From the NCBI RefSeq assembly GCF_006345805.1, contig NC_042997.1, positions 206,522,001 to 206,586,000 on the forward strand: a stretch of 64,000 nt of DNA. Direction: 5' to 3'. This document shows positions 1 through 64,000 of this stretch, in pieces. The notes beneath the pieces were generated by a model. That model had not been told where the DNA came from, searched no databases, and saw only the letters and a program-made list of their open reading frames with translations. This stretch comes from Octopus sinensis (lineage: Eukaryota). Numbering within the stretch: the first letter of the stretch is position 1; the number at the start of each line of letters is the position of its first letter. The translations under genes and the position numbers were made by a program.

Positions 1-71
1 ATGAAGCCTTCCGGCTTCACAGACCCCAGTTAAACCGTCCAACCCATGCTAGCATGGAAAACGGACGCTAA

Positions 72-106
<35 letters not shown>

Positions 107-211
107 ATATATATAACGGGAAGGTTTACGAAAATAAACAAAAGACGAAGGCAGGTGGAATACAAACAAACAATGTATTAGTATGGTGCTCAGGAATAGA
201 AATAAAACAAG

Positions 212-250
212 TCTTTTACGTTTCGAGCCTACGCTCTTCGACAGAAAGAT
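212..250 (-). ncRNA. Minimal hammerhead-ribozyme-like motif in a Penelope-like terminal fragment (variant core)
   Basis: Minus strand reads UCUUU-CUGUCGA-A-GAGC GUAG GCUC-GAAAC-GUA-AAAGA: stem II GAGC/GCUC, stem I UCUUU/AAAGA, palindromic ACGU stem III. A6 of the CUGANGA core is U. Confidence 0.55.
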
Positions 251-666
251 ACACAGAAAAGAAACAAGGAAAGAAAAAAATTGCGTGTAGGGGCTAACGA
301 TCCAACATGGCGTATATATATATATATATATATATATATCTGAGGCCATCATCATCATCATAATCTTTTAACATCTGTTTTCCATGCCAGAAATGGGTTG
401 GATGGTTTGATGTCAGTGCTCTTATGTCTGCTTTGGTAGGAGTTCATCATCACACCCACTAGCACCACCATCACAACCATTATCTCACCAACACCCCCAC
501 TACAACAATTACTAGACTACAGTGCTGTGTTTTATATTTCAATATTTGTTGTCTAAACCCCAAAATTAGTCAAAATATTCCTGCTTTGTTTTTTTTTAAC
601 TTTCAACAGAAAGGGTTCATAATTTTATTTTAATTCTGAAATATTTGATTTCTATTTGAACTTTAG

Positions 667-800
667 AACCAATCCCAGATACATGGTCACCAATGGAAGA
701 CGAGGAATTAATTAAAATCGTTCCAGTCACAAAAGGACCAGAATATGATGACATCCAGGCCACTTTCCGTCGGAATTTGCCTTCCTATCGTATAATCAAA
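667..800 (+). CDS. Gene A PARP domain exon 1 (EPIPDTWSPMEDEELIKIVPVTKGPEYDDIQATFRRNLPSYRIIK)
   Basis: ctttAG acceptor at 665-666, GT at 801; open frame; paralog of 12513-12646; resembles the start of PARP14/15 catalytic domains. Confidence 0.85.
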
Positions 801-1189
801 GTTTGTATTTTTACTTCTGTTTATAAACAATATTTGATGGTTTATTGTTAAAACAAAATGTTAAGAGACATTTTCTTTGTATAAAAGACTTAAATCTCAT
901 AGTATGAACCTATTTTGGGATGGTTTTATGTGTTTTTGGATATTCACAAGAAATCTTTGCTCAACAAAAATACCTCTGCTTTAACTTCTTGCATTGAATT
1001 GTAAATGCAACACCATTTTGCAGCTAAACTATTATGCCTTACCAAAATTTACGGTTGAATCAAAATTGGTATCAAATAAAAAAGAAAAAAACAAGCAGAT
1101 AGGGTTGGGGATTTTCACCACAAACGTTATTTCCTTGTCAAAGAAGAGAATTGATTGTCTTTTCATAAATGTATTTTCCTTTTCTACAG

Positions 1190-1367
1190 ATTGAGAGAAT
1201 TCAAAATAAAACATTGTACCAGGGATACCAATCATTGAAAAGAAAGTTTGAGGCAGAAAATCCAAACATTACAAATGAAGTTGATGGCCTTTGGCATGGT
1301 ACTGCTGAAGGAGCTGTTAAGGGAATAAATAAATCAGGATTCAACCGTAGCTATTGTGGTAGAAATG
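1190..1367 (+). CDS. Gene A PARP domain exon 2 (IERIQN...LWHGTAEGAVKGINKSGFNRSYCGRNG)
   Basis: tttctacAG acceptor, GTAAGT donor at 1368; IERIQN, WHGT (catalytic His) and GFNRSY motifs. Confidence 0.92.
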
Positions 1368-2204
1368 GTAAGTATATTATAATCAACATCATCATCCTCA
1401 TCTACCCACCCTTCCTATTGTCCTGAGCTGGACAGTCACTCTCCACATTGATTGCTGTTTAGAATCCTTTCTCACACAGAGAGGATGTCATGTTGCTCAC
1501 ACATTCCATGTTTGGCATCGTTTCTACTGCCAGGTCCCCTTCCTAACATCTTCTGCTCTAGAGTAAACCAGGTGTATTTTATTATTGTGGAACCAACACT
1601 TTTATTTGGATTGGGAGGAAGGGTCTGTCCCCATCCATTAATGTTCCTCTTGAACCTTTGTAAATGAAAATATTGCAGGAAAGATAAGAGAAGGGGTGGA
1701 ATTTCAGAGGGATAATGTTATAGGAAGAAGGAAAAAGTTTAGTGGAGAGTCTGCAGGACTAGACAGAAATATCAACAAGCGAACACCAGGCCTAGCAATC
1801 ACCATTCTGAGTGTGTCAATTCTAGATATACTGAGATAATCAATCCAGTGTTGTTAACTCTCATTGAAATATTCAATGTCTGCTACGGCCTAGAAATTGG
1901 TTAAGGGACATTTAATAACTGTACAGAAATCTGATAAACCAGCAGAGGTCACTCCATTTAGATATCTCAAACGACCCTCTCTCACTAACTCTTTTATCAT
2001 CTTTTGGAATTAGATTTGGATGTGTTTGGTGAATATGGATATGGGGTGAGAAGAGTGGGGTTCCACAAAATGCCACCCAAACAAGTTCAGTGGTAAATAT
2101 TGGCAAGGGATAGGCTCTCCCAATGATAAAACATCATTTCCTGAAACCTGTTTGATGTCACATGGTGTCGTGTGATGACGGAATGTCTTAGATTCAAAGA
2201 GATA

Positions 2205-3190
2205 AGCTCAATATCTCGTGTGACCACTATTATTGTTGATTACTACCCGGCATCTTCTGCACATTGAATGCACCAAACGATTGATGAAAGCCATGGGGAT
2301 AGCAGCTGACACTGTTAAAACTTGCAGTGAGTTGTCTCTGAGTTTTCGGTCTTGGACAGGTGTCATTTAGCCTTCTTTGGGGTTTCATCCCACAGGTGCT
2401 CTATAGGGTTTGAGTCTGGACTGAAGCCAGTGTCTGGATGTTGATGTTGTTGGAGGAAGCCTGTTGTCAACCTGGCAGTATGGTCACGGGAATTGTTATG
2501 TCAGAACATGTAATTCCAACAACAGGCAAAGTATGGCACAATGTGAGGCCTCCAAATTTGGTCAATATAGCAAGCAGCAGTTACTCCATTTCCTCAGCCT
2601 TCACCAATGTTTCGGAAGACCACCAGTTCAGGTTTATGGTTGAGTGCAATCTTGCCCCTTGCCATGATGCTCTGTCTTCCCTATGAGTATCACTCCACAA
2701 TACAGCCTTTGGCATGACATTCCCCCCTTCTCTTCCAAATGCCAGCTCTGCTGTCTTCCAGAGAAATGCAATATCGACTTTTGTCAGACAAGACTACACT
2801 CCTCCACTACTCATGTTGCCAGCTCTGACGTTTTTGCAGCTCACTGCAGATGTACCCATCAATAATGATCTGTGAGGATGTGGATCCTAGCTGGACTTTG
2901 GTGAGTCAAATTGAAAGGTCTCAGCACAAATGGGTCTGTGGTGAGTTCCTTTGCTCTGCCTAGCTGATTCCATTGCCCTACAGAATCAGTGCTGTCGGTG
3001 CTGATGACAGTCATGACATGTTGTAACCCTTGGTCGGCCACTATGTGGATGATTATCAGCCATTCAGTTGTCCAAATACTGCAGTTCAAGTCATTAGCAA
3101 TGACCTATGGACGTTGACCAGTATGGAGACATCTGATGGCTTGCTCCCTCTGATTTCATGTCAGTCTTGTTACACTTGCTGCATTTGGGA
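2205..3190 (-). mobile_element. Decayed Tc1 transposase in a gene A intron (duplicate of the above with extra deletions)
   Basis: Reverse complement of about 10075-11090, lacking segments of about 32 and 9 bp; a further ~47-bp segment is missing at its edge. Confidence 0.85.
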
Positions 3191-3491
3191 GTCGACGTTC
3201 TGGCCCTGCATCATGCTTTGCATAAAGATGCGTTCGTGAGCATTACCATATTCACGAGAAGTGAGCGAATTTGAACCCTAAATGCAATCCTTGTGTTTTC
3301 AAAAGAGAGTGGTGTTGTGGGTCAGTGACATCTTCCTGATGTCAAATTACCTAGAATTGTGATAAAATCTATATAATCTCAATGTCGTGAAACAAATAAT
3401 CTTTTACAGTGTGATGTGTTTATATTATAACTGTATCAAGGAATTTCCGAAACACTCCAAATATATATATATTTTTTCTTTCTGTTCTTAG

Positions 3492-3754
3492 GTGGATATG
3501 GTAAAGGTGTCTATTTTGCCAAAAACATCCAATATTCTGCAGATGATAACTATTCTCCTCCTGACCATCACAAAATAAAGAGAATATACCAATGCAGTGT
3601 TCTTGTGGGAAGAATGATACAAGGACACCCAGGATTAAAAGTTTTACAGGATCCTTACAATTCTGCTGTTAATAATATTCAAAGACCCTTTATTTATGTT
3701 ACTTTCGATGACTCTCAAGCATATCCTAATTATTTGATTACATTCTCTAATTGA
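3492..3754 (+). CDS. Gene A PARP domain terminal exon (GYGKGVYFAK...PFIYVTFDDSQAYPNYLITFSN*)
   Basis: ttcttAG acceptor at 3490-3491; YGKGVYFA and QAYPxYLITF motifs; TGA at 3752-3754; phase fits exon 2. Confidence 0.92.
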
Positions 3755-4124
3755 AATTAAGACTTTTGTAATGCTTTGAGCTGAGATTGGTAATTCTAAA
3801 GCCATTCACATTTCTATCCTTAAAATTATTAAAACTAACACTCTTCAAATTTATAACGCTAACAATATTTGAATTTGTAACACAAAACTATTCTGATTCT
3901 TCTTTTTTTTATTCTTTTACTTGTTTCAGTCATTTGACTGTGGCCATACTGGTGCACTGCCTTTAGTCGGGCAAATCAAACCCAGGACTTATTCTTTGTA
4001 AGCCTGGTACTTATTCTATTGTTCTCTTTTGCCAAACCGTTAGGTTGCGGGGATGTAAACAAACTAGCATCAGTTGTTAAGCAATGTTGGGGGGATAAAC
4101 ACAGACACACAATCTTATACACAC

Positions 4125-4168
<44 letters not shown>

Positions 4169-5619
4169 TAAATAAGGGTAGAAATTGATATTAATCAATT
4201 AAAACTAGTAGCCTAGCATATTTCAAAAATCCAAAGATTAAAGATATTGTTTACATACAAAATTTAAAGGACTGACCATTAAAAGTGGACAGTCTATATG
4301 CTAGATATAAACGTCAAAATCGCTATTTTCCACAAAGAATGTGTTCTCAAGAAAAAACTCAGCAAAAAACCAAAGTGTAAAAATAAGCAAGACAAATGAA
4401 AATATACGAAATAAAAAACGATTACCTATGTACTAATTAGTTTCACTTGTTAATATCCACGTATATGTACATGTGAACATCTGCAAGATCATCAGCATAG
4501 TCATAGAGAAGGTGAAGACTATTCAGTTGCTTTGAACTGCTAGAAGATTTTGAGAAGAATGAACAATTGAAAGGAGAGAAAGATTTTCTATTTATAGAAA
4601 TTGGGGTTAAATAGATGTCAAAGTTCCATATAAAGAAATTGAGGTAGAGAGAAAAGGGTTGTCACACTACAGATGCCTTTTACTACTATTTGGTAAACAG
4701 ATTTAGCATTAGGAAAACTAGGTTAGCATCAAATGGTTATAATGATTATAATGACCACTCATAGAGAAAGCAGAGATTTTTTTAAAAACTTATATACATC
4801 ACCTTTATAATTAGCTGATAGGTTTTGAGTATTTTGATACATTAGATTAAAGGAGAAATTATAGATCTAAAATTTATTCAATTTAGAGAAAAATCTATCA
4901 CTTATTATGAGTAGGCATAATACTTATTAATTGGGGACAAAATTCTTATTAATTATTAGTGACATATGAAGAAGGAATTTTTATATTCCAAAATATTATA
5001 TCAGACTATGAATATTATATCAGACTATGAATTTTCATATCAATTATAACATTTATTATAGTCCACTCTGCATTGTTGTGCCATTCAAGACATGTTATAT
5101 TTCACAAATATATATATATCTAGTGAGTCAGATGTCCTGTTATGGCCATCTCTTATGTGTTTAAATGTACACTGTATTAATATATATATGAGAATGCATG
5201 TTTAGTGATTACACATGATTGAATATACAAGGAAAGAAATAAGATGAAAAAACACAGATTTGTTTCATGAAACTGTGGTAAAAGTATTATAGAATAATAT
5301 ACAAAATAAGATTTTTTCCCTCTGATAAACCAACAGGTTTCACTGTAGTTTTTCAAATTTTGAGTATTAAATGCATTATGAAAGGAGAAATTTTGTTTGT
5401 TAAGGGGTAGATAATTGGTATTTTGAGTAAAGGGGAGGTAATTCTGTAATTTATATTCAGTTCTGGCTTATATTTTCAAGAAAAATGAGGCCTCTTTATA
5501 TTTAGTTGCACTTGTATAATTTTCAATATGGACTTATATTTAGTTCTTGCTTATATTTCTTCACTAAATGAGCCCCCTTAATTTAGTTACATTTGTGTTA
5601 AGGTCCAAAAAACACATTG

Positions 5620-6480
5620 ATATAATTGGAAGATTAAGAATTGTGGTTGCAGTTGTTCTGCACATCTATGAATGGGTTCACTGAGATGTATCTGGCGATA
5701 TTGTGGGGAACAAATCTATTGCCTGTGGACTGTACATCCACGTCTAAGAGCCATCCCTGTGGAAACTGTATAGTTTTTATGGCAGCCCCAGCTTCTGGTG
5801 ACATAAAGAAGGTTTTGGGAGGTGCGAGAGAAATTGGATTTAATTTTGAATTTTTGCCCTTGTTTAAACTGGAATTCTGATCCTTCCAAAAGATTGAAAC
5901 ATGTTCTGCATTTTTTTTACTCCTGTGTCTGTTATTCTTGAGAATAATTTAGCATTTGTGACGATCTTCTTTAATGTCTTTGATTGTCTATTGCTTTTAA
6001 TGATCTTATGTATATGCAGAATTTCCTTCAGTTTGGGGCCCTTATGGAGTATTGGGAGATTTTAAATGCTTCATTGTTTCTGGGGTTGTGTATGGATATA
6101 TAGGTTAGTATTTTTAGAGTAGGTGTGCGACTTTCCTTAATGTTTTTATGTCAATCAATTTTACATGTTTAATCCCATCACCTATGAGCAGAATTGGGTA
6201 GTGTACATTTTTAAGCTCTTGCAGTCTTAGTTCTTTGGTATTTTTTCCATCACTATGGTGCAAATCCTTCTTGCAGGGTTGAAGGGAATATTTGTTTTAA
6301 TATGTCTTGGGTGGCACAAGCTAAATAATAGGTATTGTTTAATGTCTGTATTTTTGTAAAATATGTCCCTTTCTATTTTTTGTGTATCTTTTTAAAACCA
6401 GTATGTCTAGGAATGGGAGTTCCTCTTGGTTGTTTTGCAGTGGGTTTGGAGGTCGGATACATTAAATACACATAAAAAAA
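5620..6480 (-). mobile_element. Penelope-like element remnant (RT C-terminus and GIY-YIG)
   Basis: Minus-strand NQEELPFLDILV near 6400-6430 and degenerate GIY-YIG tail (YTVSTGMALRRGCTVHRQ...PQYRQIHLSE) near 5690-5780. Confidence 0.55.
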
Positions 6481-6739
6481 CCTGTGGAAAAATATTATTT
6501 CACACCAAGGTACAAATGGGTCTTATACAAAATATTTACTGCAAATTTTCCTGAAAACTTCAATTGATAAAAAAATTTCTCTTGCTTAGTAGATATTTCT
6601 TTTAGTAATTTATACATTTAGTGTGCTAGAAATAGCAGCGATCACATAGTTATTATTGTAAGGCGTTCTATTGTAAGCATTCCATACAGCCATACCAACA
6701 AAACCATTTCTTGATGTTTTTTCTTTTGTAAATTATACA

Positions 6740-7035
6740 AAGTCCCACTGCGTGGCATCTTGGGCAAGTGTCTTCTGCTATAGCCCTGGGCCGACCAATG
6801 CCTTGTGAGTGGATTTGGTAGATGGAAACTGAAAGAAGCCTGTCGTATATATGTATATATATGTATATGTGTGTGTGTTTGTCCCCCTAGCATTGCTTGA
6901 CAACCGATGCTGGTGTGTTTACGTCCCCATCACTTAGCGGTTTGGCAAAAAGAGACCGATAGAATAAGTACTAAAAGGTGGTGCTCCAGCATGGCCGCAG
7001 TCAAATGACTGAAACAAGTAAAAGAGTAAAAGAGA
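6740..7035 (+). mobile_element. tRNA-derived SINE
   Basis: Similar to the 8881-9310 SINE, with internal TA/TG microsatellite and gaaacaagtaaaagag tail. Confidence 0.75.
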
Positions 7036-7774
7036 AAAGAGAGTAGGTATATGAAAAAAAATTCATTTTATCAAAAACACACATCAAAGTTATATAGCTA
7101 TTTTGTGTAATAGCATTCATTCATTCACTAAATATTTTTTTTACACTATATATATAGAATAAAGTGGATTTTGCAACAACTTGAAATGAATAAATTGGAA
7201 ATTATCATTAATGAAAATAGAGGCAAGAGAATGTGAGAAACTGTTGCAAATGAAAACTGAAAATGTTGCGTGCAACGAATTGATATTGTTTTTAAAATCT
7301 ACTCTGCAGTGAATGAAATTTAAATTTGTGAAGAACTCATAGTTCAAATACTGAATAAACTTCAGAAATCAAAATTACAGGAAATTTCTTGGAACATGAA
7401 CTTATAAAAAAATTCAAGATGGTCAAGCCTTTAATAATAGCTTTCTTTCAGTGACTACTACATACCTAATTAATAAGCAGCTTTCCTCAATACACACACA
7501 TCATCATCATCATCATTATTTAACGACTGTTTTCCATACTGGCATGGGTTGGATGGTTCAGATGGGGTCTGGGAAGCCAGGAGACTGCACCAAGCTCCAA
7601 TCTGATCTGGCAGTGTTTCTACAGCTGGATGCCCTTCCTAATGCCAACCAATACATTAAGTCTTTCATAGGGAAGACTTAATGTATTGTAAGCTCTATTT
7701 AGCATGGCAATCATTTCAGCTTACATATGCATTACTCCGCAGTGGGTGGGGATGTGTGTGTGTGTTGTTTGTGT

Positions 7775-7820
<46 letters not shown>

Positions 7821-8330
7821 TGCACTTTGCAACATGGGAGCTGTACTGGCTTTTCAAAATGATGCTTTGAGAATCAACCTACATTTTCCATGATATTACT
7901 TGAGAATTCCAAGAAAGATGGTGAAAGTAATGGCAACAGTGTTGTGCATCCCAATAATACCTCAGTATTATACCACCAGGAGGTTGGCCATGGTCTGGTG
8001 ATTTCACTCCAAAATGCTAAGTATGAATATTCCACAGGTTTTTCCACCAATTTTCTCTGATAGCAGGCATTTAATATTTACCAGTTGGGCTCTGCCTGAT
8101 CATATGGATGGGGTTTTGGTAAGCGTAAAGGAATCTTTTTCTTCTAAGAATCACATTTCCAAAATCAGCAGACAGTCTCAAAATTGGTTTATACTTTTTA
8201 TTTTTAAATATAATACAAAATAACAGAACTTTGACTGGATTTGAACTTGCAGCCTTCATTTTATTGTAAGCAATAATTACATTTAATGTAACAAAAAAGG
8301 AAAATGTCAAAATATATTCAATTATTTTAG

Positions 8331-8880
8331 CATCAGAAATCTGAATAGTTTTCCTGTTACAAATCTGAATAGTTTTCCTGTTACAAATCTGAATAGTTTT
8401 ATTGTTACAAATTCAAATATTGTTATTGTTACAAATTTGAATAGTTTTAGTGTTACAAATTTGAATAGTGGTAGTAATACAAGTTTCAATAGTTTTAATG
8501 TCACAAATCTGAATAATTTTCCTGTTACAAATCTGAATAATTTTCCTGTTACAAATCTGAATGCTTTTAATGTTACAAATTTGAATAGTGTTAGTGATAC
8601 AAATTTCAATAATTTTTGTGTTACAAATTCAAATATTGTTAATGTTACAAATCTGGATAGTTATATTGTTACAAATTTGAACAGTGTTAGTGTTACAAAT
8701 GTGAACAGTGTTAGCGTTAAAAATTCAAATAGGTTTAATTATTACATATTTGAAGTTTTAGTGTTACTCTTTTGAAAAGTGGTAGTGATACATTTTTTAA
8801 TAGTTTTAATGTTACAAATCTTAACTGACACAAATGTGAATAATTTTTATATGAATGCTTTTAATGTTACAAATTTGAAT
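8331..8880. repeat. 24-bp minisatellite (consensus GTTACAAATCTGAATAGTTTTCCT)
   Basis: About 17 recognisable units to about 8730, degenerate to 8880; related units resume at 9316-9420 after the SINE. Confidence 0.92.
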
Positions 8881-9314
8881 AGGTGCTGGAGTGGCTGTGT
8901 GGTAAGTTGCTAGCTTACCAGCCACGTTATTCCAGGTTCAGTCCCACTGGGTGGCACCTTGGGCAAACGTCTTCTACTATAGCCTTGGTCCAACCAAAGC
9001 CTTGTGCATGGATTTGGTAGATGGAAACTGAAAGAAGCCCAACATTATATAGATGGATATGTATGTATGTATGTGTGTGTGTGTGTGTGTTGTGTTTGTG
9101 TGTCTGTGTTTATCCCCCCAACATTGTTTAACAACTGATGCTAGTTTGTTTACATCCCCGCAACCTAACGGTTTGGCAAAAGAGAACAATAGAATAAGTA
9201 CCAGGCTTACAAAGAATAAGTCCTGGGTTTGATTTGCCCGACTAAAGGCAGTGCACCAGTATGGCCACAGTCAAATGACTGAAACAAGTAAAAGAAGAAA
9301 AAAAAGAAGAATCA
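8881..9314 (+). mobile_element. Full-length tRNA-derived SINE inserted in the minisatellite
   Basis: tRNA-like head (ggagtggctgtgtggtaag...ggttcagtccc), internal microsatellite, A-rich tail; possible GAATAG target duplication at 8877-8882 and 9315-9320. Confidence 0.8.
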
Positions 9315-9451
9315 GAATAGTTTTGTGTTACAATTCAAATATTGTTAGCGTTATAATTTGAAGAGTGTTAGTTTTAATAATTTTAAGGATAGAAATGTGA
9401 ATGGCTTTAGAATTACCAATCTCAGCTCAAAGCATTACAAAAGTCTTAATT

Positions 9452-9714
9452 TCAATTAGAGAATGTAATCAAATAATTAGGATATGCTTGAGAGTCATCG
9501 AAAGTAACATAAATAAAGGGTCTTTGAATATCATCAACAGCAGAATTGTAAGGATCCTGTAAAACTTTTAATCCTGGGTGTCCTTGTATCATTCTTCCTA
9601 CAAGAACACTGCATTGGTATATTCTCTTTATTTTGTGATGGTCAGGAGGAGAATAGTTATCATCTGCAGAATATTGGATGTTTTTGGCAAAATAGACACC
9701 TTTACCATATCCAC
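9452..9714 (-). CDS. Gene B PARP domain terminal exon
   Basis: Reverse complement of 3492-3754 with 3 nt differences (one silent; NN versus DD); same acceptor and stop. Confidence 0.92.
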
Positions 9715-12700
9715 CTAAGAACAGAAAGAAAAAAAATATATATATTTGGAGTGTTTCGGAAATTCCTTGATACAGTTATAATATAAACACATCACACTGT
9801 AAAAGATTATTTGTTTCACGACATTGAGATTATATAGATTTTATCACAATTCTAGGTAATTTGACATCAGGAAGATGTCACTGACCCACAACACCACTCT
9901 CTTTTGAAAACACAAGGATTGCATTTAGGGTTCAAACTCGCTCACTTCTCGTGAATATGGTAATGCTCACGAACGCATCTTTATGCAAAGCATGATGCAG
10001 GGCCAGAACGTCGACTCTTTTGGGTGTAAGAGGCACCCAAGTTCTCCAGCCTATCATTCATTTCCCAAATGCAGCAAGTGTAACAAGACTGACATGAAAT
10101 CAGAGGGAGCAAGCCATCGGATGTCTCCATACTGTTCAACGTCCATAGGTCATTGCTAATGACTTGAACTGCAGTATTTGGACAATTGAATGGCCGAGGG
10201 AATGAGATAGTGCCACAAACAACATGGATAATCATCCACACAGTGGCCGACCAAGGGTTATAACAACACGTCATGATTGTCATCTGCAGCGACAGCACTT
10301 GCAGGACTGATTCTTTAGGACAATGGAATCAGCTAGGCAGAGCATAGGAACTCACCACAGACCCATTTGTGCTGAGACCTTTCAATTTGACTCACCAAAG
10401 TCCAGCTAGGAGCCACATCCTCACAGATCATTATTGATGGGTACATCTGCAGTGAGCTGAAAAACGTCAGAGCGGGCAACATGAGTAGTGGAGGAGTGTA
10501 GTCTTGTCTGACAGAAGTCGATATTGCATTTCTCTGGAAGACAGCAGAGCTGGCATTTGGAGGAGAAGGGGGGAATGTCGTGCCAATGGCTGTATGGTGG
10601 AGTGATACTCATAGGGAAGACAGAGCATCATGGCAAGGGGCAAGATTGCACTCAACCATAAACCTGAACTGGTGGTCTTCCGAAACATTGGTGAAGGCTG
10701 AGGAAATGGAGTAACTGCTGCTTGCTATATTGACCAAATTTGGAGGCCTCACATTGTGCCATACTTTGCCTGTTGTTGGAATTACATGTTCTGACATAAC
10801 AATGCCCGTGACCATACTGCAGGTTGACAACAGGCTTCCTCCAAAACATCAACATCCAGACACTGGCTTCAGTCCAGACTCAAACCCTATAGAGCACCTG
10901 TGGGATGAAACCCCAAAGAAGGCTAAATGACACCCGTCCAAGACTGAAAACTCAGAGACAGCTCACTGCAGGTTTTAACAGAGTGTCAGCTGCTATCCCC
11001 ATGGCTTTCATCAATCGTTTGGTGCATTCAATATGCAGAAGATGCCGGGTAGTAATCAACACTAATAGTGGTCACACGAGATATTGAGCTTATCTCTTTG
11101 AATCTAAGACATTCCATCATCACATGACACCATGTGACATCAAACAGGTTTCAGGAAATGATGTTTTATCATTGGGAGAGCCTGTCCCTTGCCAATATTT
11201 ACCATTGAACTTGTTTGGGTAGCATTTTGTGGAACCCCACTCTTCTACTCACCCCATATCCATATTCACCATACACATCAAAATCTAATTCCAAAAGATG
11301 ATAAAAGAGTTAGTGAGAGAGGGTCGTTTGAGATATCTAAATGGAGTGACCTCTGTGATGGTACCTCTGCTGGTTTATCAGATTTCTGTACAGTTATTAA
11401 ATGTCCCTTAACCAATTTCTAGGCCGTAGCAGACATTGAATATTTCAATGAGAGTTAACAACACTGTATTGATTATGTCAGTATATCTATAATTGACCCA
11501 CTCAGAATAGTGATTGTTAGGCCTGGTGTTCACTTGTTGATATTTCTGTCCAGTCCTGCCGACCCACCACTACACCCAGTCCTTCTTCCCCAAAACATTA
11601 CCCCTCTGGAATTCCACCCCTTCTCTTATCTTTCCTGCAATATTTTCATTTACAAAGGTTCAAAGGGAACATTAATGGATGGGGACAGACCCTTCCTCCC
11701 AATCCAAATAAAAGTGTTGGTTCCACAATAATAAGATACACCTGGTTTACTCTAGAGCAGAAGATGTTAGGAAGGGGACCTGGCAGTAGAAACGATGCCA
11801 AACATGGAATGTATAAGCATCATGGCATCCTCTCTGTGTAAGAAAGGATTCTAAACAGCAATCAATGTGGAGAGTGACTGTCCAGATCAGGACAATAGGA
11901 AGGGTGGGTAGAGGACACCACTGCTGCCACTTCGAGAATATTTACTTACCATTTTTACTACAATATCTACAGTTGAATCCATATCTATTTATTCTCTCAA
12001 CACATTCTGCAGTAGTACCATGCCAAAGGCCATCAACTCCAATTTTAACCTTAGGATTTTCTGCCTCAAATTGTTCTTTCAATGCTTTGTATCTCTGGCA
12101 TAATGTTTTATTTTGAATTCTCTCAATCTGTAGAAAAGGAAAATACATTTATGAAAAGACAATCAATTCACTTCTTTGACAAGAAATAACATTTGTGGTG
12201 AAAATCCCCAACCCTATCTGCTTTTTTTTTTCTTTTTTATTTGATACCAATTTTGATTCAACTGTAAATTTTGGTAAGGCACAATAGTTTAGCTGCAAAA
12301 TGGTGTTGCATTTACAATTCAATGCAAGAAGTTAAAGCAGAGGTATTTTTGTTGAGCAAAGATTTCTTGTGAATATCCAAAAACACATAAAACCATCCCA
12401 AATAAGTTCATACAATGAGATTTAAGTCTTTCAACACAAACAAAATGTCTCTTAACATTTTGTTTTAACAATAAACCATCAAATATTGTTTATAAACAGA
12501 AGTAAAACAAACTTTGATTATACGATAGGAAGGCAAATTCCGACGGAAAGTGGCCTGGATGTCATCATATTCTGATCCACTTGTGACTGGAACGATTTTA
12601 ATTAATTCCTCGTCTTCCATTGGTGACCATGTATCTGGGATTGGTTCTAAAGTTCAAATAGAAATCAAATATTTCAGAACAAATATAAGAATATTGTTGA

Positions 12701-15293
12701 AAGTTTATAAAAAAACAGGTATATTTTGACAAAATGTTGGGTTTAGACAAGAAACACTGAATTACTAATGATTTCTATAGTTTAATAGTAGTAATGATAG
12801 TGTGCAAAATTTCACTCCCATGCAGACATGAAAATTAAGTTCAGGTATTTAATGAAATTATGAGAGATCCTGCGAGAACACCCGATTGGTTAGCAAGAGG
12901 TATTACTTACCTTCTCCTGAAGAATAATGGAACCAGCTTTCCCCAAGACTATCCACCCATGACATGTCTATCTGCCACGTATGAAATTTTAGCATCCATC
13001 CTCATGGAGAAAAACATACAAATTTATGGAACAGAATGATATTTTCCCCACTGAACAAAAAGGGTGCCGACAAGGCTCATATGGATGCAAAGACCAACTC
13101 TTAATGAATAGCATGGCCCTTGAGGAACTGTCATAGCAAATGCAGAAATCTCAGTTCTGCATGGATTGATTATAAAAAAGGCCTTTGACAGCGTGCTGCA
13201 TTCATGGATCTTGAAATCGCTGGATATCTTCCAAATTCCTCACATTTCCTGAAGCACAACATGTCAATGTGGAATACAAATCTCCAGTTATACCACTCTG
13301 ATGGAGTTCTGACCACAAAAGATATTAATATCAACTGTAGCATTTTCCAAGGTGACTCATTTTCATTCTTAATTTTCTGCATAGCCCTAATACTCATTAC
13401 AAATGAATTTAACAGAACAGGGTATGAATATTAAATTGGCGACAAGAAAACAAGTCATCTATTTTATGTGGATGACTTAAAACTCTGTGGCAAAGATGAT
13501 AATGAGCTTGAAGGACTGCTACATACTGTGAAAGCATTTAGTAAGGACATCGGGATGGAATTTGGTTTTGATAAGTGTGCCAAGGTCACTTTCCAGAAAG
13601 GAAAACTGAAGACCTCACATTCAGTGGAGTTGGATGTTGCCACAGTCAAAATAAGGAACACTGACAGGAAAATCAATAAGCAAGAGGATGCACCACCCAA
13701 AGGCCGATGCAGATCGTGTTTACCTACCCAGAGCTCAAGGAAGTCAAGGCTTGATTCGATTTGAAATCTCCTACAAAACCACCACAATTGGTCAGGTAAA
13801 ATATCTTGAAACATCTGATAAATGGCTGCAAAAGCTCATTGAGAAACACGAAAGACATAAAAAGCCTCATTCTGTTGTGTTCAAGTGGAACTGCATGAGG
13901 GAAGTGCAACAACTCTAGTTGCAAAGAAGGTGAAATGAAGAGCAAAGCAAAATGCGTTTAAACAATTGGTTGATAGGTGGGAACAAAAACCTCTGCATGG
14001 CAAATATGTGGCCCATAGCAAACAAGCTGATGTAGACCAGAAGCACACCCATCAGTAGCTAGGGAGCTCAGGGCTAAAGGCAGAGAGTGAAGGCTTTATC
14101 TTGGCTACTCAAGATCAGAACTTATTGACGCAGAACTATCAAGCCAATGTGATGAAAAATTGTTTAGACTAAAAGTGCCTATACTGTAAGGATGGGATTG
14201 AAACAGTGGACCACCTAATCTCTGGGTGTAAGGATTTAGCACCAGTAGAGTATAAATCAAGAAATGACAGTGTCGACCAGTATCTACTTTGGATAATGTA
14301 TCAGTATCATAAAATCAAAATTGCTGACAAATGGTACAGGCACCACCCTGAGGCTGTTAGAGAGGGAGAAAATGTAACGATTCTTTGGGACTTCCCAGTA
14401 TGTACAGATTTGACCATCAAGGCAAATAAACCAGAAATTGTTTTGAAAGACCAAAACAATAAAGTCTGTTTATTGATTGATGTGAGCGTACTTTGTGACT
14501 ATGATGTCTCAGCAAAAGAATTTGATAAGCTCAGAAAATATAAAGATCTGCTGATTGAAATCAAAAAGATGTGGCATCTCAAGATGGCTACAATACCAGT
14601 GATTGTAGGAGCACTTGGAATGATCAAAACAGGAACTGAAAATTATTTAAGAATGATCCTGGCTTACCATCCATGCAGGAAGTGCTAAAGATTGTCTTAA
14701 CTGGTAACTGGTCACACGTATTGAGAAGAGCATCGTTGCTGTGAATTTTCTTTACTTTTTTCCCCTTATTTCTTGTTTACTTTTAAATTCTGTTAGATTG
14801 TTTAACTGCCACATCACACACACTGAGAAGAGAATTGCCACTGTGAATTTTATTTCTTTTCTTTTATTTTCCTTGTTTACTTTTTATTTCTTTTTTCCCC
14901 TTTATTTTCTTGTTGTTTTAAATTTTTGTTAAGATTGTTTTAACTGCCACATCACACACATGAGAAGAGAATTGCCACTGTGAATTTTATTTCCTTTTCC
15001 CTTTATTTTCTTTGTTTATTTTAAATTCTGTTAAGATTGTTTTAACTGCCACATCACACACACTGAGAAGAGAATTGCCACTGTGAATTTTCTTTACTTT
15101 TTTCCCCTTTATTTTCTTTGTTTACATTTTTATCTTTCTCTATGTCTTTCTTCCACTTTTTCTCTATCACATGACTTTGTAAATGAACGATCTGGTGTGT
15201 TTCTTTCAATGGCTTACCAATATATAGTGAGTTTCTCTGCCCTAGGTGTCAGGAAGACACCCAGCAAGAAATGGAAACAGAATTGAAGGATAG

Positions 15294-15346
<53 letters not shown>

Positions 15347-15356
15347 TTGATGATGA

Positions 15357-15431
<75 letters not shown>

Positions 15432-18400
15432 TTAATGTCCGTTTTCTATGTTGGCATGGGTTGGACAGTTTGACTGGAGGTCTGGGAATCCAGGAGGCTG
15501 CTCCAAAATCATAATAATAATCAGTTAAGATAATAATATTAATAATACTTTCGTTATTTTCCCCAAGGGTCCACACAAAAGGACATTACATAAAACAAAC
15601 AATGGACAGTGGTGTTTAGACGATGTGTGTAAACAGTAAATAAACAAAAACAATTAACAAAAGAAAACAAACAATTAAATTCCCCAATATGGGGGAAATC
15701 CAAACAGCAGTTGCCAAGGAAACCCCACACACATGGCTCCTCAGGTAATCACAACTCTCTGCTTCTCTCTCCCCTGTCTACAGGTGCATAGTAGACCCGT
15801 CCACATGGGTCACCCTTGCCACATTCACACACCTTTCAATGAACTTTCTGACATTTGTGGCAAGAGTGAAGAGGAAAGAGCTTGTCTTGAATGCTTTCAG
15901 ATGCCTCCACTAGACAAATCCTGAAATCACTGCAGGTGGCATAACCCAAGAGTGTGTCTGCACATTAGTAACCATGCCATACCTAATCCACCACTCAGAG
16001 GATGCTGGCAACAGACTGACTGCCAAACCCTTCCACAAGAATTTAAAGAAGAAATGCTGCAGCCTGGTGAAGAGTAACCAAGACAAGGTACGGTGGTCAG
16101 GTGATAAATGATAATAGATACAATGTAGACACTTGCCACCTCTGCCCGACCTTTCAGGGACAGCTTCCTCTCAACTCATTTCTGGGTAAGACTGACCACC
16201 CTGGTTGCCACATCACCCCATTCTTATCAACCTGCAGGTCATGACCAAACTAGATCCTGTGCAGTTTAACCAATGGCATCCTCTTACATGTCCAGGAGCC
16301 CAACCAAAAAGCCCTCGATTTGTCCCTATATGCTGACACTATCCCTCCTGGCCCCAGTTAGAAAGGGACGTCCCTTAGCTGTTCCAACTTCTGCAACAGT
16401 AGCTCTATCTAGATATGAAATGGATGATCCATTGTGGTTGCTCAATGTACATCAGGGAAATCCAGTCAGTACTTTTAAGATAAATGAAAGTTTCTGAGTA
16501 GGTTATAGGGCCCCAGCACTTCTTCTGTGTACTAGCCTCACACAAACGTTTTCTGCATCCAAAATCCCATTCCAGTTCCTTAATAGTACTAAACTGTGAG
16601 ATATTCAAAGTAATATTTCTTGGCACTTGTAGAATTCTTGCCTTCCAACCCCTGCCAGAGCATCGATGACCACCAGTCTAAGGATGCCACCTTCACTACC
16701 ATTCACATCAAGAACCACCAGCCTGCCACTCAGGTCCAAGGAGATTGCTTTTACTTTGAGGTCTAAGGATTTTCAGAATAGCACTGCTACCCCGCTGCGT
16801 GCTCCTGACAGACCACAAGATAAGCATATTTCATAGTCCTCAAAAATGGGTGCTAATGCTTGCTCCTTAGAAATCCTTGTCTTGCTAAATGCAGTCACAC
16901 CTAAATCAAGTGACCTGAAGTCATTTAGAAAGTGATTGTGCTTCAAAGCTGACCTCAGGCCACATACATTCACACACCCTACTCTGAAAACGACCATATT
17001 TATCAGAGAAACAAAACGGAACAAGATCACTTACCTTGGATTTTGAGAAGGTCAGCTGATTCAGCGGCATCTTGAGAAGAATTATTAATGAAAGGCCTTC
17101 CCAAAGTCCTTTTGATGGACTTTAGCCTAAAGGGCCCAATCTCCCATGGATATATCTAGTTCTAAATAAGTGTTTGTGTCAGTTCTTTTAATCTGCCTGT
17201 CGTGGGGACTTTTCAACAGATGTTCCCCAAACCCTATTCCTTTTGTATGACTTCCTGTGTTATTCACTACTTCCTGCATCAGCTCACTGTTTCTCTTGCA
17301 AACGACTGTGAAGATGATGAGGCGTCTGGCTCCTGTAGTCAGTTGTACAAGTTGTTCTTGCAATTGTTGTTTCTCTTTGTGCATTTCTTTCTGTTTTGGT
17401 GTTTTTTATAGGTGTACAGTTCCAATATTTGCAACTACCACTGAAGTCTGCACCCGCAGTTGAATGAGTGTGCATTGCTTTAGCTGTTGGGATTTGGGTG
17501 AGTGTGTCAGTGTTGGTGTTGCTAGTGTAGCTGATGGATTAGGTGAAAATTCCTCATCCTGGCTTTTCACTTTCAGCTTGGGACAACCTTTTTTGGAACT
17601 ATTTTTCTGCATTTCTCCAACACAAGTCCTTCTTGGCAGATTCAGTTCCTTCTCATTACATGATAAGGCTTCTGTAGCACCAGTGTTGGAAATACATGGC
17701 GTATCTGTGTTGCCCGTCTGTAGGCATGGGATAATCTGGTGTTGCTTATTTTCCATGCTACAGCTGATGGTGCCATTGTTGTGGTGGGACTCTGCTGTTG
17801 AAGATGTTGCTTTAATGGTTGTTGCTGCATTGATTGTTGTTGCAGCTTTTGGCCTTCTTGTGGTGATGGTGGTAGCATAGCTGCTGTTCCTCAAGCTCCA
17901 TTTTGTTGTGGGAAGAGGGCCACAAGACCTTGGCTATCTGCCTTCAACCACGACTTGAAGACGCAAGGCAAGAAATTTATAGGATGGGGATTTTGTCAGT
18001 TACATCGACTCCATCATTTCACTGGGACTTAATTTATGGATCCCCAAAAGGATAAAAGCAAAGTCGACCTCTTCAGAATTTGAACTCAAGACAGCAACAG
18101 GTGAAATACTTCTAAGAATTTCATCCAGTATACCAACAATTCTAATAATAATGATGATGATGATGATGATGATGATAAAAATAATAATAATAATAATAAA
18201 TGCTCTGATGCAGTAACAGGCAGTGGCTCTCATGGCTTTTGATCTTAACTGATTGGAAGTGTTATCATGTACATTGTTTTGCCTTGGTATAAAAGATGGG
18301 TTACAGCAAATATTCTGCTCAATACCACAGATTTGCTTGTCAGTTGTTTGACCGTAACCAGTTGAGCATGTCCCTTAGGGGCTGACAATATGTGCATCTC

Positions 18401-21276
18401 TGATCATGAGCAGAAGTAGTGGGGGAGCATCATAGCCATGTGTTGAGGGGGATTCTTTGGGGTTTGAATAATTCACCTTTGGAAACATGGGTGTTTCATT
18501 CATCATCTTTAAACACCCCTTATTCAGGAATCTTTTGAGCGGGATGGGCTCTTCGATATGACAAGAAAGTCTGAGCCCCACCTGCAAGGTCATACACTTT
18601 TTATCTTGTTATGAGATCATAATGTCACACACATGGTTGTGATGTATGGGCCTGGTGTACCCTTATCAGATGGGTAGACATAATGGGTATACTGGACTTT
18701 GTATATTTGTACCCCACTGTCACTTTGATGGCATGCATTGCTCTCTCACTCAATAATAATAAAAATAATACTCTTTGTTATTAAAGGCACAAGGCCTGAA
18801 GTTTTGGAGGAAGGGATTCTGGATTACACTGACCCCAGTGTGTAACTGGTACTTATTTCATTGTCCCTGAAAGGTGGAATTTGAACTCAGAATGTTAAGA
18901 CAGACAAAATGCCACTAAGCATTTTGCCCAACATGCTAATGATTCTGCCAGCTCACCTCCTGAACAACAACAACCACGAAAAGAGACACTAGTTTTTTCC
19001 TAAATAAAATTGAAGATAAATAAAAAGAAAGTATTTACCTGATGATGCAGCTGAACTACCTGTTGTGTTTCCTTGGAAATATTCTTCAAATTTCTGTTAG
19101 AAGTAAACAATTAATTTATCATCACTCAATCAAAAACATAATTAATTTCCTAATTAACTTCTGTTAATTTCAATGCAATGCTTTTATTCATTGCTTCTAT
19201 CATGAATATTGTTTTAAATTTACATTTCTATTTATCAATATAAATAAAACTGAAAATGTGCGTGTGTATCTGTGTGCATCACTAAAACTCGAGAACTACC
19301 CAACCAATTCAACAAATATCATTCAAATTTTACACATGCCTTACTTAGGGTCTATGCAGTGTTATGGGCCAAAAATGTTTCAACTTCTTGCCTAATGCAA
19401 GCCCAGAGAAATCTCTTATCTCTTACACTGTTTTGGTATTGTGTCAAAAGTGAAACAATAATATCTCTATTGTAATGTGATATAATAGTTTCACGATTAT
19501 ATGGCTTCAATTTCAATTACTTTCACTATCTGTATATATATATTAATTTCAGTTCTATTAGTCTCACTATGTATTTACATAACGTTTGTATATGTATATA
19601 TACTGCTGAGGACATGCGTAAGCTCACAAGGAATGAAGCCACTATGCCCGATGGATGTGTAATGTCAGTGTGCATGCTCGACAGAGTGTTGGTACCTTGA
19701 AAGATAAGTTGGACCTAAGAAGCATCAGATGTAGTGTGCAAGAGAGACGACTGTGCTGGTATGGTCATGTGGCGAGAATAGATGTGGATAGCTGTGTGAA
19801 AAAGTGCCACACCCTAGCGGTTGAGGGAACCTGTGGAAGAGGTAGACCTATGAAGACCTGGGATGAAGTGGTGAAGCATGACCTTTAAACATTGGGCCTC
19901 ACCAAGGCAATGACTAGTGACTGGACCTTTGGAAATATGCTGTGCTTGAGAAGACTCAGCAAGCTTAAGTGAGACCATAACCTCGTGGCCTATGCCAGGG
20001 GTGTAACCAGCTCACTTATGCGTACCTTTTCTTCATTGGACACTAAACTCTGCTTGCGAAGACCAGTTGAGGCAAGTGAAATCAGAATCAAATTCGATGA
20101 CTGACATCCTATGCTAGTGGAGCGCTAAGAGCACCATACGAGCGTGATTGTTGCCAGAGCAACAAGTTGGACTCCGTGCCAGTGGCACGTAAAATCACTA
20201 TTCGAGCATGATCATTACCTGCGTCGCCTTGCTGACACTTGTGTAGGTGGCACATGAAAAAATATTGTATCTGTTGTAGCAATGCATTGTCTGGGTATCT
20301 AGACAAGATTTCTATGCTAATTCGGTTCCGCACACCACCATGTTGTCCTTTGGCATGCTGGTAGAGTATTGAGGCCTGCCTCTAATCCTTGTATCCTCTC
20401 CATTGTTTATTTATATGCTTGGCCAAACTTCTCACTATTTCACCTATGTATGTAGTCTTCTGGTTTTTATAATCACCATTCATGCACTTCATTCGGTAAA
20501 CCACATTTCTCGTTTTGCAGTTGACACCAAGGCTATATTTGCATAGTCCTGGCATGGACCATGTTTGGATGGTGCTCCTCACATGCCATTGGCACAGGAG
20601 TCTGTCAGAAGGCAACGGTCCCAGCTACGATATTGGTTTTACTTGACTCAACAAGTCTTCTCAAGCATATCATATCGCTTGGCACATCAGGAGTATTCTT
20701 AACAGGGCTGGACATGTGTGGTTGCGATCTCACTTTAGTCGCAGGGTCTTCTCGATCACAGCATATCTCCAAAGGTCACGGTCTCCTGTCATTGCCTCTG
20801 TGAGGCAATGAAATTTAAATAATCAGAAAATGAAGAACACTTTTGATCAACAAAGAAACAAATTGGATCACATCTATAGATTACTTTTCAATACAAAACA
20901 TGACAAAACAATTCTTACGGCTGTTTCTGCTTCCAATGCCAGTCAGTGCTAATGAAAGAATTACAAAACTAATATTCATCATCTTCATAGGACATTTGAT
21001 CTGGAGCTTCATCAGAGTGAATACAAATGCGTAAAATAAAATAAATGAAGGGAAGAGAAAATAGAAAAGAACATACCTTGAGAAGAGGCCATGAGGCTCA
21101 ATATATTAAAATCATACCATCTTCCAGAGGAGAACTTTGAAGTTGATAGGCAAAAGAGTGATCTAGCAGTGGTGTAGGGAAATATCTATGGGCGATTTCT
21201 ATATAAAGTGGGGAGCCAGGATGTTTGGAATGTAGTGAAATGAAGTTAGCACTAAAATAATATATGCATGCACATG

Positions 21277-21309
<33 letters not shown>

Positions 21310-24300
21310 GTGTGAGTGCCACAGACCAAGTCTGTGGATGGTGCAAAGTCCCTTCCAGACCTAGAGTTACGTGGTGGTGGAATAGTGCAGTAGACAAAGC
21401 CATTAGTGCAAAGAGACGGGCCTGGAGGGATGGGGGTAGCAGGGAACTGTACCAGGTAGCCAAAAGGGAGGCTGGGCGGCAGGTATACATAGCCAAAGAT
21501 GTAGCAGAAAAGAAGAAGTTTGCTAATGTCCAGCGACGTGAGGACCAAAGAGCTGAGGTATTTTGGATTGCCAGACAGTGTGTGAGAGAAAATAGTGATG
21601 TTACAGGAGAGAAATGTGTCCGCATGGATGATGGGGCACTTGCTTTTACTGTTGGTGAAAAGAAAGAGGCTTGGAGAAGTCATTATGAAAGACTGCTGAA
21701 TGAGGAGAATGAACGGGAGGAGGAGAGCCTGCCAAATGTTGACCCAGTAGAGGGACCAGCTACCTGAATAGACAGCTCCCTTGTAGTTAAGGCAATTAAG
21801 GATATGAAACCAGGTTAAGCCCCCGGCCCATCAGGAATCACTGCTGAAAGGCTTAAAACAGCTGGCTATGTGGGCTATGGCCTACTCACCCGCAATGTAA
21901 ACCAGGTAGTTCATAATGGAGTCATACCCAATGACTGGCGTAGCAGCACCATAGTCAACTGCTACAAGGGTAAGGGTGATGCTCTAGATAGAAATAACTA
22001 CAGGGGTATTAAACTGTTGGATTAGGTGATGAAGGTCACAGAGAGGGTCATAACCCATCTCATTAGGGAGAGAATTTGCTTAGATGGGTGTCCTTTTAGT
22101 ACAAACTTTACTGTGGTAGACGCCATGAGCTAAACCGTAACATTGGATTTTTGGTGCAAGATGTATTCTTGTTAATATCACTAGTGGGGAGATAATTCCC
22201 TGCTACTTCCAGCACTGGGACAACAAGATCACATAATATCCACCTTGTTTGGACCTTGTCAATGATGGACACATGATCACTAGGGAGTGTCAATCTATAT
22301 AACGTGGAGGGGACCTGTATTACTGCGGTCTCTAGCGGTCAAGTGTTCATCATCGATAAGTTCAAACAAGGTGGAAATCATGTGATTCGGTGACCTTGGT
22401 GCTGAAGATTTATCTTTTTGTTACTGATATGAAGAAGAGGGCATTCCAAAAAGCCTATGTGAGGGTCTTTCTCATGGCAATTACCATAGTAAAGTTGGTT
22501 CTAATGGAACATTCTTATTTAAACGGGGATAAATATTACCCCACACTAATAACTGACTGCATGGGAATGAAGAACAGTCGCAAGAAGAACCAAAGAAAGA
22601 GGTCTTAAAGTGGTCACTTGATCTGCTAAAATTAACAGCCAAATCTCTCTCACATCATACCTTGCTGCTTTATAGTGTTTTGTGAATAAATGTGGGAAGT
22701 CTTAGCCAGAGAATGGGGTCTCTCAGGTAATTTGGGTCTTTATTTGGGACTTCTTCATGCACAATGGAAACAACTTGGATTACTTGAAACATTCTTCAGA
22801 ACATCTGGAAATTAAATATTTCAAAGTGGACAAGGCTTGATGGTAAATGCACCAGGCTTTTTAAAGGGCACTGAACCAAAGAGGAAATTTGTGGACATAT
22901 TCCATCCGTCCTGGCTTTTGATGCTCAATAAAGTATAGAGTTTGCTGACCAAAGCTATTTTGCTGAACCGTTGACCATATCAGATGTTAGATTTTGGAGA
23001 TTTCCATACTTGGATAGGGAGAAAGTTCCACCTAATTACAACTGATGTTATTGCAAGAGTCCCAGAACAAGAAACAGAGAGAAAGGGGGAAGAGGGACAG
23101 AGGTAATTGGTTTGGCATTTGTGAAATGGATCTTGGCTGTGGCAGCTAGGAAGAGGAGGGGGAGGAGGGAGGAGGAGGAATGGAAAGAAAGAAGAGAAGA
23201 AAGACATACAAGCATCTATGACATTCAGTCTGCAGAATCGGAACTGACTCAGGGTCCAACAATAAATACAACAACAACAACAACAAGCAAAACATTCTTA
23301 GCGTCAAATGTTACAATGGAATATTTCAGAAGCAAGAATTTGGTGATGGGAAATGGTATAATGAAAGGATAAAGCACAACAAAATATAATGAACAGCATT
23401 AAAGGTAGCATGAAGAAAGGTACCCAGGACATGCTGTGAAGTGGTTGGCACTAGGAATGGCATCCAGCCATAGAAACCATGCCAAAGCAGACACTGGGGT
23501 TCAATAAACCCTTGTGGCTCATTGGAGCCAGTCAAAATGTTGCACCCATTCCAAAATGGAACAAGGACTGTAAATGAGGATCATTTCTATTTCCTTTGTT
23601 TCTTGTAGAATATTTTTTTGGTAAATTCCAAGAATATCAACATAAAACAACAAACAACAAATACATCAACCAACCTTCATAATTTCCGTGTCTTGAGGAT
23701 AAACCACGAAGTAAACATCTTTGATCTGGCTTGAATTTTGATTTGAGTAGTTTTTCACGGCTTCGTACATAGTTCTTGGTAGGTTCTCAATGGGGTACTT
23801 CAATATCCCAGCCCCTAATATAGGAAATGCCAAGCATTTTGCTCCCATTCTCTCAGCAGTGTATAGACAAATGGTTATTATTTGAGTCAAGTTTGCCAGA
23901 ATCTAAAAAAAATAATTGTTTAGTAATTGATAATGAACATTTTATTAAATTATTTTCTTATTACAGGAAGAAAGCATTAAGTTGTAATAAATATATCCTC
24001 CTCTCACAACTCCTCTCACTCCTACCACTTCTAAACACAACTGTCATTCCTATCACTCTTTAGTCCTGCAAGGGACAAGGCAACCTCACTCATGATGCTG
24101 CTACAATAAATCAGACCCAATCCACCGTGTAAAATGGTTGGTGAATGAAGAGAGACAATGCAGACCCAAGAGGAGTCTTTAGTGTTGTTGAGGACATGAC
24201 AACCTCTCTAGTGCTCGTGCCATGACAGAGAAAAACTCACCAATACAGAGAGTAAAACAGAGAAATATGTTTTAATATAGTCTTATTTATCAGTCACATA

Positions 24301-27300
24301 ACTGTTGTTAGGCCATGAGGCTTTTTTCCTTCTATTTATATATAAAAGTGTCCTGTTCATCGATATCTTCTGCTTCCTTCCAATGATAACTTGGAAGAAC
24401 AAATATTAAACAGGATGCTGACATTTGCTTTATGATTCTCACACAACATGCATAAGGTTCTCTTCAAACATTAACTGTTTCAATAAATCAATATCATATG
24501 ATTGATACTTACTAAATCAGAGGAATTTTCATCCCAGAGAGGTAATACCAGATGAAATACATTCTTACATTTGAGGTTATATCCTTTAGTGATGGCTATT
24601 TTAGATGTAGAAATACCTTGAGGATATCTCTGGTTACATTCATATTGTATCTGTGAACCAGCAGCATTGAGAATAGAATTGGAAATAGAACCCTTGTTAA
24701 GCTGGAGCCGTTCATTGGTGCTGTTAACGATGACATCAACCTACAAAAGTAATTAATGGTAAACAACTAAGGAACAGTCCATGGAGAGAAGAGAGATACA
24801 TTGTTGCAGTTGATATTGTTGTAAGAAAGGCTCTACAGAATGGCTGTAGTAAGTTTGAGGTTGTTAAAGTTAGCAAAAGATATACTCAAGATATCAGATG
24901 TGAAGGAAATAAAATGTTTGAGTTAGATTGAGAAAATGTTTTAATTAACTGTAATGATTCCTCATTTGGAAATGAAATAACAATTAAATATAAATATGTT
25001 AAGTGAATCTATTTACTCACAGATGCATTAGAAATTGAATCAATCATTAGTTGTATTTTGATGCCACGATTCTTTGTCAATGCCACATTAGTTCTGGGTG
25101 CCACGGAGGATGATTCCTGTTTTGATGTTGTGGTTTCTGAAAATAAACAAATATCAGTGTGTGTATGTGTGTGTATAGGTATACACACACACACACACAT
25201 ATATATATATACCAACATCATCATTACCCCCCCCCCATGATGATATAATGTCCATATTCCATCCAGGTCCAAGTTGAACAAAATGATATATAAAGACACA
25301 TTTGTCACAGCAAAAGTCATGTCCAAAAACTGTCCATGCTGGGCCCTACACCCACATCTGTCCCTGTGAAGCATCCCCTTCACCACATCTCATCTTCCTA
25401 ACACCCATCCCTCTATTATACTCTTCTAACTATGGTCCTACTTTACTGCTGTAACCATTTGAGAGCATTCAATACCGACCATACCCTTTCGTTAATACCA
25501 GTCGCCTCACTTGCATCATCATCTCTGTCCATACAACCTTCCATCGATCATCCCTTTCTGTCCCTTCCCTAATCTTTCCCACCCCCCCTCTTAGCTACAC
25601 CTTACTCTGCCAGGTTTCCTGTTGAACACTTATCCTATCTGCAATCATTCTCAACACCCTCTCACAGCCATTGCTAAAACTCCCTCCAGTTTTCTGGCCC
25701 CACTCACTACAGCCACCCCCATGTATCTCTGACTCCCATCTCTTTCACAGTTCATCATCTTTGCTTTCCCTCTGCTGTCAGATCCTGGTCATCATCTCCC
25801 TTCCTCCTCATCTATCAACAGATTGATGGTTCTGCTGCTCTCCACCCTTCCTATGCTGCTTCTTGTCACCTCCTCCTTTCCGAGCCCCATCAGTCTCTCA
25901 ACTCCACCTCAAACCATTGTTCCTCACTTCCTACAACCACCTCAAGCCCCATCTCTAACCTCTGCCATTCTCATCTCACACTCTGATGCCATTACCCTCC
26001 CATTCCTTCTTTCCTCATCCACAGTCTCCCTTCTACTCCCCTTCTTGTAACTTGGGACTATGCTCTTGCACCCTATTACCACCATCTTTCTCCCTTCTAG
26101 ATACTGTCATGCACCCTTGCATAAATATAAGGAGGCCATGAATCTCCTCTATATCCAGACAACTGTGCTTGACCCTTTGGCAAACTTTAGACTTTCTACC
26201 CCCTGGCAACAATTCCATCGGGGGTTTTTATCCTTTTCCATTCTTTGCTTTGTTTTGCAAGATACTTAGTGACCTCACCAGTGCTGGTGCCATGAGAAAA
26301 GCAGCTTTCACTCCACACTGTAAAATGATAGGCATTTTGAAGGGCAGCCAGCCATCCACACTCAGCCAGCTGCACTCAGCTAGCCAGCTGCACTCAGCCA
26401 GCCAGCTGAGTGTGGAACCTAACACAGATCTAGAGATTACCAGATCTTGTCAAACTGATGGACATTAAATAATGATGATGATGATATAGAAATAAGTGTA
26501 AGACACCCTCAACTAGGAAAACAGGCATTCGTACATTTGTTAATAGAGTAGGTAATTTACCATCAAAACTATACAGTATTATAAATCCATTTCAGCCATT
26601 CTTACAAATGAGTTTTGCACAGGATATCATCTAACACTGTGCTCATCAGAGAAGTAGGGCAATGGTTTCTGACAGCAAGTGCCACATCTCTAATTGCAAG
26701 AGACAATTAGAGAGGAGGATTCCATCATTGGTCATGCCACTTGTCCAAAATCTCTGAGTGAGGAGTAACTGCCAGCAAAGTGGAATTTGGGTTTTAATTA
26801 AGCATCTGGGTGGTGAGAGTTCTTAAATATAAGTTCTCTTTTTGGCAAGGCACAGACTTCACCTTCTGCTACCATTGAAGTAAAGGTTACTTTCCTTCGG
26901 CAATCATAACATGCGTAGCCATGTAGGTGGCATTTTTCTCTCATAGACCTTAAAGGAGGTCTTGGGATTGTTATATATGGTTCTGTATGGACCTTTTAGT
27001 CACGTCCACATATTTCCACATGTTCTTCTATTTGCTGAAGTAACATTCAAATGATACTGAACGGAAATAAACACAAGTTTTCACTGTATAATCTGCTCAA
27101 TATTAATACAAAGACAGTTCATAATTACTGGGAAAATATTTAAACAGAAAAAAAAATGAAAATGTTTTCTCACAAAACTGACTGACACAGCTTTGAGAAG
27201 CACTTTAGGTTGTTCTAAGCAGAAAATAAAAGTGAGAACATCTGTGTAGTATCAGAGCTCATTCTGTTTAAAAATGCAGTTTTAATAATGCCCAACATGG

Positions 27301-28939
27301 TTTCTGAAAACCATTTGACCAGACTATTTGATGGGAAGATTCCATTGCCCTTGGTTATACATCAGCTGATCTGATTGGCCAAGCCATGTTCACAGAGGTG
27401 TTAGTGCCTTTCATAGAGGCACAATTTATTTTCCCTAATTCAATATGTCTGGCTGTGGTCTTAGCTGTGGCAGCATGTGGTAAGTGAGAAAAATATTGGT
27501 TTCAAAGCTAAATGCTAGAAACATAACTCTGGCAATAAACTTGGCAATATGCTGGAATTCTGAAGTGGAGAGAGTAGGAGTTGGAGAGGAAGGCAAGAAA
27601 GCTCATAACGATGATGCATGGAAGCCATCATCCATGTGCAGACACAGATCACCTAGACACGATGAGAGCAAAGAGAGGAAAAGGGACGAGATACCTAGCC
27701 GAAAGTAAGGAAACCTTGCTAGTGGCAGCTAGGAATGAGGGAGTATTGAGAGCAGAGAGAAAAAAGGGAAAACAATGAAAGAAGTACAAAAGGGACGTGA
27801 AGAAGGGACCACATAATGATTTGCATGTAACCACAACAGAAGTTGCAGGAAAACCTAAATGGGATTGACTGAAGAAAGGAACACTGAAAAAAAGAGGCCG
27901 AGAGCAGCACCATACTGGCAGTGCAAGGCCAAACTTTGGCCATGAATTAAAGGGTGAACCTTAGGAATGAGCAAGTGTCTTTGCTGTGCCGCATCTGTAA
28001 CAGAGTGGTCAAAACCATTATGCACATCATGAATGAATGCCCTAGACTTGCCCAAATTGTGCCACTACAAATTGCGGCAACATGATAATTAATGAAAGTG
28101 CCACATTGGAAACTGTATGAAAAGTGGGGGTTAGAGAGAAGCAAGACTTGGGATGAGTATAAGCTTCAGAGAGTGGGGGAGTTGAAGACTTGTAAAATCT
28201 TCTGGGACCTCTCAATCCAAATAGATCAGGTACTAAAGCATAAAAAAAGGACTGGGCCCAGTGGTGGTGGACATGATGCACCACATGTGCTACATAGTTA
28301 ATGTTGCATGTCCCTTTGACCTATGAATAATCAAGGACGAAGGTAAAAAAAGGTAGATATATATAATCATCAGAGCATGGCTATGGGAATGATGGAAGTG
28401 AAGGTAGTACCAATTGTTATTGGGTCCTTGGGGGCGTTTTTGGAAGGCATCAAGGAAAATATAAAGGAAATTGGAATAGAGTGCCCAGTAGAAATGTTTA
28501 CAAAAGGTTTGCCTCCGTGGCATGGCCAGGATAATCAGGAAAAGAATGGATAGCATGGTACCGTAGGTCGCAGGTAGTAAGCCTGCTATGTATGCAAGAC
28601 TCTAGGAGTTCCAACAAAGCCTGTGATAAAGAGATAATAATAATAACAATAAAATGGAAACAGACCGCAGTGAATAGCAAACAGCATGGATGTGTGACAG
28701 CAAGCTACCAGGAAGATTCCTTAAAACTGAAACCATCATGAAGGAGGAATTAAAAATGCATAAAATCAATGAAAGAAAACTAGGTCATAATGGGACCATA
28801 ACAGGAAACAGACAGATTTTGCTTATATGGAGCATATATATATATACAAAAGTATAGCTCCCCCCAAAAACACTGCTACAGCATGTGCATAAAACTGCAA
28901 ACCTGTGAGTAAAATTTAAGATTTTAATTACATTATACA

Positions 28940-28981
<42 letters not shown>

Positions 28982-31900
28982 AGACCTCTATATGTATATG
29001 CACATTCCTATTTCTTCTTAGTTTCTCACAGATACATCAAAAATAATTATAACTGTAAAAGAAACATCAACACATCAACTATCGGCAGGGTTCAGTGAAA
29101 AAAGGTAAATGCTGCAAAGAAGGAACCCATAACTAAGCCAACAAAGAAAAAAGAAAAAGAAAGGCAGACAGATAATGATAAATGCTAGGAAATGGAAAAA
29201 CATACAAGAATAAAGTCATACTGTAAATACAGAACAATATGAACAAAAACATGTGTCATAGAAAGCCGATACCCAACAAAAGAACACAAGATCAGGCAAC
29301 GGGAAGTAGAAACAACAAGATAAGAGATACATCTCAAAGCAAAGAAGAACCTAAAGGGAAAAATAACAATAGTTCTACCAATAAGGAAGAGACAACTGGC
29401 ACCATTGACTTAAGTGATTTAAGTGAGAAAGATCAGAAGGTTTTAGATAAGTTACAGGAAGTAATGAGTGAAGAAGTAAGAAAAAGATTAGCAATATTAA
29501 AAGGCACCAACAGACAGAAGCTGCTAGAAATGACTAGGAAAGTAGACTCTGTTATCAGCAGGATGGATACTAAATATATAGGAGACAAAAATTTACTGAT
29601 CTATGCAGAAAGGGTTGTAGTGACCAGAAGATTAGATATCTCACAGGGAAAGACTAGAAAAGAGCAAATGTGGAAAAGGAGACTACAAAATAAAGTGAAG
29701 ACCTTAAGACAAGATCTGAGTAGAATAGAAGCCTGGAAAATGAACAAGATAGGAAACACAAGATGCAAATCTTTCCTTGAGAAAAGGTACTTAGTCAAAG
29801 AGAAAGGATTTGGGGCAGTAATAGAAAAGTTGAAACCGTGTGTCATAGCAGTAGCAGGCAAGCTTTCCAGATATCAGAAAAGAATAGATCAGTATCAACA
29901 GAATAGAATATTTAAGACAGATCTGAGGAAATTTTATAACCAGATAATTAATGGAGAAGGAAGTACTGAAGATGAGAAACCTAATGCAGAAGAAGTGAGA
30001 AAGTTCTGGAATAATATTTAGGATGAGTCAGTCAATCATAATCGAGATGCAGTATGATTAAAAGAAGTGAGGGAAAAACTAGATTTGACTGAGAGGCAGC
30101 CAAATCTAATACTAACTAGTGAATCATTGAATAAAGTGTTAGGAAAAATGCCAAATTGGAAGGGCTCAGGACCAGATTTAGTCGAAGGGTCCTAATTAAA
30201 GAAATTCATGGGCTGCTGAGGGAATAATTTGAGGATTGCCTTAATGGATGAATAATACCAGATTGGACGACAAGAAGGAGGACAATACTCATTATGAAGG
30301 ATAAGAGCAAGGGTAAAACAGCTAGCAATTATAGACCAATCACTTGTTTACCATTAGTGCGGAAGCTGTTAACAGGAATGCTTTCAGAAAGCATTTACAA
30401 GCACCTTCACAACCAGAGTTTATTGCCAGAAGAACAAAAAGGTTGCAGGAAGAAGTCTAGAGGAACACATGATCCATTATATAGAGACAAAGCATTTCTA
30501 AACGAAGTAAAAGCTAGAAAGAAAAATCTAAGAATAGCATGGATAGATTATAAGAAAGCCTATGACATGATCCCACACTCATGGCTAAGTGGATGTTTGA
30601 GTATATTCAGTAATTGCAGACAACAAAAGAGAATTAATTAGCTTCAGCATGAAGGAATGGAAAGTAGATCTCTGCTCAGGTGACACACTCTTAGGAAAAG
30701 TTAATATCAAAAGAGGAATTTTCCAGAGGGAGTCGTTGTCCCCTTTAATATTTTGTCTTGTGTTTGATCCCTCCCCAGTTAAGTATTAAGGAAGGAAAGA
30801 GGCCAGATATGAGTTCAGAAATAGTAAGGGAAAAATTAACCATTTGCTCTACATGGATGATCAGAAGCTTTTTAGTAAGAATGAAAAAGAGATAGATCCC
30901 TTAATACAGAATGTAAGATTCTTGAGCAAAGATACAGGCATGGAATTTGGCATAGATAAGGGTGCAATATTAGTAATGGTGAAAAGGGACAGGCAGTCAA
31001 CAGTGAAGGCATCCAATTACCAATTGGCCAGACATTGAAATCATTGAAAGGAGGAGAGTGTTATAAGTATCTAAGAGTATTAGAATCTGACAGGGAACTA
31101 ACTATAGAAATGAAAAGGAAAATTGAAAAGGAGTACATCAGAAGGGTGAGAGGAAGTTAATGAAGTCAAAGCTAACTGGTCTGAATCTAGTGAAGGCTGT
31201 AAATACTTGGGCAGTATCCTTACTTAGATACTCGGCAGCTTTTGTAGATTGGACAAAAACTGAATTAGTAAAGCTAAGCAGAAGAAGTAGGAAGGAATTC
31301 AATATGAATGGAGGATTCCACCCAAGGGCAGGAGTAGCAAGATTGTACCTAACTAGAAATGAAGGAGGTTAATATCAGTTGTAGACAGTGTGGATTTAGC
31401 TAGAGTAGATATACACTCATCTGTAGGTAATAAGGAAGAAAATTTACTAAGAGCTGCTCGAGTCACAGCATGACAAAGGCAAACCAAAACATCAAAACGA
31501 AGTTTAAAACCAGAAAAAAGAATAGAAATTGTCTGAGTGGCAGGAGAAGGCTTTGCATGGTAGATTCTCAGAGAGAGCTGGAGCACGTAGTAGTAGTGCA
31601 AAATGGTTATGCTAGCAGAAAGGAAATCTCAAGAAGGAGACAGAAAGTTTGTCAGTAGCTGCTCAAGATCAAGCATTAAGAACTAATTGAATAAAATTCA
31701 AATAGAAAAAAAACAAGCAGATTCCCAATGTAGGGTAGGCAAATAAAGAGGAAAGTGATACAATAGGCATAAACCCAGTTTAGTACAGCTGCACAAAATA
31801 GTATTATTAGGGAGAACTATTGTACTTAGGAGGGTTCTTGGCATGTAAGGCCACTCGTTGTAGCCCAAAATGAGGATTCTTTTCTTTTCCAACAGTCTAA

Positions 31901-34900
31901 CCTGTTGAGTTTATATGAATAATAATAATATGATAACTTAAAGAGGGGATTCATGGCTTCTGGTTGAAGAGATGCCACACAGTGAATGAAAGACTAGCAG
32001 CCCAATTGAATGAGCATATCCCGAAAGGTATGGGGATGGTGACTGGGAGGAGAACACTTGTAACAAAAGAGAGAAGAAAGGGGAATATTGTAGGGAAAGT
32101 ACCATCCCTTAGCATGCCTAAACATAATCTGGAAGATACTCACTGGAATGTGTGTGGCAAAGACATACACTTTCCTAGCACAGGAAGAAATACTACCAAG
32201 GGAACAAAAAGGATGTAAGAAGAGTTCTCAGGGTACCAAGGATCACCTGGTCATCGATAAAACAGTTCTGAGGCATTGTAAAAAACAGCATACAACATGT
32301 CTGTGGCTTGGATTGACTTTAAGAAGGCATATGATATGATGCCTCGTTCTTGGATCGTTGAATGCCTGCAGATGTTTGGCGTTGCTGACAACATCACAAA
32401 TTTTCTGATGCATAGCATGAAAGAGTGGGAAACCAAATTGTAGTCAAGTAATGTATTCCTTGGAGAAGTTAATATTAAAAGGGGAAACTTCCAAGGCGTT
32501 ACTTTCTGTAATTGCACTCATTCCCATAACAATGACACTTAGGAATGTTAAGATGGGTTACCAATGTGGGAAGAAAGGCCCATCATTGAACCATCTTCTG
32601 TTTATGGATGACCTGAAATTGTTTGGGAAATCTGAAAAACAGATAGATTTCTTAACCAAAACAGTCCAGAAGTGTGGTAGAAACATCGGTATGGTATTTG
32701 AGATTACCAAATGCTCAGTACTTAATATGAAAAGTGGGAAGAAAGCAGCCGGCAGAGGATTGCAGTTACCATTAGGAGAGACCATGGGTGAACCCGATGG
32801 TGGTAATGGGTATAGATATTTAGGGACTTTGGAGCTGGATGACATTCTACACAGAGAAATGAAAGTCAAGCTCAGTGAGGCGTATCAAAAAAGGGTGAAG
32901 ATGGTGTTGAAATCCAATCTGAATGCCAAAATTTTGATTACTACAATGAATATCTGAGCAGTTGTGGTGGTCAGATATAGTGTGTCCATCCTCAAATGGA
33001 CTAAGGAGGAAATATCAACACTGGATAGAAGGGCGAGAAAGCTGAGGACACTGCATGGGGCGCTACAACCTAAAGCAAATGTAAACAGACTGTACATGAA
33101 AACGAAGAATGGTGGCAGAGGACTAATTAGTATAGACTATTGTATAAGGAGTGAAAGGAGAACGATTGCTGAGTATTTGATGAATTGTAATGAAGACCTA
33201 CTGCAATATGCTGCAAAAGATATGGAGGTAAATGCAGCTGAAATGATGGGCAAGGAAGAGTTTAACCAAAGAGCTGAGGAGAAGAGAAAAGAAGACCTTC
33301 TTGAAATGAGAATGCATGGACAGTTTGAAAGGAATACACAAGACTTTAAGGATTATACAGCATCGTGAGTATGGCTTGAGCGAGGTGATTTGAAGTACAC
33401 CAATGAAAACCTGATCTTGCTGCACAAGACCAGGCCTTGTTACCAATTTAGTTAAGTATAACATCTATAAAACTTCTGACACTCAGAAATGCAGACTCGG
33501 TGGAAAGAGTATGGAAAATGTGACTGACTTGGTGAAGTGGCTGAGAGAGCCTTGCACAAAAAGAATACAAGCACCGTTACGATAAAGTGAGTGAGTATCT
33601 TCATTGGCCCTTATGCCATAAATACCAATATGAAGTAACAAAGAACTGGTATGAGTTGTACCAAAAAAAGTTATGCAGGAGGATGGAAAAGTAACGATAC
33701 TCTGGGACTATGATTTTCAGATGGATCGTAGCCATAGTGTAGGCTGATTCACTCAGGTCATTTGCACTACATTCACTCACTTCTTAACAAAATCACTGGA
33801 ATGCAGTACTTCCTTCTCTATCCTCACTTTCCTTTCCAAGTGAAACTTGAACAAATTGATGAGAGCTTGGCTGAAAAGGAAAATTTCAATCTTCAAGCCC
33901 TTTCAACTTAGTCCACCACACAACTTCTTTTGCACCAGACAAAGAAACACAGCCTGCCCTTCCCAGTTAAAGGAAAGCAGTGGGATGATCTTTACGAAGG
34001 AAAGAATGGTTGGGAAGTGAATGAGAGTGTGCAGAAGAGATTTATCACTTTGTGCACACCTCCTCCAATGCCCTCTCTGTTATGGCAAGACCCCTGTTTC
34101 TGCCTCTCTGTCACACTCTAATCTTTTATCATCTGACACAAGCTCTCCTCTTGCCCCTCTCATAATTCATTATCTTGGTGACCCTGCCAGCACTGGTGCC
34201 ATGTAAAAAGCATCCACTGCACACTGTGAAATGGCTTGCATTTGGAAGGGCATCTAGCTGCAAAAATAATGCCAAAACTAACTTTGTTGTGCTAGTTCCA
34301 CGTAAAATGTACTGAGTCCACTCTGCTGAGTGGTTGGTGTTAGGAAGTGCATCCAGCTGTAAAATTCCTGCCAAAACAGACACAGTAGCGAAGGGTAGTT
34401 ATTTTCCACCTTGCCGGCTCCTGTCAACTGTCCAATCCATGCATGCTTAGAAAACAGATGTTAAACGATGATGATGATGATGATGTTGGCAGTGGTACTG
34501 GCAAACCTGCTGCAGCTGCTGCCACCAGCATGGCAGCTGTTTTCTCGCTGTTGTTGTCACTTTTTCTCATTAATTTCTTTTGTTCCTGTGATGGTGAAAT
34601 GGGATGACAGAAGCAAGGCAAAATCGCTTTCCTAGGCCTCACATGCACTATTGTTGATGTTGTTGTTGCTTGTAAGACTTGGCTGTTCTCTCTTCTGGGA
34701 GACCAGCTCTTCTTTTCAATGGATGAACAATTCTCGTTCCCCACCCTTGTTTTTTAGCCCAAACGATTACCAGAATGGCCCCTAAAGCCTACAGATGTGG
34801 GAAAACTAACCAGTCCCCAAGGTCCTGGTTTTTTTAATCAAGTAATGATAACAAATGTACGATGTGTAACAATATGAATAACAACAAAACTTATGGAGCA

Positions 34901-35644
34901 ATGTGCAATATAGGTCGATAACAACAACAACGACGATTACAAATTTTGGCAGAAGTCTAGAAATTTGGGGGAATGGAATAAGTCAATTACATTGACCCCA
35001 GTGTGTCACTGGTACTAAATTTTTTCGATCCCAATAGGATGAGGGGTGAAGTTGACCTCAGTGGAATTTGAACTCAGAACATAAAGACAGACGAAATGCC
35101 AGAGAGCACTTTCCCCAAGATGCTAACAATTCTGTCAGGTCACTGCCGTAATGTTGATGATGATGATGATGATGATGATGATGACGACTATAAACCCGAA
35201 GGCATCATCGCAAATGATAATGCAATGATCCTGTGGGATTTTATGATTCAGCGTGACCATGAGACAGAGAATAGGAAGCTAGACATAGTCTTAATCGAGG
35301 GAAAAAGCAAACAGTGCTGACAACAAGGTATGCGATAAGGAAGCAAGAAAAGTCGAGAGATATGACAGGTTAGCTTGGGAAGTTAAGCAGTTGTGGTCGA
35401 TGAAAAAGGTGGTAATGGTACTAATAATTGTTGGAGCCCAGGGAAAAGTGATTAAAAATCTCAAGAAGTACATGGAACAAATAGGGGCTGCAATAAGGAT
35501 GGAGCACTTGCAGAAAACAGCACTACTTGGACCCACTCGAATACTCTAGATGGTGCTCGAAAAATAAGGGGTGTTACCTTAGTTCACTGGTAGTGAACAG
35601 CTGACACCGTAGTACATCTCCAGCGTTAGAAGCTGTGCAAAGGC

Positions 35645-35682
<38 letters not shown>

Positions 35683-38457
35683 TAGGCAATATATAGAGCA
35701 TAATGTGATTGCAATAGATGTTTTATTGGTTCAATGATATTGGGATCCTTTTAGATCCAGTTATGCTAGATTCGATCATCATCATTTTTATTCTCCGTAA
35801 TCATAGGGTTTTCTGACTCCATTGTCATTTTTATGATCAAAAAGAACACTTGTATTTTACAGTCTCCCTAAAATACACAAATGCCTGAGAAAATGGTCAA
35901 ACGAAAGTATTTCATAAAATATGCTCTGTAGATTATTGAGGTTTGTGTTACAAAGTAACACAACGAAGTTTGGGCAAACATTTTACCACCTGATGAGGAG
36001 TTGCCCCATGGATGCTCCCATGGCAGCTAATTTCGCAAATGTCTTCACAACAAAATTTTAAACAGAGTTACTGAAGACATTCAAATTCTTACATGGCCAT
36101 CAACCAATACTCTGGTTACAGTACCCTGATGATGTAATTTTGCTTGGGAAGGATTGCAGGATACTATAATTGAATTTTTGCATTTCTATAAAAATTTACA
36201 TCTAGTTTTTCAAAAACTAGCATTGATTATTTGGACACAAAAATTAAGTTTTCTGGAGGCAGAATAGTGACAGAGTTGCTTGGGAAGCCCACATTTACAT
36301 CCACCACCACTCTGTCCATCCACATCATATAATTCGATCAAATCCAAAATCCCAGTTGTTGAGGATAAAATGGATTTGTACTGACACATGATTACTAGAA
36401 ACCTTTGTACATTATCATGACAAACACAGTTACAGTGAATTATGATTAAAGGAAATAGCAAATGAAATAGCTAAGATTGGCAAAAAAAGACAAAACAATT
36501 TCATGCATAATTTTAGCAGACACAATACAATAGATTATGAAATTTCTTTAATGATTAACTGGAACTGAAAGAATTATTAACCTCTACTTCTGACTCCAAG
36601 GAAACTAACATTGGGGTACCTGCATGCTGTACCCTGAAAAACAGCTGCAAAAGAGGTAAGACCTGTTCATTGTACAACAACATGAATCAAGTGAATTCCA
36701 TCAGGTATCATATCAGAAATGTTATGATTTATACAGAAGGTGGGACATGTAGAGATTCCCATTTGGTGTATGCAGCAGAATGCACGAAACACAACTTGGT
36801 TTATGTTCGTTGCACAAAAGAACAATTAAACAAAAGACTTAATGGGCACAGATATGATGTCAGGCACAATAACAGTAGTTGGACAGAACTTACCAAACAT
36901 TTTGCATCAAATGGCTGCAATTTTGAAACAGACTTGAGAAAGTGCATATTCTCAAAAAATCTTCTAAATCTGTTACACTTTCAATACTCAAAATGCATGA
37001 GGAGAAATAAGTTTGTGCATTATTAACATCATTCCCTGGAGGAACGAATAAAATGATAGGAGAAATTCATCATATTTACACAAAACTATTTGATTAAATA
37101 TGCTTCTTTGTTTTCCTTTCCTTTCTCTTTCAGTCTTTTCGTTTTTGCTGGTTGTAAACTTGAAAATTGAAGATTGATGATGTCATTCCATCAACATGAG
37201 AATGCTGGTTGCCTCGTTCAAATTTTGGATTTGAATTTCTATAATTTTGAATTTCTATGTATCACTTCACATTTTGAACTAAACAAAGCGAAGCAGGCTG
37301 TCAGAATATCGTGCAAACCAATGAAATATCTATTGCAATAACATCGTGCTCTTTGTATTATCAATTTACCTTTGTGAAGAGTTACATCAATCCTTTTAAA
37401 ATAATAATAAAAACCTTTTCTTCTTAAGGCTCGAGGCCTGAAATTTTGGAAAAGGGGAGTAGACATTTCACTGGTATTTAATTTACTGAAAGGATGTAAG
37501 GCAAAGCTAACATCAACAGAATTTGAACTCAGAATGTGAAGATGGAAAAAATATTGCTAAAAATATCACCTGACCTGATAAGTATTCTGCCAGCTCATTG
37601 CCTTAATAATAATAATGATGATAATAATAATAATAATATTTTAAAAAGGATTGATGTAACTCTTCACAAAGGTAAACAGTCAAGATGAAGAGTGAGATTC
37701 GATTGTAAGATATTTTATTAGTTGAACGATATTTCAACAGTACGTCTGTCTTTGTCAAGTTGAAAATAAGAAGTGATACAAATTCAAAATTACAGAAATT
37801 TAAATGTAAAGTATGAACGAGAGCAACTAGCGTCCACACGTTGATGGAATGACATCCACCTTTTGATGTTTCCTATAGCCCAAAACCTTCATTGGCTACT
37901 ATGCTGTAAGTATGGATATGAGGTTATGGGTGCTTGGTTCCAACATACACCAGAAAAGGTAATGGATGAAAAGGGGAAAGCAAAATCCTCTGGGACTTTG
38001 ATTTCAAGACAGTCAAAGTATTAGAGTACTGAAGGCTGGATACAAGTAACCTTTAGGAGGGACAAACAAGAGTTCCCAATAATTGATGTGGCTATGCCAG
38101 GAGATCAACATATCATCATGGAAGAAAGAGAAAAGGTTGATAAATATGGAGACCTGAGAATTGAGATTGCTAAGATGTGGCAGGTACAAGAGTCGAACAT
38201 AAAGGTTATCCCTATTGTCACCAGAACATTGGGTTCAATACCACCCAATCTGAAAAACATCTGAAGACCTTAGAGAGACCCTACAATATAGGTATATTGC
38301 AAAAGTCAGCATTACTTTGAATTGGATGCATATTGTGTAAAGTACTGTCTGGGTGAGGTTCTTGTTGTGACTGGACAAACATTAGATACAATGTCTTCAA
38401 TCAACAATTTCATAACATTGTATACTGTGTGACATCTATGATATACTACTACTACTT

Positions 38458-38493
<36 letters not shown>

Positions 38494-38534
38494 ATAATAA
38501 TAATAATAATGAGAAGAAGAAGAAGAAGAAGAAG

Positions 38535-38566
<32 letters not shown>

Positions 38567-41500
38567 GAAGAAGAAGAAGACGACAACGACACCGGGGATG
38601 CTTAACATGTGAGAGCGATAAAACACTGCTCCGAAATCTATCCAAAAACATCGAAAACAAAGACATCGCATGGAGCCAGAAAATAGCTGAAAAAGGGTTG
38701 GACTATATCCGAGTAAGTAATACTCATTGAATTTATTACTATTTTCAAAATGAAATTATGTATTTTAACAGGATATCATCTCCATTGCTTGCACAGCACA
38801 TGTAAACATGCTTGATACATTACGATCTATCAACACCAGGTCGTCTCCGGCGCCAAACACCATGTATAAAAAAATTACAAATAAATTAAATAATACTGGT
38901 ATTATTCAACCCAGGAATAACAATCGGAAAGTGTGTACTTTAAACTTTTTACACAAAAAGTACGTAAAACTACACGGGCAAAACAATGTGACAATAGAAA
39001 TGAACGGACCGGTACCCTACGAAAATGATGACCGTCAAAATAATGGGCCGGACGTTGTTCCTCATGTCCTGCAAATAAAACCAAAGAAGCATAAATGGAC
39101 ACGTGAGGAATACATTTCAATCCTACACGCTTACTTTACAGCAGTGCTCTACCCAAAGAATGAAAACACAACATATACATATAAAATATGGAAGAAAAAT
39201 AACCTAAACAAACACTTGGATACAGCAATGAACCCTAATAAACTAGCTAACATACGAAGATATATTCTCAATGCAAAAAAAATATCAGAAATAGAAATAC
39301 AACATTTAAAAGAAAAAATACACCAGGAAAATGTAAATAGAAGCCACACAACAATGCCAAATAATATAAACACTGAGATAGTAAAACATGAAGACAAACG
39401 TAACATTCCCAACAAAAATGATGCAAACAAAAAACAACAAACCCAGACCGTAAGGATGCATAATAATGCACAACAAGCAGCGAGCCAAAACACGACAGAC
39501 AAACATATGAATGAGAAAGAAAGTGACACAAATCTAAAACCTGGAAACAACGAAGGGAAGCCTAATGATTATGATACTATAAAAAGTAGACTAATCAAAG
39601 AACTGAAAAACACAGATCTCAAAATGGACCATCGGTCATACCTCCCAAAAATCAAAATAGACAAAAAAACAACATCAATTATAAATAGTATAAACTTAGC
39701 CGTCACGGAACTAATAGCCACTGAAACAAAAAGCTATATCACTGAGCTAAATGACTTAGTATATGCAGCAGCCACTGCAGCCACAAAAGAAGCTGGATAC
39801 TCCCTCAAACCCATCCAAACAAGAGTACCACCACCACCCTGTGGATAAATAACATCCCAAAAAATTTTTTAAATGAGAAAAGATCTGTCGATTCTTAATG
39901 AAATCAGTCGACAATCAACGCTACTGAGCAACAAAAAGAAAACAAAAATACTCCGCAAATATAACATCACAGAAAAAGATTTACCTGAGATAAAAGAAAA
40001 GCTGAAGCAAGATATCCTTGCCAAAGCACAAAGGATCCGCCGGTATGAGAAACGCCAATGTTTCTTTGAACAAAACAAACAGTTCAACTCCAACCCCAAA
40101 AGGTTCTACCAAGAACTTGGCAAGAAGAAGTGGAAGAATTTTGGAAAGAAATATGGTCGGTGAATGAACAACCTCAGAAAAGGACTATTAAAACAACTGA
40201 GCAACTCTGGACCCCTATAACAACTGAAGAGGTCACCCAGGCACTGCAAAGACTAACCAACATGAAGGCACCTGGGCATGACAAGATCCCCAACTTCTGG
40301 TTAAAATATCTGACAGGAATACACAGAAAGCTGGCTGAAAACTTTAACAACATACTGGCAGAGCCACAGACAATGTCTGAATGGCTCACGGAAGGGAAAA
40401 CTATCTTAATTCTCAAATCTGATAACACGGCAAAACCACAAGACTACGGACCTATAACCTGTCTGCCTATAATGTACAAAAACCTTTACTGCAGTAATAT
40501 CGCAGAGATTGAACAAGCATCTGGAACAAAACAACCTGTTTCCAGAAAAGCAGAAGTGATGCTGCAAGGGCTCATATGGCTGTAAAGATCAATTAATGAT
40601 CAATAAAGCCATTACTGAAGACAGCCACAGAAAGAAGAAAGTCCTCGGTATGGCCTCGATCGACTACCGAAAGGCTTTTGATAGCATTCTCCACACATGG
40701 ATCCTTGAAACACTAGCCATGAACAAGGTAGCACCAATAATTATAAAATACATAAGACACTCTTTGAATAAATGGCAGACAGTGCTACAGCTACAAACAA
40801 GAGGGACTCGTGAAAACCAAAGCCATCCCCTTTAGAAGAGGAATATTCCAGGGAGACACGCTCTCTCCACTCCTTTTCTGCTTAGCACTTACACCTCTAT
40901 CTGATATGCTAAATAGAACTGGATGCGGATACAAATGTTACGGCAAAACGATCAGCCACCTTTTATATGTGGATGACCTAAAATTATATGCTACAAATGA
41001 TAAACAGCTGGAAACACTACTACAGACAGTACATGGATTTACCAAAGAAATAGATATGAAATTTGGATAAGAAATATGCGCCAAAGTAACCTTGAAAAGA
41101 GGAAAACTAGTTAAGAGTAGCAACATCACACTAGATAAAGCCAATGAAATAAGAGAATTAGACCAAAGCCAAACTTACAAATATTTAGGAATCCATGAAC
41201 TAGATAAGACACAACACACACAAATGAAAGAGAAAATAAAAAAAGAATATTATAGACGAGTTAGATCAATACTAAACACAGAGCTCAATGCTAAAAACAA
41301 GATAATAGGTATCAACACTTTAGCTGTCCCAGTTATAAGTTACAGCTACAATATCCTTAACTGGACACGAAATGAACTGTCCAAAATAGATAGGAAAACA
41401 AGAAAAATACTGACAGGATCTAGGATGCATCACCCAAAATCTGACATAGAAAGGCTATATATACAACGTATAGAAGGTGGTAGAGGCCTTATAAAGCTGG

Positions 41501-43805
41501 AAAACTACTATAAAATAACCACCATAGGACTGCAAAAATATCTACTTCAGAATGAAGGAAAACTGATCCAGATAGCGGCAAAACACGAGCAAAACAAAAA
41601 ACTGTTCTCAGTATTTAAGGAAGCTGACAAATACAAACAAGAAATCATACCACCTAATAAACATGAAGAAGAAGAAGAAGATGAAAAAACAACAAAAGCT
41701 ATAAAACAAATGAAATCCAAACTAAAAATAGAACAGCAACGGATCATGATAAAACGATGGCAAGAAAAACCCCTTCATGGCAAATACTGGACTAAACTAA
41801 ATGCAAAAGAAATAGACAGAGAAAATTCCCAGCAATGGTTGAGAAGCTCAGGACTGAAAGCAGAGACTGAAGGATTTTTAATTGCAGCACAAGACCAAAG
41901 CCTCCCCACCAGAAATTACCAAAAACATGTAATGAAAAGAAATATAACAAGTAACTGCAGAATATGTGGAGATGGACAAGAAACAATAAATCATATTATC
42001 TCTGGCTGCCCAGTCCTGACTGAGAAGGAATATATTCACAGACATGACAGAGTTGGGACCTACATATACTGGAAGCTCTGCCAACACTATGGAATACCAA
42101 CAGAAAAAAGATGGTATAGGCACACACCAGAAAAGGTCACAGAAAACGAGAATGCAGCTATACTCTGGGATATGCCAAAACACACAGATAGAGAAATTAA
42201 GGCTAACAAGCCAGGTATAGTTGTCAGAGATCATGAAGAAAAAAAATGCTTTCTAATTGACGTATCAATACCAGCAGATGACAACGTGTCTCTAAAAGAA
42301 ATGGAGAAACTGTCAAAATATAAAAAGCTGGAAATAGAGGTAAATTGAATGTGGAATCTAAAAACAGTAACAATTCCTATCATAGTAGGCGCATTAGGCA
42401 TGATAAAAAAATATTCACACAATCACCATCATCATCATCATGTAACGTCCGCTTTCCATGCAAGCAAGGGTTGGACAATTTGACTGAGGTCTGGCGAACC
42501 AGACTCCAATCTGAACTGGCAGAATTTCTACAGCTGGATGCCCTTCCTAACACCAACCACTCCAAGAGTGTAATGAGTGCTTTTACGTGCCACCGGCATG
42601 AGGCCCAGTTTGGTGGTACTGGCAATGGCCATGCTCAAATGGTGCTTTTCATGTGCCACCTGCTCAGGAGCCAGTCCAGCAGCACTGGCAACAACCTCGC
42701 TCTAATGTTTTTTTTTTTCATGTGCCACCAGCACAAGTGCTAGTAAGGTGACGCAGGTAACGATCACAATCGAATGGTGCTTTTAACATGCAATCAGCAC
42801 GGAGGCCAGCTTGTTGCTCTGGCAACAATCTCACTCATATGGTGCTCTTAGCACTCCACTAGCACGGATGCCAGTCATCGAATTTGATTTCGATTTCACT
42901 TGCCTCAAAGGTCTTCGCAAGCAGAGTTTAGTGTCCAATGAAGGAAAGGCACGCATAAGTGGACTGGTTACACCCCTAGCATAGGCCACGAGGTTATGGT
43001 CTCACTTGCGCTTGCCAAGTCTTCTTAAGCACAGCATATTTTCAGAGGTCCCGGTCACTAGTCATTGCCTTGGTTACGCCCAATATTCGAAGGTCATGCT
43101 TCACAACCTCATCCCAGGTCTTCCTGGGTCTACCTCTTCCACAGGTTCCCTCAACTGCTGGGGTGTGACACTTTGTCACCAGCAGAGGTAAGAGCTCTCT
43201 GAACTTAGCCCAGGCTATTCTTATTCTAGCAGCTACCCTTTCAGCACACCCTCCTCCACTACTGACTTGGTCACCTAGGTAACGGAAGCTATCAACTACT
43301 TCTAGTTTTTCTCTCTGGAATGTGGCAGAAGTTGTTCTCTGCACAATTTCAATGTTATTTATAGCTCCTGAGTATCTGCCACATACAAAAGCTATCCTCC
43401 CAGTTAGCCTTCCTTCGATATTGCTGCACCTCTTGTGTCCATAGCTTACACTAGGTACATCTTATAGAGTTTCTACCTACGCCTGTTCTATAGATCGAGC
43501 AGGGCCATCTACTTGAAGGGATTTGTAGTTTGCCTGCCTTCCTACTTATTAGGAGTTTGGTTTTAGCTAGGTTGACTCTAAGGCCCTTCGATTCTAATCC
43601 TTCGATTCTAATCAGATTCTATTCATACAAATGCACAACAAAAACACCAGAACTTGCAAACACATATAACGTACAGTAAATTGCACTACTGCGCATCATA
43701 CATACATCATACGTAAAGACCATCAAACCAAACCACAGCACATACCCAAGGCACACAGAGCTGCGCTCGGTAGTGAAGTGAAAGCACGTTATAAAAATAA
43801 AACTA

Positions 43806-43851
<46 letters not shown>

Positions 43852-43866
43852 GTAGTAATAGTAATG

Positions 43867-43915
<49 letters not shown>

Positions 43916-46495
43916 TAATAATAATAATAATAATAATAATGATAATAATAATAATAATAATAACAATAATATTAGTAATAATAATCAGTGATGTTTAATA
44001 GAGAAGACACCATAACATTCAATATCAAGAAGCAAATTGTTTACCTTTTGAATGAACTCCTTCATTTACTGGTTTATTTAGGAGATATTCATCAAATTTC
44101 TGTAAAAATCAAAACCATGATTATCATTTTTGTTTAATTTTTTGCTTTTTTTAAAGAGAAGAGATTTAATTTAACAAAAGACAAACAAAATATTTGAAAT
44201 ATTTAATGATTTCTTTCTAATCAGTAATAAGGAAATGAGGAAAATTACTTTGTCACTCAGATCAAAGATATTCCATCCACGACCTTCCAGTCTACTGGGA
44301 GACATGGTATTGCAGTGGATGCGGCAGAAAAACCTTCCACTGTGACCACTGATGTGGTGTTAGTGAAGTTAAACATGTGGCAATGGTGTCTTAATGTAGC
44401 TGAAGTTGTATTGTTTCTTCTTTCCACTCACCATTCTCATTAAAACTGCTGAGTCTTGTGTTTGCTGTTGAAATGTCTATCAAGAATGTTGAAGTTGAGG
44501 TTCTTTGGTGCATCTTGTGTAGCCAAGAATATTTGAGCAACAAAAGCAGAGTACAAGGTAATTATTTTCATATTGTAAGCAAGAAGAAGGAGAAGGAGGA
44601 GGTCCAACAATTAGGATCATGGTCATTCATAAGAGAGATGACAAAGGAAAAGAGAAAAGATTCAAAAAGAAAGAACTTCACAAACAGTTCTACAGTGGAC
44701 AGGAATTTCCCCTATTTCTTCATTACAGCATATGGACATAAAGAATGCCTTTTGGTATTAACACTGCTTCTGTTGCTATTAATTATCTTTAATAAGCCTT
44801 CAGGCTATTTGTGACATCACTGTCTATATATCGTTGACAGGGAGATTTGGCTGTTATGCTGCTACAGGGCGTCTGTCACTGATGAAACTGAGTAGAGCGA
44901 AAATACATGATCTGGCAGTTCTGGTGCCTGTAGCAGATGATTGTTGTCTACCAACAATATAAATTTGCATGCTTTTATGGACCGTGCATCCATATGAGAG
45001 GTCCTCTCAAGGTAAAAAAGGCAGTATTTGATGTTCTAACACAACATCCACATTTAGTTGGATATAAAGATTGCCTCTTGGTATTAATACTGCTTCTGTT
45101 GCTATTACTTTTAATTATCTTGATATAGGTTCAGTGATGCAAAAGACATCAAACAAAAAGCAAAGAAGGCTTGCATGAATAACATGGAAGACAACTGGAA
45201 GGGTAAACTCCTGCATGGAAAATACCCTAACTACCTGTCCAAGCCAGACATTGATCAAAATCTAACACGCCAATGGCTGCAAGGGACAGGTCTGAAAGGG
45301 GGAAACAGAAGGTTTTGCTATTGCAGAGCAAGATCAGAGCTTACCTACCAAGCAAATGTCCTTAAAGATGGATCTGACCCCTTGTGCAGAATTTGGAGGA
45401 AAATTCACAGAGACAATTGATCATGCTGTTTCTGGCTGCTCAGTCCTCGGTGAAAAGGAGAACCCAATAAGACATGACAAACTAGGTCAGTACATGCACC
45501 GGAATGCTTCTAAAATACCTACAAAATTAAATCCCATGATAAGTTGTACAAGCACCATCCAGAGGATGTAGTAAATGGCAAAGGCATCACCATTCTCTGG
45601 AACTTCCCAATACAAACAGACAGAAAAATTGACTCCAGTCGACCAGACATTGTGATCTAGGACAACAACAGAGGAACTTGTCTGTTAATAGATATGTCTG
45701 TCCCACAAGATCAAAATGTCTCAAGAAGAGAATACGAAAAGCTTTCTCGCTATGAAGGTCTGCAAATTGAAATCACAGAAATGTGGAAGCTTAGCCCTAC
45801 GATAATACCAGTAGTATTTGGTGCCTTGGGAATGATAAAGAAGGGAGCTAAGAAATATATTAAGCAACTCTGGTAAGATCAATCTCCTTGAACTATAGAA
45901 GATAACCTTGATGGGTACAGCCCTTATACAACAGAAAGCACTTTCTGTCAAAAATGGAATATATGTGGTGATAAGTTTAGTATGCCTAACAAAACAAAAG
46001 TGCCCTTACTAATCTTGGCCTCAGGAGGATGCCTGGCACTATGACAGTTTAAATAAAGTTATCATGAAAGGAAACTATAAGCAACAACAACGGCATCAGC
46101 AACAGCAGCAACACCACCACCGACAACAACAACAACAAAAGGTGGATCATAGATATAGCATGCCCACCTGACAACAAGGTATGCGATAAGGAAGAAAGAA
46201 AAGTCGAGAGATATGACAGGTTAGCTTGGGAAGTTAAGCAGTTGTGCTTGATGAAAAAGGTAGCAGTAGTACCAATAATTGTCAGAGCCCAGGGAACAGT
46301 GAGCAAAAATCTTGTGAGGTATGTAGAACAAATAGGGGCTGCAATAAGAGTGGAGCACTTGCAGAAAGTAGCAGTGCTTGGAGACACCTTAATACTCTGG
46401 AAGGTGCTCAAAAAATAAGATGTGTTACCTTAGTTCACTGGTAGTGAACAGCTGACACTGTAATACATCTCTAGCGTTAGAAGCTGTGCAAAGGC

Positions 46496-46527
<32 letters not shown>

Positions 46528-47872
46528 TAGTTATGAAGTAGATAGAAGAGACGGGCTATAAGTACTTGGGGATTTTGGAAATGGATAAATTGATGGAGAA
46601 AGAAATGACAGAAACATTTAAGGAGGAGTACTTGCACAGACTGAGTCTGATCCTTAAGTCGAAATTAATCGAATGGAATAAGATTGAAGCTATCAATATC
46701 TGGAAAGTTTCACTCCTTAGATATAGAGCAGGAGTAATTTGGGCAGTAGATGAACTAAACAGCTTAGGCAGAAAGACAAGGAAGTTGCTAACTAGATATG
46801 GGATATTCAACCTGAAAAGTGACACAGATAGACTGTATGTAGCAAGAAAAAGAGGGGGAAGAGGACTTATTGGATGCGAGCACAGCATTAGAGCAGAAGA
46901 AAACAACATAGCATGGTATGTGAAAAATGCAACAGAATCACTATTATTAGAAGTAAGAAGGTCAGGCTTGTGTAGGATGAAAGACTGCAAAGATAAACCA
47001 TATACAAGAAATTGAAAACGAATGAAACTGAAAATAGGTAAAGAAAAGAATGCATGGTCAATTTCATAGGGATGCTGAAGATAAGACAGAGATAGAAAAA
47101 AATGGTCGTGGATGATTACAAGTAATTTAAAACCGGAAACGGAGGCTCTAATCTGTGCTGCTCAAGAGCAAGCACTAAGGACAAACTACATAAAATACAG
47201 AATAGACAACACATCAGAAAGTGATAAGTGCAAAATTAGTGGACAAAATGGTGAAGCCATATGACATATTACCAGCAAATGTACACCACCAGCCCAGAAG
47301 AAATATATGAGACACCATGACAATATAGCCAGGCTTGTCCATTGGACACTTTGCAACAAGTATGGACTTGACAGAGCAAAAAATTTGTATGATCACAAAC
47401 CTGAAAGCATCATCAAAAATGATAATGCAAAGATCCTGTGGGATTTTATGATTCAGTGCAACCATGAGACAGAGAATAGGAAGCCAGACATAGTCTTAAT
47501 TGAGAAAGAAAGCAAACTATGCTGGATCATAGATATAGCATGCCCAGCTGACAAGGTATGTGATAAGGAAGAAAGAAAAGTCGAGAGGTATGACAGGTTA
47601 GCTTGGGAAGTTAAGCAGTTGTGCTTGATGAAAAAGGTAGCAGTAATACCAATAATTGATGGAGCCCTGGGAAGAGTAAGTAAAAATCTTGAGAAGTACA
47701 TGGAACAAATAGGAGCTGCAATAAGGGTGGAACACTTGCAGAAAATAGCACTGCTTGGAACCCCTTGAATACTCCTGATGGTACTCAAAAGACAAGGGGT
47801 GTTACCTTAGTTCACTGGTAGTGAACAGTTGATATTGTAGTATGTCTCCAGCGTTTGAAGCTGTGCAAAGCC

Positions 47873-47927
<55 letters not shown>

Positions 47928-50900
47928 TTAATAATAATAATAACAACAACAACAACAACAATAATATTAATAAGTATTAACTGCAAGCATAAATAAACTG
48001 TATATGGAAAGAAAGAATGGTGGCAGAGGTCTAATTAGTATAGACTATTGTATAAGGAGTGAAAGGAGAACGCTTGCTGAATATTCGATAAATAGTGATG
48101 AAGATCTTCTGCAATATACTGGGACAATTGATAATTTTAAATGCTATGGGTAGAACGATGGGAGGGTACTGATAATCACAGTGATTATGGAGGCAATACA
48201 ATGCAAGCACATTATTTATATATATATGTGTATATACATACATGTGTACGTGTATATACAAATAGAGGAAGAGAGAGATGGGATCCCAATAACAACTCAC
48301 ATAGGTAACCCATGAATGACTCATGAAATCATGATGCAACACATCAAAGAAAGAATTAAAAGTGAGAATGAAGCTATAGCCAATTATGGTGAAGGTTTCC
48401 CGCCCGGCATGTGTGAAACCACTAGCATCAAGGGCAGTGATCTGGCCTCGGATGATCACAACAGATCATATACACGGTGTGCATGAAAACAGACATAAGT
48501 GGACGAAGGAAGAATATTTTACACTTATTGAATGTCATGAAAGAGCAAAGCTGCAAAGAAGACACAGAGTAGGGTGATGGACCTTGAAATTTTGGATGGA
48601 AAAGGACATGCGTCCAAAGTCAGAAAATAAACTAATGAAACCCGTGAGAGTAATTAGGAGGAAGAGTTACTTAACTGGAGTAAAAATATCTCAGATAAGT
48701 GAGAGTTTGAGAGACCCAGCAGATAGGCTTCAAAGGATGGTCAGAGTTGAAAGATGTAGGAATTGAAATCAGAGAGAAGAGTAGACAGGAGGAACAGGAG
48801 AATGGTGATGGAGCTGTTAAGGATGAGGAATGGGAATGTTGTAGAGTAAACCCTGACGCTGTGGTGGGTGCACACGCAGGGGAAATGAACCAACTAGATA
48901 ATGAATTGCTTGAAATTCAAAGACGACTCACCAACCTGATCAATGCTCCAGAAGAAAACATTCCCATGAACATGAGAAAGGTAGATGGAAGAATGATAAA
49001 TAAAGTAACACAAAAGGTAAATACTGTCATACTGTACATCAAGACAGAGGACGTGACGCAAACTAGGAATCTTCTCCGAGCTATTGCACTACTTGTTGAG
49101 GAGAAATTACAACTTAAGAGAACAAAAAATGGTGGAGCGAAAGAACAATGGTGGAAACGACACATTGAAAGGGACATAATGCGGACAAGGCAAGATCTAG
49201 GAAAAATTGAGCTATGGTTAAGAGGAAACTGGAAAAATGGGAAAAAAACCGACTGAGAAAAATTAAAGAAGAAATATGAAATACGGAAGAATGGGTTTGA
49301 TAATAGAATAATTAAAACAGAGGATCATGGCAAAAAGCCAAAAGATCAACAGATTTGTGAACAGAAATAAGCAGTTTGAGGAGAACAGATTGTTCAAAAA
49401 TAATCTGAAGCAATTCTTCCAAACATCAGAAAGAGGCAATGGAGAAAATGTGGCTCCTGATGCAAACCAAACCAAGGAGTTCTGGAGCAGATTATGGGGG
49501 AACAATGTGATGCATAAAAGGATGAAATGAGGATAGGAACTATCAAGAAAGAATTACAAGGAAGAAAGAAACAAAGGAATATTGTCATAAGCATGGGTGG
49601 TGTGGAAGAACAAGTGGGTAAAGTGCCTAACTGGAAAGCCCCCAGACTAGATGGGATTCATGGCTTCTGGCTGAAAAGATGCCATGTGGTGCATGAAAGA
49701 CTAATAGCCAAATTGAATGAGTGTGTCCAGAAAGGTATAGTTCCCATGGAGATGGTGACTGGGAGGAGAACACTTGTAACAAAAGAGAGAAGAAAGGGGA
49801 ATATTGTAGGGAAAGTACCATCCCTTAGCATGCCTAAACATAATCTGGAAGATACTCACTGGAATGTGTGTGGCAAAGACATACACTTTCCTAGCACAGG
49901 AAGAAATACTACCAAGGGAACAAAAAGGATGTAAGAAGAGTTCTCAGGGTACCAAGGATCACCTGGTCATCGATAAAACAGTTCTGAGGCATTGTAAAAA
50001 ACAGCATACAAACATGTCTGTGGCTTGGATTGACTTTAAGAAGGCATATGATATGATGCCTCGTTCTTGGATCGTTGAATGCCTGCAGATGTTTGGCGTT
50101 GCTGACAACATCACAAATTTTCTGATGCATAGCATGAAAGAGTGGGAAACCAAATTGTAGTCAAGTAATGTATTCCTTGGAGAAGTTAATATTAAAAGGG
50201 GAAACTTCCAAGGCGTTACTTTCTGTAATTGCACTCATTCCCATAACAATGACACTTAGGAATGTTAAGATGGGTTACCAATGTGGGAAGAAAGGCCCAT
50301 CATTGAACCATCTTCTGTTTATGGATGACCTGAAATTGTTTGGGAAATCTGAAAAACAGATAGATTTCTTAACCAAAACAGTCCAGAAGTGTGGTAGAAA
50401 CATCGGTATGGTATTTGAGATTACCAAATGCTCAGTACTTAATATGAAAAGTGGGAAGAAAGCAGCCGGCAGAGGATTGCAGTTACCATTAGGAGAGACC
50501 ATGGGTGAACCCGATGGTGGTAATGGGTATAGATATTTAGGGACTTTGGAGCTGGATGACATTCTACACAGAGAAATGAAAGTCAAGGTCAGTGAGGCGT
50601 ATCAAAAAAGGGTGAAGATGGTGTTGAAATCCAATCTGAATGCCAAAATTTTGATTACTACAATGAATATCTGAGCAGTTGTGGTGGTCAGATATAGTGT
50701 GTCCATCCTCAAATGGACTAAGGAGGAAATATCAACACTGGATAGAAGGGCGAGAAAGCTGAGGACGCTGCATGGGGCGCTACAACCTAAAGCAAATGTA
50801 AACAGACTGTACATGAAAACGAAGAATGGTGGCAGAGGACTAATTAGTATAGACTATTGTATAAGGAGTGAAAGGAGAATGATTGCTGAGTATTTGATGA

Positions 50901-53900
50901 ATTGTAATGAAGACCTGCAGCAATATGCCGCGAAAGATATGGAGGTAAATGCAGCTGAAATGATGGGCAAGGAAGAGTTTAACCAAAGAGCCGAGGAGAA
51001 TAGAAAAGAAGACCTTCTTGAAATGAGAATGCATGGACAGTTTGAAAGGAATACACAAGACTTTAAGGATTATACAGCATCGTAAGTATGGCTTGAGCGA
51101 GGTGATTTGAAGTATACCAATGAAAACCTGATCTTGCTGCACAAGACCAGGCCTTGTTACCAATTTAGTTAAGTATAACATCTATAAAACTTCTGACACT
51201 CAGAAATGCAGACTCTATGGAAAGAGTATGGAAAATGTGACTGACTTGGTGAAGTGGCTGAGAGAGCCTTGCACAAAAAGAATACAAGCACCGTTACGAT
51301 AAAGTGAGTGAGTATCTTCATTGGCCCTTATGCCATAAATACCAATATGAAGTAACAAAGAACTGGTATGAGTTGTACCAAAAAAAGTTATGCAGGAGGA
51401 TGGAAAAGTAACGATACTCTGGGACTATGATTTTCAGACGGATCGTGTAATTGAACACCGTCGGCCGGATATTGTCATATTGAATAAAAGAGAGAAATAC
51501 TGTCAGATCATTGATGTAGCCATACCAAATGACATGGATGTTGTGAGAGAAGAGGTTGAAAAAATTACCAAGTACTCCAAATTGAAAGGGGAAATGGTAA
51601 GACTGTATGGAATGCGAGAGGGTAATGTAAAAGCGATACCAGTGGTGATCGGAGCGTTGGGCTCAATCCCATTGAAACTTCAAGACTTCTTTAGGCAACA
51701 GGAAATCCCATGCAAGATTGATGTCTTGCAAAAAAGCAGCCTTAATGGGCACAGCGCACATCTTAAGGAAAGTATTATCTGTCTGAGGTCCTTGTTGTGA
51801 CTTGACAGATGAGTAAATATTCCAGTGTAGTTTACCTACACTGTGTTATGAAGGTAAAATATGAATAATAATAATAATGGTAATACAGTGCCACAATGCA
51901 ATACCAAGCAGTGGCTCTCATGGCTTATGATCTTAACTGATTGGAAGTGTTATCATGTACATTGTTTTGTCCTGGTATAAAAGATGGGCTACAGCAAATA
52001 TTCTGCTCAATACCACAGTTGTTTGACCTTAACCAGTTGAGCATGTCTCTTAGTGGCTGATGATATATGCATCTCTGATCATGAGCAGAAGTATGGGGAA
52101 GCATTATAGCCATGTGTTGAGAGGGATTCTTTGGAGTTTGAATAAGTCAGATCATTGATGTAGCCATACCAAATGACATGAATGTTGTGAGAGAAGAGGT
52201 TGAAAAAATGACCAAGTACTCCAAAATGAAAGGGGAAATTGTAAGACTGTATGGAATGCAAGAAGATAATGTGAAAGTGATATAATGTAAAAGGGACATT
52301 CTAACATTCTGGGACAGATCCTTCTCATTGATGTCCAGAGTCTCCTCAAGAACGTTGTACTTATCTGCCAGTAATCCTCTATATAATGCTAGAGTGGAAC
52401 TTCCACTGTCCACATTGCCCAACTGACAGAGGCCTATGGGAACCTGAAGATACTCTAGGTGGCAGGTACCCTGCCTTGGTCTATGCTTAATCCAGGACAC
52501 AGTTTGAACAAGCTGTTGAAAAACCTGTCTGACAAATGGTAACCACATCTGCTCACTGTCTACAAAGCTTTTTGTTGTATTCCCCGTGTTGTTGTTGTTG
52601 TTGTATTCTGTGAGGCAGGTAATCATGACAGAGCAAATATAGGACACAATAAGTCAGTCAAAGAACAGGATGAGGCCATCAGACAAGCAGTCTACCTAGG
52701 ACTACATTACCCACTCTCTTCTGTATTCTTTCATTCTTATATTTTATTTATGCTTTTTTTATATTTCATCTTATAAGCTAAGTAACATTGTGACCATCCA
52801 TACATATAGGCATGTCCCTTACAAACATGACCCACCTCTCACACATAATTCTATTGTCTACCAAGCTCCCTCACAACCCAACTTTTCCCCCACCCCACTG
52901 TAGGCTCCTCCACTCTCTCTCGCCTATCTGCACACTGTCCATGTCCTCACATATCTACCACACCCCCAGCCATTCTAATGTCCTCTCACTATCTCTAAAC
53001 ATCTCCCCTCATACTCTTATTGGACATACCCCTCTATCCTCCCCTCTATATTACTGACAGAATCCCCATTGTTTCCTGTGGGAAGAAATATGGAAAGAAT
53101 TGTGGAAAGAGTTTCCAAAGCGTTCCACTTTGAAGAACAGAAATGAAAGAAAACCATCAGTGTTCTGGTGGTGCCATTAACACATTTTTGGTTGGTCAGT
53201 AACCAAAATGGAATTGTTGAAGGATGTTGTGGGTAGGTAGTGGTAGTGGTGGTAGTTGTAGAGGAGGAGGTAGCTACACTGAATCCATATCAAGTTACAA
53301 AGAATTAAATCATGGAATGGAAGAGTTGAAGAAAACCAAGCTAACCTAAAAGTATGGAAGACAGGGCCATGAGACACATCAAAGATTCCAACATTCCAAC
53401 TGAAGAATTCTAAGACACCAACAAATAAATTTACAAAACTGATTCCATATTTTTGTTTCTATTTTCTTTATTTATTGCAGAATATTTCCTTTGGTAACTT
53501 CCAAAAATGTAAGACAGAGTGTAAATGTATTGATTGAAAAGTTGGACAAGCATCAGATGTGGTGTGCAAGAGCGACAACTGTGCTGGTATGGTCATGTGA
53601 TGTGTATGGATGTGGACAGCTGTGTGAAGAAGTACCAATTTCTACCTGTGGATTGAAGCTGTGGAAATGGAAGATCCAGAAAGACAAGGGACAAGATGTG
53701 AAGCATAATCTTCAAACATTGGGCCTCACAGATGACTAGTGACCGAGACCTTTTGTGATATGCCATGCTTGAGAAGAGCCGTCAAGCCAAGCGAATTCAT
53801 AGTTGTAGACATTGTCAGTGTCACATAACTGACTAGCCCCTATGCTGGTGGCATGTAAAAAGCATCTTTCAAGCGTTGGGCCTCATAGAGGCAAACTGGC

Positions 53901-55638
53901 AGTTGCCAGTGTCATGTAAGTGGCATCCATGCCAGTGGCACATTAGAAGCACCCATTACATTCTCAGAATGATTGGTGTTAGGAAAGGCATCCAGCCATA
54001 GAAACCATGGCAAATTAGACCGGAGCCTGGTGCAACCCCTCAGTTTGCCAGCACTGGTTAAACAGTTCAACCCATGCCAGTTTGGACAATGGATGTTAAA
54101 TAATGATGATGATGATCATCATCATCATAAAACAACAAACAACAAAAACATCAACCAACCTTTACTATTTCTGTGTCTTGAGGTAAAACAACAAAGTAAA
54201 CATCTTTGATCCAGCTTGAATTTCGATCTGAGTAGTTTTTCACTGCTTCATACATAATTCCAGGTAGTTTTTCTATGGGGTATTTCATTTCAGCCCCTAA
54301 TATAGGAAATGCCAGGCTTTTTGCTCCCATTCTCTCAGCCTTTTCCAGACAAGTGGTTATTATTTGAGTCAAGTTTGCCAGAATCTAAAAAAAATAAGTG
54401 TTTAGCAATTGATAATGAACATTTTATTGAATTACTTTCTTATTACAGGAAGAAACCATTAAGTTGTAATAAATATATTCTCCTCTCACAACTCCTCTCA
54501 CTCCTACCACTTCTAAACACAACTGTCATTCCTATCACTCTTTAGTCCTGCAAGGGACAAGGGAACCTCACTCATGATGCTGCTACAATAAATCAGACCC
54601 AATCCACCGTGTAAAATGGTTGGTGAATGAAGAGAGACAATGCAGACCCAAGAGGAGTCTTTAGTGTTGTTGAGGACATGACAACCTCTCTAGTGCTCGT
54701 GCCATGACAGAGAAAAACTCACCAATACAGACAGTAAAACAGAGAAATATGTTTTAATATAGTCTTATTTATCAGTCACATAACTGTTGTTAGGCCATGA
54801 GGCTTTTTTCCTTCTATTTATATATAAAAGTGTCCTGTTCATCGATATCTTCTGCTTCCTTCCAATGATAACTTGGAAGAACAAATATTTAACAGGATGC
54901 TGACATTTGCTTTATGATTCTCACACAACATGCATAAGGTTCTCTTCAAACATTAACTGTTTCAATAAATCAATATCATATGATTGATACTTACTGAATC
55001 AGAGGAATTTTCACCCCAGGGAGGTAATGCCAGATGAAATACATTCTTACATTTGAGGTTATATCCTTTAGTGATGGCTATTGTAGATGTAGAAATACCT
55101 TGAGGATATTCCTGGTTACATTCATCTTGTATCTCTGAACCAGCAGCAAAGAGAATAGATTTGGAGATAGAACCATTGTTAAGCTGGAGTTCTTTATTGG
55201 TGTTGTTAACGATGACATCAACCTACAAAAGTAATTAATGGTAAACAACTAAGGAACATTCCGCAGAGAGAAGAGAGATACATTGTTGCAGTTGATATTG
55301 TTGTTAAGAAAGGCTCTACAGAATGGCTGTAGTAAGTTTGAGGTTGTTAAAGTTAGCAAAAGATATACTCAAGATATCAGATGTGAAGGAAATAAAATGT
55401 TTGAGTTTGATTGAGAAAATGTTTTAATTAACTTTAACGATTCCTCATTTGGAAATGAAATAACAATTAAATAAATAAGTTACATGAATCTATTTACTCA
55501 CAGATGCATTAGAAATTGAATCAATCATTAGGTTTATTTTGATGCCAGGATTTACTCCAGATGCCACATTAGTTCTGGGTGTCATAGGGGCTGCTTTCTG
55601 TTGTGGACCAGGAATGGATGAGCTTGATGTTGTGGTTT
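9452..55638 (-). CDS. PARP14/PARP15-like: Gene B model: macro-PARP, Macro-Macro-PARP catalytic domain, mono-ADP-ribosyltransferase type. Exons 55502-55638, 54995-55222, 54160-54384, 44045-44099, 25021-25136, 24513-24740, 23675-23902, 19039-19093, 12513-12646, 11950-12127, 9452-9714; 5' end not found
   Basis: All exons have AG acceptors and GT donors with compatible phases (1-0-0-0-1 per macro module, then 1-0-1). Summed length 1847 nt = 2 nt + 615 codons including TGA, no internal stop. Motifs: VDVIVNxT, AITKGYNLKC, LAFPILG, WHGT, YGKGVYFA, QAYPNYLITF. Joining all exons into one transcript is inferred. Confidence 0.8.
10075..11090 (+). mobile_element. Decayed Tc1-family transposase in a gene B intron
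   Basis: N-terminal ...NQREQAIG...HPHSGRPRVITTR; SPDSNPIEHLWD (Tc1 SPDLNPIE motif); C-terminal SGHTRY; stops and frameshifts. TIRs not identified. Confidence 0.85.
11950..12127 (-). CDS. Gene B PARP domain exon 2 (IERIQNKTLCQRY...LWHGTTAECVERINRYGFNCRYCSKNG)
   Basis: Same 178-nt length and splice sites as 1190-1367; WHGT motif. Confidence 0.92.
12513..12646 (-). CDS. Gene B PARP domain exon 1 (EPIPDTWSPM...VTSGSEY...RIIK)
   Basis: 134 nt, AG/GT; 3 nt differences from 667-800, all amino-acid changing. Confidence 0.88.
12860..14750 (+). mobile_element. Decayed R4/Dong-like non-LTR retrotransposon (RT, CCHC, restriction-like endonuclease)
   Basis: FQGDS, YVDDLKL, HHPKADADRVYLPR, DHLISGC, IKANKPEIVL, PVIVGALG fragments with stops. 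Confidence 0.88.
14715..15130 (+). repeat. Tandem reiteration (about 4 units of 95-140 bp) of the LINE's last codons and 3' UTR
   Basis: Repeated cacatcacacacactgagaagagaattgccactgtgaatttt followed by T-rich tracts. Confidence 0.8.
15600..17990 (-). mobile_element. Internally deleted L1/Tx1-like LINE remnant
   Basis: APE endonuclease start (VGCVNVCGLRSALKHNHFLND...AFSKTRI) at 16773-17030; HPLSGGLGMAWL near 15960-16000; degenerate zinc knuckle near 17930-17990. Confidence 0.7.
19039..19093 (-). CDS. Gene B 55-nt linker exon after macrodomain 2 (KFEEYFQGNTTGSSAASS-G)
   Basis: ctaacAG acceptor, GTAAAT donor; phase 0 in and phase 1 out, which joins IMK| to |AA CCA; same length and KFxEY start as 44045-44099. 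Confidence 0.75.
19600..20380 (+). mobile_element. RTE-type LINE 3' fragment
   Basis: RRLCWYGHVAR...EGTCGRGRPMKTWDEVVKHDL followed by the 3' UTR repeats. Confidence 0.8.
20385..20545 (-). mobile_element. Penelope GIY-YIG fragment
   Basis: CKTRNVVYRMKC...TTYIGEIVRSL. Confidence 0.65.
21310..22085 (+). mobile_element. RTE-type LINE internal fragment
   Basis: TWWWNSAVDKAI, EAWRSHYERLLN, KGKGDALDRNNYRGIKLL. Confidence 0.8.
23675..23902 (-). CDS. Macrodomain 2, C-terminal exon (ILANLTQII...LAFPILGAGILKYP...VYFVVYPQDTEIMK)
   Basis: 76 codons, AG/GT; AFPxxGxGxxxYP macrodomain loop. Confidence 0.9.
24513..24740 (-). CDS. Macrodomain 2, middle exon (VDVIVNSTNERLQLNKGSISNSILNAAG...AITKGYNLKCKNVFH...)
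   Basis: 76 codons, ttttgtAG acceptor, GTAAGT donor; VDVIVNST, AAG and ITxGYNLxC motifs; not in the ORF track. Confidence 0.92.
25021..25136 (-). CDS. Macrodomain 2, N-terminal exon (ETTTSKQESS...GIKIQLMIDSISNAS)
   Basis: ttttcAG acceptor, GTGAGT donor; 2 nt + 38 codons; leads directly into VDVIVN. Confidence 0.85.
26790..27030 (-). mobile_element. Penelope-like GIY-YIG C-terminal fragment
   Basis: YRTIYNNPKTSF and YFNGSRR*SLCLAKK resemble the PLE motifs RYNNHKxSF and CxLCLxEK. Confidence 0.45.
27430..28660 (+). mobile_element. Decayed R4/Dong-like 3' fragment
   Basis: KLNARN, VHWKLYEKWGL, VPIVIG motifs; TAA tail near 28636-28650. Confidence 0.75.
29200..31770 (+). mobile_element. Decayed R4/Dong-like LINE (N-terminus and RT)
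   Basis: 260-aa ORF fragment; ASNYRPITCLP, WIDYKKAYDMIPHSW, LYMDDQKLF, VNTWAVSLLRY. Confidence 0.85.
31950..33728 (+). mobile_element. R4/Dong-like RT fragment, near-identical to about 49751-51447
   Basis: LFMDDLKLF and other RT motifs; shares lesions with the second copy; no 3' tail. Confidence 0.9.
35195..35685 (+). mobile_element. Dong-like 3' end with (TAA)n tail
   Basis: ILWDFMIQRDHETENRKLDIV; 3' hairpin GTTCACT-GGT-AGTGAAC; TAA tail. Confidence 0.8.
35950..37860 (+). mobile_element. Penelope-like element remnant with inverted terminal segments
   Basis: Degenerate RT near 35990-36150; GIY-YIG HLVYAAECTKHNLVYVRCTKEQLNKRLNGHR at 36670-37026; inverted repeats 37364-37408/37615-37660 and about 37178-37220/37815-37860. 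Confidence 0.7.
37900..38450 (+). mobile_element. R4/Dong-like 3' fragment
   Basis: ILWDFDF, IIDVAMPGD, VIPIV motifs, ending in a microsatellite. Confidence 0.7.
38444..38590. repeat. Compound microsatellite (TAC)n(TAA)n(GAA)n(GAC)
   Basis: Visible directly. Confidence 0.95.
38800..42418 (+). mobile_element. Nearly full-length R4/Dong-like non-LTR retrotransposon, frameshifted
   Basis: N-terminal KWTREEY, RT (FQGDTLSPLLF, YVDDLKLY), CRICG..ETINHIISGC, RHD; the endonuclease KPDIV motif reads KPGIV. Interrupted at about 42420 by an RTE/SINE insertion. Confidence 0.92.
42420..43325 (-). mobile_element. RTE-type LINE 3' fragment with (GAT)n tail
   Basis: EKLEVVDSFRYLGD...GRGRPRKTWDEVVKHDL. Confidence 0.8.
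43810..43985. repeat. Long (TAA)n microsatellite, probably a LINE tail
   Basis: Visible directly; ends about 60 bp from the linker exon's donor. Confidence 0.9.
44045..44099 (-). CDS. Gene B 55-nt linker exon after macrodomain 1 (KFDEYLLNKPVNEGVHSK-G)
   Basis: tttttacAG acceptor, GTAAAC donor; same length and phase as 19039-19093. Confidence 0.75.
45150..45950 (+). mobile_element. R4/Dong-like 3' fragment
   Basis: KLLHGKY, DHAVSGC, RPDIV, PVVFGALG. Confidence 0.8.
46140..47975 (+). mobile_element. Two head-to-tail Dong-like 3' fragments, each ending in (TAA)n
   Basis: First ends at about 46525 and the second starts immediately after; RHHDNIARLVHW...RKPDIV; same 3' hairpin at 46433-46449 and 47810-47826. 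Confidence 0.85.
48380..51880 (+). mobile_element. Full-length-like decayed R4/Dong LINE
   Basis: HKWTKEEY N-terminus, RT, RRPDIV endonuclease, TAA tail at about 51864-51878. Confidence 0.88.
53509..54120 (+). mobile_element. RTE-type 3' fragment inserted just downstream of macrodomain 1
   Basis: RTE C-terminal motif and GAT tail; absent at the homologous site of module 2 (about 23640). Confidence 0.75.
54160..54384 (-). CDS. Macrodomain 1, C-terminal exon (...LAFPILGAEMKYP...LPQDTEIVK)
   Basis: 75 codons, one fewer than the paralogous exon; AG/GT. Confidence 0.9.
54995..55222 (-). CDS. Macrodomain 1, middle exon (VDVIVNNTNKELQLNNGSISKSILFAAG...)
   Basis: 76 codons, AG/GTAAGT; paralog of 24513-24740. 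Confidence 0.92.
55502..55638 (-). CDS. Macrodomain 1, N-terminal exon (ETTTSSSSIPGP...GIKINLMIDSISNAS)
   Basis: 2 nt + 45 codons, AG/GTGAGT. Confidence 0.85.
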
Positions 55639-55731
55639 CTGAAAATAAACAAATATCAGTGTGTGTGTGTATAGACACATACACACACACACACACATAC
55701 CAACATCATTATTACCCCCCATCATGATATA

Positions 55732-55862
55732 TTTAGAAATTGAATCAGTCATTAGGTTTATTTCAATGCCATCATTTTCTCCAGATGCCACATTAGTTCT
55801 GGGTGTCATAGGGGCTGCTTTCAGTTGTGGACCAAGAAGGGATGGGTTTAATGATGTGGTTT
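55732..55862 (-). other. Tandem partial duplicate of the macro N-terminal exon (ETTSLNPSLLGPQLKAAPMTPRTNVASGENDGIEINLMTDSISK); original donor missing
   Basis: Clear similarity to 55502-55638 with an intact acceptor; homology stops before GCATCT/GTGAGT. Confidence 0.7.
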
Positions 55863-55934
55863 CTGAAAATAAACAATTAAACATTCTTCTCTCTCTCTTA
55901 AAAGAACTACTTTATTCCATATAAATAGTAATGA

Positions 55935-56570
55935 CTAGCAGTATCGCCCGGCGTTGATCAGGTTTATAAGGTAAATAACTATATAAGCATTTTTAGAGAG
56001 TTATAGCCAAAAAATAGCAAAAAATGCATTAAAAATGGAAAAAATATGATGGTAAATTTTTTTTTAAATCGCTGACTCATCGTAGACATTTTTAGAGAGT
56101 TACTTCCCTTATATAATAGCGAAAAAATGCATTAAAATGGAAAAAAAACGATGGTAATTTTTTTTTTAAATCGTAGACTCATGTAGACGCTTTCTTAGCC
56201 ATTTCTGTTTTGGTGTCTTAAAGCCATGAAGTCGTTGTTCTAAAAGAACGCTGGTCTCCTTGACAACGCATTACGACGTTGATTTCCTTACACTCCCTTC
56301 CCCACAGGTGCAGGTGTGAGCATGGACGCCAACTCCGCCGCCATCGACACACGAAAAATTATGCATTAAAATGGAATAAAAAATGATGTTAAATTATTTT
56401 TAAAATCGTAGACTCATCGTAGACGCGCGCTAATACTCAGACGGGCTCGATATGAATCACAACTATAAGCTACCCGAATTTGGTTAAACTGCACCGCAAA
56501 ATGTGGGAGTAGTTAGGATCTAAATCGAAGGGGACAGACACTCACACAACTACAGTTTTATATATATAGA
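55935..56570. mobile_element. Non-autonomous Helitron/Helentron-like element with three internal repeats
   Basis: Starts actagcagtatcgcccggcgttg; repeated aaaatgcattaaaa...aaatcgtagactcat units; ends in tatatatataga. Classification is from recalled similarity only. Confidence 0.5.
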
Positions 56571-56629
56571 TATACATAGCGCAGTAGTGGTGAGATGTGA
56601 CAGCAAAGAAAAGCATACATGCACTCTCT

Positions 56630-57180
56630 GCATGCAATTAGACTCGGAAAGTTCGTGAGGAACCCATTGACCCAATTTGCTGACTTTTCCGATAGCACAC
56701 AGGTCTCAATGAATGGTTGAATGACCAAATCCAAGCTTCTCTGCTAGTTCCTCAACAGTTACGATGAGATTTTGTTCCACCAGGGTTTTCAGGATGTCCT
56801 TGTCGAGTTCTACAGATCTTTCAGGATGAGGCTCGTCTTCTAGGCTGTAGTTTATGGCTCGGAATTTCTGGAACCACCATTGACACTGCCTTACGCTTAT
56901 TGTCCAATCCCCATATACTGCATTAATATTTCTTGTACTTTCCGTTGCGTTGTTGTCTTTATTGAACTCATAAAGCAAAATATGCCAAATATGCTCCTTT
57001 GTTACTTCCAACATAGCTTTGAAAAAAATAGCTGTTAAAATCGAAATGCACTCTTCAAAACTTGCACTATGAATAAGGACAAGATAAAATTACTACCTGC
57101 TTTTATAGCAAGTTAATATAAGTAGTTTATCCCATTCCCCTCTGACTTTTAGTTCAAGCTGTTGAAAAAACCGCATTATT
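56630..57180 (-). mobile_element. Truncated mariner transposase
   Basis: MLEVTKEHIWHILLYEF...QCQWWFQKFR... helix-turn-helix region and the WVPHEL motif near 56650-56670. Confidence 0.88.
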
Positions 57181-57304
57181 ATATATATATATACATACAT
57201 ACATACATATACACACACACTCTCTCTCTCTCACACACATGCACACATTTATATTCTGTTATTCTTTTATATGTTTCAGCCTTGAGGTTGTGGCCATGCT
57301 GGAT

Positions 57305-57342
<38 letters not shown>

Positions 57343-57509
57343 TCTATCTGTCTGTCTGTCTGTATGTATATATGTATATGTATGTGTGTGAACAATAATA
57401 TTTTCAACAGATGTGTTGCAAATGTATCTGATTGTTCTCAAGCTTCAATACTGTGTGTGTGTGTATGTGTGTGTGTGTGTATGTATGTATGTATATGTAT
57501 GTATGTATG

Positions 57510-57541
<32 letters not shown>

Positions 57542-57598
57542 TGTATGTATATATGTATGTGTGTGTGTATGTATGTGTGTGTGTGTGTATGTATGTAT

Positions 57599-57629
<31 letters not shown>

Positions 57630-57649
57630 GTGTATGTATGTATGTGTGT

Positions 57650-57697
<48 letters not shown>

Positions 57698-57783
57698 ATG
57701 TATGTATGTATGTATGTATGTATGTATGTATGTATATATGTATGTGTGTGTGTATGTATGTGTGTGTGTGTGTATGTATGTAT

Positions 57784-57814
<31 letters not shown>

Positions 57815-57847
57815 GTGTATGTATGTATGTGTGTGTGTATGTATGTG

Positions 57848-57883
<36 letters not shown>

Positions 57884-57915
57884 ATGTATGTATGTATGTA
57901 TGTATGTATGTATGA
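57305..57915. repeat. Complex (TG)n/(TATG)n microsatellite with higher-order repetition
   Basis: Visible directly; source of the spurious MYVC and HTYI ORFs. Confidence 0.95.
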
Positions 57916-58929
57916 GTGTATGTTTACTTTATTACTAACAGAAGCCACTACGGTTATTTAATGTAAAGTCTTCCTCAAATCACTCTGTCTCGCTATTTAC
58001 TCTCTTCCAAGAACATTTTCACTCACCCTTATTTGTTAGCTTCCCATACATTTTACTCATGTATCTATCAGCGTGATAGACAGAAACAAATATTACATCT
58101 AGTTTCACTTTATTCGTTACACACTGTGTGTGTGCGTTTGCGTGTGGTGTAAACCAGACTAAGAAAAGCATTTGACACACACACCAGAATGTGAGTTTTC
58201 TGTAAATTTTGCTTAATTGGAGTTTAAATTTTAAAAACTGGACCTGGCATGACGCGATGCATTGTACTCTTAAAAATGCTAGGTAAATTGTAATTGAAGA
58301 AATCCTATATTGTAGATTTCTATAACTTCCAAAATCTGCCTTTTATAATAAGAGATATTCCTTTCTGAAAATATGATTTAGCAAGAGAAGTCATGCTAAC
58401 TTGTAGTCATTTCCCCACCAACTTTTATATAGCGACAAGGCTATATAAGATTATTTCCATCTATTTCTTCTACCACATGGAATTAAAAATACATTGAAGA
58501 ACATACTTGAAACTTTCAGAGTTTGAAAACAGTGAAACTGGTTAGTAAAATGTGATCTTCCACCTCTTATGAAACGTTTTTGCTTAAAACATTTATTAAA
58601 ACAGGCTTCAGATGGTGTAGATTCCAGTAAGTTGGGAATTTGGTGTGAAAAAAATGTTTTTGAGGGAGTGGAGAGAGGAGTTTCAGAAAATTCACATAAA
58701 CTCAAATTCGTTTCCTCATAACTTTTGGAAAAATGGTTATTTTTAAATGAAAATTTCCACAAATACCTTTCAAGGTGTGTATATTAAGATAATAATGGAA
58801 TTTGATGCAAAAATATAAATTGCTGGGATAGCATACATAAACATTGATACACATCAGATATTTGTTTTTGAGGGGGGTTTTTTTGTTGTTTTTTACAAGT
58901 TCCAATAGAATTGGAATTTATACCATCTG

Positions 58930-59950
58930 AAGCATATTTATAGAAAATTTCATAGGTCTCACCAAGGAAATGACTAAAGACTGAGACCTATGGAAGTATG
59001 CTGTGTATGAGAAGACCCGGCAAGACCAATGAGAACAGTCAAAATCGAAATCAAAATCAAACCAAATCAAATCAGATATCAGAAAGCAGAACCAAAATTG
59101 AGGTCGATCAACATCAGTGAAAATTGCAGCTGTGGTTAAGCGAACCATCCGATCGTGGCTGTTGCCGGTGCCGCCGCGTCTGGCCTCCGTGCCAGTGGCA
59201 TGTAAAAGCACCATCCATTCGTGTCCGTTGCCAGCCTCACCTGGCCCCTGTGCCAGTGGCATGTAAAAGCACCATCCGTTCGTGGTTGTTTGCCAGCTCT
59301 GTCTGGATCCTGTGCGGGTGGTACGTAAAAAGCACCCACTACACTCACGCAGTGGTTGGCGTTAGGAAGGGCATCCAGCCGTAAAAACACTGCCAGATCA
59401 GACTGGGCCTGATGCAGCCTTCCGGCTTCACAGACCCCAGTTGAACCGTCCAACTCATGCTAGTATGGAAAGCGGACGTTAAATGATGATGATGATGATG
59501 AAGTATGCTTTTCTTTAAATTATCATCATCATCATCATCATCATCATCATTGTTTAATGTCCACTTTTCATGGGTTGGACGGTTTGACTGAGGACTGGCG
59601 AACCAGATGGCTGCACCAAGCTTCAATCTTGATCTGGCAGAGTTTCTACAGCTGGATGCCCTTTCACTCCGAGAGTGTAGTGGGTGCTTTTGCATGCCAC
59701 CGGTAAGTGGGGGCCAGTCAGGCAGTACTGGCAATGACCTCGCTCGAATCTTTTTACACATGCCACCGGCACAGGTGCCAGTAAGGCGACATTGGTAATG
59801 ATCACGCTCGAATGGTGCTCTTTTATGTGCCACCGGCATGGAGGCCAGATAGCTGCTCTGGCAATGATCATGCTCGGATGGTGCTCTTAATACCCTACGA
59901 GCACGGGGTTCGAGTGTCAGTAAGGCAACGCTGGTAACGATCACGCTCGA
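58930..59950. mobile_element. Two RTE/SINE-type 3' ends tail-to-tail
   Basis: Plus copy ends in (GAT)n at about 59500; minus copy begins with (CAT)n at about 59522. Confidence 0.75.
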
Positions 59951-60004
59951 ATGGGGTATTAAATGATTCAGTAACCTTTTGGTTACCCAATAAATATTAT
60001 TTTA

Positions 60005-60878
60005 ATTTACATATTTGCATTACAAAAATTTGACATGATAATCTTTTCTTTAACTCAACTATCATAAACATTTTATGCCACAATGACGATGTACCTCAAA
60101 AGACATCCATTTCTCTATATGTTATGGGGAAATACAGTCACTAATTCTCTCTCTCTCCCATGCGCATGCACACATATGTACAAAAATGATGTATGCAAAT
60201 GTATTTATGTACATGTATATGAAAGATGTGTGTGTGTGTGTGAGAGAGAGAGAGAAAGAGAGTGAGAGAGAAAGAAACCGAGTGCCACTTATACATGCAA
60301 AAAATATGCATGACAAGATACACCTTCACTCACTCACTCTCTCCCTCTCACACACACATGCACATGCGTGCGCACACACACACTTACACATGCGTCCATT
60401 TCATATACATGTACATACAACTTTCACAGTCTACTCTCACTTAAAAGTAAATGTCACCTTTTCACTTCACTTTCCCTTTCATATTCTGCTATTTTTAAAG
60501 TATAAAGAAATAAAAAAATTCTTACAGAAATTAATGAATGCATTCGAGAACTGAGTTGCCAATTCTAATGTATGGGGTATCAAAAGATTCGGTTTTCTTT
60601 CGACTAACAAATGAACTTTATTTTCATTTACATATTTGATTAAAAAAAGATTAAGGTTATAATCTTTCTATAAGTCAACTTTCATAAAAGATATTATGTA
60701 TCATAGCGACTATGTCACATTTTCTATAAGAGTGTGCACCTTAAAAGAAATCCATTTCTCTATATGTTATGGGTAAATATAGTCACTCACTTTCACTCTC
60801 ACATGTACACACACACACACACACACATACAAAATAGAACCATGCATACGTATTTACATACATGTATATGAAAGATGA

Positions 60879-60922
<44 letters not shown>

Positions 60923-61245
60923 AGAGAGAGAGAGAGAGAGAGGGAGAAAGAAAGAAAGAGCAAGTGAGTGTCACTAACACATACATGCAAAAAATTCATG
61001 CATGACAACACATGCCTTCACTCACTCACTCTCTCATGCACACATGCACACACAAACACATCCATTTCTCATACATGTACATCCATCTTTCATTTTCTCC
61101 TCTCTTTCACTTTCTGCTCACACTTCAAAGCAAATATCACCTTTACACTTTCTGCACCCACTTCAAAGCAAACGTTTTCACTTTCTCTTTTCACTTTCTC
61201 CTCTCTTCAAAGCATAAAGAAATAAAAAATTTTTATGGAAATTAA
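60005..61245. repeat. Diverged tandem duplication, two units (about 60005-60545 and 60628-61245)
   Basis: Shared anchors tttacatatttg, atccatttctctatatgttatggg, catgcaaaaaa...catgacaa, aaagaaataaaaaa. Confidence 0.7.
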
Positions 61246-62533
61246 CAATCATATGATTCCATATGGTAGACCACAGGATTGAATTGACAACTTTCCTGCT
61301 TCAAACAAAAGAATATCATCACTTCCTTTGGCATGCACACACACACACTCTAGGCAACACTTCTGTATGAATTATGTTTTTTCTTGTTATGTGCACACGC
61401 AAAATTACAGCTCAAATCCAATTGAAATCACCTTTTTCCATTCTTTAATTTGTGTTTGTGATAAATATATTTAAAATCCTGATCCTTGATATAAATTTAA
61501 AAAGTTCTCCCAGAAATCCTATCATTTACCTGTTGTTTTTAGCATGTCTGAGGTAACATTTGTGCCTCCCACCCCCACCTGATTTTTTTTTTCTTAAATT
61601 TCTTCCAATTCTTAAGTTTTCAATATAGGAGATTAGGCTTTCATCCCAAACTATGTTCTCAGTATTATAATTTTCTCTCTCCCCATACAAACTTCATTTT
61701 TTTACTTTTTTCAAAATTCTTTATTTGGTAATCCACAGCCAAAACAAACAGAGCGTACGAATCTTTAAGAATTTTCTTTTTGCTTAAAGAAACACTAAAA
61801 TCTCCTTCCCAAACATCCACCCATCACCTCACTACTTTCAAAAAGCTACAACCTCCCAAAGTTTCACTTTTAGCTTTTTGGAAAGCAGGGAAATTTAATG
61901 TTGTTCACCTGTTGTTTCTAGCATGTTGGGTTTTCTGGCAGCTGTCTGATATTTTTTACATTTACAATTCTACACATGGATGAAACATCAGACAGAAGTG
62001 AAACACTGGGTGTCTTTAGCTTTTTGAAAGTGGGTAGGTGATGGGTGGGCAAGGTGAGAGAGGGGCATTGAATGTTTAAGATAAAAATTAAACTTTAAAA
62101 AAAAAACAGATTTCCCAGATTCATAATCTCTGAATCTTTCTACATGGATAAAAAAATTAGAAATTAAAAAAGTTACAAATTAAGAAAGTGCAGTGGGGAT
62201 GGATATAGGGGGGGGGGGAAATTAAAATTCTGAAAACGCGATTTCAGGGCAAAATCATATTAACCTCCTTTTATACAATGACACAATACATAGTTTGTGA
62301 TCCTTCTTAAGAACAGAGAGCACTTTCATGCAAACCCATGCAGATTGTAACCTTCCCCGACCATTATTTTTAAACAAACAATAACTTTCATTACACCAGT
62401 AATCCAGTTCACTATATAACAGTCCCATAAGAAAGGAACAAATAATACAATGCGGCTGTAGATCATAACACCCGGGCAACACCGGGATGCATTGCTAGTA
62501 CATATATCATAATAAATAAATATATATTTTTTA

Positions 62534-62574
<41 letters not shown>

Positions 62575-62789
62575 TATCATATTATAAGGCAGCAAACTGG
62601 CAGCATCATTAGCATGATGGATGAAATTCTTAGCAGTAATTTGTCTGTTGTTACATTCTGAGTTTAACTTTTGCCAAGGTTCACTTTATGCTTTCAGAGT
62701 CGATCAATTAAGTACCAGTGAAACACTGGGGTCGATGTCATCGACTCATTCCCTCCCCCAAATTTCAGATGTTGTGCTTGTAGTAGGGC

Positions 62790-63205
62790 TGATGCCAGTA
62801 CTCCCTGACTGGCTCCCATGCCGGTGGCACATAAAAAGCACCATCCGAACATGATCAACACCAAGAGTGCTTGACTGGGCACTGTGCTGGTGGCACATAA
62901 TGCACACCATCTAAACATCACTAATGCCAGTAACCACTGACTGGCTTTTGTGCTGGTGGCACATAAAAAGCACTGTCTGAACGTGATCGATGTCAGGCCT
63001 GTATGACTGGCTTCTGTGCCGGTGGCATGTAAAAAGCACCCACTACACTCTTAGAGTAGTTGGCGCTAGGAAGGACATCCAGCTGTAGAAACTCTGCCAG
63101 ATCAAGATTGGAGCCTGGTGCAGCTGCTCGCTCTCCAAATCTCAGTAAAACCATCCAACCATGCCAGTATGGAAAACAGACGTTAAACATTGATGACAAT
63201 GATGA
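62790..63205 (+). mobile_element. RTE/SINE-type 3' fragment
   Basis: ggtggcacataaaaagcacc repeats and GAT tail, as in other copies. Confidence 0.65.
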
Positions 63206-64000
63206 TATCATTTAAAATATTCATATTATATATAATACCTGTATGTATGTATGTATGTATGTATGTATGTATGTATACAGGCATATATACACACACATAC
63301 AGACATACCAACATATTCAGTTCAAAATTATAAATAACATGAAGATGAGATGAAGAAAGGAAAATAGATATAAAAGGGGAAATAGAAATAAAAGTCTTTT
63401 ACATTTCAAACATACACTCTTCTTCAAGAAGAAAAGAAAAGGAAACATAAAATGGAAAGAGAAAACAACAAATATGTCTGAATTGGATTGTCACTGCATG
63501 CTGAAATGACCAGAAGATGAAGAGGTTGCTAAAGGTATAAGTGGCAAGGGGGATAACTGTGTACCTGTTATCTGGGTGTGTGAGCATGTAAATCCTTGCA
63601 TGAGATGAATGTGTGTGTGTATATGCTGTGTATTTGCATGTCTGTATATGTGTGTGTCTGTATAACATTATGTGACATGTGTGTGTGTGTGTGTTGTGTC
63701 AAACTGGATAGAGGTGTTTGGTGGAAGATGGGTGGGGAAAGTGGTAGGTGTTGGGAAGTGTAGGTGTGTTATGACATAGTTGCTGTTATAAGCATGTGGA
63801 TGGGTAGCATGAGGGGTGGGTGGGTGCTATTGTGGGCGAAGAAGAGGAGAAGGAGTGAGTGCGTGTGGATGTGTGTACATGCTGTTTGAATGTGTTGGTG
63901 GGTGTGTGGTGTTGGGTAATGAGTTCACTGCACGGTGTAGAGTAGGTGTGTGTGTGTGGGTGGGTAGATGTTGAGGGGACACTGGGAATGTAAAAGGTGG

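What the first reader, a model, noticed from the sequence alone, without database searches (positions are those of the whole stretch)
1190..12127. One hypervariable exon in otherwise near-identical PARP catalytic paralogs
Seen (manual count): exon 2 (1190-1367 versus 11950-12127) differs at 29 of 178 nt and 23 of 59 residues, about 25 non-synonymous against 4 synonymous changes. Exon 1 differs at 3 of 134 nt, exon 3 at 3 of 263 nt, and the upstream intron at about 3 in 90 bp. WHGT is kept, while the helix after it and the donor (D) loop are rewritten: GTAEGAVKGINKSGFNRSYCGRN versus GTTAECVERINRYGFNCRYCSKN. Gene B gains three Cys. Established: the D-loop shapes the NAD+/substrate site in PARPs. 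Inference: the two genes are diversifying in target specificity. The first ~30 nt of the following intron also differ, so a short conversion tract from a third paralog may contribute.
Basis: partly seen in the sequence, partly recalled or inferred. Interest (0 to 1): 0.82.

Follow-up and report, generated by a model that had tools for sequence, protein, structure and literature searches.

The report
Swapped exon cassette in octopus PARP paralogs
Two nearly identical octopus PARP14/15-like enzyme copies differ sharply in one exon because each carries a different, old version of that exon, most likely exchanged between gene copies by gene conversion, and not because the exon mutated rapidly after the duplication.

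Summary
The two copies are arms of a 3.6 kb inverted duplication in an Octopus genome (532-4163 and 12768-9046). The divergent block is exon 2 plus the first ~35 nt of intron 2 (21% against 2.7% for the rest of the arms, P~1e-24).

The block was not rewritten after the duplication. Copy B's version also occurs in the O. vulgaris ortholog, in a third O. sinensis locus (97% identical) and in an O. bimaculoides gene (92%). Copy A's version is the family's common type (97% to another O. sinensis paralog). Both types, including their intron starts, predate the split of these species (bootstrap 300/300). Breakpoints are significant, and synonymous divergence in exon 2 is also raised.

So the pair is a gene-conversion mosaic inside a fast-evolving macro-PARP cluster (family-wide dN/dS about 1). 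B is the 3' end of a macro-PARP gene spanning at least 46 kb. A is a catalytic-domain-only partial copy.

Exon 2 encodes helices alpha2 and alpha3 and the D-loop base, which form the dimer interface in human PARP15. B-type replaces the Arg equivalent to PARP15 R576. The functional consequence is inferred, not tested.

The parts
532..4163 (+). Arm A of the inverted duplication. It holds the three catalytic-domain exons of copy A, both introns and about 410 nt of 3' flank.
   Evidence: blastn and MAFFT of the window against itself. Outside the two divergent tracts the arms are about 97-98% identical.
9046..12768 (-). Arm B of the inverted duplication. It is the 3' end of the full-length macro-PARP gene B.
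   Evidence: It is collinear with O. vulgaris OX597814.1, where it is annotated as the end of a 1096-aa RRM/Macro/PARP gene.
4164..9045 (.). Spacer between the arms. It is the ancestral 3' flank of the gene family, in B's orientation, and includes a 24-nt x 20 tandem repeat at 8337-8819.
   Evidence: Homologous sequence follows the paralogs in L001 and L006 in the same order. Tandem repeat from TRF.
667..800 (+). Copy A catalytic exon 1 (134 nt).
   Evidence: AG/GT splice sites and reading frame. It differs from B at 3/134 nt.
1190..1367 (+). Copy A catalytic exon 2 (178 nt), A-type cassette. It encodes a strand end, helix alpha2, a loop, the His strand (WHGT), helix alpha3 and the D-loop base (GFNRSYCGRN).
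   Evidence: It is closest to O. sinensis P0006 (5/178 differences) and P0003 (7/178).
3492..3754 (+). Copy A catalytic exon 3 (263 nt, stop codon included). It holds the Tyr (YGKGVYFA) and the Ile of the H-Y-I triad.
   Evidence: It differs from B at 3/263 nt.
12513..12646 (-). Copy B catalytic exon 1.
11950..12127 (-). Copy B catalytic exon 2, B-type cassette (…LCQRYKALKEQFEAENPKVKIGVDGLWHGTTAECVERINRYGFNCRYCSKN).
   Evidence: It differs by 5/178 nt from O. sinensis P0008, by 7/178 from the O. vulgaris ortholog and by 14/178 from the O. bimaculoides L009 gene.
9452..9714 (-). Copy B catalytic exon 3 (stop codon included).
1216..1401 (+). Strongly divergent block in arm A, from the first exon-2 difference to the end of the A-type intron start (GTAAGTATATTATAATCAAC(ATC)n…). 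At informative sites the P6-like signal runs on to about 1690.
   Evidence: Max-chi-square breakpoints lie between 1151 and 1216 (0/300 permutations reach the observed value).
11912..12101 (-). The corresponding divergent block in arm B, with the B-type intron start GTAAGTAAATATTCTCGAAGTGGCAGCAGTGGTGTCCTC.
   Evidence: The same intron start is found in B_vul, P8_sin and the O. bimaculoides gene.
1690..1840 (+). Second exchange tract, inside intron 2. Here A_win matches O. sinensis P0008 (0-3% divergence), while A_vul, B_vul and B_win match one another (12-14% from A_win).
23675..25125 (-). Upstream exons of gene B: a linker exon (25125-25018) and a two-exon Macro domain (24737-24501 and 23902-23675). 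Limits are approximate, from tblastn.
   Evidence: Pfam PF01661, E = 3e-21; tblastn with P0016, P0018 and P0019.
54160..55962 (-). Further upstream exons of gene B: linker exons (55962-55735 and 55615-55499) and a second Macro domain (55219-54983 and 54384-54160). They lie in a 1.6 kb intragenic duplicate of 23636-25201.
   Evidence: Pfam PF01661, E = 5e-18; tblastn; 92.4% nucleotide identity between the two units.
19028..19096 (-). Candidate linker exon of gene B, between the last macro domain and the catalytic domain.
   Evidence: A single weak tblastn hit: P0016 residues 928-950, 83% identity, E = 2e-5.

Best explanation
The window comes from an Octopus genome of the vulgaris/sinensis group. 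It holds a 3.6 kb inverted duplication of the last three exons (the ADP-ribosyltransferase domain) of a PARP14/15-like macro-PARP gene. Copy B is the authentic 3' end of a gene spanning at least 46 kb, with macro domains upstream. Copy A is a catalytic-domain-only partial copy lying 4.9 kb downstream in inverted orientation.

The arms are about 98% identical, either because the duplication is recent or because the arms are kept alike by arm-to-arm gene conversion. The exception is a roughly 190-480 bp segment covering exon 2 and the start of intron 2, where the two copies carry two different, old versions of the cassette. A-type is the common form of the family. B-type is the extreme of a sub-lineage that already existed before O. 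bimaculoides split from the vulgaris group. The pair is therefore a mosaic produced by non-allelic (interlocus) gene conversion within a multi-copy, fast-evolving gene cluster.

The most likely direction (inferred, about 60%) is that A began as a copy of B and its exon 2 was overwritten by a short tract from an A-type paralog resembling O. sinensis P0006. Once 16-21% divergent, the block resists further homogenisation, through heteroduplex rejection and/or selection, while conversion continues around it.

Functionally (inferred), both copies keep the H-Y-I mono-ART triad. The cassette encodes helix alpha2, helix alpha3 and the D-loop base. In human PARP15 these form the ART-ART dimer interface and the anchor of the NAD+-site loop. 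Swapping the cassette probably changes regulation, partnering or NAD+-site dynamics (or recognition by a pathogen factor), not the chemistry itself.
For: - Inverted duplication and its divergence profile.
- An independent O. vulgaris assembly has the same structure, with A-type exon 2 in A and B-type in B.
- Exon trees disagree. In exon 2, {B_win, B_vul, P8_sin, Pb_bim} separate from all other copies (bootstrap 300/300). In exon 3, {A_win, B_win, A_vul, B_vul} form a tight group.
- Both forms of the first ~35 nt of intron 2 occur in O. bimaculoides as well as in the vulgaris group.
- The O. bimaculoides B-type exon 2 is 92.1% identical to B and 86.5% to A.
- P0018 (O. sinensis) and P0017/P0161 (O. 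bimaculoides) carry intermediate exon-2 peptides, so B-type arose gradually in a sub-lineage.
- Breakpoint test: A_win is B-like over 654-1151 and P6-like over 1216-1690 (chi-square 54, 0/300 permutations). B_win is P8-like from about 733. The sliding nearest-paralog scan agrees.
- Synonymous divergence is raised in exon 2 (4/34 sites against 1/83, P = 0.025), and non-coding sequence is replaced as well.
- Exchange continued after the window and O. vulgaris lineages split: tract 1690-1840, the 5' end of exon 3, and a micro-tract in codons 26-29 of P8_sin.
- Gene B's macro exons. There are no macro exons in the 17.8 kb upstream of A_vul.
- Triad, fold and mapping of the cassette onto structure. 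PARP15 dimer interface and R576: PMC12572374.
Against: - The donor in the same genome was not seen. The closest A-type and B-type relatives come from other species' assemblies, because no eukaryotic genome search was available.
- The direction of conversion is not resolved. An older A-type copy whose flanks were overwritten by B gives the same present-day pattern.
- A segment at window 313-531, upstream of A's exon 1, is homologous to other paralogs but absent from present-day B. A was therefore not copied from B exactly as B now stands.
- Introns are less diverged than exons across the whole family. Segment trees are noisy, and some of the mosaic could reflect family-wide intron homogenisation instead of a single tract.
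- Expression of A is unknown.
- PARP14 keeps the Arg-Asp pair yet is monomeric, so the dimer-interface reading is only an analogy.
Confidence: 0.85

Rival explanations
1. After a recent duplication, exon 2 alone accumulated about 29 new substitutions under positive selection, diversifying the D-loop and helix and hence the target specificity of the two enzymes.
For: - The pair shows 25 non-synonymous against 4 synonymous changes, dN/dS 1.58.
- Parsimony counts on the B-type lineage give 35 N: 5 S.
- Exon 2 changes about 6 times faster than its flanks even between orthologous copies, with 13 N: 3 S.
- Vertebrate macro-PARPs are known targets of positive selection (PMC4038475).
Against: - B-type and A-type both exist at other loci and in O. 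bimaculoides, so most differences predate this duplication.
- Synonymous sites and about 35 nt of intron are replaced too.
- dN/dS is not significantly above 1 (P = 0.31).
- Breakpoints are sharp and significant.
Confidence: 0.05
2. Reverse history. A is an older, independent A-type (P6-like) catalytic copy. Repeated arm-to-arm conversion from B within the inverted repeat has overwritten almost all of it, and exon 2 is the last island left, protected by selection or by its own divergence.
For: - B-like sequence appears to have been copied into A separately in each lineage: tract 1690-1840 in O. vulgaris and the 5' end of exon 3 in the window lineage.
- A keeps a family-homologous segment at 313-531 that B lacks.
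- A_vul's exon-3 start still has family-consensus (P6-like) states.
Against: - It needs long or many tracts (about 0.65 kb and 2.7 kb) against one short tract in the preferred history.
- The last ~160 nt of intron 2 and the transposon-bearing middle of the intron are unique to A and B, or to A, B and P8, and are not P6-like.
Confidence: 0.25
3. Relaxed constraint. One copy, either the partial copy A or B's divergent exon, is decaying as a pseudogene, and the exon-2 differences are neutral damage.
For: - Family-wide pN/pS is about 1.
- A lacks macro domains, and its O. vulgaris model has a transposon-like N-terminus (weak hAT hit).
- The O. bimaculoides B-type gene model ends by read-through after exon 2.
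Against: - All 11 complete copies keep 190 stop-free, in-frame codons and AG/GT splice sites, while the introns carry many indels (30 gap openings in 2.5 kb between the arms, none in 575 coding nt).
- Catalytic motifs are invariant across the family (H80, G81, GFN, Y111, D177).
- The damage would have to be confined to one exon.
- B-type is nearly identical at three loci.
Confidence: 0.07
4. Assembly artefact. Reads from different paralogs were mis-joined, creating a false chimera in one arm.
For: The region is repeat-rich, inverted, and belongs to a multi-copy family with 92-98% identity between members.
Against: An independent chromosome-level assembly of O. vulgaris shows the same arrangement, the same cassette in each arm and the same breakpoints.
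Confidence: 0.03

Closest known systems
Vertebrate macro-PARPs PARP14/PARP15 (fast-evolving, interferon-linked mono-ARTs; PARP15 arose by partial duplication of PARP14) - Daugherty et al. 2014, PMC4038475
   Same: - The catalytic domain has the same fold and the same triad class: PDB E about 1e-34 to 1e-39, TM 0.81-0.86.
- Gene B has macro domains upstream.
- The family sits in clustered multiple copies, includes partial duplicates, and has a high dN/dS.
   Different: - This is a mollusc lineage, with its own independent expansion. One-to-one orthology to PARP14 or PARP15 was not tested; the names are automatic annotations.
- In primates the strongest selection was reported in the macrodomains. 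Here the catalytic domain itself has pN/pS of about 1.
- Copy A has lost all macro domains.
- That paper does not mention gene conversion at all (0 occurrences).
Interlocus (non-allelic) gene conversion mosaics in clustered multigene families. Textbook examples recalled from general knowledge, not tested here: MHC and KIR genes, globins, arm-to-arm conversion in Y-chromosome palindromes.
   Same: - Neighbouring segments give discordant trees.
- Tracts are short, about 0.15-0.5 kb.
- Variants are shared patchwise among paralogs.
- The arms of an inverted repeat are kept about 98% alike.
   Different: One exon-sized cassette persists as two trans-specific types inside otherwise homogenised copies. 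Introns are more alike than exons across the whole family.
Human PARP15 ART-domain dimer (Ebenwaldner et al. 2025, PMC12572374)
   Same: - Exon 2 encodes the elements that form that dimer interface: helix alpha2, the turn after helix alpha3, and the Arg at the D-loop base.
- A-type keeps the equivalents of R576 and D665.
   Different: - B-type has Cys at the position equivalent to R576, with an Arg one residue later.
- Dimerisation of the octopus domains is untested.
- Human PARP14 has the same Arg-Asp pair yet is monomeric.

Membership tests
PARP catalytic domain, mono-ART H-Y-Φ class (PARP10/14/15-like) | Significant match to the Pfam PARP catalytic domain (PF00644) above its curated cut-off | tested here: met
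   Both copies score E = 1.7e-19 and 70.6 bits against a cut-off of 26.7.
PARP catalytic domain, mono-ART H-Y-Φ class (PARP10/14/15-like) | Catalytic triad: His (HGT strand), Tyr (YGxGxYFA), and a hydrophobic residue in place of the Glu found in poly-ARTs | tested here: met
   The alignment to human PARP14 and PARP15 chains pairs WHGT with FHGT, YGKGVYFA with YGKGTYFA, and the Ile of 'PFIYVTF' with the Leu of 'PSLFVAF'. Both copies are identical at these sites.
PARP catalytic domain, mono-ART H-Y-Φ class (PARP10/14/15-like) | ART fold | tested here: met
   The AF2 model of B has pTM 0.80. Foldseek's top hits are human PARP15 and PARP14 catalytic domains, TM 0.81-0.86, E about 1e-18.
PARP catalytic domain, mono-ART H-Y-Φ class (PARP10/14/15-like) | NAD+-dependent mono-ADP-ribosyl transfer activity | not testable with these tools
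   This needs recombinant protein.
Macro-PARP architecture (macro domain(s) plus PARP domain in one gene) | Macro-domain exons upstream of the catalytic exons on the same strand - copy B | tested here: met
   Two PF01661 macro domains lie on the - strand at 24737-23675 and 55219-54160. The O. vulgaris ortholog is annotated as a 1096-aa RRM/Macro/PARP protein. Transcript continuity was not tested.
Macro-PARP architecture (macro domain(s) plus PARP domain in one gene) | Macro-domain exons upstream of the catalytic exons on the same strand - copy A | tested here: not met
   Only 666 nt lie upstream of A in the window. tblastn found no macro exon in the 17.8 kb upstream of the O. vulgaris ortholog, and the annotated product is 265 aa with a PARP domain only.
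Interlocus gene-conversion mosaic | Adjacent segments with significantly discordant phylogenies or breakpoints | tested here: met
   The exon-2 tree conflicts with the exon-1 and exon-3 trees. The B-type clade has 300/300 bootstrap support. In the max-chi-square test, 0/300 permutations reach the observed value.
Interlocus gene-conversion mosaic | A donor-type sequence exists at another locus | tested here: met
   A's exon 2 is 97.2% identical to O. sinensis P0006, and B's exon 2 is 97.2% identical to O. sinensis P0008. These are in related species' assemblies. The same genome could not be searched.
Interlocus gene-conversion mosaic | The pattern is not an artefact of one assembly | tested here: met
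   The same cassettes and breakpoints are present in O. vulgaris OX597814.1.
   omega = 1.58; binomial P = 0.31.
   pS is 0.117 in exon 2 against 0.012 in exons 1+3 (Fisher P = 0.025). The start of intron 2 has 15/45 mismatches.
   13 B-type-specific sites are fixed in B_win, B_vul and P8_sin. B-type is also present in O. bimaculoides.
Inverted repeat (palindrome) with arm-to-arm conversion | Evidence that one arm copied from the other after the lineages split | tested here: inconclusive
   Two tracts fit this: 1690-1840 (A_vul matches B) and the 5' end of exon 3 (A_win matches B). Conversion from a third paralog into the other ortholog is not excluded.

The most novel reading that the evidence does not exclude
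Exon 2 is a modular, exchangeable cassette that encodes the ART-ART interface and the D-loop anchor. Octopuses keep it as at least two trans-specific types by diversifying or balancing selection, in an expanded and presumably antiviral macro-PARP arsenal. Gene conversion shuffles this cassette between full-length genes and catalytic-only copies such as A. Such copies could act as dimerisation partners, regulators or decoys for full-length PARPs with a matching interface. The B-type would be a variant that has escaped the Arg-dependent dimer control, since the R576 equivalent is replaced by Cys.
Probability: 0.15. Interest if true: 0.7.

Novelty: new member of a known kind. Interest (0 to 1): 0.45.

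Why it matters
This is a clean invertebrate example of something known mainly from vertebrate immune genes: a clustered, fast-evolving macro-PARP family that diversifies by partial duplication and by exchanging short segments between copies.

Two practical lessons follow. First, one hyper-divergent exon inside near-identical paralogs should be tested for mosaic ancestry before it is read as a burst of selection. Synonymous sites, the flanking intron and other paralogs settle the question. Second, the exchanged unit coincides with the part of the ART domain that, in human PARP15, forms the activating dimer interface and anchors the D-loop. The octopus cassettes are therefore natural swap variants for testing how that surface controls mono-ART activity.

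In the paper library searched, only three papers mention both octopus and PARP14, and none describes this octopus PARP14-like family.

Tried and rejected
- A search with the B exon-2 peptide alone in the search for homologous proteins returned nothing ('no candidate shares three words'). It was replaced by the exhaustive HMMER representative search.
- DNA look-ups for P0018 and P0017 failed because those isoforms are not on record. P0161 worked.
- Exact look-ups of the putative 182-aa short products of A and B found nothing in the collection. Species identity and expression therefore stay open.
- Pfam gave no hit for the decayed transposon in intron 2. The first attempt failed because the translation contained stop codons.
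- The idea that the A/B exon-3 difference NN against DD corresponds to PARP15 D665 was considered and rejected. By alignment, D665 maps to the conserved second Asp of 'FDDSQ'.
- A distant, out-of-family donor for B-type exon 2 was looked for. The best non-family hits are at most 63% identical, no better than A-type itself, while graded intermediates exist within the family.
- Formal codon-model tests (PAML or HyPhy with GARD) could not be run. Only Nei-Gojobori and parsimony counts were made, and recombination would bias tree-based tests anyway.

Full report
WHAT IS THERE. The window is eukaryotic, about 37% GC and rich in transposons. Protein searches place it in Octopus. The best hits are 'PARP14/15-like' proteins of O. 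vulgaris, O. sinensis and O. bimaculoides. Window 1-13702 is collinear with O. vulgaris chromosome OX597814.1 at 8.57-8.60 Mb, at 97.3-98.7% identity. The exact species or individual could not be fixed.

The two 'genes' of the finding are the arms of an inverted duplication: arm A at 532-4163 (+) and arm B at 12768-9046 (-), separated by a 4.9 kb spacer. Each arm holds three exons that together encode a complete PARP catalytic domain of 190 codons ending at a stop codon. A's exons are 667-800, 1190-1367 and 3492-3754. B's are 12646-12513, 12127-11950 and 9714-9452. All have AG/GT splice sites. There are no other PARP catalytic exons in the window.

CHECK OF THE OBSERVATION. The divergent block runs from the first exon-2 difference (A 1216) through the first ~35 nt of intron 2, and identity resumes at A 1402 / B 11911. 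It has 44/207 mismatches against 87/3274 in the rest of the arms (Poisson P = 7e-25). A second, smaller divergent tract lies in intron 2 at about 1690-1840.

THE TWO COPIES ARE NOT EQUIVALENT GENES. On B's strand, upstream of its catalytic exons, lie two macro domains at 24737-23675 and 55219-54160 (Pfam PF01661, E = 3e-21 and 5e-18). Linker exons found by tblastn with full-length octopus proteins accompany them. The O. vulgaris ortholog of B is annotated as the end of a 1096-aa RRM/Macro/PARP protein. B is thus the 3' end of a macro-PARP gene spanning at least 46 kb, whose large introns are full of retroelements.

A has no macro exon in the 17.8 kb upstream of its O. vulgaris ortholog. There it is annotated as a 265-aa PARP-only protein, whose N-terminus weakly resembles a hAT transposase dimerisation region (E = 9.5e-4, below the Pfam cut-off). 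The spacer and B's 3' flank are homologous to the 3' flanks of other family members. B therefore sits in the ancestral context, and A is the derived, partial, inverted copy.

WHERE THE EXON-2 DIFFERENCE COMES FROM. I fetched genomic DNA for eight further family members and compared each segment separately: O. sinensis P0008, P0003, P0004 and P0006; O. vulgaris P0005; O. bimaculoides P0007, P0002 and P0161. The O. vulgaris orthologs of A and B were included.

Exon 2 falls into two classes. B-type is carried by B_win, B_vul, O. sinensis P0008 and an O. bimaculoides PARP14 gene (L009). Members differ by 5-7 nt within the vulgaris group and by 14-15 nt from O. bimaculoides. A-type is carried by all other copies in all three species and varies by 5-19 nt. 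The two classes differ by 22-32 nt, and the B-type clade has 300/300 bootstrap support.

The first ~35 nt of intron 2 also come in two forms. One is an (ATC)n-tailed A form. The other is a B form, GTAAGTAnATATTCTCGAAGTGGCAGCAGT.GTGTCCTC. Each form is present in both O. bimaculoides and the vulgaris group. An exhaustive HMMER search with the B-type peptide found no better donor outside the family. It did find intermediates inside it: O. sinensis P0018, and O. bimaculoides P0017/P0161, which even share B_win's 'NPKVKI' motif.

In contrast, in exon 3 the four copies A_win, B_win, A_vul and B_vul form one tight group (0-8 differences). P0008 is their sister at 29-30 differences, and all others differ by 30-52. 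The last ~160 nt of intron 2 are unique to the A and B copies.

A sliding nearest-paralog scan and a max-chi-square test place A's switch from B-like to P0006-like between 1151 and 1216 (chi-square 54, 0/300 permutations). B is P0008-like from about 733 through the block. The exon-2 difference therefore consists mainly of old paralog divergence placed next to young flanks, and the pair is a mosaic.

WHY NOT A POST-DUPLICATION BURST OF SELECTION. Three results argue against it.
- Synonymous divergence in exon 2 (pS 0.117) is about ten times that of exons 1+3 (0.012; Fisher P = 0.025).
- Non-coding sequence is replaced along with the exon.
- dN/dS for the pair is 1.58 and not significantly above 1 (P = 0.31).

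An assembly artefact is unlikely, because the independent O. vulgaris assembly has the same cassettes and breakpoints. Decay is unlikely for three reasons. All 11 complete copies keep stop-free, in-frame exons and splice sites, whereas the introns carry many indels. The catalytic motifs are invariant. B-type is almost identical at three loci.

DIRECTION AND DYNAMICS (INFERRED). About 3 of A's 3.6 kb are B-like and only 0.2-0.5 kb are P0006-like. The simplest history is therefore that A was copied from an ancestor of B, and a short tract from an A-type paralog later overwrote its exon 2. I give this about 60%.

The reverse history, an older A-type copy progressively overwritten by B, is not excluded (about 25%). 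Three observations fit it. A retains a family-homologous segment at 313-531 that present-day B lacks. A_vul's exon-3 start has family-consensus states where A_win equals B. In tract 1690-1840, A_vul equals B while A_win equals P0008.

These last two observations show that exchange continued after the window lineage and O. vulgaris separated, yet exon 2 stayed distinct in both lineages. That persistence can be explained by the block's own 16-21% divergence, which would cause mismatch rejection of heteroduplex. This is established in principle but not tested here. Selection to keep the two types is the other possibility.

THE FAMILY AS A WHOLE EVOLVES FAST. Across paralogs, pN/pS is 0.90 for exon 1, 1.01 for exon 2 and 1.24 for exon 3. 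This is remarkable for an enzyme core whose catalytic residues are invariant. Family-wide, exon 3 is the most divergent exon (11-20%), not exon 2. Intron 1 is more conserved (2-5%) than exons 1 and 3, which remains unexplained.

Exon 2 does show raised turnover even between the orthologous copies of the two assemblies: 9/178 and 7/178 differences, 13 N: 3 S, about 6 times the flanking rate (P = 4e-8). In A, 7 of the 9 differences are states already present in other paralogs, which suggests patchwise exchange. In B, 6 of the 7 differences cluster in codons 25-30, and 4 of the 7 are singletons. B_win keeps the O. bimaculoides B-type motif there, while P0008 carries the A-type motif.

It agrees with what is known for vertebrate macro-PARPs: positive selection, recurrent gain and loss, and the birth of PARP15 by partial duplication of PARP14 (Daugherty et al. 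2014, PMC4038475).

WHAT THE CASSETTE ENCODES. Both copies match Pfam PF00644 (E = 1.7e-19) and the human PARP14 and PARP15 catalytic domains (E = 1e-34 to 1e-39). The model's fold matches them at TM 0.81-0.86. The H-Y-I triad of mono-ARTs is intact in both.

In the model, exon 2 (residues 45-103) comprises a strand end, helix alpha2 (51-67), a loop (68-74), the His strand (75-82), helix alpha3 (84-93) and the N-terminal half of the D-loop. The 23 A/B differences fall as 6 in alpha2, 5 in the loop, 8 in or adjoining alpha3 (residues 83-93) and 4 at the D-loop base.

In human PARP15 the ART domain must dimerise to be active. [quoted passage not shown] By alignment, R576 corresponds to the Arg of A-type 'GFNRSY', which is Cys in B-type 'GFNCRY' with an Arg shifted one position. 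D665 corresponds to the conserved second Asp of 'FDDSQ'.

The cassette therefore coincides with a known regulatory surface. My inference is that swapping it changes partnering or D-loop dynamics, not the catalytic chemistry. 'Target specificity' is neither supported nor excluded. One caveat applies: human PARP14 has the same Arg-Asp pair but is monomeric.

VERDICT. The feature is a gene-conversion mosaic in an expanded, fast-evolving octopus macro-PARP cluster. It is a new member of a known kind of phenomenon, with a moderately interesting structural twist. Expression of either copy, the donor within the same genome, and any biochemical consequence remain untested.

Noticed in passing
window 54121-55699 and 23636-25201 (- strand): A 1.6 kb intragenic duplicate, 92.4% identical including the intron. 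Each unit carries a linker exon and a two-exon Macro domain of gene B. O. sinensis P0016 has four to five such units, so amplification of macro units is a family trait.
   Followed up: partly
window 8337-8819: A 24-nt tandem repeat of about 20 copies (76% matches) in the spacer. Homologous repeats follow the paralogous genes in L001 and L006, so it belongs to the ancestral 3' flank.
   Followed up: partly
window ~2000-3100 (arm A) and ~10200-11250 (arm B), inside intron 2: A decayed element that looks Tc1/mariner-like. The motifs '…HNNARDHTAG…' and '…DSNPIEHLWDE…' are readable, with frameshifts and stops. It is shared by both arms and by O. sinensis P0008. Pfam gave no hit, so the assignment is unconfirmed.
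   Followed up: partly
window 32451-33368 and 50168-51085 (+ strand): Two nearly identical pairs of retroelement ORFs (weak RVT_1 hit), lying inside the large introns of gene B. Other RT-type ORFs lie at 38808-42348 (weak zf-RVT hit) and 12860-13700.
   Followed up: partly
family-wide (window arms and loci L001-L008): Intron 1 is less diverged among paralogs (2-5%; P5_vul against B_vul only 0.8%, although they lie about 200 Mb apart) than exons 1 and 3 (5-19%). Exonic pS is about 0.10. This is unexplained. Either the introns are homogenised while the exons are protected, or the exons are diversified.
   Followed up: partly
L008 21119-21217 (O. bimaculoides, P0002 locus): A second, partial exon 2 (nt 80-178, A-type) lies 14.5 kb after the complete one and before exon 3. 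The annotated protein reads through both. This is either duplication at the level of exon 2 or a fusion of two copies.
   Followed up: no
L009 94035-94212 and downstream (O. bimaculoides PARP14, P0161): The gene model carrying the B-type exon 2 ends by read-through into intron 2, and no exon 3 lies within the 2 kb available. The catalytic domain may be truncated in that species.
   Followed up: no
exon 2/exon 3 junction, window 1359-1367 + 3492-3503 and 11958-11950 + 9714-9703: A, B, P0008 and P0018 share a D-loop one residue shorter (…KNG-xYG…) than all other paralogs (…KNATxFG…). This marks a sub-clade defined by exon 3. The acceptor loop is also about 8 residues shorter than in human PARP14.
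   Followed up: partly
window 313-531: The sequence upstream of A's exon 1, outside the A/B arm homology, is homologous to the intron upstream of catalytic exon 1 in P0008, P0004 and P0005. B lacks it, and a retroelement lies nearby at 12860-13700. The left boundary of the arms may therefore reflect a later deletion or insertion in B, not the edge of the duplication.
   Followed up: partly
window 57310-57960; 15214-15576; 1-110 and 315-360: Long microsatellite or low-complexity runs, (TG/CA)-rich and (ATG/ATC)n, typical of the tails of octopus repeats. The A-type start of intron 2 is itself such an (ATC)n tail.
   Followed up: no

What the first reader, a model, noticed from the sequence alone, without database searches (positions are those of the whole stretch)
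9452..55638. Hidden 46-kb macro-PARP gene built from a duplicated, phase-symmetric four-exon macrodomain module
Seen: two macrodomain exon sets about 30 kb apart (23675-25136 and 54160-55638). Each is followed by its own 55-nt KFxEY linker exon (19039-19093, 44045-44099). Each module starts and ends at a phase-1 junction, so module 1, module 2 and the PARP domain splice into one stop-free frame of about 614 aa. Established: a module with the same intron phase at both ends can be duplicated without a frameshift. Inference: this is one gene whose macrodomain number changes by whole-module duplication, and copy number may differ among paralogs, individuals or species.
Basis: partly seen in the sequence, partly recalled or inferred. 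Interest (0 to 1): 0.8.

Follow-up and report, generated by a model that had tools for sequence, protein, structure and literature searches.

The report
Octopus two-macrodomain PARP14-like gene
The window holds the 3' part of an octopus PARP14/15-like gene, with two ADP-ribose-reader macrodomains followed by a mono-ADP-ribosyltransferase domain; it belongs to a large family already annotated in sister species, and in that family the exons differ more between copies than the short introns between them.

Summary
Eleven minus-strand exons with AG/GT borders join into a stop-free 614-aa frame. Each four-exon macrodomain module is bounded by phase-1 junctions. Pfam finds Macro x2 and a PARP catalytic domain.

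The one-gene reading is well supported but indirect. An O. sinensis locus shares a unique rearrangement scar with the window, and RefSeq models it as module-linker-module in one mRNA. Two-module+PARP proteins are annotated in O. vulgaris and O. sinensis. The two linker exons are the two position-specific types. No PARP or start exon lies between the modules.

Three corrections:
- The model is 5'-incomplete.
- The family is not hidden; annotated paralogs carry 1-4 modules.
- The two modules are not a recent tandem copy. They are no closer to each other than to modules of other paralogs, their linkers and long introns are unrelated, and the two-module layout recurs in O. sinensis.

- A convergent second PARP gene at 667-3754 (+).
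- A truncated extra exon at 55862-55736.
- A family-wide pattern in which short introns are 94-99% identical while exons are 72-94% identical and mosaic. This suggests gene conversion plus diversifying selection.

This is a new member of a known kind, of moderate interest.

The parts
55502..55638 (-). Module 2 exon A (A2), 137 nt, phase 1 in / phase 0 out. It contains an in-frame ATG at 55585-55583, at the position of the start codon used in the P0009/P0002/P0014 models.
   Evidence: tblastn
54995..55222 (-). Module 2 exon B, 228 nt, phase 0-0 (macrodomain N-terminal half)
54160..54384 (-). Module 2 exon C, 225 nt, phase 0-0. It has a one-codon deletion plus G->E in the 'GAGILKYP' loop (GAE-MKYP), a variant shared with O. 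sinensis P0008 and O. vulgaris P0001.
44045..44099 (-). Linker exon L2 (KFDEYLLNKPVNEGVHSK), 55 nt, phase 0 in / 1 out. This is the 'EYL' inter-module linker type.
   Evidence: flanks homologous to the linker regions of L002/L003/L004
25021..25136 (-). Module 1 exon A (A1), 116 nt, with a 21-nt in-frame deletion relative to other copies; phase 1 in / 0 out
24513..24740 (-). Module 1 exon B, 228 nt, phase 0-0
23675..23902 (-). Module 1 exon C, 228 nt, phase 0-0
19039..19093 (-). Linker exon L1 (KFEEYFQGNTTGSSAASS), 55 nt, phase 0 in / 1 out. This is the 'EYFQ' pre-PARP linker type.
12513..12646 (-). PARP exon P1, 134 nt, phase 1 in / 0 out
11950..12127 (-). PARP exon P2, 178 nt, carrying the catalytic His (LWHGT). 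It is a divergent patch relative to gene B (83.7% identity).
9452..9714 (-). PARP exon P3, 263 nt including the TGA stop. It carries Tyr (GVYFA) and Ile (PFIYVTF) of the H-Y-I triad.
55736..55862 (-). A3, a truncated third copy of exon A. It has an intact acceptor but has lost its native donor. It is fused at ...TCAATTTCTAA| to the ~110-nt context that precedes internal exon A copies. An in-frame cryptic donor lies at 55715. The same junction occurs in O. sinensis L004, where the RefSeq model skips it.
667..800 (+). Neighbouring convergent paralog (gene B), PARP exon P1. Its 5' exons lie off the left end of the window.
1190..1367 (+). Gene B PARP exon P2, of the O. sinensis P0009 type
3492..3754 (+). 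Gene B PARP exon P3 with stop codon
535..4163 (.). One arm of a 3.7-kb inverted repeat (PARP block). The other arm is 9046-12764. Non-coding parts are 96% identical and the 300 bp after the stop are 99.7% identical.

Best explanation
Positions 9452-55638 (minus strand) hold at least the last eleven coding exons of one octopus macro-PARP gene of the PARP14/PARP15 lineage. The protein carries two tandem macrodomains, both most like human PARP14 macrodomain 2 (an ADP-ribose 'reader' type). A PARP14/15-type catalytic domain with an H-Y-I triad (mono-ADP-ribosyltransferase type) follows directly, with no WWE domain between them.

Inferred function: by analogy with vertebrate macro-PARPs, the protein reads and writes mono-ADP-ribosylation, probably in innate or antiviral defence.

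Gene architecture: each macrodomain is a four-exon unit (A 116-137 nt, B 228, C 225-228, linker 55). Its outer junctions are phase 1 and its inner junctions are phase 0. Whole modules, and even single B or C exons, can therefore be gained, lost, skipped or exchanged without breaking the frame.

Family context: the gene belongs to a large, clustered, lineage-specific family in Octopus whose members carry 1-4 such modules.

Inferred evolutionary mechanism: the compact exon blocks are A-B-C (1.6 kb) and P1-P3 plus the 3' flank (3.7 kb). Recombination or gene conversion between paralogs keeps them nearly identical. Their coding exons remain, or are made, more different than the introns and are mosaic. 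This pattern fits diversifying selection acting together with exon-patch exchange.

The truncated exon A3 is a physical scar of one block-level rearrangement.

The 5' end is not in hand. Relatives start with a tiny 'MEKR/MAEK' exon, or with a canonical MacroD-like macrodomain, or at an ATG inside exon A. The window has that ATG at 55585-55583.
For: Shown:
- Exon borders, phases and the open frame.
- Pfam Macro x2 at 2.8e-39 and PARP at 9.7e-17.
- The closest solved structures are PARP14 macro2 (3q71/5o2d, E about 5e-25) and PARP14/15 ART (5v7t, 2.6e-34), with H, Y and I aligned to PARP14 H-Y-L.
- O. sinensis paralogs have identical exon sizes and phases (228/228/55|134/178/269).
- No other family exons lie in the window apart from gene B and A3, and there is no mini-exon.
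- L004 shares the A3 junction and is collinear with the window. Its RefSeq model P0006 joins module-linker-module.
- 2-module+PARP models P0002 and P0003 exist.
- Linker type tracks position.
- The genomic order module-module-PARP also occurs in O. sinensis L003 and in Argonauta L005.
- Module counts are 1-4 in annotated paralogs. Isoforms P0004 and P0011 differ by exactly 210 aa.

Exon-versus-intron pattern:
- M1/M2: introns 96.9% identical, exons 85-92%; Fisher p=3.6e-11.
- All 21 pairs of 7 module copies: A-to-B intron 94.3-98.9%, exons 72-94%. Mean intron distance is 0.033, against exon B dS of 0.165 and dN of 0.125.
- PARP block: P1-to-P2 intron 96-98%, exon P2 80-98%.
- 46% of informative site pairs in exon B fail the four-gamete test.
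- Closest pair: non-synonymous divergence 8.6% against non-coding 3.5%, p=0.003.

Literature: macro-PARPs evolve under strong positive selection with gene birth and loss (PMC4038475). PARP14 paralog clusters occur in other metazoans (PMC13224862).
Against: - No RNA evidence was available. All relatives' models are automated predictions.
- Some of those predictions are macro-only (P0008, P0014, P0017, P0001). The Argonauta annotation splits the macro part and the PARP part into two genes.
- The intron between L2 and A1 is 18.9 kb and full of retroelement debris.
- The 5' exon(s) were not found.
- Module 2 has an altered loop (GAE-MKYP) that may weaken ADP-ribose binding.
- The function is inferred from homology only.
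- The cause of the exon>intron divergence is not settled. Synonymous sites are also elevated, so selection alone does not explain it.
- Whether L004 is an orthologue or an old paralogue could not be decided, because the window's species is unknown.
Confidence: 0.72

Rival explanations
1. There are two transcription units. An upstream macro-only gene ends after module 2 and linker L2. A separate one-module PARP gene (M1-L1-PARP), like the 385-410-aa paralogs, lies downstream.
For: - Macro-only predicted proteins exist in O. sinensis and O. vulgaris (P0008, P0014, P0017, P0001).
- One-module+PARP genes exist (P0009, P0013, P0018).
- The Argonauta annotation splits a two-module gene from a PARP gene.
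- 18.9 kb separate L2 from A1.
Against: - L2 is the linker type followed by another module in 8 of 9 relatives.
- P0006 at the collinear O. sinensis locus joins module-linker-module.
- No 'MEKR/MAEK' start exon and no other start candidate lies between 25137 and 44044.
- Exon A1 lacks the internal ATG that one-module genes use (VAPRTNV instead of PMTSREN).
- Several macro-only models look like truncations. P0014 and P0017 end in a frameshifted exon C, and P0017 is followed by PARP exons 8 kb downstream.
Confidence: 0.15
2. Module 2 and module 1 are a recent tandem duplication of one four-exon unit within this gene.
For: - The two exon sets with their internal introns are 91.5% identical.
- Both are followed by a 55-nt KFxEY exon.
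- Both modules are phase 1-1.
- In Argonauta the two modules are 97-98.6% identical throughout, which would fit recent duplication there.
Against: - M1 and M2 are no closer to each other than to modules of other O. sinensis loci. The A-to-B intron is 96.4% identical between M1 and M2. It is 97.1% between M1 and Os2_m2, 98.9% between M2 and Os3_m1, and 98.2% between M2 and L004 m1.
- Homology stops about 110 bp upstream of exon A and about 40 bp downstream of exon C.
- The linkers share only 23 nt and belong to two conserved types.
- The long introns are unrelated apart from transposons.
- The two-module layout, with the same A3 scar, already exists in O. sinensis.
Confidence: 0.12
3. The locus is a decaying, untranscribed or non-functional relic of the expanded family.
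For: - Truncated exon A3.
- A 21-nt deletion in A1 and a changed loop in module 2.
- Introns loaded with LINE and mariner debris.
- Frameshifted relatives exist (P0014, P0017).
- No protein of 90% identity or more in the database.
Against: - All eleven exons are open, with canonical splice sites.
- All exon indels are multiples of three.
- The GAE-MKYP variant is conserved in two other species.
- The catalytic H-Y-I triad is intact.
- PARP14-like proteins have been detected in O. vulgaris mucus proteomes (PMC11431876).
Confidence: 0.08

Closest known systems
Vertebrate macro-PARPs: PARP14 (macro1-3, WWE, ART) and PARP15 (two macrodomains + ART)
   Same: The macrodomain(s) lie N-terminal to a PARP14/15-type ART with an H-Y-hydrophobic triad. 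The module's best match is PARP14 macro2 (E about 5e-25) and the ART's best match is PARP14/15 (E about 3e-34). With two macrodomains, an ART and no WWE, the architecture is PARP15-like. The family shows rapid evolution and gene turnover, as reported for PARP9/14/15 (PMC4038475).
   Different: Both octopus modules are copies of one macro2-like type rather than distinct macro1/2/3 types. Neither a WWE domain nor RRM/KH exons are present in the window. The family is a lineage-specific octopus expansion with 1-4 modules per gene. No biochemical data exist.
RefSeq 'protein mono-ADP-ribosyltransferase PARP14-like' of Octopus sinensis / O. vulgaris (P0002 609 aa, P0003 637 aa, P0006 632 aa partial, P0009 385 aa)
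   Same: They have the same exon sizes and phases (228/228/55|134/178/26x), the same linker types and the same two-module+PARP layout. The P0006 locus shares the truncated-exon junction and is collinear with the window.
   Different: Overall identity is only 70-78% and each exon has a different nearest relative. The window's gene has no database protein of 90% identity or more. P0006 has a canonical macrodomain upstream that is not found in the window.
Phase-1/1 symmetrical modules of classical exon shuffling (Patthy; recalled from general knowledge)
   Same: The domain-sized unit is bounded by introns of the same phase (1-1), which allows tandem duplication, deletion and skipping in frame. 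Copy number varies among paralogs.
   Different: The module is four exons with internal phase-0 introns, and it sits in an intracellular enzyme. Here the recombining unit appears to be the compact A-B-C block rather than the whole module with its linker.
Intron homogenisation with exon divergence in duplicated genes (primate L/M opsins, PMC3213168; MHC and snake-venom PLA2 recalled from memory)
   Same: Exons are significantly more diverged than the introns between them. Exon and intron histories disagree. The pattern is attributed to gene conversion plus selection acting on exons.
   Different: Here the pattern holds for seven or more copies at different loci and in two species sampled. It affects several exons of two domains. 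Non-synonymous change exceeds non-coding change, which suggests diversification rather than preservation of two fixed functions. No population data are available.

Membership tests
Macro-PARP (PARP14/15-like mono-ADP-ribosyltransferase) | Macro domain(s) (Pfam PF01661) present | tested here: met
   Two Macro hits, E=2.8e-39. PDB best hits are PARP14 macro2.
Macro-PARP (PARP14/15-like mono-ADP-ribosyltransferase) | PARP catalytic domain (PF00644) of the PARP14/15 clade | tested here: met
   PF00644 E=9.7e-17. PARP14/15 ART chains at E about 3e-34, well ahead of PARP10/12.
Macro-PARP (PARP14/15-like mono-ADP-ribosyltransferase) | H-Y-hydrophobic triad (mono-ART) instead of H-Y-E | tested here: met
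   LWHGT / GVYFA / PFIYVTF align to PARP14 LFHGT / GTYFA / PSLFVAF, giving H-Y-I.
Macro-PARP (PARP14/15-like mono-ADP-ribosyltransferase) | Macro and ART on one polypeptide (one mRNA) | not testable with these tools
   Only indirect support: frame compatibility, relatives' models P0002/P0003/P0006 and linker logic. No transcript data.
PARP14 proper | WWE domain between the last macrodomain and the ART | tested here: not met
   No WWE hit in the model. No additional exon between L1 and P1. The architecture is PARP15-like.
PARP14 proper | N-terminal RRM/KH region and a MacroD-type macro1 | tested here: inconclusive
   No such exons lie in 55900-64000. The related locus L004 has a canonical macrodomain upstream. 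In the window these exons may lie beyond the end or may have been lost.
Phase-symmetric (1-1) shufflable module | Same intron phase at both ends; unit length divisible by 3 | tested here: met
   Modules of 645 and 627 nt, phase 1 at both ends. The same holds in O. sinensis genes.
Phase-symmetric (1-1) shufflable module | Copy number varies among related genes | tested here: met
   1, 2, 3-4 modules in annotated octopus proteins. Isoforms P0004/P0011 differ by 210 aa.
Concerted evolution by gene conversion with selection on exons | Introns less diverged than exons between paralogs | tested here: met
Concerted evolution by gene conversion with selection on exons | Reticulate (mosaic) history / conversion tracts | tested here: met
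   46% four-gamete incompatibility within exon B. The P2 patch spills into the intron. Each exon has a different nearest relative. A formal GENECONV analysis was not run.
Concerted evolution by gene conversion with selection on exons | Within-species homogenisation exceeding between-species similarity | tested here: inconclusive
   Met for Argonauta versus Octopus. Not seen between the window and O. sinensis, where block introns are as similar between sources as within them. The window's species is unknown.

The most novel reading that the evidence does not exclude
The octopus PARP14-like cluster works as a cassette-based diversification system. Near-identical short introns and block edges serve as recombination substrates. 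Through them, hypervariable, phase-compatible macrodomain and ART exons, and whole modules, are continually exchanged among dozens of paralogs. Module skipping by splicing may add to this. The outcome would be a germline-encoded repertoire of ADP-ribose readers and writers for innate immunity in an animal without adaptive immunity.
Probability: 0.25. Interest if true: 0.7.

Novelty: new member of a known kind. Interest (0 to 1): 0.38.

Why it matters
It applies here to a gene family that automated pipelines already annotate in sister octopus species, so on its own it is ordinary.

What adds value is a clean worked example of how a rapidly evolving immune-type gene family is built in a cephalopod:
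- Macrodomain number ranges from 1 to 4.
- A shared rearrangement scar documents a block-level event.
- Exon blocks have introns that are nearly identical across paralogs, while their exons are more diverged and mosaic.

If this pattern holds genome-wide, it would extend the 'macro-PARPs are arms-race genes' idea from vertebrates to molluscs. It would also offer a tractable system for studying gene conversion together with diversifying selection.

The work also flags likely annotation errors in public genomes, where macro-only models are followed by orphan PARP exons.

Tried and rejected
1. Search for the 5' start exon. BLASTN with the O. sinensis first-exon regions returned only transposon matches in the wrong orientation. 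The conserved motif AAAATACNTGTTGAAATCATGG has no match with up to 3 mismatches. A regex hit, ATGGAAAAAG|gtg at 61441, has no supporting context. I do not rely on it.

2. Mini-exon (…SESWW.FWPFGRKT) between L1 and P1. It is absent.

3. Canonical macrodomain, WWE-region or extra PARP exons elsewhere in the window. None were found, even at E<=20-50.

4. Fetching the genes of P0003 (119-kb range, no DNA returned), P0002 and P0005 (not on record) failed.

5. Functional constraint on the conserved introns, such as a ncRNA or complementary sequences for A-to-I editing.
   - There is no Rfam family in the window.
   - The substitution spectrum is not A/G-skewed beyond ordinary transitions.
   - Argonauta introns do not align with Octopus introns.
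   - I therefore reject deep constraint. Constraint limited to the genus is not excluded.

6. Pure positive selection as the cause of exon>intron divergence. I reject it as the sole cause because synonymous sites are elevated too (dS 0.165 against intron 0.033).

7. My first reading of A3 was off by one base and wrongly implied that no in-frame donor exists. This was corrected.

8. The multiple alignment of the B-to-C intron is unreliable where copies carry insertions. I used only the pairwise values for that intron.

Full report
**1. What is in the sequence**

The window is AT-rich eukaryotic DNA (GC about 0.38) with microsatellites and retroelement debris.

- Each macrodomain set has three exons. 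Module 1 is 25136-25021, 24740-24513 and 23902-23675. Module 2 is 55638-55502, 55222-54995 and 54384-54160.
- Each set is followed by a 55-nt exon beginning KF(D/E)EY (19093-19039 and 44099-44045).
- Three PARP exons follow: 12646-12513, 12127-11950 and 9714-9452.
- All eleven exons have AG acceptors and GT donors.
- The modules are 627 and 645 nt. They start and end in phase 1, and their inner junctions are phase 0.
- The concatenate of 1847 nt reads as 614 aa to a TGA.

Pfam finds two Macro domains (E=2.8e-39) and a PARP catalytic domain (9.7e-17).

**2. What the domains are**

Each module is most similar to human PARP14 macrodomain 2 (3q71/5o2d, E about 5e-25).

The catalytic part is most similar to PARP14/PARP15 (E about 3e-34). 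His (LWHGT), Tyr (GVYFA) and Ile (PFIYVTF) align to the H-Y-L triad of PARP14. This is the mono-ADP-ribosyltransferase type.

There is no WWE domain and no additional exon between the second linker and the PARP domain. The layout is therefore PARP15-like: two macrodomains plus the ART.

**3. Relatives**

The best database hits are 'PARP14-like' proteins of Octopus vulgaris and O. sinensis at 70-78% identity. Argonauta and gastropod proteins follow. No protein of 90% identity or more exists in the database, so this particular gene is not represented there. The family itself is well annotated.

The annotated octopus proteins show many architectures:
- one module + PARP (P0009, P0013, P0018);
- two modules + PARP (P0002 at 609 aa, P0003 at 637 aa);
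- a canonical MacroD-like macrodomain plus one or two modules, plus an extra region, plus PARP (P0004, P0005, P0007);
- macro-only models with 2-4 modules (P0001, P0008, P0014, P0017).

Isoforms P0004 and P0011 differ by exactly 210 aa, which is the exons C-linker-A-B.

Mapping P0009, P0017 and P0006 onto their O. sinensis loci gives the same exon sizes and phases as in the window.

**4. One gene or two**

No transcript data were available, so the evidence is comparative.

(a) tblastn with 24 octopus proteins finds no other family exon between or around the modules. The exceptions are a neighbouring gene's PARP exons and a truncated exon A, both described below.

(b) The two linker exons share only about 23 nt and belong to two conserved types. 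'EYL…' linkers are followed by another module in 8 of 9 annotated cases. 'EYFQ…' linkers are followed by the PARP or C-terminal part in 12 of 15. The window has EYL at L2 and EYFQ at L1, as a single M2-L2-M1-L1-PARP transcript predicts.

(c) The O. sinensis locus L004 (gene of P0006) is collinear with the window. Its module 1 matches M2, its linker matches L2, its linker-to-module-2 intron matches window 27438-25270, and its module 2 matches M1. It also contains the very same truncated-exon junction (…TCAATTTCTAA|ATATATCA.GATGGGGGGTAATAATG…), which is a shared derived scar. RefSeq models module-linker-module there as one mRNA and skips the truncated exon.

(d) Two modules followed by PARP exons within 8-12 kb are also seen downstream of the 'macro-only' P0017 model in L003 and in Argonauta hians. 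There the annotation splits them into two genes.

(e) No 'MEKR/MAEK'-type start exon occurs between the modules. Exon A1 also lacks the internal ATG used by the one-module genes.

I put about 0.7-0.75 on a single transcription unit.

**5. The 5' end is missing**

Exon A2 begins in phase 1. Relatives begin in one of three ways:
- with a 13-nt 'MEKR' exon about 10 kb upstream (L003);
- with three canonical-macrodomain exons, all with phase-1 junctions (L004);
- at an ATG inside exon A (P0002, P0009, P0014).

The window has that ATG at 55585-55583, which would give 597 aa.

No canonical-macro exon lies in 55900-64000. Window 63610-63993 is single-copy and matches the L004 intron between canonical exons 1 and 2 at 83%. 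The upstream exons are therefore either beyond the window or partly lost. The '46-kb, 614-aa gene' is a minimum.

**6.

- *A second PARP gene.* Exons at 667-800, 1190-1367 and 3492-3754 (+) are the 3' end of a convergent paralog. Region 535-4163 is an inverted copy of 9046-12764 (92% overall; non-coding parts 96%, the 300 bp after the stop 99.7%).
- *A truncated exon.* A3 (55862-55736) is a third copy of exon A 224 bp upstream of A2. Its acceptor is intact. Its upstream sequence matches that of the first exon A of the P0009 gene. It is cut at position 127 and fused to the ~110-nt context that precedes internal exon A copies. The native donor is gone. An in-frame cryptic donor (GGG|gtaata, 55715) exists. 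It is best read as the scar of a block-level deletion or unequal exchange, which is direct evidence that module content has changed at this locus.
- *Transposon content.* The long introns contain LINE reverse-transcriptase fragments, including two 97.8% identical copies at 31942-33729 and 49649-51446, and a mariner fragment.

**7. The duplication is not a simple recent tandem copy**

Homology between M1 and M2 runs only from about 110 bp upstream of exon A to about 40 bp downstream of exon C. The long introns and the linkers are unrelated.

M1 and M2 are no closer to each other than to modules at three other O. sinensis loci. A-to-B intron identities are:

| Pair | A-to-B intron identity |
|---|---|
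| M1 / M2 | 96.4% |
| M1 / Os2_m2 | 97.1% |
| M2 / Os3_m1 | 98.9% |
| M2 / L004 m1 | 98.2% |

**8. Exons are more diverged than introns**

*Between M1 and M2.* The introns are 96.9% identical. Exons A, B and C are 85.3%, 91.7% and 86.2% identical (Fisher p=3.6e-11).

*Across all 21 pairs of seven module copies.* The 280-nt A-to-B intron is 94.3-98.9% identical and the exons are 72-94% identical. The mean intron distance is 0.033. Exon B has dS of 0.165 and dN of 0.125.

*In the PARP block.* The P1-to-P2 intron is 96-98% identical and exon P2 is 80-98% identical. Between genes A and B, exon P2 is a divergent patch (83.7%) that spills about 60 nt into the intron. Gene B carries the variant of the O. 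sinensis P0009 gene.

*Other homologous non-coding DNA.* Around L2 and upstream of A1 it is only 73-85% identical to the O. sinensis loci.

*Mosaic signal.* Each exon has a different nearest relative, and 46% of informative site pairs within exon B fail the four-gamete test.

*Closest pair (M2 versus L004 module 1).* Non-synonymous divergence is 8.6% and flanking non-coding divergence is 3.5% (p=0.003).

*Possible functional constraint on the introns.* No Rfam family is present. Argonauta introns do not align with Octopus introns, whereas the two Argonauta modules are 97-98.6% identical throughout. The introns are therefore not anciently constrained.

*Interpretation.* The most economical reading is inference, not demonstration. 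Gene conversion or recombination among paralogs keeps the compact blocks homogeneous. Exon variants are kept apart or exchanged in patches under diversifying selection. The same pattern is documented for L/M opsins (PMC3213168). It fits the strong positive selection and gene turnover known for vertebrate macro-PARPs (PMC4038475) and the clustering of PARP14 paralogs in other metazoans (PMC13224862).

Synonymous divergence is also elevated, so selection alone is insufficient.

I could not tell whether L004 is an orthologue or an old paralogue, because the window's species is unknown.

**9. Verdict**

One gene with two modules is likely, and module number does vary among paralogs. However, the gene is not 'hidden' as a kind, the model is 5'-incomplete, and the modules are not a recent whole-module duplicate.

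This is a new member of a known, already annotated, lineage-specific macro-PARP family. Octopus PARP14-like proteins have appeared so far only as automated annotations and as proteomic hits (PMC11431876).

The intron-versus-exon pattern is the most interesting by-product and deserves a genome-wide test.

Noticed in passing
window 535-4163 (+) vs 9046-12764 (-): This is a 3.7-kb inverted repeat, with arms 4.9 kb apart, that holds the PARP exons of two convergent paralogs. Exons P1 and P3 and the introns are 96-99% identical. Exon P2 is only 83.7% identical, and that divergent patch extends about 60 nt into the downstream intron. Gene B's P2 matches the O. sinensis P0009 gene.
   Followed up: yes
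window 23636-25247 and 54121-55731; loci L001-L004: Across the family, the short introns inside the exon blocks are 94-99% identical among paralogs and between the window and O. sinensis. The exons they separate are 72-94% identical and mosaic (46% four-gamete failures in exon B). Synonymous and non-synonymous sites are both elevated.
   Followed up: partly
window 55736-55862 (-); L004 about 31264-31390: A3 is a truncated extra copy of exon A with an intact acceptor and a lost donor. It is fused to the upstream context of internal modules. The identical junction occurs in O. sinensis, where RefSeq skips it. A cryptic in-frame donor lies at 55715.
   Followed up: yes
L003 43579-44266; L005 30078-33136: Public 'macro-only' gene models are followed by orphan PARP exons 8-12 kb downstream. 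Examples are O. sinensis P0017, whose last exon C is frameshifted, and Argonauta P0023. This suggests that two-module+PARP genes are split or truncated by annotation pipelines.
   Followed up: partly
proteins P0004 vs P0011 (O. sinensis isoforms X1/X2): The isoforms differ by exactly 210 aa, corresponding to exons C-linker-A-B. The shorter form would therefore carry a chimeric macrodomain, with A and B from module 1 and C from module 2. This is a predicted model only.
   Followed up: no
window 25021-25136 and 54160-54384 (-): Both are in-frame exon indels. Exon A1 has a 21-nt deletion relative to all other copies. Exon C2 has a 3-nt deletion plus G->E in the GAGILKYP loop (GAE-MKYP), a variant also present in O. 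sinensis P0008 and O. vulgaris P0001. It may alter ADP-ribose binding.
   Followed up: partly
window 28000-34000, 38700-42400, 46000-52000 (+): Non-LTR retroelement debris lies antisense to the gene and accounts for the strong GC/AT-skew blocks. RVT_1 fragments are at 30252-30638, 49810-50157 and 50138-50671. A zf-RVT ORF is at 41071-42345. Two copies 97.8% identical to each other are at 31942-33729 and 49649-51446.
   Followed up: partly
window 56709-57089 (-) and 55935-58344: A mariner/Mos1 transposase HTH fragment (E=5e-20) lies within a 2.4-kb stretch that is absent from the collinear O. sinensis locus. Next to it is a 470-bp (TGTA/TG)n array at 57452-57923.
   Followed up: partly
window 8337-8819, 14745-15124, 43809-43985, 55988-56188: Tandem arrays: a 24-bp unit x20, a 103-137-bp unit x2, (AAT)59 just downstream of linker exon L2, and a 102-bp unit x2.
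   Followed up: no
O. sinensis chromosome CM016859.1: The P0003 gene (637 aa, two modules + PARP) spans about 119 kb. It overlaps a 2195-aa PARP14 gene with RRM domains on the opposite strand, so family members are nested or interleaved there.
   Followed up: no
window 63610-63993: This single-copy segment matches, at 83%, the intron between canonical-macrodomain exons 1 and 2 of the collinear O. sinensis locus. Exons 2-3 are not found in the window. They may have been lost here or may lie beyond the window edge.
   Followed up: partly

Follow-up and report, generated by a model that had tools for sequence, protein, structure and literature searches.

Introduction

The genes of snake venom PLA2 and of conotoxins are known for accelerated evolution, with conserved introns beside hypervariable exons, and in the MHC homogenised introns also lie beside diverse exons, with haplotypes generated by conversion. 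The general point on conversion and exon diversity has been made for MHC class I and II and for plant R-gene clusters in a review (PMC3924837), which also treats divergence islands in gene-converting duplicates: the primate red and green opsins, colobine RNASE1B and RHCE/RHD. Recurrent positive selection has been described for the macrodomains of primate PARP9, PARP14 and PARP15 (Daugherty et al. 2014, as cited in PMC10221186).

Here we consider a window of 64,000 nucleotides of Octopus sinensis DNA (NC_042997.1, positions 206,522,001 to 206,586,000), in which positions are counted from the first nucleotide. A preliminary description of this window had pointed to two repeats in which a nearly identical intron adjoins exons with divergent amino acid sequences, and had ascribed the contrast to a host-virus arms race. 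The octopus is not known to have either interferon or adaptive immunity. A search of the literature on macro-PARP expansion in octopus or other cephalopods gave nothing relevant.

Results

Two Cassettes in One PARP14-Like Gene

The two repeats, cassettes A and B, both lie in one minus-strand PARP14-like gene of O. sinensis. The annotated O. sinensis protein P0175 matches B, A and the last PARP exon at 100%, and reads B, A and then the PARP exons as one polypeptide from one strand, i.e., tandem macrodomains followed by a C-terminal PARP catalytic domain. A cassette has three exons (W, Y and X) and two internal introns, with AG/GT splice sites throughout A and B. The features are as follows.

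55735..55860, minus strand: additional W-like segment, shortly upstream of cassette B (self-match of 55509-55652 with 55733-55876 at 91%; tblastn matches)
55499..55639, minus strand: cassette B exon W, disordered linker and first beta-strand (P0175 residues 661-707, tblastn 100%)
54995..55222, minus strand: cassette B exon Y (228 nt, phase 0), coding for the first half of the macrodomain (Pfam Macro match)
54385..54994, minus strand: cassette B internal intron 1 (610 nt, 9/610 differences from the intron of A)
54160..54384, minus strand: cassette B exon X (225 nt), coding for the second half of the macrodomain, with 3 bp deleted in loop 2
44046..44105, borders approximate, minus strand: short linker exon (KFDEYLLNKPVNEGVHSK) joining B to A (P0175 residues 856-875, tblastn 90% identity)
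25021..25137, minus strand: cassette A exon W, linker and first beta-strand (acceptor ttttcag, donor GTGAGT)
24741..25020, minus strand: cassette A internal intron 2 (family diversity 0.039)
24513..24740, minus strand: cassette A exon Y (228 nt; the "middle exon" of the preliminary description)
23903..24512, minus strand: cassette A internal intron 1 (610 nt)
23675..23902, minus strand: cassette A exon X (228 nt)
19040..19096, borders approximate, minus strand: linker exon (KFEEYFQGNTTGSS...) after cassette A (tblastn of P0175 residues 1066-1084)
12510..12647, minus strand: PARP-domain exon a of the same gene as A and B (sequence matches including P0175 tblastn)
11948..12148, minus strand: PARP catalytic exon b with the LWHGT motif (sequence matches including P0175 tblastn)
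9455..9715, minus strand: last PARP catalytic exon and stop codon (P0175 residues 1189-1275, 100% match)

The W-like segment duplicates the linker exon region in tandem and may be a pseudo-exon. Macro-PARPs of the PARP14 type have an H-Y-hydrophobic catalytic triad, and a WWE domain placed between macrodomains and PARP domain. The motifs LWHGT and GVYFA are visible in the PARP exons, and Pfam PARP has matches in the exons of a plus-strand paralogue and in proteins of the family, which have Macro matches as well. Pfam gives no WWE match at E<=0.001 in P0001, P0003, P0004 or P0005; by eye only, a WWE-like stretch is seen in P0005, and a WWE region is apparently absent from the gene in the window.

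The Pfam model Macro (PF01661) matches A with 75.1 bits and B with 64.6 bits at a cut-off of 22 (E 6e-21). The AlphaFold2 model of the cassette has a pLDDT of 86.9, with the first 23 residues (exon W, cassette A) disordered, and when it is compared by Foldseek with 3Q71 a three-layer alpha/beta/alpha macro fold is obtained with a TM-score of 0.85 and an rmsd of 1.7 A. The best solved match in the PDB, in sequence as well as fold, is human PARP14 macrodomain 2. That the repeats are macrodomains of a macro-PARP, as first described, is thus borne out by the Macro matches in A and B, the mapping of P0175 and the match to PARP14 macrodomain 2. The cassette has NSTN...NKGS where macrodomain 1 of the same family has NAAN...RGGV. 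It lacks the NAAN / G-G-G catalytic loop of macrodomain 1, and from sequence and model it is predicted to be a macrodomain-2-type reader, which would bind ADP-ribose and be devoid of hydrolase activity.

Exon and Intron Differences between A and B

The differences between A and B were counted in a MAFFT alignment of 23500-25400 with 53985-55900. In intron 1 (23903-24512 versus 54385-54994) there are 9 mismatches in 610 positions (1.48%) and no gaps, and in exon Y (24513-24740 versus 54995-55222) there are 19 in 228 (8.3%), which change 14 amino acids and which the Nei-Gojobori method divides into 17 non-synonymous and 2 synonymous changes. These exact counts agree with the manual ones made earlier (about 9 in 610 bp and about 19 in 228), and the 14 amino acid changes are identical. 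Exon X (23675-23902 versus 54160-54384) is more divergent than exon Y, with 31 mismatches in 225 positions (13.8%) and a 3-bp indel, and the second intron (24742-25066) has 12 in 323 (3.7%). Exon differs from intron with p=6e-6 for Y and p=1e-11 for X (Fisher tests). The homology is confined to a block of 1.57 kb (23636-25201 versus 54121-55699), outside of which the flanks are unrelated.

If A and B were recent duplicates, dated by the 1.5% divergence of their intron, the exons must since have gained new substitutions in an arms race, with dN/dS well above 1. The 17 non-synonymous changes against 2 synonymous ones in exon Y accord with this, as does the omega of 1.65 for exon Y in the whole family (see below). 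However, dN/dS over Y and X together is 0.64 for this pair, and in exon X pS is 0.27 and pN 0.11. The reading is contradicted by the history of the variants themselves: for 45 of the 51 exon differences both alleles occur in other copies of the family, and only 6 are private, compared with 3 private differences in the intron. Furthermore, the flanks of A and B are unrelated, and exon X of A is nearer to copies 0.6-0.9 Mb away than to B. A recent duplication followed by rapid exon change is therefore quite improbable, and the contrast between A and B is mostly a sampling of a standing pool of variants, not new divergence.

Diversity in the Cassette Family

The family consists of at least 60 cassettes that resemble PARP14 macrodomain 2, with 1-4 per annotated gene model and roughly 25-30 genes, where the copy number and some of the comparisons between paralogues may include haplotigs, since some unplaced contigs duplicate scaffold-1 cassettes exactly. 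The genome search gave 142 exon matches and about 30 terminal PARP exons. Most cassettes are found at 205-208 Mb of the largest scaffold, and 8 of 62 are broken, i.e., pseudogene copies.

Among 29 paralogous cassettes, the nucleotide diversity is 0.159, 0.107 and 0.120 in the three exons, and 0.039 and 0.034 in the two internal introns. Near the exon borders it climbs steeply, over about 40-80 bp, also at the borders of Y, which is flanked by two homogenised introns. The excess in the exons is made up of variants at intermediate frequency, and 6-8 amino acids occur at single codons of exon Y. It is not confined to sites that change the protein: synonymous diversity is 0.107 in Y, 0.218 in X and 0.143 even at codons where the amino acid is invariant, so that synonymous sites are 3-6 times more diverse than introns across the family. 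The density of singletons per copy is 0.45-0.61% in exons and 0.34-0.43% in introns.

The low intron diversity could in principle be due to an RNA gene, an enhancer or another functional element in the introns, or else to an artefact of assembly by collapse or polishing. The 610-bp intron has 42 matches in the genome, all of them inside cassettes, and its identity as a transposon or an RNA gene was rejected. No Rfam match was found in the introns, and sub-threshold matches to miRNA families occur only at 25140-25213, in a TG/TA simple repeat. In recent duplicates the introns diverge as fast as the outer flanks, for which reason functional constraint was rejected, and they differ by 8% between species. 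Against an artefact, every copy has private substitutions and indels of its own, intron lengths vary from 558 to 611, and the same cassette is present in independent assemblies of O. vulgaris and O. bimaculoides. No observation speaks positively for this explanation, and we give very little probability to either version of it.

Exchange of Sequence among Cassettes

When the distance matrices of neighbouring segments are compared, the Mantel r is close to 0 for Y versus X and for intron 1 versus X, and most adjacent pairs are uncorrelated, with Y versus intron 1 (r=0.42) as the exception. At least 17-19 recombination events are required per 228-bp exon. The upstream and downstream flanks of a single cassette have different nearest relatives, so that neighbours form a mosaic; in the flank comparison, spurious upstream values of 0.000 from short free-end alignments were ignored. 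Pairs with flanks less than 1% diverged have exons that are 5-12% diverged. The divergence of introns follows that of the outer flanks in recent duplicates, and reaches a plateau at 2-4% once the flanks are at 5-12%. In a PARP duplicate, one conversion patch extends beyond the exon into the intron. The cassettes are mosaics that swap sequence by non-allelic recombination and gene conversion. From the uncorrelated matrices, the minimum of 17-19 events per exon and the fact that introns are closer within than between species, it follows that conversion or unequal recombination acts inside the cassette; the earlier proposal that gene conversion homogenises the non-coding DNA holds there, with unequal recombination as an alternative cause.

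Cassettes in Other Octopus Species

The cassettes compared from other species were L091 and L092 (O. bimaculoides, O. vulgaris), and the comparison with O. bimaculoides is made with one cassette. Its introns differ from those of O. sinensis by 0.079-0.081 (minimum 0.061), compared with 0.033-0.039 within O. sinensis, and its exons by 0.122-0.124, compared with 0.107-0.122. In other words, the exons of this copy fall inside the diversity of O. sinensis, while its intron is 8% from every O. sinensis copy. From this follows that the introns evolve in concert, and that the exon variation is older and has been reshuffled. The ratio of polymorphic to fixed sites is 294/6 in exons and 180/33 in introns when this one copy is used (odds ratio 9, p=2e-8). 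O. vulgaris differs from the nearest O. sinensis copies by 1-4%, equally in exons and introns.

These data do not support, in its literal form, the original statement that the exons diverge faster than their intron: besides the presence of most A/B differences in other copies and the raised diversity of synonymous sites, the fixed differences of the O. bimaculoides copy amount to 0.9-1.3% in exons, which is less than the 3.0-4.3% in introns. They also bear on a mutator targeted to coding DNA, as was once proposed for conotoxins, which would raise synonymous and non-synonymous rates alike and would agree with a synonymous diversity 3-6 times that of introns. However, introns are nearly as rich as exons in private mutations per copy, differences that are private to the O. 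bimaculoides copy or fixed are less frequent in its exons than in its introns, and exons and introns are equally diverged from O. vulgaris. In view of the singleton densities and the fixed differences between species we reject such hypermutation, to which we attach next to no probability.

Tests for Selection on Exons Y and X

For exon Y, omega is 1.65, and 14 of 76 codons reach a posterior of at least 0.95. Sites were tested with a home-made script of the FUBAR type that was calibrated by eight simulations only, and recombination inside the exons violates any single tree. A first round of simulations was too low in diversity (0.04 versus the observed 0.11), and when neutral mosaics were simulated again at matched diversity, omega was 0.91-0.94 with 1-3 codons at that posterior. 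The Nei-Gojobori ratio for Y is 1.08 (CI 0.76-1.62). For exon X, the ratio is 0.4-0.6 (Nei-Gojobori 0.58) and does not exceed the null. By the criterion of the preliminary description, a dN/dS above 1, positive selection is accordingly supported for exon Y, and is not supported for exon X or for Y and X of the A/B pair taken together.

Consider now the case where no selection for diversity operates. When the exons can be aligned, and exchanged, across all classes of cassette, they draw on a large and old pool, while exchange of the 610-bp intron is restricted to the younger class to which it belongs. This neutral reading agrees with several observations: 16 of 48 non-redundant cassettes share just 85-139 bp of intron with A, their intron centres being unrelated to the 610-bp intron; exons of class I are as far from one another as from those of classes II, III and V; and the conversion patch in the PARP duplicate crosses from exon into intron. 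Scaling with copy number would, however, be expected to give a ratio of roughly 2-fold, not 3-6-fold, and the reading leaves unexplained the omega of at least 1 and the 6-8 amino acids at single codons of exon Y. Nor does it explain why diversity rises so steeply where Y meets the homogenised intron on either side. Exchange limited by class could contribute part of the contrast, perhaps about 2-fold; as the whole explanation we find it unlikely, though it deserves weight.

Discussion

The explanation that we favour, and hold to be probable with some reservation, combines introns that evolve in concert with an old, reshuffled pool of exon variants held by diversifying selection. Continual exchange between cassettes, by non-allelic recombination and gene conversion, has homogenised the two internal introns within O. 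sinensis, while the exons keep a much older pool of variants, partly common to O. bimaculoides, which the exchange reshuffles among cassettes without erasing it. The pool would persist because diversifying selection at loop 1, helix alpha-1 and loop 2 purges those conversions that make copies alike and promotes new combinations. When aligned to human PARP14 macrodomain 2, the residues in these three elements are predicted to flank the ADP-ribose cleft. For the central exon Y there is strong evidence of selection, for exon X weak evidence, and it may be selection, and not the mechanics of exchange alone, that maintains the pool. Exons W and X lie at the two ends of the 1.57-kb homology block. 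Conversion should be less frequent there, which may contribute to the divergence of these exons.

The family is likely to function as a germline repertoire of predicted ADP-ribose readers that differ in specificity and are joined to a predicted mono-ADP-ribosyltransferase. It is conceivable, though on balance doubtful, that the roughly 60 predicted reader cassettes encoded in the octopod germline serve as an R-gene- or MHC-like system, with variable numbers of cassettes fused to mono-ADP-ribosyltransferases, for recognition of ADP-ribosylated targets or of viral antagonists of ADP-ribosylation, and that shuffling and balancing selection at the rim of the ligand cleft keep them diverse. The arms race with viruses suggested for the octopus macro-PARP is an analogy with the mammalian proteins.

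What appeared as a paradox, exons less conserved than introns, can now be measured as concerted evolution in which exon diversity is protected. Its scale of about 60 domain cassettes is unusual. The data also suggest that PARP14-like genes have undergone a large expansion in octopus that has gone unreported. Should the diversity be adaptive, the family offers a tractable invertebrate system for finding the targets of macrodomain readers and the drivers of macro-PARP conflicts; if neutral class structure suffices, the family serves as a warning that a contrast between exons and introns among the members of a multigene family is not, taken alone, evidence of selection.

As in the opsin, RNASE1B and RHCE/RHD islands, the introns of paralogues are closer within species, exons show the reverse or equality, and divergence peaks over exons that lie between homogenised introns. 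Unlike those islands, the octopus has about 60 cassettes and not two genes, its unit is a domain cassette of 1.57 kb that recurs both within a gene and from gene to gene, and its exon variation is a reshuffled multi-allelic pool and not a few fixed functional differences. With the MHC and R-genes the family shares an excess of old, trans-specific variation at intermediate frequency in exons for (here predicted) ligand binding, raised synonymous diversity at linked sites, reshuffling in short tracts, and pseudogene copies; it differs from them in that the variation is among paralogous cassettes of one assembly, not among alleles, and in that the domain is a predicted intracellular ADP-ribose reader, not a receptor for peptides or effectors.

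With primate PARP9, PARP14 and PARP15 the octopus gene has in common the protein family, the closest structure (PARP14 macrodomain 2) and signs of dN above dS in a macrodomain exon. The mammalian genes are, however, single-copy orthologues with substitutions between species, whereas the octopus genes have expanded greatly, vary in how many cassettes they carry and evolve in concert. The genes of venom PLA2 and conotoxins resemble the octopus family in that introns have diverged by only a fraction of what is seen at synonymous sites of the adjacent exons, with dN close to dS. In octopus, in contrast, the excess is shared standing variation and private mutations are equally dense in exons and introns, from which it follows that faster substitution is not its cause. 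The octopus cassettes are a new example of a known pattern, i.e., divergence islands under gene conversion, in what is probably an immune gene family.

Two Consecutive Macrodomains of One Gene

Exons W, Y, and X together encode a Macro domain (Pfam, E 6e-21), and the annotated protein P0175 ("PARP14-like", 1275 aa) maps with 100% identity to B, A, linker exons, and PARP exons in the window. From this it follows that A and B are consecutive macrodomains of one Octopus sinensis gene, with 30 kb of transposon-rich intron between them.

Exons of the minus-strand PARP14-like gene. Cassette exons have AG/GT borders; the other exons are placed by the mapping of P0175.
55499-55639, minus: cassette B exon W (linker and first strand)
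54995-55222, minus: cassette B exon Y (one macrodomain half)
54160-54384, minus: cassette B exon X (other macrodomain half)
~44046-44105, minus: linker exon between B and A
25021-25137, minus: cassette A exon W (linker and first strand)
24513-24740, minus: cassette A exon Y (one macrodomain half)
23675-23902, minus: cassette A exon X (other macrodomain half)
~19040-19096, minus: linker exon after A
12510-12647, minus: PARP-domain exon
11948-12148, minus: PARP-domain exon
9455-9715, minus: PARP-domain exon

Among solved structures, human PARP14 macrodomain 2 is the closest relative both by sequence (phmmer E 2e-24 to 3e-38) and by fold, an AlphaFold2 model (pLDDT 86.9) matching 3Q71 with a TM-score of 0.85 and an rmsd of 1.7 Å. 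The model predicts disorder in exon W up to residue 23. Proteins of the family carry an N-terminal region, a canonical macrodomain-1-like domain, one to four cassettes, and then the PARP catalytic domain. In P0175, macrodomain 1 is a mere fragment (AANGRREHRGGVAAAIVQK, residues ~640-660, coded upstream of the window), fused directly to cassette B, which reflects either true loss of most of this domain or an annotation error.

The intron between B and A (25.2-54.1 kb) is full of retrotransposon-like ORFs with reverse-transcriptase-type sequence (e.g., 29227-30021, 38769-39848, and 41071-42348), and one element occurs twice in it (31942-33729 and 49649-51446, 97.8% identical). Just upstream of cassette B, 55733-55876 repeats the W linker-exon region (55509-55652) in tandem at 91% identity; absent from annotated P0175, this copy could represent a pseudo-exon or else an alternative exon. 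Two PARP14-like genes, encoding P0165 (plus) and P0175 (minus), lie tail to tail, and their 3' ends (532-4163 and 9046-12768) form an inverted duplication that is mostly 1-4% diverged, PARP exons a and c included. The exception is PARP exon b (LWHGT; 1169-1375 versus 11942-12148), where 30 of 207 sites differ (14.5%); with 525 bp of adjacent intron that differ by 8.2%, it looks like a conversion patch from another paralogue.

Homology between A and B is limited to 23636-25201 and 54121-55699, beyond which the flanks are unrelated. In the alignment the introns differ at 9 of 610 (Y-X, 1.5%) and 12 of 323 positions (W-Y, 3.7%), while exon Y differs at 19 of 228 (8.3%) and exon X at 31 of 225 (13.8%) plus a 3-bp indel; the exon and intron mismatch densities are distinct at p = 6e-6 (exon Y) and p = 1e-11 (exon X). 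The near-identical intron beside a divergent exon Y, reported in the preliminary description, is thereby recovered, and its list of 14 exon Y amino acid changes is reproduced exactly; that exon X is more divergent than exon Y was absent from it.

A Cassette Family with Homogenised Introns

A six-frame search of the whole assembly gives 142 exon matches, or about 65 cassettes, most of them at 205.3-208.2 Mb on scaffold 1; the remainder are at 211.0-211.6 Mb and 41.0-41.4 Mb or on unplaced contigs. Terminal PARP exons number about 30 in the genome. Sixty cassettes were fetched, making 62 with A and B; 54 of the 62 have intact frames, and 48 of these 54 are non-redundant. Cassettes on the unplaced contigs C8751, C9505, C10142, C9066, C9483, and C9336 are identical or nearly identical to scaffold 1 copies, flanks included. 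Where unplaced contigs carry exact duplicates, these are probably haplotigs; the copy counts are therefore inflated, and pairs of near-identical "paralogues" may in some cases be alleles, e.g., cassettes L046 (scaffold 1) and L058 (contig C9494).

Many cassettes carry an intron that is 96-99% identical to that of A, although their exons have only 84-92% identity with the A exons. The 610-bp intron was found nowhere else in the genome outside cassettes, and it has no Rfam match. Close to the exon borders, within about 40-80 bp, diversity climbs steeply; beyond the cassette, sequence is unalignable across positions.

Nucleotide diversity by segment, for the 29 non-redundant cassettes whose intron is 558-611 bp long.
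Exon W: 0.159
Intron 2: 0.039
Exon Y: 0.107
Intron 1: 0.034
Exon X: 0.120

Cassettes are mosaics. Adjacent segments mostly have uncorrelated distance matrices (Mantel r 0.03 for Y versus X and 0.04 for intron 1 versus X), only Y versus intron 1 reaching 0.42, and the four-gamete test requires a minimum of 17-19 recombination events per 228-bp exon. The nearest relative of a cassette's upstream flank is often not that of its downstream flank, and in some pairs (e.g., L046/L058 and L041/L086) the outer flanks are less than 1% apart yet the exons 5-12% (5-7% for L046 and L058). In clean recent duplicates intron divergence is like flank divergence, but when flanks have reached 5-12%, introns are still only 2-4% apart. 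Introns that follow their flanks when young and then reach a plateau evolve neutrally in rate but are homogenised again and again. The proposed conversion of non-coding DNA is borne out.

Origin of the Exon Variation

Between A and B, Nei-Gojobori estimates are pS 0.040 and pN 0.096 in exon Y, and pS 0.271 and pN 0.107 in exon X. For 18 of the 19 A/B differences in Y and 27 of the 32 in X, both alleles also occur in other cassettes, and private differences number 6 in the exons versus 3 in the intron. Most A/B exon differences are therefore reassorted standing variants of the family. The proposed faster exon divergence in A and B after a recent duplication does not hold, because 45 of the 51 differences pre-exist elsewhere. 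Throughout the family, singleton variants have about equal density in exons (0.45-0.61% per copy) and introns (0.34-0.43%), and the excess exon diversity consists of shared variants at intermediate frequency. Even codons with a never-varying amino acid have a synonymous diversity of 0.143, four times that of introns.

The introns of the one O. bimaculoides cassette in the sample stand 7.9-8.1% apart from those of all O. sinensis copies (the minimum being 6.1-7.1%), versus 3.3-3.9% within O. sinensis; its exons are 12.2-12.4% from O. sinensis copies, the same as within that species (10.7-12.2%). Of the intron sites, 3.0-4.3% are fixed differences, compared with just 0.9-1.3% of the exon sites, and the numbers of polymorphic and fixed sites are 294 and 6 in exons versus 180 and 33 in introns (odds ratio 9, p = 2e-8). 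By comparison with this single cassette, introns have the classical signature of concerted evolution, and exons carry older, trans-specific variation. Exon hypermutation is counted against by the same pattern, with fewer fixed differences in exons than in introns. An O. vulgaris cassette differs from its nearest O. sinensis copies equally in exons and introns (1-4%), and its nearest neighbours are again mosaic.

Part of the contrast could arise without selection, through exchange that is family-wide for the exons but confined to its own class for the 610-bp intron. In 16 of the 48 non-redundant cassettes only 85-139 bp of intron is common with A, the intron centres being unrelated, and the exons of these 16 lie no farther from the exons of class I than the latter lie from one another, except for the X exon of the 41-Mb cluster. 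The exon/intron contrast alone is therefore no proof of selection. Copy-number scaling alone, however, would give a roughly 2-fold excess by a rough estimate of our own, against the 3-6-fold observed, and class structure leaves an omega of at least 1 in exon Y unexplained. In the 41.0-41.4 Mb cluster (L042, L043, L046, L058, and L069), exon X has pS ~0.35 and pN ~0.23 to all other classes, and exon Y is taken from the common pool (pS 0.076).

Selection on Exons Y and X

Family-wide, synonymous and non-synonymous diversities are 0.107 and 0.116 in exon Y (ratio 1.08, CI 0.76-1.62), and 0.218 and 0.127 in exon X (ratio 0.58, CI 0.42-0.82). Codon rates were estimated with a home-made, FUBAR-like test (MG94-F3x4, one IQ-TREE tree per exon, 10x12 rate grid, empirical-Bayes weights).

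Codon rates in exons and in three neutral (omega = 1) mosaic simulations of matched diversity.
Exon Y: global omega 1.65; P(beta>alpha) at least 0.95 in 14 of 76 codons, at least 0.9 in 17; purifying 4
Exon X: global omega 0.61; at least 0.95 in 3 of 76 codons, at least 0.9 in 6; purifying 22
Simulations: omega 0.91-0.94; at least 0.95 in 1-3, at least 0.9 in 2-8; purifying 6-12

Exon Y surpasses the neutral null and exon X is not above it. The proposed selection on exons thus finds support in Y but not in X, and dN/dS exceeds 1 in exon Y but not in exon X or between A and B over both exons (0.64). Since exon Y is central in the homology block, with homogenised introns on both sides, mechanics alone would probably not explain its peak of divergence. 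Exons W and X occupy the edges of the block, where conversion is expected to be rarer, and this may add to their divergence, above all to the high synonymous diversity of X.

The hypervariable codons, at which the 48 copies show as many as 7-8 different amino acids, are placed by alignment to 3Q71 in loop 1 flanking an invariant glycine, on helix alpha-1, and in loop 2 (GAG-x-LKYP). The corresponding regions of macrodomains surround the diphosphate and distal ribose, near which the variable residues would accordingly be placed.

In the last PARP exon (9455-9715) and its paralogues L093-L111, 13 genes in all, synonymous diversity is 0.071 and non-synonymous 0.105 (ratio 1.47, bootstrap CI 0.78-3.5), and in 100 of 105 pairs the upstream intron is unalignable. 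Fast evolution at the protein level may extend to the catalytic domain as well.

Comparison with Known Systems

PARP14 homologues are known in molluscs (PMC10221186), and the same source reports positive selection in primates for this protein family; an arms race with viruses, as preliminarily proposed, would be an analogy. No description of the octopus expansion of PARP14-like cassettes was found in the literature. The pattern corresponds to the "peak of divergence under gene conversion" of primate opsins and RNASE1B, and also to the regime in which conversion and diversity go together, as in MHC and plant R genes (PMC3924837). The octopus cassettes are a new instance of this already known kind of evolutionary system, unusual in that the unit is a domain cassette and that there are ~60 copies.
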